Source: Eledone cirrhosa
Taxonomy: Eukaryota
DNA length: 64,000 nucleotides
Reading direction: 5' to 3'
Assembly: GCA_964016885.1 (NCBI GenBank)
Contig: OZ024742.1
Coordinates: 193,502,001-193,566,000 of the forward strand
Positions 1 through 64,000 of this stretch are shown piece after piece (position 1 is the stretch's first letter; the number at the start of each line of letters is the position of its first letter). The position numbers were made by a program, and so were the translations under genes. The notes beneath the pieces are model-generated. The model was not told the origin of the DNA, made no database searches, and saw nothing but the letters and a program-made list of their open reading frames with translations.

Positions 1-192
1 ACCTATGGTTTAAATTTCATATAAATCGAAGGGAACAAATTTTAAGCGGGGTTTTGTGCCCCCGGAGAACCCTTTGATTAAAATGAAATATACTTAACCT
101 GGTCAATGTAGTTTCCGAATATATATGGGAATGGGGGTCTACCTCCAAAACCATAGGAGGAGTTCGTGAACAAATCAACAGACAGAAATACA

Positions 193-196
<4 letters not shown>

Positions 197-271
<75 letters not shown>
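197..271. repeat. (TA)n microsatellite
   Basis: Pure TA run; one of many such tracts. Confidence 0.95.
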
Positions 272-282
<11 letters not shown>

Positions 283-1597
283 TAATAAATGTGAAGACTA
301 AAATCCAAAGAGGGCTAGATAAGGATACATATATATCAAATATATATATAAAATATATATCAAATATATAAGAACCCTAGAGCGATTCTTTGTTGAAACT
401 TTAATATTTTATTATAATAAATATATATATATATTCAAAATCTTGTATATATATATATATATATTCAATGTGCTTGCTGAAGGCTTGTACATCAAACTCC
501 CTAATTCTGCAGTCCTTGTCTTAAGGATGAATACACTTGAAAACCGCCGTTCGATTATTCAAAGAAATTATTTATTTTGAAGCAAAATGTATTTTTACTA
601 TCGGATATGGACCTAAAACAGATAGATGCCTTAATTGGCATCTTTATCTGTTGGAACGTGCAAAATGAAATTCGACCATGATTTTTTCATTGATCGTTCG
701 GAAGAATATTTTATTTCAATGAGCTTCCTAATTTCTGAATATATTACGTTATTAATTGGAAATTGCTTCTCTGTTTTACGAGTCTAGTTTTATTTTCAGA
801 AACATTATAACAGAATACATTATCCAATGTATCCACGTTCTTGTTGATATTTGATAGAAATTTGACGTAAGAAGTCTAGCATCACAAGTAATCCCCTTAA
901 CATCTCCACCCACTCGCTGGAAATATATATGCCATTTCATTTCTAACTTTAACAGAACAATAAAGATATATTTTGACACTTGTATCGATTAATCTTAAAA
1001 ATTTAAACTTGAATGTTGTTCTTAATTCTCTCCTCGGAAATAGCTGTTTTGCATAGCAAATATTTAGATGTCCTATAGTGTGCAATAATAGTTTTCATAC
1101 AAACGTTGCTAGCTGTCGTCTGGTAATGGGGTAATGGCCAATGTATAACAATATTAGTAACGATAGAAGAAAGATATAAACTATAGAAATGATGTATATA
1201 AAGACATTATTTCATTTATAATAGGCACTTCATTGTAAATTACATGATTATAGACAACATCCTCCGATAGGAATTGATTTAAATACAATACCCTGAAATA
1301 AAAACAAATCTATAATCTAATAACATAATGAATTCTTAACAAATGTGTCCACATATTCACTGCAATACAGTTAAATGAGATGGACAACAGAAATTTACTT
1401 TGTCTATCATATATATATATATACAGTGCAAGAGTAAGCCAATCTTAAAGTGAGAGATGGAGATAGGAGAGGAGAGATTGGTGAATTAGTATTATTATTA
1501 TTCCTTACATTCCTTACCTTAAACTACAACTATGTTGACACTCTTTAAATAATGAATTCCTTGTGAAATTTGTGGTCTTGTTTTGCTTAACTAATGA

Positions 1598-3000
<1,403 letters not shown>

Positions 3001-3636
3001 ACAATTTGTATATATTTTGTATATTTGAATATGTGTTATATAGGTAAACATATAAAGCTTTTCTTTGTCTTCCTTGCGACTATTATTTTTAATTATATAC
3101 AATGTATTATTGTTAATCTCATAAAAGATATTATTTTATGTTGCGCCTTTGTCTCCGAACGTAAACTTAATCACAAATACCGTATGAAGATGTCAGAAGT
3201 GACAACATGAATAGAATTGGAGACACAAAGTGCCATTTTCTGAGTTCGTGCAATACTAATCGTCTGGACATGTATCAACGATGCAAAATATTAATTCTGA
3301 AATCATTCAATCAGCAGATTCGGAATACACTGTGGTTGGCATTCTTGTTAGAATGTTGGCTATAATGATTTGGTGTTAATCTCTTCTTTTCACTGTCAGT
3401 ATAATTCCCTGTTGGGTAGTCTTTGCCTCGATAGATAAAGTACTAGTTCATTATATCCGTCGATTCTTCATTTATCTTTCTTTAACTCTTGTTCATATTC
3501 TCAACCTGTCTCTCTCTATCTCTGGCGAGTAATGGCCTTCGCTATGTGTATGTGCGCCAAAATACTGTATGTACTACGGTGCCCACTCGATTATCTGAAG
3601 AGATAAATTTCCAGAGATGAACGGAGAATATATATA

Positions 3637-3826
3637 ACGAAAGAGGTGTGGTAAGGAACCAGATGGACCATAACGCACCAGAGTAACTCAATGCTTAGGA
3701 TAGTAGAGTGTGTAATAGGAAAACGTTTAAGCCCTACGGCAGAGCTGAAGCCGTTTCGACGGTTATTTCTGGACTAGAAATAGCCGTCAAAACGGCTTGA
3801 GCTCTGCCGTCGGTGTTAATCTTTTT

Positions 3827-3829
<3 letters not shown>
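3637..3829. mobile_element. Asymmetric palindromic mini-element, family X copy 1
   Basis: Hairpin centred on TTTCT-ggact-AGAAA with long left and short right arm; TA-flanked; homologous to 3890-4077, 52767-52962 and 54031-54256. Confidence 0.75.
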
Positions 3830-4177
<348 letters not shown>

Positions 4178-4413
4178 AGGGAGATGGGGAGAGAGAAAGA
4201 GAGGGCCTGCGGTGATGAGACCGGAGTGAGAACTAATCAATTGAGTATTCAAATCATGAGGAGATGCAGAGTGGATATATACATAGGTAAAGCACACTAG
4301 CCGAAGCTGTTTGACACTAAAACAGAAGGATCTGTAGATCCTATATATATTCTCCTCCGATCATCCCTGGATATTTATATCTTCTCTTGAGATAATCGCG
4401 TGGGCGCCGTTGT

Positions 4414-4447
<34 letters not shown>

Positions 4448-4483
4448 TTATAGATATATATATAATATATATTTATAAGTATA

Positions 4484-4562
<79 letters not shown>

Positions 4563-4589
4563 ACATATATATATATGCATATATATATA

Positions 4590-4653
<64 letters not shown>

Positions 4654-4695
4654 CAAATAACGAAACGAAATTAAATTTCGTTTCGTTTTAATTTA

Positions 4696-4844
<149 letters not shown>

Positions 4845-5336
4845 GCCAATGTTCATTCTCAAATACTTGGGGGACACAGGCTTATGGTAAATTATACTGT
4901 CTACAAATTTACAGCACAAATTAACCGAACAGAAAACTATATTATGAAGAACAAAATAATTTAACCGTACAGACATCAAGAAGTAGATATTTAAACAAAA
5001 GTTTATCCAGGCAGATATCGGCATTATTCAAATATCATTGAATTTTAGACAATATACATAATTCATAAACCACAGAATGAAGAACATATATACATGATCA
5101 GAAACGTTGCAGACGATCAAGTAAATAATAACACAGATACTTGAAACAAGCGAACAGTCAGGTATCAGTAGAGCAAGAATATATGTCTATATATAAATAT
5201 ATATATCTTATATGTATATATAGTGTATTTTGCAATACACTGTATGCTTAATTAAAAGCATTTCGAAGACCTTATGCTATTATTTAGAGTAGTGACAGAC
5301 TCACTTACTTTAATTTTCAGCAGACAGGGGAGATAA

Positions 5337-5381
5337 AGCTGACAAGGTCCTGTTTCGCATTTATTGGTGCTTATCAAAGCC
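5337..5381 (-). ncRNA. Type I hammerhead ribozyme (U3-A8 variant)
   Basis: Reverse complement: GGCT-TTGATAA-GCAccaataaaTGC-GAAA-CAGGacCTTG-TC-AGCT; stems I, II and III pair; GUC triplet. Confidence 0.8.
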
Positions 5382-5723
5382 AACTACTCCTCCTTTTAGC
5401 TGAAATCATGGATGTTTGGTTCTCATAGAATTCTAGTAAATAATCAGGAACAGATTATACAGAGCGGTTGCCGGTCAGGCAGAAATTGAAAATAAGAATT
5501 GGTGCTCTGAAATAGCTATATATATATGAATGTATATATAGTGTATTTTGCCATACACTGTATGCTTAATTAAAAGGGTTTCGAAGACTTTATGCTATTG
5601 TTTTAGAGTGGTGACAGACTCACTTACTTTAATTTTCAGCAGACAGGGGAGATAAAGCTTATTATTTACTAGAATTTTATAAGAACAAAACATCCATGAT
5701 TTCAGCAAACAGTAGGAGTATTT

Positions 5724-5768
5724 GGCTTTGATAAGCATCAATAAATGCGAAACAGAGACTTGTCAGCT
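5724..5768 (+). ncRNA. Type I hammerhead ribozyme (U3-A8 variant)
   Basis: GGCT-TTGATAA-GCATcaataaATGC-GAAA-CAGagacTTG-TC-AGCT. Confidence 0.8.
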
Positions 5769-5935
5769 TCATCTCCCCTGTCTGCTGAAAATTAATGTAC
5801 GTGAGTCTGTCACTACTCTAAAACAATAGCATAAGGTCTTCCAAATGCTTTTAATTAAGCATACAGTGTATTGCAAAATACACTATATATACATTCATAT
5901 ATATATAGTTATTTCAGAGCTCCAATTCTAATATA

Positions 5936-6015
5936 TCTTTATATATATAAAAGCGAGAATGTGTGTGTGTGTAACGCTTCTACAATTACCAACCGAATTT
6001 GACCAGATTTTTCGT
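5936..6015 (+). mobile_element. 5' fragment of a non-autonomous Helitron-like element
   Basis: TC start; tatatataaaagcgag(tg)n...acaattaccaaccgaattt matches the reverse complement of 56610-56722. Confidence 0.55.
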
Positions 6016-6143
6016 ACGTATATTTGATTGTTTATGTTATGGCGTATATTTTATATATTCTTGTACATATGGTTTGGCTATCTGTATACGGGAGTTTTGC
6101 GTCTGTGTGAGTATGCAGGTTCGTAAGTATGTAGGATGTGTGT

Positions 6144-8117
6144 ACATGTGTACATTCCCGACAGATTCTTCCACGACAACCTCCACCTCATGCGATACAT
6201 CGTAGAGAGGGTAGCTAGGGAACCTGGCACGGGTGGGTCCTTGATCAATTTAGATCAGTCAAAAGCTTTCGATAGGGTCGACCATCGTTACCTAGCGGCA
6301 GTCCTGAGGGCGGCTGTCTTTGGGCCCGTCTTCAGAAGCTGGATGGCTGCTATGCACAGCGACATCTTCTCTGTGGTGAGAGTGAACGGTCACCTTTCGG
6401 AACCGTTAAACATCATGCGCTAGGTCCACCAAGGATGTCCCCTGTCGTCGCTCTTGTACGTATTGACTCTGGAGCCATTACTGCACAAACTGTAGACGTT
6501 GAGGGTGTTCCCACGCGAAATAGGATGCGGAAGATCCGTGACAGCATATGCGGACGGGTCAGCATATGCGGACGATGTCACTGTAGTAGTGCGATCGGCA
6601 CCACACTAAGAGAATACGAAGCGGTGACAGGAGCACTGATCAACCAGGAAAAGTCAGTGGGTCAGCAGCTCGGCACCTGGAGAGGCAGGTCCATGCCATC
6701 CAACAGCGTCGTCGGGCGCTGGACGGATGGACGAGTTAAATTGCTAGGGGTCTGGTTCGGTCCGGATCTCCAGACGGACAAAAACTGTGACAAGGTGACG
6801 AGCAGGGTGGCTTCTCTCACCCAGAAATGGGCCGAGAGGAAGCTATCCCTGAAAGGTCGAGCGGAGGTGGCTAACGCGTATATCGCGTTCGTCATCTACT
6901 ACCGCCTGACCGTCGTACCTTGTCCGAAGCCCCGCCTGACTGCGCTGGAGCGTTTGCTCTTTCGCTTTTTGTGGAAGGGACGCGCTCCGATGATCAGGCG
7001 GTCCATCTTCTGTCAACACCCGCTACGTGGAGGGCTGGGAATGCCGTGACTGATGATGCGCAGACACGCTCTTAGGCTACGACATCTCCACCTCTTCCTT
7101 GACGGTGATCAGGTGTGGTCTCCGTTTGCTAGACACTATTTCCCCAGCTCGTCTCCTGGGTCAAGCGAAGACCGAGAGGGAGCGCTTGGAGACTAGAATG
7201 ACTTCAGGCGCTCACAGCCCTCGACCAATCGGGCAATGTGATCGGTGGAAACTCCATCTTGGCGTTCTATATAGGATTAGTGGAGGGGAAGAGCGACGAC
7301 GTACTTGGGAAAACTCTAGCGGAAATCAACTAGCCAATCTCTTCGGAAAACTTTCGGGCCGGTGCCTATGGACAACTTCCAGAAATCCCTGGCCTGGCAG
7401 TGCTACCGAGGAGCTTTGCCAGTTCGGGATAAACTCTACAGGCATGGAAGTGCCATCACCCGGGCATGTCCTAGATGTGCGGAGGGCGACGAAATCGTCC
7501 AGTGTCCGAGCATTGCTGGCTTGTGGGTTTATGTCGAACAGCTACTGTCGCGTGTAGGAAGGATCCGGCTATCAGCTGTGTCCATCGTGAGGATTGCCCC
7601 GTCATCTTCCTTTAGCCCTGAAGGGCAGGCAGCTTTTATCTGTTAGGTGGACATGGCGAAAGATTAGTATGGTGGGCGCATTTGAAAGGGCTGAAGACGA
7701 GCACTTACCTCTTCTGTGATGCCCTGATAAAATCTTTCAAATTTCATTTGAAAAGGAAAATCAGGGTAGAGAAGGAAGTGCTCTCCTGCCAGCATTTTGT
7801 TGAAAGATGGGTGAGAGAGGCAAGAATGGCCCGAGTGAATGGGCCTACTCTGAGTATGTGTCTGTAAATTACAGGTGGAAAACTGGGAGAGGGAAATTGC
7901 CCTGGTGGTCAGGGTCACTGTGGCTTTTTAATGGGCTTTCACCACGAATGTCCCTCGGAAGTCTCCCCCCGTATTGGGGAAATTTTCATTGTTATTTTTT
8001 GTTACATCCTCTGTTTTTGTTTTTTACACGCAGAAATGCCCATTTGTACTGTCCTGTATTGTCCTGTACTGTCCTTAATGTCTACTTTATGTAAACCCTT
8101 GTGGTTAATAAAGAAAG

Positions 8118-8118
<1 letters not shown>
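6144..8118 (+). mobile_element. L1/Tx1-like LINE copy T1, 5'-truncated and decayed
   Basis: RT fragments (INLDQSKAFDRVDH, KLSLKGRAEVANAY); same 3' UTR as T3/T4, ending AATAAAGAAAGC then (ATT)n. Confidence 0.9.
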
Positions 8119-8151
<33 letters not shown>

Positions 8152-8292
8152 GAAGCATAGAGTTACCTCCCTGTATGATCTGAGTTCAAATCCCGCCCAG
8201 GTTAACTTTGCCTTTCATCCTTCTGGGGTCGATAGAATAAAGTACCAGTAATGCATTGGATAATTGCTGGCCTTGTGCCAAAAGTAGAAACA
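8152..8292 (+). mobile_element. tRNA-derived SINE (MetaSINE-like core), 5'-truncated
   Basis: B-box GAGTTCAAATCCC, core TTTGCCTTTCATCC..GGGGTCGATA, (ATT)n tail. Confidence 0.85.
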
Positions 8293-8313
8293 ATTATTAT
8301 TATTATTATTATT

Positions 8314-8948
8314 CCTTGAATCTCAGTCATTGATGTTAGTTAACTGGAAAGTCCGTTGGAATGAATATCAAGCCACTACCTGCAGCCTCAGATATTCAGG
8401 ACGTATCGAAGTGTTCTTGCTGTTCCCAGCAAGCATGCCTTTTGAAGCGTTTCAAAAAGCGTGAAGGGGCCGATTTTCTTTAACCATCCCTGGAAACTTT
8501 TGGAGATAGTACCTAGTGCGCCTATGACAATCGGGATCACTTCGACTTCATGGCAGTTCCAAATCCTTTTTACCTCCCACTTTAAGTCTTGGTATCGGTT
8601 AATTTTCTGCCTCACCTTCTCTTGCACTCTCGTGTCGAATGGGCAGGCCACATCCACAATCAGACACGCTCTTTTTTCTTTGTCCACAACCACCAGGTCA
8701 GGTCTATTGTGTTCCAGTTTCTTGTCCGTCTGTATCCTAAAATCCCACAGCACCTTCACCTGATCGTTCTCCATCACCGCCTCTGGCCTATGCTCATACC
8801 ATTTCTCAGAATGTGGTAAATTGTTTACTTTGCACAGGTGCCAGTGGATCACCCTGCCCATCACATCATGTCTCCAGCCCTTATAGTGGGTCTGGGCTAG
8901 GTGTTTACACTCGGATACAATATGAGCCACAGTCTCCTCTCTCCTCTC
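8314..8948 (-). mobile_element. R4/Dong-like retrotransposon family A copy A1, 5'-truncated (~0.6 kb)
   Basis: ETVAHIVSEC, RHD and RPDLVVVD..IVDVACP (PD..D restriction-like endonuclease); bounded by (ATT)n. Confidence 0.9.
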
Positions 8949-9012
<64 letters not shown>

Positions 9013-9018
9013 GTTATT

Positions 9019-12000
9019 GAAGGTGAAGCCACGCTTCTTATCACCTTCAGTTTACCTCGTTTTCAACCGGTCTAAACCTTTAATTCAAGTTTTAATTTTG
9101 ATAAAAATTTAGGAGTGACCCACCTAATATGGGGTGTCGTATCGTGTAAAAATATTATTTTAAAAAAAAAAAAAAATTATTTCAACATGGATAACCCAAG
9201 ATAGAAAGAGAGCGCTGTCAGACAACACAGAGAGTGGAAGTCTTTGTCAACATATGAACAAGACAGAGTTCTAGCGGAGGTAAATATAAAAAAATATTAC
9301 GAATGAAAAGAGGAACAGTATCATTTTTAATGATATTGTTACAGATTTAAAATTACCAAATATTTTTATGATAAACAACACCAACAACAACACCATCAAT
9401 AAAAACAGCAATAAGAAAAACAACAGCGGTAAGGTCGAGAACGACAATAACAATGACAATAACAACATCCACAACAACCATAATAGTAGGAAGAGTATCA
9501 ACAAAAACAACAATAATAACAACAGCCACAATAACAGTAACAACAGCAACAGTATCAACGAAAACAACAACAACAACAGCAACAACAGCAACAACAGTAC
9601 CAACGAAAACATCAACAATGACATCGACACCTGTAACAGCGATCTCAGCACCACCAGCAAGACCAGTAGCGGCAGCAATAGTGGTGCTGCTGAAAAAGGG
9701 ACCAATTCTTTTGCAGGTGTCGCCTGAATTATCGAAACAGTGTTAGTCACAAAGGAAGAGATGGCAGTCGCAAGGGCCATGGTGACAAGAAGCGCCAATA
9801 GAGTTTCCCTGAAACCTCCACCCGATTTTTTCAAGTACCAGCAGCTACGGACGGTAAATTACCGCACCGTAAGCAAAATGTCACATCGGGTGGGGAGAGC
9901 CACGGAGGCTCCAATCCAAAAGGCCTTGCGGTGCGTCTGGGGACGCAGAACCCACATCAATCGAGGCAGAAAGTACGCCACGGTAGAATATTTTCGCCAC
10001 CTCCCTAAGCAGCGATATCTCACTCTTTGGAAACCCTAAAGAGTGAGGAGATAGGCTTGGTGCCATCCTACTGCGGGAAGAAACTTGTGAGGGTCCTACC
10101 CGACGTGCCCATACCTTGGCTGGCCGCGTCTGTCCTTGCTGCAATCGAGGACAGGACGACCATGCTGCAAGTAGAGAAAATAGGGAGAGAGAACTGGTCA
10201 GGTATAGGCATGGAAATGCTTATACAGACTGACCAGGAATGTATCCCCGATATCATAGACCTCGAGGAAGGACTCCAACTCCCTATAAGCGTGGAAGGAA
10301 GACGGCCAAAATGTTATCTCTGTGAGTCAAAGGGGTCACTTCAGGGCCTTTTGCCCACAAAAGACAGCGAAGAAGAAGGCCCATCTCCTTCCAACCCCTG
10401 GTCTTCTGCTACCAAGAGCAGGGCAGGCAACAAACGCAGAAGCCCCTTCCACGGTGAGTAGGAGGGTAACGTCCGTGGCACCCCTACCAAGTCCACGGAC
10501 AACTAAAGCAGCAGCATCAATGGCGGCAACACCAGTAACAACATTTGCAGTAGCTACACCAGCAAGAATATCGCCGGAGAGGGCTCCACTGCCACCACCA
10601 CCAACAGCCGTGGAGCAGATACCCCTCCCAGACGGTACGGAATCCGACATGGAGTCTGAGGCGGAAGTGAAGTGCCATCGGTCTGCCACAAAAAAGAAAA
10701 AAGAAAAAAACCGTTAGCCTCACCCTTCAAAAGCGAAGGCACATACAGAGGGGTAAACGCTGCAAGGAGACATGCAGCAACACCAACACCATCACCATCA
10801 CCACCACAGGAACCACCGCCAACAACCATCACACCAGCACCAGCATCACCATAAACACCAACAACGCAAACATAACAAAACACACAAACCCAACAGCAAC
10901 AAGAAGAAAACAGCAACAAAATCACCCCTCCCCTCAAAAAGTTCACAGGCATAAACATGGCAATCAAAGACTCATATAACATATAAAGCAGCACAGAGAC
11001 ATCACATAAAAACTACTACACCCCACAGACACCAAGAACGCTCCTGACAAACATAAGCCTCATTGATATCAATATAGAACAGTACAAACTTTTAAAACAA
11101 AAATTCCCCAACGCAGTTGGAGACTTTAGAGGGTCGGTTACCAAGAGGATATACACAGACATCGTCTTGGAAACACCCATAACCAGCCAAAGGGACGGTT
11201 CTACTGTCCCTTCACCACAGGATCAAGGTAAGTGACCCTTTCTCACTTGCCCCGTTTCTTATCCAACATGGCCGTACTTAAAATAGGCAGTATAAATGCA
11301 CGAGGCCTGGGGACATCTGGAAAGCAGGGTCACCTGCTCAACAACCTCAGGTCACTAGATATAGATGTGGTGGCCATCAGCGAGACCAGAATCTCCGAAG
11401 CACGAGCCTTCGCACCGATCTTCGGTGGCTACGATGTATACGCATCTCCCAGCCGACCAGGATTGTGGGCAGGGGATGCCGTCCTTTTTCGGAAAGGCTT
11501 GGATCTCGCCATACGGGCCATCTTCCTGGACCCAGAAGGTAAGTCGATGGTGTTTGACGTGACCGGCTGCGAGGCAATGCTTTCAGGCTAGTAGCCGTCT
11601 ACGCCCCAATTGGGGCAGGACGGCCAGATTTCTTCAGACGTCTAAAGACCTTCTTGGAACGTTCCACTCTTTGTTGTTAGTGGGCGACTGGAATGTTCTC
11701 TTTGATGCACGCTGGGATTGTGTGGGGCTAGTGGATAGGGGAGAATGGTGCAAAAGCCTCACCAACCTGCTCAGACTTTTGAACTGTCTGACAGGTATCG
11801 GCTGGATCACCCGAATGTGCCAATATGGACATGGACAAACCGCATCGGGTCATCCAGATCGTATCTCGATAGAGTATTCTACAGAGAACTAGATAAGGCT
11901 AGTATAAGTTGTCCACAATTTAAAATAGTCGACTACACAGACCACAAATTCGTGAACGGTGAGGTCGACATAGACAGACTCCATAGACAAGGGCCCGGTT

Positions 12001-14587
12001 ACCGGAAGGTGAACGCGTCTTTCCCGGGGCGCAAAGCCTACAAAGACCAGATTAGCGTATTAGTTAAGCGGGCGTTGAGGGGAGCGGTCGTCAACAACAG
12101 GAGGTGGTTCGCCCTCTTCGGGAGCAGCGGCAGCCCGGATCGGGGTATGTACTTCAGTGCATACCTCGACGGACTGCCTCGACTCTCGACGACCGCAGCA
12201 CAGTGTTGCGAAAAACAAAAACAGCCGGTGAAATACGGGAAGCGATGGCTAACTGCACGAGGGGTAAATTGCCAGGTTTGGATGGTCTGCACTATGAGCT
12301 TTATGCATTTATGCCACACTTGTTCGGTGACCTCTTGGCAGGCGTCTACTGCAACTGGTAGCAAAACGGGAGCATTTCCAGTTATGTGAGCCGGGGAGCG
12401 GTGGCACTGCTGAGAACAGACCCGAACAAGCGGGATGTTATGGATAACTTCAAGCCCATAACCCTGCTAAATGTAGAGTTCAAGATTTTAGCGAATGTGA
12501 TAGCAACGAGGTTGGCGATTGTTGTCGAGGGTCTGATGGGTGAGGGGCAGACATGCGCATTCCGGACAGATCCATACACGACAACCGCCACCTCATGCGA
12601 TACATCGTAGAGAGGGTGGTTAAGGAACCTGGCACGGGTGGGGCCCTGATCAACTTGGATCAATCAGAAGCATTCGATCGGTACATAGCTACGGTCCTCG
12701 AGACAGTGGGTTTCGCGCCCGTTTTCAGGGATTGGATAGCTGCGATGTACAGCGACATCTACTCAGTTGTGAGAGTGAACGGTCACCCTTTGCAGCCGTT
12801 CAGCATCATGCGCTCGGTCCGCCAGGGTTGTGCCCTCTCTTCCCTCTTGTACGTAATGGTTCTCGAGCCGTTACTGCACAAACTGGGGGCGATGAGTGGC
12901 GTCCCACGCGAACTAGGATGCGGGAGATCCGAGACGGCTTACGCCGACGGCATCACTGTGGTGGTGTCGAGCACCAGATACATCCAGATACTCCGCACCG
13001 CTCTCAAGGAATACGAAGCGGTGACAGGAGCAAAGATAAACCAGGAAAATTCGGTGGGCTTGAAGGTTAGCACCTGGAGGGGCAAGTACATGCCCTCCGA
13101 CAGCGTCGTGGGGCGTTGGACAGACGGACCAGGTAAATTACTCGGGGTCTGGTTCGGTCCAGACCTCCAGATGGAGAAAAACTGGAGGGAGATGACGAGC
13201 AGCGTGGCCTCCCTCATCCAGAAATGGGCCGAGAGGAAGCTGGGAGGTGGTGGCGAATGCGTACATCGCATCCGTAATCTGCTACTGCCTCACCGTCGTC
13301 CCTCGCCTCGGCCCAACTCTCACCAAAATGGAGCGCCTCCTCTTCCGCTTTTTGTGGATGGGACGCGTTCCTATGTTCAGATGATCAATCTGTGTCAACA
13401 CCCGTTGCGTGGAGGACTGGGCATGCCATGGCTGATGATGCGCAAACATGCGCTGAGGCTGCGACATCTCTGGTGCTTCCTTGACGGTGAACAGGTGTAG
13501 TCGCCGTTCGCCAGGCACGTTTTCCCATAGCTCGTCTCCTTGACGGAGCTGCAGTCCTGGATCAGGAAAAGACCGAGGGATAGCGCTTGGAAACTGGAAT
13601 GTCTCCAGGCGCTCACTGCCCTCTGCCAGCTGGGCACCAGTATTGGTGGAACATCCACCTCGTCATTCTATAGAGGACTAGTGCAGGGGAAGGGCGACGA
13701 CGTTCTCGGAGATATCCAGGGCATCGAAGAAGAACAGCTGTTTACTCTCTTCCCGAGAACTTTCAGCCCAGGGCCTATGGATAACTTCCAAAAATCCCTG
13801 GCGTAGCAGTGCTACCGGGGAGCGTTGACGGTTCGAGATAAGCTCTACAGGCACGGAAGTGCCGTCAGCCGAGCCTATCCGAGATGCGCGCTGAGCGACG
13901 AAATCGTCGTGCACGCACACTTTCAGTGCCCGAGCATTGTTGACTTGTGGAGCTATGTCGAACAGTTGCTGTCGCGTGTAGGACTGATCCGGCTATCGAA
14001 TGAGTCCATTGTACCGATGATCTCGCCGTCTTCCTTCGAGGAGAAATGGCAGCCGGTTTTAATCTGCCTGGTGGCCATAGCGAAAGAGAATGTGTGGTGG
14101 ACAAGGTTGAAAGGGTTAAAGACAGAGACTTTCCTCTTCGGCGAATCCCTAATTAACTTTTTCTAGTTTCACTTGAAGAGAAAAATCAGGGTGGAGAGTA
14201 GCAAGTTTGTTGAAAGGTGGGTGAATGTAGCGAGAATGGTCCGAGTGAACCGGACCGCACTGAATATACGTCTGTAGTTTGAGAAATGGAAAAAATTTAG
14301 AGAGGGCGCTTGCCCTGGTGATCAGGATGGCCGTGGTCTTTTGTGTGGTTTTCGCCACGAGTAACCCTCGGAGGTTTCCCCCCTATTGGGGAATTTTTCA
14401 TTGTTTTAATTTTCATTTTTATAGTTTATATATATATATATATATGATTCTATGTATTTTTTTTCTTTTATTATATAAATAATAAAAATCTTTACACGCA
14501 CAAAACCCATATCGTACCGTCCTGTAGCGTCATGTGCCGTCTGTAATGTTTTTCTTGATGTCCGCCCTTGTGGTCAATAAATAAATC
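9019..14587 (+). mobile_element. L1/Tx1-like LINE copy T2, near full length, decayed, with internal ORF2 deletion near 12110
   Basis: Fragmented ORF1 (CYLC..GH..FC knuckle), APE start MAVLKIGSINARGL near 11268, RT fragments; (ATT)n at both ends. Confidence 0.9.
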
Positions 14588-14614
14588 ATTATTATTATTA
14601 TTATTATTATTATT

Positions 14615-15477
14615 ACAGTTGCATTTATCTTGCTTTATGTTCATACGAGTTATCACCAAGTCACAACCAGTGACCTCAAGAGACAACAAGGTCCGCCATG
14701 TTCAACAAAGAACATACATACTCACACATGCATCTTTAGTGTTTAGACTTGTGATGTACTTATATTGACAGAATCTTCCTTAGTATATGGGCAGTTCCCA
14801 TTAGTACTATATTTTGTATTTCTCCTATACGCGGGTTTCCTGGGATTTGCGATAAGTAATCATTAGACCCCTTAGGTATCATTCCCAGAGCGCCTACAAC
14901 CACTGGCATTGTTTTAGTGCTCAATTTCCACATTTTTCCAATTTCTATCTCCAGGTCCTTATACTTGCTCAATTTTTCAAATGTTTTTATAGATACATTC
15001 TTGTCTATTGGAACAGACATATCAATTAGCAGGCATACCCTCTTTTTAAAGTCCTTCAATATTATATCAGGTCTATTTGCATCTATTTTTCGGTCTAAAG
15101 TTCCACAGGATTGAGATGTGATCTTCTTCAAGTATGGGAGGTGGTTGATGTTCCCACCAATTCTTTTGATGGGGCAGGTCAAAATGCTTACACATTATCC
15201 AATGTATATATTGTGCAACTCTGTCATGCCTGTTTAGGTATTCGGTTGGAGCTATAGGACTGCACATCGAAATTATATGATCAATTGTCTCTGGTTGTTT
15301 TTTGCATACACGGCATAATGGGCTGCATCCATTTTTTATTATGTTGGCTTGGTAATTTTTTTATGGCAGACACTGATCTTGTGCTGATATAAACAGTCCT
15401 TCAGTCTCCGATTTCAGTCCAGAGGATGCCAACCACTGATGGGTTAAAGTTTTGTCAACATCAGGATTGTTAGCTCG
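14615..15477 (-). mobile_element. R4/Dong-like family B copy B1, 5'-truncated
   Basis: RHD and RPDIILKD..IDMSVP endonuclease motifs; family B 3' UTR; (ATT)n linkers. Confidence 0.9.
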
Positions 15478-15499
15478 TTATCATTATTATTATTATTAT

Positions 15500-18400
15500 T
15501 TGAATTTATCTTGCTTTATGTTTACATGAGTTATCACCAAGTCACAACCAGTGACCTCAAGAGACAACAAGGTCCGCCATGTTCAAGAAAGAACATACAT
15601 ATTCACACATGCATCCTTAGTGTTTAGACTTGTGATGTACAGAATCTTCCTTAGTATATGGGCAGTTCCCATTAGTACTATCTTTTGTATTTCTCCTATA
15701 CGCGGGTTTCCTGGGATTTGCGATAAGTAGTCGTTAGACCCCTTAGGTATCATTCTCAGAGCGCCTACAACCACTGGTATTGTTTTAGTTCTCAATTTCC
15801 ACATTTTTCCAATTTCTATCTCCAGGTCCTTATACTTGCTCAATTTTTCAAATGTTTTTATAAATACATTCTTGTCTATTGGAACAGACATATCAATTAG
15901 CAGGCATACCCTCCTTTGAAAGTCATTCAATATTATATCAGGTCTATTTGCATCTATTTTTCGGTCTGTTTGGATGCTAAAGTTCCACAAGATTGAGATG
16001 TGATCTTGTTCAAGTATGGGAGGTGGTTGATGCTCCCACCAATTCTTTTGTTGGGGCAGGTCAAAATGCTTACACATTATCCAATGTATGTATTGTGCAG
16101 CTCTGTCATGCCTGTTTAGGTATTCGGTTGGAGCTATAGGACTGAACATTGAAATTATATGGTCAATGGTCTCTGGTTGTTTTTTGCATACACGGCATAA
16201 TGGGCTGCACCCATTTTTTATTATTATGTTGGCTTGGTAATTTTTTGTTGGCAGTCACTGATCTTGTGCCGATATAATCAGTCCTTCAGTCTCCGATTTC
16301 AGTCCAGAGGATGCCAACCACTGATGGGTTAAAGTTTTGTCAACATCAGGATTGTTAGCTCGCTCTGGGTATTTTCCATACAGAGGCTTTTCTTTCCATT
16401 TCTTAGCCAGTTTCTGTAGCAGTTCTTTCTTTGCAGTTACTTTTACCTGCTTTGCTTTTTCTGTGTTTTCCATTTCAGCAGTAAATGGGACTTCTGAAAT
16501 TTGTAGTCCATTACTGTATCTTTGTGCATCTTTTGTAATGGAATATGATCTTTTGGTGCTTTCGTGTTTCAAAACGAGTTTGATCATGCAATCATGTGAT
16601 TCCCTTAGATATGTGGATAATCCAATTGTTGCAGTTTTCAACGCAATGTCTAACTGGATTAACCCACGACCTCCTTCTTTCCTAGGGAGATATATTCTAT
16701 CTATGTCTGCCTTAGGGTGATGCATTCTGTGCATGGTTAAGAATTTTCGGATTTTTGTATCGAGCCTACGGATCTCTGTGCTTGACCAGTTGTTGACATT
16801 GTAACTGTAGGTTACTACTGGTATGGCAAGCGTGTGTATGGCATCGATCCTATTCCTTGCATTCAATTCCGTTCTTAAGATTGCTCTGACTCTGCGCTAA
16901 CATTCCTTCCTTATCCTTTCCCTCATTGTCGAGTGCTTGATCCCGTCTCCTTCACAAACACCTAGATATTTGTAAGTTTTTTCTTGATCAAGCTCTCTTA
17001 TCATGTTCCACCGATCAAGATTAATGTCTGAACTCTTCAGCAGCTTTCCTCTGGTGAACGTTGCTTTGGCGCATTTATCCAGTCCAAACTCCATTTTAAT
17101 GTCATCACTGAACTGCTTCACAGTGGATAATAGCCCTTGCAATTGTTCATCATTTTTTGCAAATAGTTTCAGGTCATCCATGTAGAACAGGTGATTAATG
17201 GTTTTGTCATAGACTCTATATCCATGTTTTGTTTCATTGAGCATTTTACTTAATGGTATGAGTGCGATGCAGAATAAAAGCGGTGATAAAGTGTCACCCT
17301 GAACAATTCCACAATTAATGTTAACTTCTCCAGCTTCCAGTGATTTTGTTTCACTATTCAAAAGGAGTGTCGTTCTCCATGTCCTCATACTGAATGACAA
17401 AAACCTCCTGACAACGGGGGATATTTTGAAAATCTCTAAACATTTTTCAATCCAACTGTGTGGCAAACTATCGAATACTTTTTTATGATCTATCCAAGCA
17501 ATCGATAGATTTTTGTGTCTATTATGACAATCTTCCAGTATCATTTTGTTAACCAGAAGCTGATCCTTACAGCCATATGAGCCTCGTTTACACCCTTTCT
17601 GCTCAATGGGAAATAAGTCATTTGTTATCAGGTGGTCATATGTGTATTCAGTTAGGACTGATGTTAAAATTTTATACATTGTGGTCAAGCAGGTTATCGG
17701 TCTGTAATTTTTGGGATTGTTTGTCTCATCATTCTTCGGTAGCAGGAATGTAATGCCGTTAACTAGCCATGATGGTATCTTTTCTGGCTCCTTAACTATT
17801 TCATTGTAAAGTTGGGCTAACAGCTCATGAGACTCTGTGAAGGCATTTATCCAAAAGTTTTGTATTTTGTCTTTTCCTGAGGATTTCCATTTGCTGGTTT
17901 TTCTTAGAGCCAAGCGCAGCTGTTCAACTGTTATATTTTCCCATGTTTGTTCTTCAAGGTGAGCTGTTTCTTTCATTTGTCTGTCTGTCCATGGGGCATG
18001 TATGTTATGAACTTTTTCTTCGGCCCAGATCTTTTCCCAGAACTCTTGCACTTCCTCCTTGGGTGGTATTGATTTAGCAGTTATTGTTGACATACCAATG
18101 TTTCTGTAGAAGTTTATTTGGTTGTTTTTGAACATATTATTGTCCTTATAGAATCTAGATCGTTTTTCAAAGCGCCTTATACGAGCAGCTTTGGCCGACA
18201 CTTTTTGCTTGATTGTTTCTATCAGCATGTCTATGTCACATGTTGATCTTATACTGTACTTTTTTTTCAATTTTCTAAGTTTAGTTTGTTTAACATGTTC
18301 ACCTACTTTATAGTTTGTTAAAATGTCTATGTCAGATCGGAGAAGGTTTATTTGGCGATTGATGTTATCTAGCCAAGTAGATTTCTTGTGGGAATTCCTC

Positions 18401-19333
18401 TGTTTTTTCATCTTCACGATCATTTACGATCTCATTATTTTCATTTGGAGTTTCATCCTGAGCATGCACTCCCTCCACTTTTTCGCTCCTTTCTTTAATT
18501 TGTTCTGTTGCCAGTGATTCCGCCCCAACCCTGGGATTCGAAGTGTTACAGTTTACCTCGTTTTCACTGACACATGCTTCATTTTCCCTTCGCTGACTTT
18601 GTGCTACTAGCTTGATCTGATCAATTTCTATATCAGTTAGTAACATTTTTCTTACAATATTTCTTCGTATATTGGCTAGTTTGTTACTGTCAATATAGCC
18701 TCTGTTTTCGGGATGTTTCTTTTTCCAGTTGATATATGTTTGTTCTGTATTCGATGTAATTGATGGGTAGTACATGGCAGTGTAGAAAGCCTCAAGGACT
18801 TCTTTATTATCTTCCCTTGACCATTTTTCTCTCTTTTTCTTTGGATTTCTTGGTGGTGAGCATGGAGGGCCAACAGTAGGAGTATTCCGGTTATGGGAGG
18901 TCTCCAGCTCCGAAGTGATGGGAAGGTTTGAACCATTAGCTGATTTTTCGACCCCAGTCTGGTTCCTCTCTGAGGGACGCGGCCCATTTTTACCCGGGTG
19001 ACGGCCGATCCGGTATGAGATTTTATCATTAGACATTTACTTTATTTTGTCGCGTTTTATCCTTATCCGCCAAGGGGTAATCATTTCGTGTTACCACTTC
19101 TAGAACGAGTGTCAACCAAGACTAGCGGGGTCGTTCTCCCCTAGAGACATGGCTATTCCCCGCCGGCCGCCATCCCGGTATTTCTTGGTCACGGGGTTTT
19201 CTTTTTGTTGTTTTTTTTAAATTGTTATTATCATGAGTGGTTCCTTAATGTGAGCATTGCGTGGCTTAAGAATGAAATTATTAATAATTGTCTCCACTCC
19301 AGGCACAAGGCCAGCAATCACCCAGTGCATTAC
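15500..19333 (-). mobile_element. R4/Dong-like family B copy B2, full length with frameshifts and a ~250 bp deletion near 18420
   Basis: ORFs 18365-19036 (Myb-like REKWSREDN), 16897-18423 (RT: QGD.LSP, FYMDD), 16255-16866 and 15583-16149 (endonuclease). Confidence 0.92.
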
Positions 19334-20129
19334 AATAATATAATATACTTTTTGTTGTAGTTGGCTGTTATTGCTGCTGGCTATGGCGGTGGTGGTGCCG
19401 GGGCTTTTTATATTGTTGGTGAGGAAGGGGTGATCCAGCAGTCCCATAATTGTTGATGTAGACGTTTGGCCGTGGCAAGTCAATCTATTATATCTTTTGC
19501 TAGCCTCTCTCTTGTCTAGTGCTACCGCCACCTTCCCTTTTCTCTCTCAATTTAACAGGGGAATAGTGTCAGTAACATTGAATGAGTGTTGGCGGCGATG
19601 ATGGATGTGGTGGGGTGGTGGCAGCGGTGGTGTTGTGGTTACTGATATAGTATCTATGAGTTTGTGTTCGTATGTTTAATATATATTTTCATTATATTTT
19701 GTGTTGACATATTCCCGTAAAATTTGAATTAAACATGTTTTAAAATTTGAGACAATAATAATAGTAATTATTATTATGATGCCGGTGAAATTGCCGTTAT
19801 CTGGCTGTTATATTTAGTGTGATGGGATAGGTAGTGTATCAAGTTTCTGGTGTTGGTGAAATTGAAATTGCCGCTGTTCTATATAGTGTAGACAGAGGGT
19901 GTTTTGTTCCATTTATAACCATTTTCTTTTTTTGAATACAAAATATATAATACAAAATTGAATATTTGAGCGATACAACAATATAATATGGATCTGAAAC
20001 TTTATGGGACCTCATTCGGTGCCTTTATGCAACATTTGTGCTAAGAATTGTTCTTTCACAATTGATTTAAATATGTTAAAAATCAAAAAACTTACGGGAG
20101 CAATTTCGTGACGTTCTACCACCTCGTGC

Positions 20130-20149
20130 GTCTTCTTCCCCTTCTTCTT

Positions 20150-20236
<87 letters not shown>
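20130..20236. repeat. Compound (CTT)n(ATT)n microsatellite
   Basis: Seen directly in sequence. Confidence 0.95.
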
Positions 20237-23200
20237 GGCGACCTACGTAGTAAATCGTATCATCGTGAGCTCCGCAAAGGTTTGTTATTTCCGTTTGTTA
20301 AAAATTGCCATTTATGGAAAATTTTTATTGTTAACCATATATAAGCGCACATACATTGTTTTCCGAAAAGGACACCCAAAAAGATTGGAGCCTTGTGCCC
20401 AAAATTTTAACTTTTATTATTATCAAAAAATTTCTTTGAAAAAAAAATGGCTAATTCACCTCTGCACGAAGCAGCTGAAAGCCTTTCTCACAAATTAACA
20501 CCTCACACCGACACCACCATTGTAAATGTTACTACGTTTGCCAACACTAAAAAAATATAAGCACTAGCAATATTTTAAATTTGTCTCATTTGACATTCAT
20601 TTCCCGCCATTACCAATGACTGCAGGTGTTAAAGCCTCCACCACCACCACCACCGCGACAACCATCACCCCCACCACCACCGCGACAACAGAAACAAAAG
20701 AAGAAAAAAATTAATTAACTCGTGATGTCGAAATGAAATCAAGCAAAATGGACTCTTTCCCACCAAAGACGACTGACGTCACCACCACCACAACTGAAAC
20801 TAAAATTAATATTAACACAAATAACGATAGCAACAACAACAACAATGACATTATAAAATCGACCTTCAGTTTCGCGAGAGTAGCAAAACAGTTCGAAGCA
20901 TTTACGGTAACTCAGGAGGATTTAGAAAATGCCAAACAAATGGTAAAGAAAGATGGGTACAGCGTCAGCCTCACCCCCACCTAATAAAATGGAGCATCGG
21001 CGCCTATGCACCGTGTGGTATCGAACAATAAATGTAAAATTGCGCCGAGTGGAACGGGCATCCGAGTCCCAAATCCAAAAAGCTTTGGGAAATGTGTGGG
21101 CAAGAAAAACCCACATCAGACGTGGGCAAAAGTATGGAACCGTGGACGTGTTCTTTGAAACACCAGAGGAGGCTAGAGAACACTCCATGGCCCCATTAAG
21201 AAGTGACGACTTCACACTCGTCCCAAGCTATTGTGGCCAGAGACTCGTAAAGATCAGGGTGACCCACGTTCCACCGGCCATCGAAATTCCCTGGCTAATA
21301 GCGGCCGTCCTCGCCGGCATCGAAGCCAACACAAAAATAATAGCAATAGCAAAAGAAAAGCAATAGAACTGGTCTGGATCTGGGATGGAGCTCCTGATGC
21401 AAGCGGACCAAAAAAGCATTGAGGAGATCCCAGAGGTAATAGACCTCACTGACGGCAGCCACCTCACGGGAATTGTCGAGGGCAGAAGACCTAGGTGTGT
21501 CGTTTGTGGTGAAGGAACCCACCTAAGGGCTTTCTGCCCTCAGGCTAAAAGGTTGAGGCCACCTCTCTTACCCACCCCAGTGACACAACCATCAACACCA
21601 CCAGTAGCAGAGATGGCCGCAACAACTGTAGCAGCAACAACAGAAGCAACTATAACAGCAACAAGCCCAGCAACAGTAGCAAAACCAACACCCCCACCAC
21701 CACCAGCAAAACCAACACCACCACCACCCAACGCTTCAGAACTAGCACCAGCGCCTACACCATCCACCACGCCACAACCAAAACTAACGCCTGTGGAGGA
21801 TTTTCCACTCCCCGGCCTATCGCAACTGGAGACAGATTGTGACGACGAGGAGTGGGAAACGATATCCGGAAAAAAAAAAGAAACCAAAAAAGAAAAGATT
21901 CTCTTCCTTCCCCCTCCAAAAACAAAATACAGAGGGAAACAAATAAACTAAGAAACAAAAAAGTTAGGACAGATATACCACCATCCACACCAGCATCACC
22001 AACCCCATCAACCCAAACACCAACACCATCACCATCATTAACCCCAACACCACCATCACCTACACCACAAAAGTCACCAAAATGCGAAACAGAAACAAAC
22101 CTACAACAAACGCAAACAAAACAAAACAACCAAAACGATAAACACTACACAGCATTAAATTTGAACAACAAGCAATTATTACACTACATCCAACACAACA
22201 CCAGCATCACAGAAACAGACTACACAACAACCCCAAAATCCACACCACCTCCACACATACAAATCACTCGCATCACACAGAAAACGTACATGACACTAAA
22301 ACAAAAATTCCCCAAAGACATCGGAGACTTCCGACAAGCACTCTCCAGGAGGATTTATAAGGACATCCTTCCTGAGGAGGCCACAAGCAGTAAAAAGGAT
22401 GGAAAAACCGTCCTTCCCCTACGAGAAGTAACGTAAGTGGTATTCCCATCTTTTCCACTCCTTTTCAACATGACCTCACTCAGAATAGGCAGCATAAATG
22501 CGCGTGGCTTGGGGTCGTCATGGAAGCAGGGCCACCTGCTCAACGACCTCAGGTAACTAAACATAGATGTAGTGGCCATCAGCGAGACCAGAATCTCCGA
22601 AGCACAGGCTTTCGCACCGATCTTCGGCGGCTACGATGTGTACACATTTCCCAGCCGTCCGGGATCGGGGGGTGGAGTTGCTGTGCTTTTTCGGAGAGGT
22701 TTGGATCTTGCCATACGGGCCATTGTCCTGGACCCAGAAGGTAAGTTGGTGGTGCTGGACGTGACCAGCGGAGACGGGCAAGCTTTCAGGTTAGTGGCCG
22801 TCTATGCCCCGACAGGAGCAGGGCGGCCTGATTTCTTCCGGCGTCTTGAGACCTTTCTTGGAACGTCCCGCTCTTTAGTGTTAATGGGCGACTGGAACGG
22901 GATCTTAGATGCACGCTGGGATTGTGTGGGATTAGTGGATAGGGAAGGAGGGTGCAAGAGTCTCACCAACCTGCTCAGACGTTTTGAACTGTCTGACAGG
23001 TACCGAATGGATTTCCCGAATGTACCAATGTGGACTTGGACAAATCGCATAGGGTCATCCAGATCATATCAAGATAGAGTATTTTGTAGGGAAATAGATA
23101 GGTCTAGCATAGGCTGTCCACAATTCAAGATATTCAGCTACACGGGCCACAAATTCGTGATCTGTGTGCTTGACTTAGATAGGCTTCATAGACGAGGACC

Positions 23201-26131
23201 CGGCTTATGGAAGCTAAAACGTCCTTACCAGCGCGCAAGGCCTACAGAGACCGTATTAGCGAACTAGTTAAGCTGGCGTTGATGGGTGCCATCGTCAACA
23301 ACAAGTGGTGGTTTGCTCTGAAAAGAGCGATTAGAATAGAGTCCATTAGGTTTAGTAAGACTTTAGCAATAGAGAAAAATAGAGCAGGGGGAGGTCTAGT
23401 TAGAAAATTAGACGAGGCGCTTAGCAAAGGCATTGCGACCGACGTACTTGCGGCGAAATTGGCCCTTGACCAATTCTTCAATGCAAAGCACGGAGGCTGC
23501 GTTGTCAGAGCTAGGGTGCGTGCTCTCAGACACGAGGGGACGAAAGCCGTTCAATGGGCCCGAGTGGCGGTGGCGCGTCGTGGAAACAAAGCCACGATCC
23601 GGTCTTTGGTGGACCACGACGGGCGCATGCTACTCGATCCCGGGCAAATGTGTGAAGCTTTTCAGCGACACTTCGCTCAACTGTTCGGGGGCAGCGGGGG
23701 GCCGGGTAGAGGGATGGACTTTAGTGTCTACCTCGACGGACTGCCGCGGCTTTCGGCCACTGAGGCGGAGTGTTGCGAAAAGCCGATAACAACCGCTGAA
23801 GTACGGGATGCAATGACTAGTTGCACAAGGGGTAAATCGCCTGGTTTGGATGGTCTGCCCTATGAACTTTACGTACAAATGCCAAACTTGTTCGGAGGCC
23901 TCTTGGCGGACGTCTACTGCAACTGGCAACAGAACGGGAGAATTCCCAGCTCTGTGAGCCGAGGAGCGGTGGCGCTGCTGAGAAAGGATCCGAACAAGGG
24001 GGATAACATAGATCATTTTAGGCCCATAACTCTGCTAAACACAGAGTTCAAGATTTTGGCCAAGGTGCTAGCAAAGAGGTTGGCGCTTGTCGTTGGTGGT
24101 CTGGTGGGAGAGGCACAGACATGCGCCATTCCCGACAGATCCATCCACGACAACCTCCACCTCATGCGATACATCGTAGAGAGGGTAGCTAGGGAACCTG
24201 GCACGGGTGGGTCTTTGATCAATTTAGATCAGTCGAAAGCCTTCGATAGGGTCGACCATCGTTACCTAGAGGCAGTCCTGAGGGCGGCTGGCTTTGGGCC
24301 CGTCTTCAGAGGCTGGATCGCTGCCATGCACAGCAACATATGCTCTGTAGTGAGAGTGAACGGTCACCTTTCGGAACCGTTCAACATCATGCGCTCGGTC
24401 CGCCAAGGATGTCCCCTCTCGTCCCTATTGTACGTATTGACTCTCGACCCATTACTGCACAAACTGGAGACGTTGAGGGGGATCCCGCGCGAACTAGGAT
24501 GCGGAAGATCCGTGTCAGCATATGCGGACGATGTCACCGTACGATGTCGAACGCCAAACACATCGAGGCGATCGGCACTACACTAAGAGAATACGAAGCG
24601 GTGACAGGAGCAATGATCAACCAGGAAAAGTCAGTGGGCCTGCAGCTCGGCACCTGGAGAGGCAGGTCCATGCCGTCCAACAGTGTCGTCCGGCGCTGGA
24701 CGGACGGACTGGTTAAATTGCTAGGGGTCTGGTTCGGTCCAGACCTCCAGACGGACAAAAACTGGGACGAGGTGACGAGCAGGTTGGTTTCTCTCACCCA
24801 GAAATGGGCCGAGAGGAAGCTATCCCTGAAAGGTCGAGCTGAGGTGGCTAACGCGTACATCGCGTCCGTCATCTACTACCGCCTGACCGTCGTACCTTGT
24901 CCTAAGACACGCCTGACTGCGCTGGAGCGTTTGCTCTTTCGCTTCTTGTGGAAGGGACGTGCTCCGATGGTCAGGCGGTCCATCTGCTGTCAACACCCGC
25001 TACGTGGAGGGCTGGGCATGCCGTGGCCGATGATGCGCAGACACACGCTCAGGCTACGACATCTCCACCTCTTCCTCGACGGTGATCAGGTGTGGTTGCC
25101 GTTTGCTAGACGCGTTTTTCCCCAGCTCGTCTCCTTGACGGAGCTGCAGTCCTGGGTCAAGCGAAGACCGAGTGGGAGCGCTTGGAGACTGGAATGTCTT
25201 CAGGCGCTCACAGCCCTCGACCAATCGGGCAATGTGATCGGTGGAAACTCCACCTTGGCGTTCTATAGGGGATTAGTGGAGGGGAAGAGCGACAACATAC
25301 TTGGAGAAACTCGAGGCGTCGACGAAAATCAACTAGCCAATCTCTTCGGAAGGACTTTCGGCATGGGGCCTATGGACAACTTCCAGAAATCCCTGGCCTG
25401 GCAGTGCTACCGGGGTGCTTTGCCAGTTCGGGATAAACTTTACAGGCACGGCGGTGCCGTCAGCCGTGCATGTCCGTGATGCACACAGGGCGACGAAACC
25501 GTCCTGCACGCACTCCTCCAGTGTCCGAGCATTGCTGACTTGTGGGTTTATGTCGAACACCTGCTGTCACGTTTAGGACGGATCCAGCTATCAGCTGAGT
25601 CCATCGTGAGGATTGCCCCGCCCCCTTCCTTTAGCCGGGTAGGGCAGGCAGTTTTTATCTGTCTATGGCCATGGCGAAAGAGATAGTATGGTGGACACGT
25701 TTGAAAGGGCTGAAGACGAGCACTTACCTCTTCGGTGATGCCCTGATTAACTTTTTCAAATTTCATTTGAAAAGGAAAATCAGGGTAGAGAGGGAAGTGC
25801 TCTCTTCCCAGCATTTTGTTGAAAGATGGGTGAGAGAAGCAAGTATGGCCCGAATGAATGGGCCTTCTCTGAGTATGTGTCTGTAAATTAAAGGTGGAAA
25901 ACTGGGAGAGGGCACTTGCCCTGGTGGTCAGGGCCACTGTGGTCTTTCAATGGGCTTTCTCCACAAATGTCCCTCGGAAGTCTCCCCCCTATTGGGGAAT
26001 TTGTCTTTGTTAATTTATTTCATCCTCTGTTTTTTTTTACACGCAGCAATGCCCATTTGTACCGTCCTTTATTGTGCTGTACTGTCCTTAAGGTCTACTT
26101 TATGTAAACCCTTGTGGTTAATAAAGAAATC
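20237..26131 (+). mobile_element. L1/Tx1-like LINE copy T3, full length, disrupted
   Basis: ORF1 pieces with CVVCGEGTHLRAFC knuckle; ORF2 from ATG 22470 to 25886 in pieces (APE, YADD RT, C-terminal Zn finger); (ATT)n at both ends. Confidence 0.93.
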
Positions 26132-26362
26132 ATTATTATTATTATTATTGAATGCCCTGGTTGACGGAGGCTCGGCTCTGTAAGGTATAGTAATTTTTAA
26201 CCGTTAAAACAATTGTAAATTGTTTAAAACTTGAACCAAATTGTTGATAAAGACACCCTCCTCCTCGTGAGAGGGGTCTTTCTGTCCGTTATTTGGCCCT
26301 TCGGGGTTAAATAACCAGTTATTGGGGTTTTGTACCCAAAATTTCATTTTAAACAAAAAAAC

Positions 26363-28457
26363 ATGGCTACCAAAAAGAAATTTCATACGTCACTCCCACT
26401 CATTCCGTCTTCTTCTTCCTCAATCATCACTACAGCAGAGAGAAGATTGTCTCTCTCCCTCCCTTCTTTAAATGTGTCTCTCTCCCTCCCTTCTCTTTCG
26501 CAAGCGACGAAAGAAAAGAAAAGTCTCGTGCAAAGCGTGCAAGGTTTCTCCACGACGACGACGACAGCGACGAAACAGGTGTGCGGGAAATACGAAAACC
26601 CAGTTCATTCGTCTGACGTCAGGAATAATAGCAGTAGCAGCCGTAATAACAACAGCAACAGTGACAATGAAAACAACAGTAGCAGCCGCAACAGCATCAC
26701 CAGCAGCATAAACAACAACAGCATTAGCAGCAGCAACACCAACAACAACCACAGCGACAGCGGCGGAGGCAGTAGTCGTAGTACCTGCAGCAACAAAAGT
26801 ACCAGCAGCTCTGACGACAACAACAACAGCAGAGAAAAACCAATCTCATTTGCAGGTATTGCGAAAAACTTGGAAACAATACTCATAACAAATGAGGAAT
26901 TAGAGGAAGCGAAGAAGATGGTGACAAAGAATGGACACCGAGCAATCTGCAAGGCAGCGAAAAATTTTTTCGAAACCCAAGAGCACTGTACGGTCACGTA
27001 CCGTACAGTAAGTACAAAATCCCGTAGGGTGGAAAGAGCCACAGAGGCCCAAATACAAAAAGCCTTGGGATCTGTGTGGCAGCGGAAAACGCACATCACC
27101 CGAGGCAAAAAATATGCCACCGTAGACGTACTTTTTGCCACACCCCAGGAGGCAAAGGCCCAATCAGTAGTGACCCTAAGGAGCGAGGAAATGGTGTTGG
27201 TGCCCTCCTACTGCGGGCAAAAAATTGTGAGGGTCAAACTGACCCACGTCCCCCCCCGGAATGACCCCTTCTTGGCTGGCCGCGTCAGTCCTAATCGGAA
27301 TCGAGGACAAAACAACTGTACTGCAAGTACAGAAAAAAGTAAGAGAAGATTGGGTCGGCTCCTCCATTGAGATGCTAATCCAAACCAACCAGGAGTGCAT
27401 CGAAGCTATCCCGGATGTGATAGACTTCGATAACGGCACTCAACTGCCCATAAGTGTTGAGGGCAAACGCCCGAAATGCTTTCGCTGTGGATCGAAGACT
27501 CACCTCAGGGCCTTCTGCAACGAGAAGACCCTGAGAAAGGAGAAAACCCCCCTCCTTCCGAATCCGGCTCCACGGCTACCAGCAACAGGACAAGCGGCAA
27601 CCAGGAACGATAGGTCCGTGGCACCCATACCCACTCCACGGAAATCAAAGACAGCAGCAGCAGTGGAAATATTAACAACAACAACAGCAATACCAAATGC
27701 AGCTGCAACAGAGACTCCAGTGCAAACATCACCAACAACAACAAGTGAAAGAGTGGAGATGGTACCCCTCCCCGACCTTACAGAATCAGACATGGAGTGT
27801 GAGGTGGGAGAGGGATGGCAAAAGGTCGCAAGAAGGCACAAACGCAGAAGCAGCGCATCGTCGCCTTTGAAAAGGGAGGAAAGAAATGAGAAAAGGGTAA
27901 AGTCTACTGCAAAGAGACCCACAGCAGCAACACCACCAACACCATCACCACCCACACCAGCACCACCATCACCACCGGCGACAACCCCACCGCCAACAAC
28001 ACCTTCAACACCACCACCACAAGCACCAACATCGCAAACACAACAACAAAACACACACACCCAGCAACAACGACAAGAAAATAGCAGAACCACACCCCAC
28101 CCCCAGAAAAACAAATGCACGGCAATAAACACACACAACAAGAAACTAATGACTTACATAATTGAACACACAGACATTTCACAACAGGACTACATAATAC
28201 CAGCACCAATCAAAACGCCAACTAACATAAGACTGCTAAAAATAGCACAGAAACAATACACAAACATTAAAACGAAATTCCCCAACGCAGTTGGTGATTT
28301 CAGGGACCTAGGAGGAACCATCAATCGAAGAGTATATTCAGACATTCTCTTAGAAGAGCCGACGACCAGCCGAAGGGACGATTCAACGGTCCCTTCACCA
28401 GACGATCAAGTGAAAAGGGATGTAAAAACCATCCCTCCTCTACCAAAAGTACGGTAA
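26363..28457 (+). pseudogene. T4 ORF1: gag-like protein with CCHC zinc knuckle and Ser/Asn- and Pro/Thr-rich tracts
   Basis: ORFs 26330-27370 and 27261-28457 are joined by a frameshift at the C run near 27250; CFRCGSKTHLRAFC fits CX2CX4HX4C. Confidence 0.85.
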
Positions 28458-28491
28458 GTGGTCTTTCCCATCTTTTCCACTCTATTTAAAC

Positions 28492-31400
28492 ATGACCTCA
28501 CTCAGAATAGGCAGCATAAATGCGCGTGGCTTGGGGTCGTCATGGAAGCAGGGTCACCTGCTCAACGACCTCAGGTCACTAAACATAGATGTAGTGGCCA
28601 TCAGCGAGACCAGAATCTCCGAAGCACGGGCCTTCGCACCGATCTTCGGCGGCTACGATGTGTACGCATCTCCCAGCCGTCCTGGATCGGGTGGAGGAGT
28701 TGCTGTGCTTTTTCGGAGAGGTTTGGATCTCGCCATACGGGCCATCTTCCTGGACCCAGAGGGTAAGCTGGTGGTGCTGGACGTGACCAGCGGAGACGGG
28801 CAAGCTTTCAGGCTAGTGGCCGTCTATGCCCCGACAGGAGCAGGGCGGCCTGATTTCTTCCGGCGTCTGGAGACCTTTCTTGGAACGTCCCGCTCTTTAG
28901 TGTTAGTGGGCGACTGGAACGGGATCTTAGATGCACGCTGGGACTGTGTGGGATTAGCGGATAGGGGTGGAGGGTGCAAGAGCCTCACCAACCTGCTCAG
29001 GCGTTTTGAACTGTCTGACAGTTACCGATTGGATTTCCCGAATGTGCCAATGTGGACTTGGACAAACCGCATAGGGTCATCCAGATCATATCTAGATAGA
29101 GTATTTTGTAGGGAAATAGATAGGTCTAGCATAGGCTGTCCACAATTCAAGATAGTCAGCTACACGGACCACAAATTCGTGACCTGTGTGCTTGACTTAG
29201 ATAGGCTTCATAGACGAGGACCCGGCTACTGGAAGCTAAACGCGTCCTTACCAGCGCGCAAGGCCTACAGAGACCGGATTAGCGAACTAGTTAAGCGGGC
29301 GTTGACGGGGGCCATCGTCAACAACAAGTGGTGGTTTGCTCTGAAAAGAGCGATTAGAATAGAATCGATTAGGTTTAGTAAGGCTTTAGCAATAGAGAAA
29401 AATAGAGCAGAGGGAGAACTAGTTAGAAAATTAGACGAGGCGCTTAGCAAAGGCATTGCGACCGACGTGCTTGCGGCGAAATTGGCCCTTGACCAATTCT
29501 TCAATGCAAAGCACGAAGGCTGCGTTGTCAGAGCTAGGGTGCGTGCTCTCAGACACGAGGGGACGAAAGCCGTTCAATGGGCCCGAGTGGCGGAGGCGCG
29601 TCGTGGCAACAAAGCCACGATCCGGTCTTTGGTGGACCACGACGGGCGCATGCTACTCGATCCCAGGCAAATGTGTGAAGCTTTTCAGCGACACTTCGCT
29701 CAGCTGTTCGGGGGCAGCGGGGGGCCGGGTAGAGGGATGGACTTTAGTGTCTACCTCGACGGACTGCCGCGGCTCTCGGCCACTGAGGCGAAGTGTTGCG
29801 AAAAGCCGATAACAGCCGCTGAAGTACGGGAGGCAATGACTGGCTGCACAAGGGGTAAATCGCCTGGTTTGGATGGTCTGCCCTATGAACTTTACGTACA
29901 GATGCCAGACTTGTTCGGAGGCCTCTTGGCGGACGTCTACTGCAACTGGCAACAGAACGGGAGAATTCCCAGTTCTGTGAGCCGAGGAGCGGTGGCACTG
30001 CTGAGATAGGATCCGAACAAGGGGGATAACATAGACAATTTCCGGCCCATAACTCTGCTAAACACAGAGTTTAAGATTTTGGCCAAGGTGCTAGCAAAGA
30101 GGTTGGCGCTTGTCGTTGGTGGTCTGGTGGGAGAGGCGCAGACATGCGCCATTCCCGACAGATCCATCCACGACAACCTCCACCTCATGCGATACATCGT
30201 AGAGAGGGTAGCTAGGGAACCTGGCACGGGTGGGTCCTTGATCAATTTAGATCAGTCGAAAGCTTTCGATAGGGTCGACCATCGTTACCTAGCGGCAGTC
30301 CTGAGGGCGGCTGGCTTTGGGCCCGTCTTCAGAGGCTGGATCGCTGCCATGCACAGCGACATCTGCTCTGTGGTGAGAGTGAACGGTCACCTGTCGGAAC
30401 CGTTCAACATCATGCGCTCGGTCCGCCAAGGATGTCCCCTCTCGTCCCTCTTGTACGTATTGACTCTCGAGCCATTACTGCACAAACTGGAGACGTTGAG
30501 GGGAGTCCCGCGCGAACTAGGATGCGGAAGATCCGTGTCAGCATATGCGGACGATGTCACCGTAGTGGTGTCGAACGCCAAACACATCGAGGCGATCGGC
30601 ACTACACTAAGAGAATACGAAGCGGTGACAGGAGCAATGATCAACCAGGAAAAGTCAGTGGGCCTGCAGCTCGGCACCTGGAGAGGCAGGTCCATGCCGT
30701 CCAACAGCGTCGTCGGGCGCTGGACGGACGGACCGGTTAAATTGCTAGGGGTCTGGTTCGGTCCGGACCTCCAGACGGACAAAAACTGGGACGAGGTGAC
30801 GAGCAGGGTTGCTTCTCTCACCCAGAAATGGGCGGAGAGGAAGCTATCCCTGAAAGGTCGAGCGGAGGTGGCTAACGCGTACATCGCGTCTGTCATCTGC
30901 TACCGCCTAACCGTCGTACCTTGTCCTAAGCCTCGCCTGACTGCGCTGGAGCGTTTGCTCTTTCGCTTTTTGTGGAAGGGACGTGCTCCGATGGTCAGGC
31001 GGTCCATCTGTTGTCAACACCCGCTACGTGGAGGGCTGGGCATGCCGTGGCTGATGATGCGCAGGCACGCGCTCAGGCTACGACATCTCCACCTCTTCCT
31101 CGACGGTGATCAGGTGTGGTCGCCGTTTGCTAGACGCGTTTTTCCCCAGCTCGTTTCCTTGACGGAGCTGCAGTCCTGGGTCAAGCGAAGACCGAGAGGG
31201 AGCGCCTGGAGACTGGAATGTCTTCAGGCGCTCACAGCCCTCGACCAATCGGGCAATGTGATCGGTGGAAACTCCACCTCGGCGTTCTATAGAGGATTAG
31301 TGTAGGGGAAGAGCGACGACGTACTTGGGGAAACTCTAGGCGTCGACGAAAATCAACTAGCCAATCTCTTCGGAAGAACTTTCTGGCCAGGGCCTATGGA

Positions 31401-31911
31401 CAACTTCCAGAAATCTCTGGCCTGGCAGTGCTACCGAGGAGCCTTGCCAGTTCGGGATAAACTCTACAGGCATGGAGGTGCCGTCAGCCGGGCATGTCCG
31501 AGATGCGCGCAGGGCGACGAAACCGTCCTGCACGCACTCGTCCAGTGTCCGAAAATTGCTGACTTGTGGGTTTATGTCGAACACCTGCTGTCGCGTTTAG
31601 GACGGATCCAGCTATCATCTGAGTCTATCGTGAGGATTGCCCCGCCCTCCTCCTTTAGCCGGGAAGGGCAGGCAGTTTTTATCTGTCTGGTGGCCATGGC
31701 GAAAGAGATAGTATGGTGGACACGTTTGAAAGGGCTGAAGACGAGCACTTACCTCTTCGGTGATGCTCTGATTGACTTTTTCAAATTTCATTTGAAAAGG
31801 AAAATCAGAGTAGAGAGGGAAGTGCTCTCTTCCCAGCATTTTGTTGAAAGATGGGTGAGAGAAGCAAGAATGGCCCGAGTGAATGGGCCTACTCTGAGTA
31901 TATATCTGTAA
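28492..31911 (+). pseudogene. T4 ORF2: AP endonuclease + reverse transcriptase + Zn finger (1139 codons, two in-frame stops)
   Basis: Three ORF pieces share one frame with TAG at 30007 and 31303; motifs SINARGL, ISETR, GDWN, YLDR, TDH, QGCPLS, YADD, CPRC..H..C. Confidence 0.93.
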
Positions 31912-32213
31912 ATTAAAGGTGGAAAACTGGGAGAGGGCACTTGCCTTGGTGGTCAGGGTCATTGTGGCTTTTTACTGGGCTTTCTCCACAAATGTCCCTC
32001 CGAAGTCTCCCCCCTATTGGGGAATTTTTCATTGTTATTTTCATTGTTATTTTTGTTACATCCTCTGTTTTTGTTTTTTTTTACACGCAGAAATGCCCAT
32101 TTGTACCGTCCTGCATTGTCCTGCACTGTCCTTAATGTCTACTTTATGTAAACCCTTGTGGTTAATAAAGAAATCATTATTATTATTATTATATTATTAT
32201 TATTATTATTATT

Positions 32214-35200
32214 GTTCTCTGAGTCTCAGTCATTGATGTTAGTTAACTGGAAAGTTTGTTGAAATGAATATCAAGCCACTACCTGCAGCCTCAGATATTC
32301 AGGACGTATCGGAGGGTTGTTGCTGTTCCCAGCAAGCATGCCTTTTGAAGCGTTCCAAAAAGCGTGGCGTGCCAAATTTTCTTTAACCATCTCTCGAAAT
32401 TTTTGAGATGGTACCTAGTGCGCCTATGACAATCGGGACCACTTTGACTTCATGGTAGTTCCAAATCCTTTTTGCCTCCCACTTTAAGTCCTGGTATCGG
32501 TTAATGTCTCCCGCTCCTTCTCTTGCTCTCTCGTGTCGAATGGACAGGCCACATCCACAATCAGGCACGATCTTTTTTCCTTGTTCAAAACCACCAGGTC
32601 AGGTCTATTGTGTTCCAGTTTCTTGTCTGTCTGTATCCTAAAATTCCACAGCACCTTCACCTGGTCGTTTTCTATCACCGACTCTGGCTTATGCTCATAC
32701 CACTTGTCAGAATATGGTAAATTGTTTACTTTGAATAAGTGCCAGTGGATCACCCTGCCCATCACATCATGTCTCCAGCCCTTATAGTGAGTCTGGGCTA
32801 GGTGTTTACACTCGGATACAATGTGAGCCACAGTCTCCTCTCTCTCTCCACAGATCCTGCACAGTGGGCTAGCCTCCTCCTTGTAAATATGGTGTTTCAA
32901 CCACTTCGTTTTGAGAGCCTGCTCTTGCGCAGCCATTAACATTCCTTCTGTTGCCGTTTTATGGTCTCCTCTTTTCAACCAGTTCCATGTCTGTGGATCT
33001 CTGAATTCAGTTTTCTCAAAGAATGTACTATGAAGGGATTTTCCGTGAAGGCTGCTCTTTCTCCTTGTTATTTCCTATTTGGACATACCCTGGTCTATTG
33101 TCCTCTCCTTCAGTACAATTCTGAGCATTGGCTCTTTACTATCAGTCACGTATTTGTGTAGGTTGTTTTTCTCCATCTGAACACAGTCCTCTATGCTGAT
33201 AAGTCCTCTTCCACCTTCAGATCTCCTTAAGTAGTATCGACATCACTCCTCTTGTGGAACATGTTGTAGATAGTCAATAGCTTCCTAGTCTTCCTATCCA
33301 TTTCTTTTTGTTCAGCAACATTCCATTTCAGAATTCCCGCACTGTACCTAATAATAGACACAGCTCGGGAATTACTGCACTTATGGCGTTCCTACTGTTC
33401 AGATGTGACTTTAATACGCTCCTTACTCTCTGAATGTATTCAGATCTTATCAATTCCTTCATTTTTTTGTTCTTGATGTCATCAGCCTCCAGAACACCCA
33501 AATACTTGTATCCTTCTTCAGTGACAATTTCCTTTATCATCTCACCTGTTGGTACCTGGATTCCGTTGCTTCTGCTCAAATAACCCCTCTTCATAACAAG
33601 GATTCCACACTTACTAATACCAAATTGCATACATATATCATTGCTGAAAATACGGACAGTGTCATCAAGCACATCCAACTCCTTCTCACTCTTCCCGAAG
33701 AGCTTAAGATCGTCCATGAAGAGGAGGTGATTGATGGTAAGCTCTCCCTTTCCCAACTTGTATCTTGCTCTCACTTTTCGCAGAATAATGGTGAGGGGCA
33801 TCAGGGCAAGGACAAACAACAGAGAGGACAGGCTATCTCCCTGAAAGATACCTCTCTTGATCTTCACGCCTCCCAAGGATTCTGCAGCTGATGTTAACTC
33901 TGTTTTCCAGGACTTCATACTTTTGCCCAACAACTGTCTGATGTTATCTCCCACCTTGAAGATCTCTAGACTTTTGGTGATCCAAGAATGAGGCACCATG
34001 TCAAATGCCTTTTTGTAGTCTATCCATCTCATGGCAAGAACAGTGTGTCTCCTCTTGCAATTCCTCATTGGCATCTTATCAATAAGTAACTGGTCCTTTG
34101 TACCACGGGACTTCTCTCGGCATCCTTTCTGTTCGTCCGGTAACAAGTTGTTTGTGTGGAGGTGATTGTAGATTTCCTCAGACAAAATGCTTGTCAACAG
34201 TTTCCACATTACGGACAGACATGTGATAGGTCTATAGTTGGTAACATCATTACTCTTGATTCGGTCTTTCATTACCAGAACTGTGGTACCTTTTGTCAAC
34301 CACTCTGGTACCTCACTTGACATCAAGCAGTCATTGAACATGGTTGTCAATTTCGGGTGGAGGGATGTTATATTTGTAATCCAATATCCCTGCACACCAT
34401 CTACGCCTGGTGCTTTCCAGTTAGTTAGTTTTTTGGCCTGCCCCTTAAGACTTTCAACTGTGACACTCAAATCAAATTGGTGTGCCTGTTCACTAATCTC
34501 CTTTTGTACTGTCTCAATCCACACTGCCTGGTCATTATGTTTAACATCCTGCTTCCATATTCCTCTCCAGAATGTCTTAGTTTGTTCCACCTCAGGGATC
34601 AAGTCGTTGCCTCTTTCTTTCCCTTCAGCTGTCCAAACAGCATCTTCTGGTTGTTGTCAAACATGCGGTTCTGTCTATACTGACTGACTCTGCTCTCGCA
34701 TCGCCTAATTTTAGCACTCTTTGCTACAATGTGTTGCTTCAGTTCCTCTATGATAATATTTTGCTTTTTCCTCCTAGTTTTGTACTTTATTTCCAGTCTA
34801 TTTTTACTGTCTATGTTTTTTAGCGTCCCATTCAGTAGGGACTCAAACTTTCCAATGTCATTTCTCATTTCCCTGATTTGACCATTCAGTCGTTTCTTCC
34901 ACCAAGGTTCTGATCTTTCTTGTTTCTTATTTCCTCTCACTTTTATGCCAAGTAATTTCCTCACAGCATTTGCTGTTGCTTTGAGGATATTGTTACACTG
35001 GTGAAGGCTCCTCGCCTCAAGTTATGGGATGACTTTGTTTACCTTAGCTGTTGTTTCTTTTAACTTTTTCCTGTCTACAAATCTTAGGTTCATAGGTTTC
35101 CCACTATGATAGTTCATTTCATCTACCACCAAGTTTAAGATATCAACCAAATCTTGTCCTAGCCCGTCAGCATTCATCTCCTCAATGGCCGTATCTTTTT

Positions 35201-35812
35201 TCCAGGTATTATCTATTTCAGCATTCAGATCATTGTCTGCTTCGGATGGTTCCTCCGTTCTCTCAACCTCTTCACCTTCATTTCCAACTGGCTCGTTTGC
35301 CTGGCATACTCCACTCTACATTTCCAACCTAATCTCTCTGCCCAGTTCCTCCAGTTCCAGCTCGCTTATCCACGCATTAGTTCTTATTACCCGAGCCTGC
35401 CCGGCCAATTTTTGTTCATCTAATTTAAATAGACCAATCTCGGTCCAGATGTTATGCATCAGTTTCCTATAGCCTTTCCCTTCAGGTAACATTGCATAAC
35501 AGTTCTATTCAATTCTTTCGTCCAGTTGGTTCTGGTCCCTTTCCTTCTTCTTCTTCCTCCGACACCAGCAGTATTTGGTTGACAGCCAGGTCCATGATGC
35601 TGAGCCAGGGAGCACCTGCTGGGTGAGAGTCTGTTACATGACATTCCAGTCTCCACTTCACCGTTATTCGAACTGTTTAGGTTCGACATTTAAACACTCT
35701 TATCGAGGATTGGTGAATGTATGGTTACATAACCACCGGTGATTTTATCATCCCCGGTGATTTTAGTGTGGCACTATCACGCTGTAGACGAACATAAATA
35801 AACAAACAAACA
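32214..35812 (-). mobile_element. R4/Dong-like family A copy A2, full length, decayed
   Basis: ORF pieces 35459-35689, 34599-34964, 33328-34602 (LFMDD) and 32484-32978 (CCHC and endonuclease). Confidence 0.92.
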
Positions 35813-35833
35813 ATTATTATTATTATTATTATT

Positions 35834-38105
35834 ACAGTTGCATTTATCTTGCTTTATGTTCATACGAGTTATCACCAAGTCACAACCAGTGACCTCAAGA
35901 GACAACAAAGACCGCCATGTTCAAGAAAGAACATACATACTCACACATGCATCTTTAGTGTTTAGACTTGTGATGTACTTATATTGATAGAATCTTCCTT
36001 AGTATATGGGCAGTTCCCATTAGTACTATCTTTAGTATTTCTCCTATACGCGGGTTTCCTGGGATTTGCGATAAGTAATCATTAGACCCTTTAGGTATCA
36101 TTCTCAGAGCGCCTACAACCACTGGTATTGTTTTAGTTCTCAATTTCCACATTTTTCCAATTTCTATCTCCAGGTCCTTATACTTGCTCAATTTTTCAAA
36201 TGTTTTTATAGATACATTGATGTCTATTGGAAAAGACATATCAATTAGCAGGCATACCCTCTTTTTAAAGTCCTTCAATATTATATCAGGTCTATTTGCA
36301 TCTATTTTTCGGTCTGTTTGGATGCTAAAGTTCCACAAGATTGAGATGTGATCTTTTTCAAGTATGGGAGGTGGTTGATGCTCCCAGCAATTCTTTTGAT
36401 GGGGCAGGTCAAAATGCTTACACATTATCCAATGTATGTATTGTGCAGCTCTGTCATGCCTGTTTAGGAATTCGGTTGGAGCTATAGGACTGCACATTGA
36501 AATTATATGGTCAATGGTCTCTGGTTGTTTTTTGCATACACGGCATAATGGGCTGCATCCATTTTTTATTATGTTGGCTTGGTAATTGTTTGTTGGCAGA
36601 CACTGATCTTGTGCTGATATAATCAGTCCTTCAGTCTCCGATTTCAGTCCAGAGGATGCCAACCACTGATGGGTTAAAGTTTTGTCAACATCAGGATTGT
36701 TAGCTCGCTCTGGGTATTTTCCATACAGAGGCTTTTCTTGCCATTTCTTAGCCAGTTTCTGTAGCAGTTCTTTCTTTGCAGTTACTTTTAGCTGCTTTGC
36801 TTTTTCTGTGTTTTCCATTTCAGCAGTAAATGGGACTTCGGAAATTTGTAGTCCATTACTGTATCTTTGTGCATCTTTTGTAATGGAATATGATCTTTTG
36901 ATGCTTTCGTGTTTCAAGACGAGTTTGATCATCCAATCATGTGATTCCCTTAGATATGTAGATAATCCAATTGTTGCAGTTTTCAACGTAATGTCTCACT
37001 GGATTAACCCACGTCCTCCTTCTTTCCTGGGGAGATATATTCTATCTATATCTGCCTTAGGGTGATGCATTCTGTGCATGGTTTAGAATTTTCGAATTTT
37101 TGTATCGAGCCTACGAATCTCTGTGCTTGACCAGTTGATGACATTGTAACTGTAGGTTACTACTGGTAAGGCAAGCGTGTTTATGGCATCGATCCTATTC
37201 CTTGCATTCAATTCCGTTCTTAAGATTGCTCTTACTCTGCGCTTACATTCCTTCCTTATCCTTTCCCTCATTGTCGAGTGCTTGATTCCGTCTCCTTCAC
37301 AAACACCTAGATATTTGTAAGTTTTTTCTTGATCAAGTTCTCTTATCACATCCCCCCGATCAAGATTAATGTCTGAACTCTTCAGCAGCTTTCCTCTGGT
37401 GAACTTTGCTTTGGCGCATGTATCTAGTCCAAACTCCATTTTAATGTCATCACTGAACTGCTCCACAGTGGATAATAGCCTTTGTAATTGTTCATCATAT
37501 TTTGCAAATAGTTTCAGGTCATCCATGTAGAACAGGTGATTAATGGTTTTGTCATAGACTTTATATCCATGTTTTGTTTCATTGAGCATTTTACTTAATG
37601 GTATAAGTGCGATGCAGAATAAAAGCGGTGATAAAGAGTCACCCTGAAAAATTCCACAATTAATATTAACTTCTCCAGCTTCCAGTGATTTTGTTACACT
37701 ATTCAAAAGGAGTGTCGTTTTCCATGTCTTCATACTGAATGACAAAAACCTCCTGACAACGGGGGATATTTTGAAAATCTCTAAACATTTTTCAATCTAA
37801 CTGTGTGGCAAACTATCGAATGCTTTTTTATAATCTATCCAAGCAATCGATAGATTTTTGTGTCTATTATGACAATCTTCCACTATCATTTTGTTAACCA
37901 GAAGCTGATTAACACCCTTTCTGCTCAATGGGAAATAGGTCATTTGTTATCAGGTGGTCATATGTGTATTCAGTTAGGAGTGATGTTAAAATGTTATACA
38001 TTGTGGTCAAGCAAGTTATCGGTCTGTAATTTTTGGGATTGTTTGTCTCATCATTCTTCGGAAGCAGGAATGTAATGCCGTTAACTAGCCATGATGGTAT
38101 CTTTT
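35834..38105 (-). mobile_element. R4/Dong-like family B copy B3, 5'-truncated (~2.3 kb)
   Basis: RT FYMDD in 37083-37745; CRVC..H..C and endonuclease in 35979-36986. Confidence 0.92.
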
Positions 38106-38124
38106 TATTATTATTATTATAATT

Positions 38125-41100
38125 ACAGTTGCATTTATCTTGCTTTATGTTCATACGAATTATCACCAAGTCACAACCAGTGACCTCAAGAAACAACAAG
38201 GTCCGCCATGTTCAAGAAAGAACATACATACTCTCCCATGCATCTTTAGTGTTTAGACTTGTGATGTACTTATATTGACAACATCTTCCTTAGTATATGT
38301 GCAGTTCCCATTAGTACTATCTTTTGTATTTCTCCTATACGCGGGTTTACTGGAATTTGCGATAAGTAATCATTAGACCACTTAGGTATCATTCCCAGAG
38401 CGCCTACAACCACTTATATTGTTTTAGTTCTCAATTTCCACATTTTTCCAATTTCTATCTCCAGGTCCTCATACTTGCTCAATTTTTCAAATGTTTTTAT
38501 AGATACATTCTTGTCTATTGGAACAGACATATCAATTAGCAGGCATACCCTCTTTTTAAAGTCCTTCAATATTATATCAGGTCTATTTGCATCTATTTTT
38601 CGGTCTGTTTGGATGCTAAAATTCCACAAGATTGAGATGTGATCTTTTTCAAGTATGGGAGGTGGTTGATGCTCCCACCAATTCTTTTGATGGGGCATCT
38701 CAAAATGCTTACACATTATCCAATGTATGTATTGTGCAGCTCTGTCATGCCTGTTTGGGTATTCAGTTGGAGCTATAGGACTGCACATTGAAATTATATG
38801 GTCAATGGTCTGTGGTTGTTTTTTGCATTCACGGCATAATGGGCTGCATCCATTTTTTATTATGTTGGCTTGGTAATTTTTTGTTGGCAGACACTGATCT
38901 TGTGCTGATATAATCAGTCCTTCAGTCTCCGATTTCAGTCCAGAGGATGCCAACCACTGATGGGTTAAAGTTTTGTCAACATCATGATTGTTAGCTCGCT
39001 CTGGGTATTTTCCATACAGAGGCTTTTGTTGCCATTTCTTAGCCAGTTTCTGTAGCAGTTCTTTCTTTGCAGTTACTTTTACCTGCTTTGCTTTTTCTGT
39101 TTTTTCCATTTCAGCAGTAAATGGGACTTCGGAAATTTGTAGTCCATCACTGTATCTTTGTCCATCTTTTGTAATGGAATATGATCTTTTGATGCTTTCG
39201 TGTTTCAATACGAGTTTGATCATCCAATCATGTGATTCCCTTACATATGTAGATAATCCAATTGTTGCAGTTTTCAACGTAATGTCTAACTGGATTGACC
39301 CACGTCCTCCTTCTTTCCTAGGGAGATATATTCTATCTATGTCTGCCTTAGGGTGATGCATTCTGTGCATGGTTAAGAATTTTCGAATTTTTGTATCGAG
39401 CCTACGAATCTCTGTGCTTGACCAGTTGATGACATTGTAACTGTAGGTTACTACTGGTATGGCAAGCGTGTTTATGGCATCGATCCTATTCCTTGCATTC
39501 AATTCCGTTCTTAAGATTGCTCTTACTCTGCGGTAACATTCCTTCCATATCCTTTCCCTCATTGTCGAGTGCTTGATTCCGTCTCCTTCACAAACACCTA
39601 GATATTTGTAAGTTTTTTCTTGATCAAGTTCTCTTATCACGTTCCCCCGATCAAGATTAATGTCTGAACTCTTCAGCAGCTATCCTCTCGTTAACGTTGC
39701 TTTGGCGCATTTATCTAGTCCTACTCCATTTTAATGTCATCACTGGTCTGCTCCACACTGGATAATAGCCCTTGCAATTGTTCATAATTTTTTGCAAATA
39801 GTTTCAGGTCATCCATGTAGAACAAGTGATTAATGGTTTTGTCATAGACTTTATATCCATGTTTTGTTTCATTGAGCATTTTACTTAATGGTATAAGCGC
39901 GATGCAGAATAAAAACGGTGATAAAGAGTCACCCTGAAAAATTCCACAATTAATATTAACTTCTCCAGCTTCCAGTGATTTTGTTTCACTATTCAAAAGG
40001 AGTGTCGTTTTCCATGTCTTCATACTGAATGACAAAAACCTCCTGACAACGGGAGATATTTTGAAAATCTCTAAACATTTTTCAATCTAACTGTGTGGCA
40101 AACTATCGAATGCTTTTTTATAATCTATCCAAGCAATCGATAGATTTTTGTGTCTATTATGACAATCTTCCACTATCATTTTGTTAACCAGAGGCTGATC
40201 CTTACAGCCATATGAGCCTCGTTTACACCCTTTCTGCTGAATGGGAAATAGGTCATTTGTTATCAGGTGGTCATATGTGTATTCAGTTAGGACTGATGTT
40301 AAACTTTTATACATTGTGGTCTAGCAAGTTATCGGTCTGTAATTTTTGGGATTGTTTGTCTCATCATTCTTCGGAAGCAGGAATGTAATGCCGTTAACTA
40401 GCCATGATGGTATATTTTCTGGCTCCTTAACTATTTCATTGTAAAGTTGGGCTAACAGCTCATGAGACTCTGTGAAAGCATTTATCCAAAAGTTTTGTAT
40501 TTTGTCTTTTCCTGGGGATTTCTATTTGCTGGTTTTTCTTAGAGCCAAGCGCAACTGTTCAACTGTTATATTTTCCCATATTTGTTCCTCAAGGTGAGCT
40601 GTATCTTTCATTTGTCTGTCTATCCATGGGGCATGTATGTTATGAACTTTTTCTTCGGCCCAGATCTTTTCCCAGAATTCTTGCACTTCCTCCTTGGGTG
40701 GTATTGATTTAGCAGTTATTGTTGACTTACCAATTTTTCTATAGAAGTTTCCTTGGTTGTTTTTGAACGTATTATTGTCCTTATAGAATCTAGATCGTTT
40801 TTCAAAGCGCCTTATACGAGCAGCTTTGGCCGACACTTTTTGCTTGATTATTTCTATCAGCATGTCAATGTCACATGTTGATTTTATACTGTACTTTTTT
40901 TCAATTTTCTAAGTTTAGTTTGTTTAACATGTTCACCTACTTTATAGTTTGTTAACATTTCTATGTCAGATCGGAGAAGGTTTACTTGGCGATTGATGTT
41001 CTCTTGCCAAGTAGATTTCTTGTGGGAATTCCTTTGTTTTTTCATCTTCACTCCACATCAGTGAGTGGTGACTTTAGCCGATGCATAATAGAGATGATTT

Positions 41101-42215
41101 AAATCAGTAATGTTTAGTTTGTTGGTGATGATAATGTTTTTGAGAATTATGTTAGTCTTGTGTATTATCTTTTGGTTCTGTTTGGAGTTCTGGATCTTAG
41201 GGAGGGTGTCTCGTTGCCCCATGTCAGATTCTTTCATTTTCATCCATTCGATCATAATTTCATCCTTCAAGTTGGCAAGTTCATTCTCATTCATTTCTTT
41301 ATCATTTACGATCTCATTATTTTCATTTGGAGTTTCATTCTGAGCATGCACTCCCTCCACTTTTTCGATCCTTTCTTTAATTTGTTCTGTTGCCAGTGAT
41401 TCCGCCCCAACCCTGGGAATCGAAGTGTTACAGTTTACCTCGTTTTCACTGACACATGTTTCATTTTCCCTTCGCTGACTTTGTGCTAATAGCTTGATCT
41501 GATCAATTTCTATATCTGTTAGTAACTTTTTTCTTACAATATTTCTTCGTATATTGGCTAGTTTGTTACTGTCAATATAGCCCCTGTTTTCGGGATGTTT
41601 CTTTTTCCAGTTGATATATGTCTGTTCTGTATTCGATGTATTTGATGGGTAGTACATGGCAGTGTAGAAAGCCTCAAGGACTTCTTTATTATCTTCCCTT
41701 GACCATTTTTCTCATTTTTTCTTTGGATATCTTGGTGGTGAGCATGGAGCGCCAACAGTAGGAGTATTCCGGTTATGGGAGGTCTCCAGCTCCGAAGAGA
41801 TGGGATGGTTTGAACCATTAGCTGATTTTTCGACCCCAGTCTGGTTCCTCACTGAGGGACGCGGCCCTTTTTTATCCGGGTGACGGCCGATCCGGTATGA
41901 GATTTTATCATTTGACATTTACTTTATTTTGTCGCGTTTTATCCTTATCCGCCAAGGGGTAATCATTTCGTGTTACCACTTCTAGAACGAGTGTCAACCA
42001 AGACTAGAGGGGTCGTTCTCCCCTAGAGACACGGCTATTCCCCGCCGGCCGCCATCCCGGTATTTCTTGGTCACGGAGTTTTCTTTTTGTTGTTTTTTTA
42101 AATTGTTATTATCATGAGTGGTTCCTTAATGTGAGCATTGCGTGGCTTAAGAATGAAATTATTAATAATTGTCTCGACTCCAGGCACAAGGCCAGCAATC
42201 ACCCAGTGCATAACA
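38125..42215 (-). mobile_element. R4/Dong-like family B copy B4, full length with several stops
   Basis: ORF pieces from 41918 down to 38414; 5' UTR nearly the same as B2. Confidence 0.92.
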
Positions 42216-42260
<45 letters not shown>

Positions 42261-42269
42261 GTTGTTATT

Positions 42270-45200
42270 CCTTGAATCTCAGTTATTGATGTTGGTTAAC
42301 TGGAAAGACCGTTGGATTGAATATCAAGCCACTACCTGCAGCCTCAGATATTCAGGACGTATCGGAGGTTTCTTGCTGTTCCAAGCAAGCATGCCTTTTG
42401 AATCGTTCCAAAAAGCGTGAAGGGGCCGATTTTCTTTAACCATCCCTGGAAACTTTTTGAGATAGTCCCCAGTGCGCCTATGACAATCGGGATCACTTTG
42501 ACTTCATGGCAGTTCCAAATCCTTTTCACCTCCCACTTTAGGTCCTGGTATCGGTTAATTTTCTCCCTCTCCTTCTCTTGCACTCTCGTGTCGAACGGGC
42601 AGTCCACATCCACAATCAGACACGATCTTTTTTCTTTGTCCACAACCACCAGGTCAGGTCTATTGTGTTCCAGTTTTTTGTCCGTCTGTATCCTAAAATC
42701 CCACAGCACCTTCACCTGATTGTTCTCCATCACCGCCTCTGGCCTATGCTCATACCATTTCTCAGAATGTGGTAAATTGTTTACTTTGCACAGGTGCCAG
42801 TGGATCACCCTGCCCATCACATCGTGTCTCCAGCCCTTATAGTGGGTCTGAGCTAGGTGTTTACACTCGGACACAATGTGAGCCACAGTCTCCTCTCTCT
42901 CTCCACAGATCCTGCACAGTGGGCTAGCCTCCTCCTTGTAGATATGGTGCTTCAACCACTTCGTTTTGAGGGCCTGCTCCTGCGCAGCCATTAGCATTCC
43001 TTCTGTAGCCTTTTTGAGGTCCCCTCTTCTCAACCAGTTCCATGTCTGTGGATCTCTAAATTCAGTTTTCTCAAAGTAGGTACTATGAAGGGATTTTCCC
43101 TTAAGGCTGCTCTTCCTCCTTGATGTTATTTCCTCCTTGGATATCCCCTGGCCTACTGTCCCCTCCTTCAGTACAGTTCTGAGCATTGGCTCCTTACTAT
43201 AGGTCACGTATTTGTATAGGTTGTTTTTCTCCATCTGAACACAGTCCTCTATGCTGATAAGACCTCTTCCACCCTCAGATCTCCTTAGGTAGAGTCTATC
43301 GACATCACTCCTCTTGTGGAACATGTTGTAGATAGTCAATAGCTTCCTAGTCTTCCTATCCATTTCTTTTTGTTCAGCAACATTCCATCTCAGAATTCCC
43401 GCACTGTACCTAATAATAGACACAGCTCGGGAATTTACTGCGCCTATGGCATTTCTGCTGTTCAGATGTGACTTCAATACGCTCCTTACTCTCCGAATGT
43501 ATTCACTTCTTAACAATTCCTTCATTTCTTTGTTCTTTATGCCATCAGCCTCCAGAACGCCCAAATACTTGTATCCTTCCTCAGAGTCAATTTCCTTTAT
43601 CATCTCACCTGTTGGTATCTGGATCCCGTTACTTCTGCTCAACCTACACCTCTTCATTACAATGACTCCACATTTACCAATACCAAACTGCATACATATA
43701 TCACTGCTGAAAATACGGACAGTGTCAACAAGCACATCCAACTCCTTCTCACTTTTCCCGAAGAGCTTAAGATCGTCCATGAAGAGGAGGTGATTGATGG
43801 TAAGCTCTCCCCTTCCCAACTTGTATCCTGCTCTCACTTTTCGCAGCATAATGGTCAAGGGCATCACGGCAAGGACAAACAACAGAGGGGACAGGCTATC
43901 TCCCTGGAAGATACCTCTCTTGATCTTCACGCTTCCCAAGGATACTCCAGTTGATGTCAACTCTGTCTCCCAGGACCCCATACTCCTGCCTAGCAACTGT
44001 CTGATGTTATCTGCCACCCTGAAGATCTCCAGGCTTTTGGTGATCCAGGAATGAGGCACCATGTCAAATGCCTTTCTGTAGTCTATCCATCCCATGGCAA
44101 GATCAGTGTGTCTCCTCCTGCAATTCCCCATTACCATCTTATCAATAAGTAACTGGTCCTTTGTACCACGTGACTTCTTTCGGCATCCTTTCTGTTCGTC
44201 CGGTAACAAGTTGTTTGTGTGGAGGTGATGGTAGATTTCCTCAGACACAATGCTCGTCAACAGTTTCCACATTACGGGCAGACATGTGATAGGTCTATAG
44301 TTGGTAACATCATTACCCTTGATTCGGTCTTTCATTATCAGAACTGTGGTACCTTTTGTCAACCACTCTGGCACCTCACCCGACACCAAGCAGTCATTGA
44401 ACATGGCCGTCAGCTTCGGGTGGAGGGCTGTTAAATGTTTAACGCAATACCCCTGCACACCATCTGGGCCTGGTGATTTCCAGTTGGTTAGTTTTTTGGC
44501 CTGCCCCTTAAGAGTTTCAACTGTGATACTCAAATCAGTTTGTTGCTGTGCCTGCTCACCGATCTCCCTCTGTACTGTCTCAATCCACCCTGCCTGGGCA
44601 TTGTGTCTAACATCCTGCTCCCATATTCCTCTCCAGAATGTTTTAGTTTGCTCCGCCCCAGGGATCAAGTCGTTGCCTCTTTCTTTCCCCTCAAGCTGTC
44701 CAAACAGCATCTTCTGGTTGTTGTCGAACATGCGGTTCTGTTTATACTGACTGACTCTGTTCTAGTATCGCCTGATTTTTGCACTCTTTGCTACAATGCG
44801 TTGCTTCAATTCCTCTATGATAATATTTAGCTTTTTACTCCTAGTTTTGTATTTTATTTCCAGTCTATTTTTAGTGCCTATGATTTTTAGTGTCCCATTC
44901 AGTAGTGACTCAAGCTTTCCTATGTCATTTCTCATTTCCCCGATTTGCCCACTCAGTCGCTTCTTCCACCACGGCTCTGCTCTTTCTTGTCTGTTGTTTC
45001 CTCTCGCTTTTATACCAAGTAGTTTCCTCACCGTATTTGCTGTTGCCTTGAGGATATTGTTGCACTGGTGAAGGCTCCTCGCCTCAAGGTATGGGATGAC
45101 TTTGTTTACCTTAGCTGTTGTTTCTTTTAACTTTTTCCTGTCTACAAATCTTAGGTTCATAGGTCTCCCACTATCATTGTTCAAATCATCTACCACTAAA

Positions 45201-45905
45201 TTTAGGATGTCAACCGAATCTTGTCCTAGCCCGTCAGCATTCATCTCCTCAGTGGCCGTATCTCTGTTCCAGGTATTATTTATCTCAGTATTCAGATCAT
45301 TGTCTGCTTCGGGTGGTTCCTCCGTTCTCAGGACCTCTTCACCTTCATTTCCCACTGGCTCGCTTGTCTGGCATACTACACCCGCCATCTCCAAGCCATT
45401 CTCTCTGCTCAGTTCCTCCAGTTCCAGCTCGCCTATCCATCCATTAGTTCTTATTACCCGAGCCTGCCCGGCCAATTTTTGTTCATCTAATTTAAATAAA
45501 CCAATCTCGTTCCAGATGTTATGCATCCGTCTCCTGTAGCCCCTCTCCTTGGGGTTACTTTTCAGGTAACATTGCATAACAGTTCTATTCAATTCTTTCG
45601 TCCAGTTGGTTCTGGCCCCTTTCCTTCTTCTCCTTCCTCCAACATCAGCAGTATTTGGTTGACAGTCAGGTTCCTGCTGCTGAGCCAGGGGGCACCTGTT
45701 GGGTGAGAGTCTGTCACATGACGTTCTAGTCTCCATTTCACCGTTATTCGAACTGTTTATGTTCGATATTTAAACACTCTTATCGAGGATTGGCGAATGT
45801 ATGGTTACATATCCATCTGTGGATCCGCCATTCCACTTGGCCCTTGTGTGGCATTATCACCACGCTGTATACGAACACACATAAACAAACAAACACACAG
45901 GCAGA
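42270..45905 (-). mobile_element. R4/Dong-like family A copy A3, full length, near intact
   Basis: Single long reading frame; (ATT)n at both ends. Confidence 0.95.
42344..45736 (-). pseudogene. A3 polyprotein: Myb-like N-terminus, RT, CCHC finger, restriction-like endonuclease (1130 codons, one stop)
   Basis: 44762-45736 and 42344-44731 are in frame, separated by a TAG at 44762-44764; motifs RTNWTKELN, QGDSLSP, LFMDD, CRIC..H..C, RHD, PD..D. Confidence 0.93.
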
Positions 45906-45941
45906 ATTATTATTATTATTATTATTATTGTTATTGTTATT

Positions 45942-47046
45942 CCTTGAATCTCAGTCATTGATGTTGGTTAACTGGAAAGTCCGTTGGATTGAATATCAAG
46001 CCACTACCTGCAGCCTCAGATATTCAGGACGTATCGGAGGGTTCTTGCTGTTCCAAGCAAGCATGCCTTTTGAAGCGTTCCAAAAAGCGTGAAGGGGCCG
46101 ATTTTCTTTAACCATCCCTGGAAACCTTTGGAGATAGTCCCCAGTGCGCCTATGACAATCGGGATCACTTTGACTTCATGGCAGTTCCAAATCCTTTTCA
46201 CCTCCCACTTTAGGTCCTGGTATCGGTTAATTTTCTCCCTCTCCTTCTCTTGCACTCTCGTGTCGAACGGGCAGGCCACATCCACAATCAGGCACGATCT
46301 TTTTTCTTTGTCCACAACCACCAGGTCAGGTCTATTGTGTTCCAGTTTTTTGTCCGTCTGTATCCTAAAATCCCACAGCACCTTCACCTGACTGTTCTCC
46401 ATCACCGCCTCTGGCCTATGCTCATACCATTTCTCAGAATGTGGTAGATTGTTTACTTTGCACAGGTGCCAGTGGATCACCCTGCCCATCACATCGTGTC
46501 TCCAGCCCTTATAGTGGGTCTGGGCTAGGTGTTTACACTCGGACACAATGTGAGCCACAGTCTCCTCTCTCTCTCCACAGATCCTGCACAGTGGGCTAGC
46601 CTCCTCCTTGTAGATATGGTGCTTCAACCACTTCGTTTTGAGGGCCTGCTCCTGCGCAGCCATTAGCATTCCTTCTGTAGCCTTTTTGAGGTCTCCTCTT
46701 CTCAACCAGTTCCATGTCTGTGGATCTCTAAATTCAGTTTTCTCAAAGAAGGTACTATGAAGGGATTTTCCCTTAAGGCTGCTCTTCCTCCTTGATGTTA
46801 TTTCCTCCTTGGATATCCCCTGGCCTACTGTCCCCTCCTTCAGTACAGCTCTGAGCATTGGCTCCTTACTATAGGTCACGTATTTGTATAGGTTGTTTTT
46901 CTCCATCTGAACACAGTCCTCTATGCTGATAAGACCTCTTCCACCCTCAGATCTCCTTAGGTAGAGTCTATCGACATCACTCCTCTTGTGGAACATGTTG
47001 TAGATAGTCAATAGCTTCCTATGTTGTAGATAGTCAATAGCTTCCT
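45942..47046 (-). mobile_element. R4/Dong-like family A copy A4, 5'-truncated (~1.1 kb), open frame
   Basis: ORF 46016-47011 is nearly identical to the A3 C-terminus; 26 bp duplication at the 5' junction. Confidence 0.93.
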
Positions 47047-47047
47047 A

Positions 47048-47082
<35 letters not shown>

Positions 47083-47720
47083 CCTCCTAGTTTCATTTAT
47101 TCGATTGATAATGTATAGTTATGTTTGTTTATAAACGCTAAGTGAGATCGTTTATATGTAGCTGTGATAATCTCTTTGTTCATACCCTGATTTTATCTGC
47201 CAACAGTTCAGCCAACTTGACCTTCCTCTTTGGAGAGATGTAACTTGATGATACAAGTAAATTTGCTACTACGTTAAAATGTCTCACCTCACTGTTTTCA
47301 GATCGAATAACGTTGGGTAATAATGAACGAACGCCTGCCGATGAAGAGACCTTCCTGTTTCATCTTTAAAATGCATATATGACTTGTATTTGCATTATGC
47401 AACTTGTGCTGAATATCCCCGCTGTCCCAGAAACATATCAAACATTTTTATCGATTTCTATCGAATCTTATAGACTCGAGATGGTTCGGGACAGTCTTCG
47501 ATCTGTTTGCTTTTGTTGTTGTTGTGGTATAAACATGGCCATATGCATTTGGTCCATTTTCTTGCTGACACTTTCTTAACTATATGTTTACTCTGGATGA
47601 GAATGTATTCATTTTCCGTACCATTGAATGCTTTGTAACTGCCTCAAACAATTCGATTGGTATCAACTATATAGCAGCAACAACTTCGATTTATACCTAA
47701 TGTTACTATTATTGTTATTT

Positions 47721-47870
47721 GGCAGTATCTGTAGAGGGTCGGACGCCCTTTCCATTCTGAGTTCCAATCCCGCCGCGGTCAACTTTGCCTTTCATCCTTA
47801 CGGGGTCGATAAAATAAAGTACCAGTAATGTACCTGGTAATTGCTGGCCTTGTGCCAAAAGGAGAAACAA
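47721..47870 (+). mobile_element. tRNA-derived SINE
   Basis: A-box-like GGCAGTATC.GTAGAG, B-box, core and ATT tail. Confidence 0.85.
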
Positions 47871-47935
47871 TTATTATTATTATGATAAATAAATAATAAA
47901 TAAAGAAATAAAGAAAGAAATCATTATTATTATTA

Positions 47936-48061
<126 letters not shown>

Positions 48062-48212
48062 ATATATGTATGTATGAATTTCACTTGTTCAGCGTATCGG
48101 CAGGAGTTCTCCTACATGGATATAAAGTAGTGGCCATACTCGAAAACGAGTTGGCAGCCAGCATGTATGAATTCATACATAGATAAAATTAAATATATAT
48201 ATACTTACACAT

Positions 48213-48324
<112 letters not shown>

Positions 48325-48497
48325 TAATAATAATAATAGGACGAAAGAAACAGCAGCAACAAGAGAAAGAATAAAAGATGACCAGATAACTAACCTTTTT
48401 GTTACCTTTATCTTAGAGTCCATTTGTAAAATTATATATTGTACACAATGCTTCTAGCAAACTACAACATTTCATATATATGTATATAATATTATTT

Positions 48498-48678
48498 GTG
48501 GATTGGCAGTATCGGTAGAGGGTCGGACGCCATGCTTTCCAGCATAGTTATGTCCCTTTACGATCTGAGTTCACATCCCGCCGAGGTTGACTTTGCCTTT
48601 CATCCTTACGGGGTCGATAAAATAAAGTACTAGTAATGCACTGGGTAATTGCTGGCCTTGTGCCTAAAGTAGAAACAA
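48498..48678 (+). mobile_element. tRNA-derived SINE, full length
   Basis: TGGCAGTATCGGTAGAG, GAGTTCACATCCC, core and tail. Confidence 0.88.
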
Positions 48679-48683
48679 TTATT

Positions 48684-48849
48684 TGGCAGTATCGGTAGAA
48701 GGTCGGACGCCATGCTTTGACGTATAGATTTACGACCCTTTCCATTCTGAGTTCAAATACCCTCGAGGTTAACGTTGCCTTTCATCTTTACGGGGTCGAT
48801 AAAATAAAGTACCAGTAATACGCTGGCCTTGTGCCAAAAGTAGAAACAA
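48684..48849 (+). mobile_element. tRNA-derived SINE, tandem second copy
   Basis: Same motifs; starts in the tail of the previous copy. Confidence 0.85.
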
Positions 48850-48864
48850 TTTTATATATATATA

Positions 48865-49678
48865 TTTCATTCATATATATTATTATTTGTCTGACCCGAA
48901 TTTTCTTGGTCGTTTTTTCGGCTGTGCGAATGATTTTAAGCATTGTGTCAGTGTGTTGGTATTTAAACGTTAGTTATAGCTCTGGTTTATCCAAACTATT
49001 GAGCACTTTGCCACGCATTTCGAAGATTGTGTTTCGTTATTTCGTGGGCCGAGATTCCTATTCTCGATAATTTATTTGTATTTATCTCCAGTCTTTAGCT
49101 ATTGACCAGTTAATTTTATTGAATTTTTAGTTGATCTTATTGACTGATGAATAGCTCAATTAATGTTAACCCGTCTGTTGAGAACTCAAATTCGATATGT
49201 GATATTTTGTATTTTTACAATAATATACACTACTGAATTCATTCGCCTAATGTAGGGGCTCCCTCCCTTGCTAGACCCCACCTGGATTTAGTAACGGGTT
49301 CCCTTGTATATTTGAACGAAATGCTTGTTGAGAAAGTGGTTTCCTCGTTCATCATTCTACCAGAAGCCGGATATTTTTCATGTAAGCTGACGGTAACTGA
49401 TTTAGGAGCCGCAGAAACCAAAATGCTGGAATTTACCATACTTCTAGCTGGTCCGGGTAAAGATTTTTCATTCATATATATTATTATATGTCTGACCCGA
49501 ATTTTCTTGGTCGTTTTTTTCGGCTGCGCAAATTATTTTAGGAATTGTCTCAGTGTGTTGGTATTTAAACGTTAGTTGTAGCTCTGGTTTATCCAAACTA
49601 TTGAGCACTTTGACACGCATTTCGAAGATTGTGTTTCGTTATTTCGTGGGCCGAGATTCCGATTCTCGATAATTTATT

Positions 49679-49682
<4 letters not shown>
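48865..49682. repeat. ~215 bp direct repeats flanking a ~385 bp spacer
   Basis: 48865-49081 matches 49466-49682; a diverged inverted homolog lies at ~52450-52625. Confidence 0.75.
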
Positions 49683-49763
<81 letters not shown>

Positions 49764-49767
<4 letters not shown>

Positions 49768-49886
49768 CTGTGTATTACCATAGGTCATCCACAATTTCTC
49801 AAAAGGTCTCTTGTGTTTCTTTGTAACATTGATATTTAAAAAATAAAAAGGATGTCAAACATTTACGAAGATTTTCTCTCAAACTT

Positions 49887-49926
<40 letters not shown>

Positions 49927-49965
49927 ATATATATATATATTATTTTAATATATATATATATATAT

Positions 49966-49996
<31 letters not shown>

Positions 49997-50120
49997 CAAG
50001 TTTGAGAGACAATCTTCGTAAATGTATGATATCATTTTTATTTTTTAAATATCAATATTACAAAGAACCACAAGAGACCTTGTGAGAAATTGTGGATGAC
50101 CTATGGCAATACACAGGCAT
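49764..50120. mobile_element. Foldback/MITE-like palindrome with microsatellite centre
   Basis: ~120 bp unique inverted arms followed by (CA)n..(TA)n..(TG)n. Confidence 0.75.
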
Positions 50121-50490
50121 GGGGCTTTTATAAAATGTGGCTTAAGAAATTAAACTGCTGAATGAATCAAATAAATGTAGATGAAAGTTTGTTATAATTT
50201 TGACAATCGTTCTGGGCTTCAGTTAACGATTTTTTCCATAAATTCTTGGATGCCATGAATTCTTAGACTCACACAATTGACAGCTATCACATTCAATGAC
50301 ATTTCAGCTATTACTACATTTCTTCTTTCTTTTTTGAGATCACACATAATTTTCTATGGTAATTTTCTATTTTGTATTTTTCTTCATTCTCCTGACCATT
50401 TCACTTTCTGTATTCCCAAACTGCTTTTTCACGGCATGTGGAAGTATATATATATATATATGTAATTATATGTATGTATATATATATATG

Positions 50491-50555
<65 letters not shown>

Positions 50556-50564
50556 CTATATAAA

Positions 50565-50733
50565 ATTGTTTCTACTTTTGGCACAAGGCCAGCAATCACC
50601 TAGTGTATTTCTGGTACTTTATTTTATCGACCCCGTAAAGATGAAAGGCAAAGTTAACCTCGGCGGGATTTGAACTCAGAATGGCAACTCTATACGTCAA
50701 AGCATGGCGTCCGACCTTCTACCGATACTGCCA
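50565..50733 (-). mobile_element. tRNA-derived SINE
   Basis: Reverse-complement match to 48684-48849. Confidence 0.85.
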
Positions 50734-50744
50734 AATAATATTAC

Positions 50745-52260
50745 ATACATATATATGAAATGTAGTTTGCTAGAAGCATTGTGTACAATATATAATTTTA
50801 CAAATGGAGTCTAAGATAAAGGTAACAAAAAGGTTAGTTATCTGCTCATTTTTTTTCTCTTGTTGCTGCTGTTTCTTTCGTCCTAATATTTTGGGCTTTA
50901 GCATTCCCTTCTCCAGAGTAAAAAGGATCTCTCAGAGAAAATTTTATAAACCGCTTTCAGGCGTTGTGTGTTGTTTGTTTTGTCATTCACGAGAACCCGG
51001 GGTAAGACCTCAATTGCTGATGTAATATTTCAGGGAATAACTTTTTCGTATGAGATACTCTTTAGGTGTGTGTGTGTGGATGTGACCTTTTATCTCAAGT
51101 TTTGTGGGCTGAATTCTAATCTCTTATTTATTTGTGGATGACGCTACGTATGAGCAAGGCTTCCTTAATCCGTAAACTGAAAAATTTTCTCTCTTTGGCC
51201 TCAATATCGATAATTATATTTTTGAGGGAGAACCTGCATTTTTCAATGTGCTTTACAAATGTGGATGCGTTTGTATTAAGGTTTTCTTTAATGCTGGTGT
51301 CGAGTGCTCGATGCTTGCTACCAATATAGACCTCCCTATATTTGCTACATTCAATCCGGTATACATGTGTCAGTTGACACATAACTGTTTCACGAATTGG
51401 GTTGTTAGTCAGTGAGCCTTGCCTGTTGTTTTTATGGATTGCCTTTTAGAGAGGCATCTACGCAGTTAAGGGCTCAGTTTTAGTACGAAGGGAAAGGGCT
51501 GATCTATAATGCACAAACAGGTCTCGACAGACGTCTTTCCTATACCTTCTTCTGTTATTCTAAGCTGGAAGTTCAGCAGGGACAAGGAACCATTTCCATC
51601 AGGGTGTTCTATGGTAAATCATATGTTCTTATCTATGTTTGAGAATGTCATAGATATTATATGGGCCTTTTTAGGAGATCATGTGAGGATGAATATATCA
51701 TCTATAGATCAGGTGAAGAAGATACAAGAGCGACAGTATTGAGCGCTTGACATTCCAGTTGGTTCATAAATGTGATGGTTAAAAGGTTTGAAAGAATGGA
51801 TCCCATGGGTAGGTCTGTTATCCGTTTGTAAGTGTGGTGGTGGAATATGAAATATATATTTTCTACCATGACGTATAGAATCTGATATATGTCTTGCGGG
51901 GTGAGGCCAATGCAATATATGTATGAAATGATGCAGTCAGTCACAAGGTTGACCATTGGATGACGGTACTATTTTGTACAAGGGAAAAACGTCGAGGTTA
52001 AAGGCTTATCTGTTGAGTGAAAGTTGGTTAGTTTCTAGTTGATCTAGTCTTTGAATGACTTCGTTGAAGCTGCTGAAATATACGGGAAAAGTAGCAAACA
52101 TATGTTTGAGGATCTGGGAGACGAACCGAGAGATTTTATAGAGGGGTCCTTCTATTCTAGAAATAAATGGTCTAATCTGTAGATTAACACTGGTCTTGTG
52201 GGTTTGAAAGAGATGGTAGACAGTTGGCAGTCTGCTGTTTCTGGTGGTGAGGTTGTTTAC
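50745..52260 (-). mobile_element. Decayed Penelope-like retroelement (RT + GIY-YIG)
   Basis: THK..IRPFIS (52006-52302), LPMGSILS..FMNQLE (51702-51956), VYRIEC..YIG..R..KEALLIR (51128-51382); pLTR-like tail at 50745-50930. Confidence 0.85.
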
Positions 52261-52314
52261 ATATATATATATAAATATATATACATATATACATATATAC
52301 ATACATACACATAC

Positions 52315-52434
<120 letters not shown>

Positions 52435-52654
52435 TTATATATATATATAAGTATAAATTAGCGAGAATCGAATTTCAGGTCAGGAATTAACGAGAAACAC
52501 TTCCGAGTTGTGTGGCAAGAGCTCGATAATTCATATGAATTAGAGCTACAACATACGTTAAAGGCCAAACACACTGAGATGGTGGTTTAACTAAAAAACG
52601 ATCAATTCGGGTCAAGAAAATATAAAAATATAAAAATATATAAAAATATATATG

Positions 52655-52694
<40 letters not shown>

Positions 52695-52730
52695 CCTATA
52701 TCTACATATATATATACATATATAAATATT

Positions 52731-52766
<36 letters not shown>

Positions 52767-52768
<2 letters not shown>

Positions 52769-52962
52769 ACGGAGGAAATGTGGTAAGGAACCAGGTGGAC
52801 CATAACGCACCAAAGTACTCAATACTTAGGGTAGTAGAGTGGGTAATAGGAACGAGTAGGATCCCGACGGCTGAGCTCAAGCCGTTTCGACGGCTAATTC
52901 TGGACTCAGAATTAACCGTCGAAACGGCTTGAGCTCAGCCGTCGGGGTCCTACTCGTTCCTA
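52767..52962. mobile_element. Asymmetric palindromic mini-element, family X copy 3
   Basis: Same sequence and arm asymmetry as copy 1; TA-flanked. Confidence 0.8.
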
Positions 52963-53388
52963 TATATATCTATATATATATATTTATATATATATATATA
53001 TATGGGCATATAGATATATATGTGTATGTATGTATGTATATATGTAAGTATGCATCTATGTATCTCAGTATGATAGTTTATACTATAGTGCAACTGTGTT
53101 TCTTTTCTTAGCTGAGAAACAGACATTAAATTGACAAAACAACTGCTATGGTAATGAAATACAAACTCTAGATTGTAAGGCGTGTAATTATAATCAGCGT
53201 CGGTAGAAGTCAACATAAATCGAACATATTAGATAGTTGTTTTCACACACAACACTGAGTATACACACACACTTGTATATATATATATATATATATGTAT
53301 GTATATATAAATCTGTGCATGCATGTATGTATGTTTGTCATGTATATGTATATGAGTAAACATACATATATATGTATGTATGTTTGTC

Positions 53389-53453
<65 letters not shown>

Positions 53454-53654
53454 TAAGTAAACATGAGTAAGACGCCATAAATTCTTCTAATATGTTTGTT
53501 CTACATAATACTTTGTCTCCTATTTGATTTGTTCTTACATGAAGTAATTTTTAAAATGAAATTTGGAGACCAATTTAACACTTGATTACAATATATGCCA
53601 ACAGTAAACATTATTTCAAATATATACCTTATAGCAATTAATATACTTATGAAT

Positions 53655-53688
<34 letters not shown>

Positions 53689-53798
53689 GGGCATATAGAT
53701 ATATATGTGTATGTATGTATGTATATATGTAAGTATGCATCTATGTATCTCAGTATGAGAGTTTATACTATAGTGCAACTCTGTTTCTTTTCTTAGCT

Positions 53799-53899
53799 GT
53801 ATTTTGAAAATTCGGATGCTACAGTATCTTTCTTGATTGCCTATTATTACATAGTGTAGCAATAATGGATTGAAATTCTGATGAAACAATTGTTAATAC
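53799..53899 (+). ncRNA. Type I hammerhead ribozyme with extended stem II
   Basis: GTATT-TTGAAAA-tTCGGA.TGCTACA...TGTAGCA...TCTGAt-GAAA-CaattG-TT-AATAC; stem I GTATT/AATAC pairs fully. Confidence 0.65.
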
Positions 53900-53950
53900 G
53901 TGGATTAAATTCTTTTGTAACTGTTTACCTTCGTCCTATTTCTCTTTTTT

Positions 53951-54030
<80 letters not shown>

Positions 54031-54032
<2 letters not shown>

Positions 54033-54253
54033 GGAACAAGTAAGACCCCGACGGCTGAGCTCAAGCCGTTTCGACGGCTAATTCTGGACTAATTCGACTA
54101 ATTCGACGGCTAATTCACTCCAGAATTAGCCGTCGAAACGGCTAGAGCTCAGCCGTCGGGGACTTACTTGTTCCTATTACCCACTCTACTACCCTAAGTA
54201 TTGAGTACTTTGGTGCGTTATGGTCCACCTGGTTCCTTACCACATTTCCTTCG

Positions 54254-54256
<3 letters not shown>
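54031..54256. mobile_element. Asymmetric palindromic mini-element, family X copy 4
   Basis: Same family; the central loop holds slipped CTAATTCGA repeats. Confidence 0.8.
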
Positions 54257-54326
<70 letters not shown>

Positions 54327-54461
54327 CAAAAGGGATATTCAATTTGTTGGTAATTCAACAAATGTAAATGTTTATAACTGATTCAGAGCACTCGACAATT
54401 TTCTGGAGTATAATATTCAATGATATTTAATAAATGGAAACTATATTTATAAAACCATATT

Positions 54462-54522
54462 TATTCTATTATATATATTTCAAGGGTACTAAAATTTTTG
54501 TACGCTTTCATCAGATAAAATA
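54462..54522 (-). ncRNA. Type I hammerhead ribozyme
   Basis: Reverse complement: TATTTTAT-CTGATGA-AAGcGTAC...GTACcCTT-GAAA-TatatA-TA-ATAGAATA; 8 bp stem I with one G-U pair. Confidence 0.75.
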
Positions 54523-56203
54523 CAAAGTTTGTTTTATAAATGTTGACATAACCAAGAAAAGATACCTTAACGGTTCAAGTTTTTCTTGGATATTGAATGG
54601 AAAAGAGAAGCAAAGTCTGATATTTCAAATTATTAAGATGAGTATGCGAATGAGTTTGAGGTATAGAGTTGAAAAAAACGTTATTTTGGACACTAGGCAG
54701 AATTTAAATAATTAAGATATATGTATGTATGTGTAGGAAGAAGAAAAAAAGAAAGAAGAGCTTGTATTTACGTTAATTTAAAAGAAATTAACAATTTTCC
54801 GAAATGGTGGAATATGATTCCAGAATTTAAATTTATTTAGCTATATTATGAGTTATAATATTGTATATATGATCAATTAGAATATATGAAAAATTATTGT
54901 TGTAAGTCAATTTGATCTTATTACATTACAATAGGTTGTAAGTATATAAATATCTATATAGCTTAATAATTGTGCATGTATAAGTATTATAGAAATAGAA
55001 ATAATTGACAAGTATTAGTTGTTTATATTTCTAATATTGGTTACGAAGGCTGTTGATTTTGCATTTTACATAAAAAACACATAGTTCAAGTTGTAAGGGG
55101 AGAACAATTTGTAGATTCAAATATTTTGTTCCAACATTGAAAATGTTTTCAGAATATTGTTAATTTAGCGAAGTTATATAGTTTATCATACATATTATAA
55201 TATAATGTTTATGTTTGCACGATTGAAAAGGGAAAGATAACTCCAAACTTGTTTGTTAACCGTTAAATGATTTACTCAAAAAATATATAGAGACAACTAT
55301 ATATATTATTTTGTATGAAATTAATTTCAATTATTTATTATTTTAGTCGAAAGATGTGTGAAGGTTTGAAGATCAAAAGAAGAGGAAAAAAGTAATGTGC
55401 ATTTCGAAGAACTATCGTAAAGAGGATAAACTTTCAGAATGTCAATTAAAGATTATCAATCTAAATCTAAAAAATATATATTTAGAGGGGTATCATTAGG
55501 AAAATAATGTCAAAAGTAAAAATAGTTAAAAATATATTAAACAATTTAAAAATTTAAAATTAATGTCAAATGATAAAAATAGTAGATATATTAAAAATTA
55601 AGAAGGAAGATCATTTAAAAAATTTAAATTTAAATTTTTAAAGAAAATAGGATCAGTTTGAAGGTGTATAAGATATACTGAAGTGTAATGAATATGATAA
55701 ATTAAAAATACTTCTGAAAGTGGAATTTTGGCGATGTCTGCAAGTAGAAAATAATCTGTTTTAAGATTAATAGCGTTTTGACAGTTTATTATATAAAAAA
55801 ATTCTTCGATACACAAGGTACAGAATCTTGAGAAAGCCATATTTCGGTATGCAGGTGCTTTGGAAATCGTTCCCCAAGATATTGAATAGTCTATATTGTA
55901 GTCTTTTAAGTTCCAAATTAAATGTGAAAGTGAGGTGGATCATTTTTTATCGGATTCTATTAAATCTGTTACAACTTGAAGTATGCGTTTTTTATGTAAA
56001 ATGCAAAATCAACTTCCTTCGTAACTCATATTAGAAATATAAACAACTAATAATTGTATATTATTTCTATTTCTATAATATTATAGATGCACAATTATTA
56101 ATCTATATAGATATTTATATACTTACAACCCATTGTAATGTAATGAGATACAATCTACTTAAAACCATAATTATTCATATAATCTAATTGTTTATATATA
56201 GAA

Positions 56204-57736
56204 CTCGCAGATATACCCGGCGTTTCCCGGGGTTTTAAATTATGCTAAGAATGTACAGTTAGGAAGTAAATTGAATGGAAAATCCCATAAGGATATTTTT
56301 TTATGGGTTTGTTGACACAGGTATGTGAGTTAGAAGAAAATCGATGCTCGCTTAAGAGCCTTGTAGTGCAGAGAATAAAGACCTACAATGTTGTCGCGAG
56401 TGACAAAAAATGTGCAAGCTACAGCTGAAAAGTTGTTGGTTCCAACAGTTTGAATGGAAAGTCCCATAAGGATTGTGTTTTGATTGATGTCTACCTTACA
56501 TCATGCACTTTAGAAAAAAATGTTGCTATCAATTTTTTATTGCTCAACGTGGGTCGATTTGAACATTTTTTGTGATGTGGCGGACTTAGCGACAGGTGCA
56601 ACGGGCACAGAAAATTTGGTCCAATTCGGTTGGGAATTGTAAAAACCTTAGCTGTGCAAAGTTGTCCACAGACACACACGCACACACACAAACACACACA
56701 TCCTCGCTTTTATATATTTAGATTTCGCAGCTCTAGCATCACTCCCACATAGTCAGCCAAAGAACTTTTCAACCCTGATTTGTATACAATACACAATTAC
56801 TTGTCTTAACTGGCTTCCATAAATTTTTCATCTTCTCACTCCTCTACTTTTTTCTCCTCCCCTTCAACGTATCTTCCCACCTCTTTCCGCCACTCTTACT
56901 TACTCCGTCTCTTTCTTTCTGTTATTTTCTCTCTCTCTTTGTCTCTTTTTATATTTTACTTTCTCTATCTCCCACTTTTTGTGTCATTTCTCTCTCTCTT
57001 TGTATCATTTCTCCTCTCTTTCTCTTTCTCCCACTATCTCTCTAACTCTTTTTCCCACTCTTTATATTTCATCTGCCCCTCCTCTCTCTATTAATTATGG
57101 CTTTCTGCTCTCACTCTTTTGTATCACTCCTCTCTTTCTTTCTCTCTTTGTTTCATATCTTCCTCTTTCTCTCTCTTTGCATCTCACCTTCCTCTCTGTC
57201 TCTTTTCATACCATATCTCTTCTCTCGCCCTCGCTCTCTCTCTCTCTCTCTCTCTCTGTATCATATCTCCTCTCTCTCAATTTATACCATATCGCCTTTC
57301 TATCTCTCCCTCTGTACCATATATTCTCTCTCCCTCTCTCTCTGTACTATATTTCCTCTCTCTTTATCTGTAACATATCACCTCTCTCTCCGTCTGTACT
57401 ATATCTCCCTCCTCTCCCTCTCTACCATATCTTCTCTCTCTGTCTCCCTCGCTCGCACTCTCACTCTCTCAGTGTTTCCTCAGATTCTGACCCCCGTGAT
57501 CTTTCATACTCTGTACACACATTCCCTCGCTTTTATATATATAGATAATTTTGATATCGATTTTTTATTGCTCAACGTGGGTCGATTTGAAAAATGTTTT
57601 TGATGTGACCATCTTAGCCACAGGTGCAACGTGCACAGAACATTTGATGAAATTCGGTGGGGAATTGTAAAAGCCTTAGCTGTCCAACGTTGTCCACAGA
57701 CACACACACACATCCTCGCTTATGTATATATATAGA
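56204..57736 (-). mobile_element. Non-autonomous Helitron-like element
   Basis: 5' TC at 57736, 3' GC-rich hairpin (cccgggaaacgccggg) then CGAG (CTAG-like) at 56204; sits between A and T with no target duplication; duplicated 5' segment (56525-56722, 57555-57736); CT-rich interior. Confidence 0.75.
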
Positions 57737-58072
57737 TATTATAACACATAATATAGCTAAATAATTTTAAATTCTGCAATCATATTCCACCATTCCCGCA
57801 AATTGTAAATTCCTTTTAAATTAACGTAAATACAGGCTCTTCTTCCTTTTTTCTTCTTCCTACTGATACATACATATATCCTAATTATTTAAATTCTGCA
57901 TAGCGTCTAAAATAACGTTTTTTCAACCCTATACCTCAACCTCATTTGTATACTCATCTTAATAATTTGAAATATCTGACTTTGCTTCTCTTTTCCCTTC
58001 ACTATCCAAGAAAAACTTCAACCGTTAAGGTATCTTTTCTTGGTTATGTCAACATTTATAAAAGAACCTTTG

Positions 58073-58128
58073 TATTTTATCTGATGAAAGCGTACCAACG
58101 ATTTGGTACCCTTGAAATATATATATTG
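58073..58128 (+). ncRNA. Type I hammerhead ribozyme motif (stem I 3' strand decayed)
   Basis: CTGATGA-AAGcGTACCAAcgatTTGGTACcCTT-GAAA-TATATATA. Confidence 0.65.
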
Positions 58129-58470
58129 TAACCAATTGAATCCTTTCTATTCCATGGTACGAGCCGCTCCGTATGTAGTTGCTAACATTCATAGAAAAGC
58201 GGCACAGAGAAGGATTCAGTACAATGAAGATATATGCTTTAAGCTTTATATAGTAGAACAATATCACTTGTAGTTTCGACATATTGTCAAAGGCCAAACA
58301 AATACACACACACACACACATATCTCACGGCGGAGGTAGAAATTAATAGATGATACAGAGGTCACAGGCGGGTGGTAATTTGACTGAAAGCGGCTATAGT
58401 GTTTGCTTAAAATCAGTTAATATACGATCGTGCTAACTCGACCGTGAGGGAGTTTGAGACAATATCATTA

Positions 58471-58646
58471 TTGTTTCTACTTTAGGCACAAGGCCAGTGC
58501 ATTACTGATACTTTATTTTATCGACCCCGTAAGAATGAAAGGCAAAGTCAACCTCGGCGGGATTTGAACTCAGATCGTAAAGGGACGTAATTATGCTGGA
58601 AAGCATGGCGTCCGACCCTCTACCGATACTGCCAATCCACTGCCCT
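58471..58646 (-). mobile_element. tRNA-derived SINE
   Basis: Reverse-complement match to 48498-48678. Confidence 0.88.
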
Positions 58647-58814
58647 TTATATATATCAATATATAATGAAAGACACTATCATAATGAAAGACACACACAT
58701 ATATGTGTATACATATATACTCACTCACGTATATATATATTTCACAAGCATGTGAGTGTGTAGTGTCGACCTTAACCAGTTTCGATTATTTTGTCCCTCG
58801 TAATCATAGGGGCC

Positions 58815-58916
58815 CTGACTCTTTTCCTGTTACCCACTCTACTACCCTAAGAATCGAGTACTCTCGTGCATTATGATCCATTATGATCCACCTGGTATCT
58901 TACCGCACCTTCTTTG

Positions 58917-58920
<4 letters not shown>
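58815..58920 (+). mobile_element. Family X remnant, long arm only
   Basis: ttacccactctactaccctaag...tccacctggt.cttacc followed by (TA)n. Confidence 0.6.
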
Positions 58921-58990
<70 letters not shown>

Positions 58991-60098
58991 GACTGAATGG
59001 TCATCGTCAAAACCGACTGAGGGGACATAACTGCCCGTTATCACCTCACCTCATCACTTGAAATTGATTATGTTCAATTTAATTTAATCAAAATGGTGAA
59101 AGAAAAAGGACAGTTATTCTATTTGCGTTAATTTCCGTTTATGAGATGTATTCACATTTTTATATCTAACATATAATTAATTAACTATTAATAAAATATA
59201 GATACAGTTATGAAATATCTTTTGATAACAACCGACAACAGGCTGTTTATTGTTCATCTGCTTATTTTATTAGTGTTTTCTATATAGCATTAATAGTAAG
59301 ATAAGACAAGTGAAAGTCTTTAGTTGATATTCAACATGAATGTGTAATGCATGCTTTTTTTTTATTGAAGAATGACTGGAGTGGAAATTCAGAGTCTATG
59401 CTCTTCTTTGTAATGCCACATTGACTAAAAAAAGAAATGTCCGAATAAAATTAAATAACGATATGGAAATGGACTGATTAATGGACGTATTAATAATTTA
59501 GGAACCACTCCGCGTAGCATAGCTCCTTTTTCTATGAAAGAAAACTGTTTTTCAATGTTTATATTTATCTGTGCCTTTCGAGAATCAGTTTATGTAAGGA
59601 CATTTTGTTATGTCATAATCACTAGCTTATTAATGAGAAATTTATTTATTTACGAAATCTCTCAAAATTCTCAATGGTTTCCCAAAACATTTAAATATGT
59701 CAAGAAGCGAAAGAGTTAAGCCGTGGTGTGAACTTGACTGCAGGTCGCAAAGCATATACAAGTGTCAGTTTGAGATATTAATACCAACGAGAAATGAAAT
59801 CTACTGCCAAAGTGCACAATAAGGGGTTTCACTAACGAGATGAGAATCATAGGTAGATACGTTAAAATGGAAGATGGATTAAATCTGCATTAGATTTCTG
59901 CAAAGCAAACCTCATTAAAAGCACATTAGTAACTAGTAAAATGAGTTGGCGAACGTAGGTACTCCACTTTCCTTAGGCTTCGTCATCGTTCCTACAACAA
60001 AATCCTAATGACAGATATTGACGATGTTAAATGAATGTTATCTAACATATTACATACTCACACTAACACACATCTCTCTCTCTCTCTCTCTCACTCTC

Positions 60099-60199
<101 letters not shown>

Positions 60200-60654
60200 A
60201 ATGAATACAAGGAGTTTAACACCGTTAGAACATGTTTATATAACAGTGCGCCTACGTAGGTTTCGCCCGGAATGGGTTTATCAGAGGCATGGAAAACAAA
60301 AAAATGATCAATACAGGATCCAGGAGGGGTTTCACGGTTAAATTAACATCAGAGTTCATTCTTCTCCTACTTGCGTGTGCTGTTATTATCGCAGAGCAGG
60401 GGGTGTAACTCTGGCCGATGTTCAAACAATCTAGTCCCATATTGATTTTTATACCTGTTCATATGATGGTGTTTTGCATTTTTATATTATGGGTGTTGTT
60501 TCACTAGTGCCAGTTCAAGTCGGGTCTGGGATGTACATTTATTATTTAGTGGGTGTTGCTTCACTAATGCTTGTTCGAGCATGGTCTGCGATGTACATTT
60601 CGTTCACAAATCTTCGTTTATACCGTCTGCCCCCCAGGGTGTTATGGTTAGGGC

Positions 60655-60786
60655 AGGGGAGCTCAAGCCATTTCGGCGACAATTTTTGTATCTAAGCTCT
60701 GCCGTCGGGCTCATACTTTCACCTATTACACACTCTACTGCCATAAGTATTGGTCCATCTGGTTCCTCACCTCAACTCCTCCGTTA
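60655..60786 (+). mobile_element. Family X remnant, decayed
   Basis: gagctcaagcc..gctctgccgtcggg..cctattacacactctact..ggtccatctggttcct followed by TA. Confidence 0.6.
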
Positions 60787-61809
60787 TATATATATATATA
60801 CTGACCCAGAGCTTACCAGGAATTATTATATATAGAAGTAATTCTATAATAACCCTGCCAGGTTCTACGAGTAGACTACAATTACAATGATCATCGATTT
60901 GGAGATCTGGCTCTTCGTGTGAAATATTCAATTGTAACACTCTATAATGGAGGATATTCACCCTAATATGAACACCATTAATACTTCTTGATAGACTACT
61001 CTGTACTTATAGATAGGACACTTTAAATGTTTAGAAACTGTTTATAACCATATAAGATAGGGACTCTTTTGAGACACCATTTAATGTACATTAGGATAAT
61101 ATTTAGTTACAGAAATCAGTGAGTTACCTCCCCTCACGCATTAACTCCCCTTAGTCACACACACACTTCCGGAAAATAATACGATGTTGATTCTCGCAAC
61201 TAAACAACCTGCTATATTGGACTAAAGACCAACAAACTATGATACTCTAACAGATTCATCAAACGTCCAATATTGAATCGTCGTGGATTATGTGAGGGGC
61301 ATATAATCTAGATATTACGCTCTCCGGGCTGTGAAAATGGTGTTGTACACGAAAACCATATCATCGCTTTGCTACACATTTCTAATATTTTTAATATCTT
61401 TAATATTTATAATATTTCTCTACACACAAGCTTCTATAACATTCATATAAAAGATGCATCACCAGTTCAACCCCCTTAATAACATTGTTTACCCGCTTAC
61501 AGTGCTTGTTTTACTTGTAACACCCTGCCGCACTATAATATTTATAAATAAGACACACGTGCTTGCCACACGTATAACTATTGCACACACTTACTGCTTC
61601 TGACTATCCTATCGCATTAATTTCATGTTGTATTTTAACATTAATTTTAATGTTATCCTCTTTTGATATGAATGTAATTTTTAAATGTATACTGCCACGC
61701 TAAATGTTATAATGGATGTCGACCCACCAAGCAACAATATATGCATATCTATCTGTATGTCTCTTGGGTTGAAAAGGAGGTCATATATGAGATCATTTAT
61801 TAATAAATT

Positions 61810-61854
61810 GCTCTGAAGAATCCAAACCTCGGTTTGGAGGAAACAATTGTAAGC
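61810..61854 (+). ncRNA. Minimal type I hammerhead ribozyme
   Basis: GCT-CTGAAGA-aTCCAAACctcgGTTTGGAg-GAAA-CaattG-TA-AGC; canonical core, palindromic loop III, GUA triplet. Confidence 0.8.
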
Positions 61855-61916
61855 CTATAAATGATTTGAACAGAACTTTGATTATTATAACTTATATATA
61901 TATATATATATATATA

Positions 61917-62300
61917 TTGGTAAACGGAATAGAAAATGCTGACAAATTCTTCACGGTTGAAAAATGGTTTAATTAGGAATAAAAGAGTATTAGTGATTGT
62001 ATGGGTTAGTATTCAGTTGTGGTTTTAAGTATTTAAGTTTTTACCGGTTGCGCATTTCTAAATGCTTTTCAAAAATAATTTTGAGATAGAGTGTCCGTGC
62101 TGTTTGCTCTGATCAGAGCAAACAGCACGGACACTCTATCTCAAAATTATTTTTGAAAAGCATTTAGAAATGCGCAACCGGTAAAAACTTAAAACCACAA
62201 CTGAATACTAACCCATACAATCAGTAATACTCTTTTATTCCTAATTAAACCATTTTTCAACTGTGAACAATTTGTCAGCATTTTCTATTCCGTTTACCAA
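61917..62300. mobile_element. Near-perfect palindrome (~190 bp arms) with a hammerhead-like motif in each arm
   Basis: Axis at 62112/62113 (ctgatcag); TA-flanked. Confidence 0.85.
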
Positions 62301-62333
62301 TATATAATAACTTGTGTGTTACACCTCTATTCT

Positions 62334-62456
<123 letters not shown>

Positions 62457-62587
62457 GATAAATCTACCAAGAGTTTACGGTAGTGTCCAATCCGTATGAA
62501 GAACTCAATGTATTCCGGATATCATGGAAAGAAGAGATGTAATGAAAAATCACTTTCGGTGAAAGATAAACGGTATACAGAGTCAAG

Positions 62588-62980
62588 ATAAAATATTAAA
62601 CAAATAATGAATAAACAATTCCTTATATTAAACAAAAAAAGTTCATTATTTAACGATCGTTTCTAGGATATATATGTGTTAGAATTGGTATGCATATTCA
62701 ACAGATCTATGTACAAAATTATACAAAATTATACAAATTATCAAGATTAAATATACATACCAACACATATATACGCCGTCTTCTGAAGACGGCGTATATA
62801 TGTGTTGGTATGTATATTTAATCTTGATAATTTGTATAATTTTGTATAATTTTGTACATAGATCTGTTGAATATGCATACCAATTCTAACACATATATAT
62901 CCTAGAAACGATCGTTAAATAATGAACTTTTTTTGTTTAATATAAGGAATTGTTTATTCATTATTTGTTTAATATTTTAT
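62588..62980. mobile_element. Palindrome with 196 bp arms centred on a hammerhead CTGAAGA box
   Basis: Axis at 62784 (gtcttc-t-gaagac); arms look identical by eye. Confidence 0.85.
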
Positions 62981-62983
62981 ATA

Positions 62984-63040
<57 letters not shown>

Positions 63041-63122
63041 CATATATTATATATATACATACAATATATATATAAACAATATATATATATATATATTATA
63101 TATATTATATATATATATATAC

Positions 63123-63177
<55 letters not shown>

Positions 63178-63245
63178 CAAATAACGAAACGAAATTAAAT
63201 TTTGTTTCGTTTGTAACTCACTTTTGTATGACTGACGCTTAAACA

Positions 63246-63597
63246 ATTAAGTTAAAAATGTACATCCACATATGTATACTGAAATACTAGTATGCATATG
63301 AATACACACACGTATACATATGTAGATGTACCGAGTTTTTCACTGGTGACTTTACTGTGAGTGTCCAGCTATTCTGTATGTAAACACACAGACAAACCGG
63401 TTTTTAGAGTCATACTGGTTTTTGAGGAAACACCTTTCCTCTATTCTCCAGAAAGCCAGACAAGACAAGGCAAGAATAGCTGGACACTCACAGTAAAGTG
63501 ACCAGTGAAAAACTCGGTACATCTACATATGTATACGTGTGTGTATTCATATGCATACTAGTATTTCAGTATACATATGTGGATGTACATTTTTAAC

Positions 63598-63602
<5 letters not shown>
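63246..63602. mobile_element. Inverted-repeat element with 130 bp arms and ~97 bp spacer
   Basis: 63246-63375 is inverted at 63473-63602; ends at (TA)n. Confidence 0.8.
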
Positions 63603-63635
<33 letters not shown>

Positions 63636-63663
63636 TACGTACACATGTACACACACACCTATG

Positions 63664-63748
<85 letters not shown>

Positions 63749-64000
63749 GCACATATATATACACATAGATATGTACGTAAGGGTAATATCGTACATTGAC
63801 AATAATATTCGATTGACTTGTAGATAAACAGCCTATTTAAAACTGTGCGGTGCCGATGGCAAATCCTCATCCGTTTATTCAACACTATCATTGAGGAACA
63901 ATCAACATGTTTCTGCGTCATTACCCATCATCAGCACTGTATACCTCTGCCAATGGTTGGACGGTTGAAAATATATAGTATTTTATTAAGTACACATCGG

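Follow-up and report, generated by a model that had tools for sequence, protein, structure and literature searches.

The retrotransposons closest to those described here belong to two endonuclease classes, APE and RLE. The R4-clade RLE element Dong is specific for (TAA)n, with insects, molluscs and cnidarians named as hosts, and a 5' HDV-like ribozyme has been shown for the Bombyx element (PMC7998251, PMC3774820). Microsatellites are also targets of the Tx1 clade, as in Kibi at (TC)n, Koshi at (TTC)n and crocodilian families at (TTCC)n/(TTTC)n; the same source describes a crocodilian SINE, SINEU, that carries the target signature of the Tx1-Mar family with weaker specificity (PMC4494074). Keno (APE, Tx1) and Utopia (RLE) both insert in U2 snRNA genes, Utopia sometimes in tandem (PMC4640811), and SART and TRAS occupy the telomeric repeats of Bombyx in opposite orientation, forming arrays (PMC10088271). 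In other LINEs it is the endonuclease that sets the choice of target (PMC1919474). The literature searched, Repbase apart, yielded no (ATT)n-specific Tx1-like lineage that shares Dong's target on the opposite strand.

The locus considered here combines elements of both classes. It lies in a stretch of 64,000 nt of Eledone cirrhosa DNA (GCA_964016885.1, OZ024742.1, 193,502,001 to 193,566,000), referred to below as the window, in whose positions all coordinates are given. Between 6153 and 47047, twelve non-LTR LINE copies and one SINE are joined by (ATT)n (Table 1); the LINE copies make up 40,319 of the 40,895 bases, and the remainder consists of (ATT)n linkers, one (CTT)13 run and the 141-bp SINE at 8152-8292. 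All four L1/Tx1-like (APE) copies are on the plus strand and all eight Dong/R4-like (RLE) copies on the minus strand. ATT/AAT runs of at least 4 units number 18 in the window, of which 14 are at array junctions, and all 14 of these read ATT on the plus strand. The linkers measure 18-96 bp.

An earlier note on this DNA had described twelve copies end to end with this same polarity, and both statements are borne out. Its start at 6144 is replaced by one near 6153, the sole end without ATT, and its placing of linkers at nearly every junction stands except that those put at 15478 and 47047 are really at 15483-15500 and 47048-47082. The linkers do not enclose non-LTR copies alone, a SINE being present between 8119 and 8293. 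As had been proposed, no LINE interrupts another, although a SINE-like fragment lies in the 5' UTR of RLE family C and is common to the copies of that family. The count of three families was too low: the APE copies represent three subfamilies that differ in 5' UTR and ORF1, and the RLE copies two families, B and C, with a protein identity of merely 38%.

Table 1. Features of the array, in window positions
Feature	Positions	Strand	Remarks
L1/Tx1-like subfamily A copy	6153..8118	+	5'-truncated at ~4000 of 6026; 5' junction without ATT
(ATT)11 linker	8119..8151	+	exact tract
SINE, 5'-truncated	8152..8292	+	ends CCTTGTGCC...AGAAACA; polarity as Tx1-like copies
(ATT)7 linker	8293..8313	+	exact tract
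Dong-like family B, 3' fragment of 635 bp	8314..8948	-	
(ATT)21 linker	8949..9018	+	flanked by two 5' ends
L1/Tx1-like subfamily B	9019..14587	+	full-length head, ~360 bp missing; ORF2 protein 62-68% identical to subfamily A
(ATT)9 linker, tail to tail	14588..14615	+	
Dong-like family C, 3' fragment of 867 bp	14616..15482	-	
(ATT)6 linker	15483..15500	+	
Dong-like family C, full length 4640 bp	15501..20140	-	1.1-kb 5' UTR, start GGGAAGAAG; ORF interrupted by stops and a frameshift
(CTT)13(ATT)19 linker	20141..20236	+	flanked by two 5' ends
L1/Tx1-like subfamily A2, full length	20237..26131	+	ORF2 and 3' UTR 95% identical to A; 5' UTR, ORF1 different
(ATT)6 linker	26132..26149	+	
L1/Tx1-like subfamily A, full length 6026 bp	26150..32175	+	ORF1 with CX2CX4HX4C knuckle
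ORF2 of copy 26150..32175	28492-31911	+	APE, RT, zf-RVT; 1139 codons, two internal stops
(ATT)n linker, tail to tail	32176..32213	+	
Dong-like family B, second subfamily	32214..35812	-	90% identical to 42261-45905; most of 5' UTR absent
(ATT)7 linker	35813..35834	+	
Dong-like family C	35835..38104	-	5'-truncated within RT region
(ATT)n linker	38105..38126	+	
Dong-like family C	38127..42215	-	truncation in 5' UTR; ~250 extra bp
(ATT)15 linker	42216..42260	+	
Dong-like family B	42261..45905	-	most of 5' UTR absent
ORF of copy 42261..45905	45769-42344	-	single, 1141 codons, one internal stop; RT, CCHC finger, PD-(D/E)xK endonuclease
(ATT)8 linker	45906..45929	+	
Dong-like family B, 1.1-kb 3' fragment	45930..47047	-	26-bp duplication at 5' end
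(ATT)11 tract, array right end	47048..47082	+	

We infer the clade names L1/Tx1-like and Dong/R4-like for the families of the array. The longest plus-strand copies match Exo_endo_phos, RVT_1 and zf-RVT in Pfam, as in an L1-type ORF2, and their ORF2, colinear with human L1 ORF2p (E 2e-14, residues 5-503), has the N-terminal APE, RT and C-terminal zinc finger of the L1 group. Read in translation, ORF1 contains CFRCGSKTHLRAFC, a CX2CX4HX4C knuckle; a Gag-like ORF1 with such a knuckle is typical of Tx1, unlike vertebrate L1. A Pfam search of ORF1 and of the Dong-like N-terminus matched no family. Two ORFs, an ORF2 of this architecture and fixed-orientation insertion in a simple repeat are features in common with Kibi and Koshi as described in PMC4494074; the lineage here, compared with them by features, differs in its target, (ATT)n with minor (CTT)n and (ACT)n, and in sharing that target with an RLE clade. 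The 40 homologs gathered for this lineage, and the atlas hits, bear no informative names.

The minus-strand copies have a single long ORF with RVT_1 and a C-terminal PD-(D/E)xK stretch alignable to R2 proteins; these are the best solved relatives (E 3e-31), the RPDL..D..K stretch aligning weakly, and Pfam gives REase_MTES_1575 at E 0.02. The N-termini of families B and C have in common a weak W..E.N motif (E 4e-4), which may resemble the Dong domain (Myb/SANT-like, without zinc fingers), and in a quick tree built with no labelled reference the two families group together, far from the APE proteins. A metagenome scan with protein P0003 found no relative. No Rfam ribozyme match was found at E up to 0.5, and a rough home-made HDV descriptor returned just weak AU-rich matches. 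What Rfam did return were miRNA hits judged spurious, confined to tracts of (TA)n and (AC)n. The likeness to Dong lies in the single ORF, the RT with C-terminal PD-(D/E)xK, the lack of a visible N-terminal zinc finger and the (TAA)n on both sides; the difference lies in the presence here of two families with a homologous 5' head (74% over ~340 bp), no HDV-like ribozyme detected in these searches, and at least 10,523 and at least 4,782 copies.

Each ingredient of the array has precedent, which limits the surprise: opposite polarity is found in SART/TRAS (PMC10088271) and APE/RLE convergence in Keno/Utopia (PMC4640811). SART and TRAS are, like the present elements, two lineages that build arrays on one simple repeat in opposite orientation, but both are R1-clade APE elements confined to telomeres, whereas two endonuclease classes here meet at interstitial sites across chromosomes. 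Keno and Utopia likewise reached one target in parallel; theirs is a low-copy gene, entered with the same 3' flank and hence on the same strand, while the target here is an abundant, regenerating microsatellite used on opposite strands, with mixed arrays of tens of kb.

The flank and orientation rule seen in the array holds in samples of the genome, as does the clustering that the earlier note had suggested looking for. Copies were located by short patterns, mostly in the first 60-120 Mb of the contig designated C1; 100 matches were listed for each full-length head and 3' end, APE heads being counted by eye. Among the matches listed for the three APE heads (from totals of 1,700, 1,788 and 328), (ATT)n precedes 99/100, 100/100 and 100/100; the lineage has at least 6,639 copies, with ~3,800 full-length heads. 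RLE 3' ends adjoin the repeat in 100/100 (99 ATT/GTT, one CTT) and 100/100 of the matches listed, and ~84 of the 100 family C heads listed have at least two repeat units, ~10 having (CTT)n (by eye). In element sense, the Dong-like families have (TAA)n on both sides. At 253 distinct repeat tracts, ATT is found in 147/149 APE ends and AAT in 153/157 RLE ends. This fixed strand for each lineage accounts for the strict opposite polarity.

5'-truncated ends cannot carry an element-borne repeat, yet in a hand-sorted set 12/28 APE and 24/31 RLE ends sit on the cognate repeat, the background rates being 34/6,000 and 27/10,000. The other APE ends comprise seven without a repeat, five on short ATT only, three at (CTT)n or (ACT)n and one on the reverse strand. 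Against the >20% of flanks in one repeat type that defines a target-specific family in PMC4494074, the Tx1-like family has 299/300 listed full-length heads, 12/28 truncated ends and 62/70 3' flanks, all above that figure. The proposal that two endonuclease classes converged on one repeat is supported by the genome samples, with the qualification that (CTT)n, (ACT)n and short ATTAT sites are further targets of the APE lineage. (TA)n, considered as a target and rejected, is ~16x as frequent in 200 kb sampled at fixed positions (231 (TA)7+ tracts vs 14 ATT/AAT); only one of the 69 (TA)7+ tracts of the window lies within the array, inside a 3' UTR, and (TA)n is touched by 0/300 listed heads and at most 1/28 truncated APE ends, in keeping with the earlier claim that it is not used.

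Very probably the array is a stack of twelve separate copies, the L1/Tx1-like lineage and the two Dong-like families each keeping to one orientation within a single (ATT)n/(AAT)n repeat; repeated target-primed insertion with opposite-strand nicks likely built it. Orientation is the basis for the nicking scheme. For the APE lineage, a nick in the AAT strand at 5'-ATAAT/R-3' would free an end to which the AUU terminus of the RNA would anneal, and cutting again at a distance of 11-20 bp would produce a target duplication; the RLE families would nick the ATT strand, a (UAA)-like RNA end serving as template start. As the earlier note held, the repeat remains on both sides after insertion inside a tract, so that with every insertion both lineages likely gain a further target and the array lengthens. 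Elsewhere in the genome the pattern recurs at hundreds of sites; the likely reason is that the two kinds cut different strands and that the repeat survives for later insertions. The ends are clustered: of 175, 132 have another no more than 15 kb away, against a mean of 17 and a maximum of 38 in 2,000 random draws, and adjacent pairs have the same ATT strand in 79/87 cases, differing in 8/87. Arrays of this kind are numerous, and the 6153-47047 locus is not exceptional among them.

A real possibility, if not a probable one, is that targeting is RNA-guided, the APE nuclease being only loosely specific (ATTAT) and the repeat on the RNA ends, that is the AUU tail and an upstream (AUU)n co-transcribed from the flank, annealing to tracts and so selecting them. 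Such guidance would fit the difference between full-length heads, near 100% of which are on ATT in a fixed phase, and truncated ends, about half of which are; it would fit as well the rarity in tracts (just 5/30 cases) of the SINE, which has the same ATTAT signature. At many loci Dong-like B copies end in a variant tail peculiar to their subfamily, AATAACAATAAC for instance, which implies that flank-like repeat is copied along with the element. Against this, some 3' tails consist of one ATT followed by non-ATT sequence (L008, L016, L043) and some 5' repeats of no more than two or three units, so long RNA-borne repeats are not required. RNA guidance would change how a target is recognised and leave the array model standing; the two modes of recognition may operate together.

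It is very improbable that the array is an assembly chimera joined at microsatellites. None of the short reads and contigs examined bridges it, but its linkers are short relative to any long read, each of its truncated ends is unique and yet borders on ATT, and raw reads of two other samples contain the same type of junction, in which (ATT)n connects a truncated end of family C; a false join would also leave unexplained the ATT 5' of isolated copies and the 16-bp duplication, starting ATTAT, of one APE copy (L035). Hardly any credence attaches to the view that the APE elements are untargeted, their (ATT)n tails being attacked later by Dong-like elements and the clusters reflecting survival in gene-poor regions. 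ATT tails without 5' tracts do exist, on the SINE (25/30) and on a CR1-like LINE, but these tailed, untargeted families behave otherwise than the APE lineage, which has the repeat on the 5' side of 299/300 listed full-length heads. Head-to-head linkers are common (25/253 tracts), and the two in this array, at 8949 and 20178, belong as a 3' tail to neither of the copies beside them; a tail-only origin of linkers is at odds with the 5'-junction counts and is rejected. An origin by local tandem duplication, or by unequal crossing over at microsatellites, has next to no probability and is rejected for this array, though it may contribute to others. Two adjoining family B copies are 98-99% identical and some tandem copies elsewhere are exact duplicates (L062), but each copy here is distinct in truncation point and subfamily and 11/11 comparable copies have a closer relative at distant loci than within the array, which marks them as independent insertions.

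On the preferred reading of serial insertion into (ATT)n, the first tracts were likely often the ATT tails of the CR1-like LINE or of the SINE, which likely seed arrays; 12/30 sampled (ATT)6 tracts are CR1-like LINE tails. The SINE itself inserts in tracts in 5/30 cases and lacks a 5' tract in 25/30. Duplications of 11-20 bp flank 16/24 scoreable copies, and 15 of the 16 start with ATTAT and 15 follow a pyrimidine, likely marking the APE nick site. A 3' stem-loop and ATT end common to both suggest, from sequence, that the APE lineage is the likely carrier of this very abundant SINE, although the carrier could instead be another LINE. The relation recalls SINEU and Tx1-Mar as described in PMC4494074, in that a SINE has a Tx1 family's target signature less strictly; here the link is the stem-loop together with the ATTAT duplication signature, and the carrier is putative.

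A wider picture, which we think unlikely to hold as a whole, is that of a self-renewing, genome-wide retroelement community: CR1-like and SINE tails would seed ATT, a hitherto undescribed (ATT)n-specific Tx1-like lineage, also mobilising the 100,000-copy SINE, and two Dong families would take opposite strands, and the target would be renewed each time. Given the opposite polarity, read-through of one lineage would be antisense to the other, so that the arrays would assemble themselves into two-strand sources of piRNA and account for TE hotspots.

Going by the literature searched, Repbase apart, (ATT)n is a new target for APE/Tx1-type elements, and a likely carrier can be named for a very abundant SINE. 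The system provides a clean natural comparison of two unrelated endonucleases, each of which would read its own strand of a single three-base repeat, and cut sites can be read from thousands of copies. A recent annotation of Octopus vulgaris reports TE hotspots with no stated cause, and recent activity of Dong-R4 and L1-Tx1 (PMC13282606); arrays of the present kind offer a possible mechanism for such local hotspots.

Self-comparison and repeat scans resolved the block of retrotransposons into 12 LINE copies and one SINE, with LINE sequence making up 40,319 of its 40,895 bases. The array is a real feature and its first reading was correct: the LINE copies lie end to end, as the earlier note had claimed, and no LINE copy within the array is split by another. 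ATT linkers, claimed for nearly all junctions, are present as (ATT)n on the + strand at all internal junctions and at the right end; inspection of the left-end junction revealed no ATT tract. The array claimed at 6144..47046 is there, with the limits tabulated. The window's 69 (TA)7+ tracts all fall outside the array except one, which is part of a 3' UTR. Inverted and direct repeats (140-260 bp, 92-93% identical) immediately left of the array are possibly a small foldback element, and more SINE copies occur to its right, where one SINE, with its end at 47869, carries a separate (ATT)4 tail free of LINE insertions.

Features of the array and its surroundings, in window coordinates
Feature	Position	Strand	Content
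Inverted and direct repeats	5193-5929		
Array block	~6153-47047		12 LINE copies, one SINE
SINE 3'-end-like piece, then short ATT	19290-19333		family C 5' UTR
Common head of RLE families B and C	19800-20140	-	
(CTT)n beside family C head	20141-20179		
(CTT)13(ATT)19 junction	20141-20236		
Differing A/A2 head and ORF1	20237-22390		
SINE 3'-end-like piece, then short ATT	20390-20423		A2 5' UTR
Full APE copy	26150-32175	+	5' UTR, ORF1, ORF2
Differing A/A2 head and ORF1	26150-28410		
Further SINE copy	47720-47883		
Further SINE copy	48541-48683		

Because ORF2 of the full copy at 26150-32175 carries Exo_endo_phos, RVT_1 and zf-RVT domains and aligns colinearly with human L1 ORF2p across residues 5-503 (E 2e-14), the + copies evidently belong to the L1 group. 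Their targeting and a knuckle in ORF1 make them probably Tx1-like, a label given against 40 homologs without names and a tree with no named reference. In the full copy the ORF1 knuckle is CX2CX4HX4C, and the 1139-codon ORF2 is interrupted by two stops. Three APE subfamilies, A, A2 and B, occur in the array. A and A2 have ORF2 and the 3' UTR in common (95% DNA identity) and differ in their heads, with ORF1 at 43-59% protein identity over matched stretches; ORF2 of subfamily B is 62-68% identical to that of A. The unrelated heads and differing ORF1 (~50% protein), each in ~1,700-1,800 copies, are on this sequence comparison a swapped 5' module. Pure head-to-tail runs of four to six full-length A copies at ~6-kb spacing are found on contig C1 of the assembly (G000:C1:55423691-55455638 and 114792139-114810547). 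Remoter L1/Tx1-like copies (68-79% identical) at three other loci (L174, L178 and L190) lie in 10-kb stretches holding 0 or 1 ATT tract, so that further L1/Tx1-like families may be not ATT-specific.

In the - strand copies, RLE families B and C, one long reading frame encodes RT and, towards its C-terminus, a PD-(D/E)xK stretch. R2 proteins are the best solved relatives (E 3e-31), and the two families are 38% identical in protein. Their flanks carry, in element sense, (TAA)n, given in PMC7998251 as the Dong target. The common 5' head begins GGGAAGAA and is 74% identical over ~340 bp, a likeness for which promoter exchange or strong constraint is possible. A GTAAGT splice-donor-like motif lies near +45 of this head, in the window and at loci L059, L075, L081 and L104. 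A 5' ribozyme is described for Bombyx Dong (PMC3774820). Copies of family C and of A2 share the SINE 3'-end-like pieces tabulated for their 5' UTRs.

The 3.0-Gb assembly was searched with exact patterns, so that counts are lower bounds: at least 6,639 APE 3' ends, APE heads numbering at least 1,700 (A), 1,788 (A2) and 328 (B), RLE 3' ends numbering at least 10,523 (family B) and 4,782 (family C), and at least 501 family C heads. Set against the APE 3' ends, the ~3,500 A and A2 heads suggest that about half of the 6-kb APE LINE copies are full length, unusually high, in a ratio that is rough because pattern sensitivities differ. Flanks were read by eye in the first 100 matches listed per pattern, mostly on C1, with 16-18 flanking bases each. 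Among these, (ATT)n precedes 99/100 A, 100/100 A2 and 100/100 B heads, nearly always in one phase at A and A2 heads, and the repeat adjoins RLE 3' ends in 100/100 cases for family B (one being CTT) and 100/100 for family C; about 84 of the 100 listed family C heads have at least two repeat units and ~10 have (CTT)n. This (CTT)n, as in the window, matches the element's own first bases (GGGAAGAAG), which suggests RT slippage at the template end. The flanks and fixed orientations were borne out in copies elsewhere: in 253 distinct tracts from 170 loci, picked by element ends or tracts and blind to orientation, ATT was read at 147/149 APE ends and AAT at 153/157 RLE ends, two of the four RLE exceptions coming from a SINE that was misread as family C UTR. 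A strict test was passed by the 3' flanks of 62/70 APE and 39/40 RLE anchors (element ends used to choose loci), and in the remaining eight APE flanks ATT still comes first.

Of the 70 APE anchors, 16 have a 5' end beyond the locus, 25 are full length (25/25 on ATT) and 29 were scored as truncated, 11 of them placed on ATT by script. Hand sorting dropped one, a full head with a deletion (L051), and divided the remaining 28 into 12 with clear ATT, three with (CTT)n or (ACT)n, five with short ATT, seven with no repeat and one on the reverse strand; two of the anchors (L030 and L031) may be a single duplicated event. Among 40 RLE anchors 35 were scored as truncated, with 24/35 on AAT, or 24/31 when four of the 11 off-AAT ends, due only to a gap in the element library, are removed. 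Background under the same rule was 34/6,000 and 27/10,000. Because truncated ends lie on the cognate repeat far over background, both lineages are target-specific, the APE lineage with some slack.

New copies made by target-primed reverse transcription lie antisense to the strand that was nicked. Since each lineage's orientation is fixed, priming would use the AAT strand for the APE lineage and the ATT strand for the RLE families. Insertion within a tract leaves repeat on both sides and so would add one target per event, open to both lineages. A contribution to target recognition by the repeat carried on the RNA is favoured in part: full-length heads are near-perfect on ATT and truncated ends looser, and variant tails are inherited in RLE family B. 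By analogy with TRAS1/SART1 swaps, which located recognition in the nuclease (PMC1919474), it may lie there.

The SINE (at least 106,316 copies) has ATT at its 3' end and a tract on its 5' side in only 5/30 cases. A further ATT-tailed LINE, presumably CR1-like from its C-terminal motifs, ends in ...CACAATAATTTC(ATT)n; its 3' tails make up 12/30 sampled (ATT)6 tracts (L141-L170), the commonest source in that sample, and no tract was present at 6/6 readable 5' ends. Because both are tailed yet mostly lack a 5' tract, an ATT tail by itself is insufficient for the APE pattern. Such tails likely seed arrays, and there are examples of APE heads immediately behind a SINE tail. At 30 SINE loci, 24 with a readable 3' end, 16 show an 11-20 bp duplication (three in repeats and little informative), which begins ATTAT in 15/16 and is preceded by C in nine, T in six and A in one. 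One APE copy (L035) has a 16-bp duplication beginning ATTAT, and SINE and APE elements have a similar 3' stem-loop around CTTGT, then an A-rich spacer. We infer one machinery for both, nicking 5'-ATAAT/R-3' on the AAT strand; the predicted site is a pyrimidine-purine step, like the L1 nick site. The SINE carrier could be a different LINE. With one machinery for SINE and APE, the second cut would fall 11-20 bp from the first nick.

The clustering check likewise upheld the earlier note: over the initial 49.9 Mb of C1, 132/175 listed ends have a neighbouring end no more than 15 kb away (2,000 random draws gave 17 on average and at most 38), an RLE family B end lies within 15 kb of 38/75 APE ends (random 3.1), and the ATT strand is common to 79/87 adjacent pairs. 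The window array is a large instance of a common genomic structure. In 200 kb at fixed positions, a small, noisy sample, (TA)7+ and ATT/AAT tracts number 231 vs 14, and the two lineages with their relatives cover ~4% and ~2%. None of the short-read contigs or RAD reads bridges the array locus, as an assembly chimera there would allow; however, truncated family C ends are joined through (ATT)n in reads of two other samples, and a chimera is unlikely. Local duplication is rejected as the array's origin because 11/11 copies with an array partner have a closer relative at distant loci among those fetched (last 620 bases per copy; the copy at 9019-14587, with no comparable partner, fell outside this test) and truncation points differ among all array copies.

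The Tx1 targets listed in PMC4494074 are (TC)n, (TTC)n, (TTCC)n and (TTTC)n, whereas the APE lineage here uses (ATT)n. Keno (APE) and Utopia (RLE) are reported at the same U2 site (PMC4640811), and SART and TRAS in telomeric arrays of opposite orientation (PMC10088271). For Octopus vulgaris, PMC13282606 describes five Dong-R4 and 13 L1-Tx1 families as recently active, and 288 hotspots of unexplained cause; both groups expanded in coleoids according to PMC8967140. The likeness of the SINE suggests that the host here may be an octopod. In the papers searched, neither an (ATT)n-specific Tx1 family nor a mixed APE/RLE (ATT)n array was found. Among L1/Tx1-like elements (ATT)n may be a novel target, although Repbase, Kojima and Fujiwara 2004 or the PMC4494074 supplements may hold a precedent. 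Target-specific retrotransposition is already known in kind; what would be new is the (ATT)n target and its sharing, on opposite strands, by L1/Tx1-like and Dong-like elements, which yields arrays throughout the genome.
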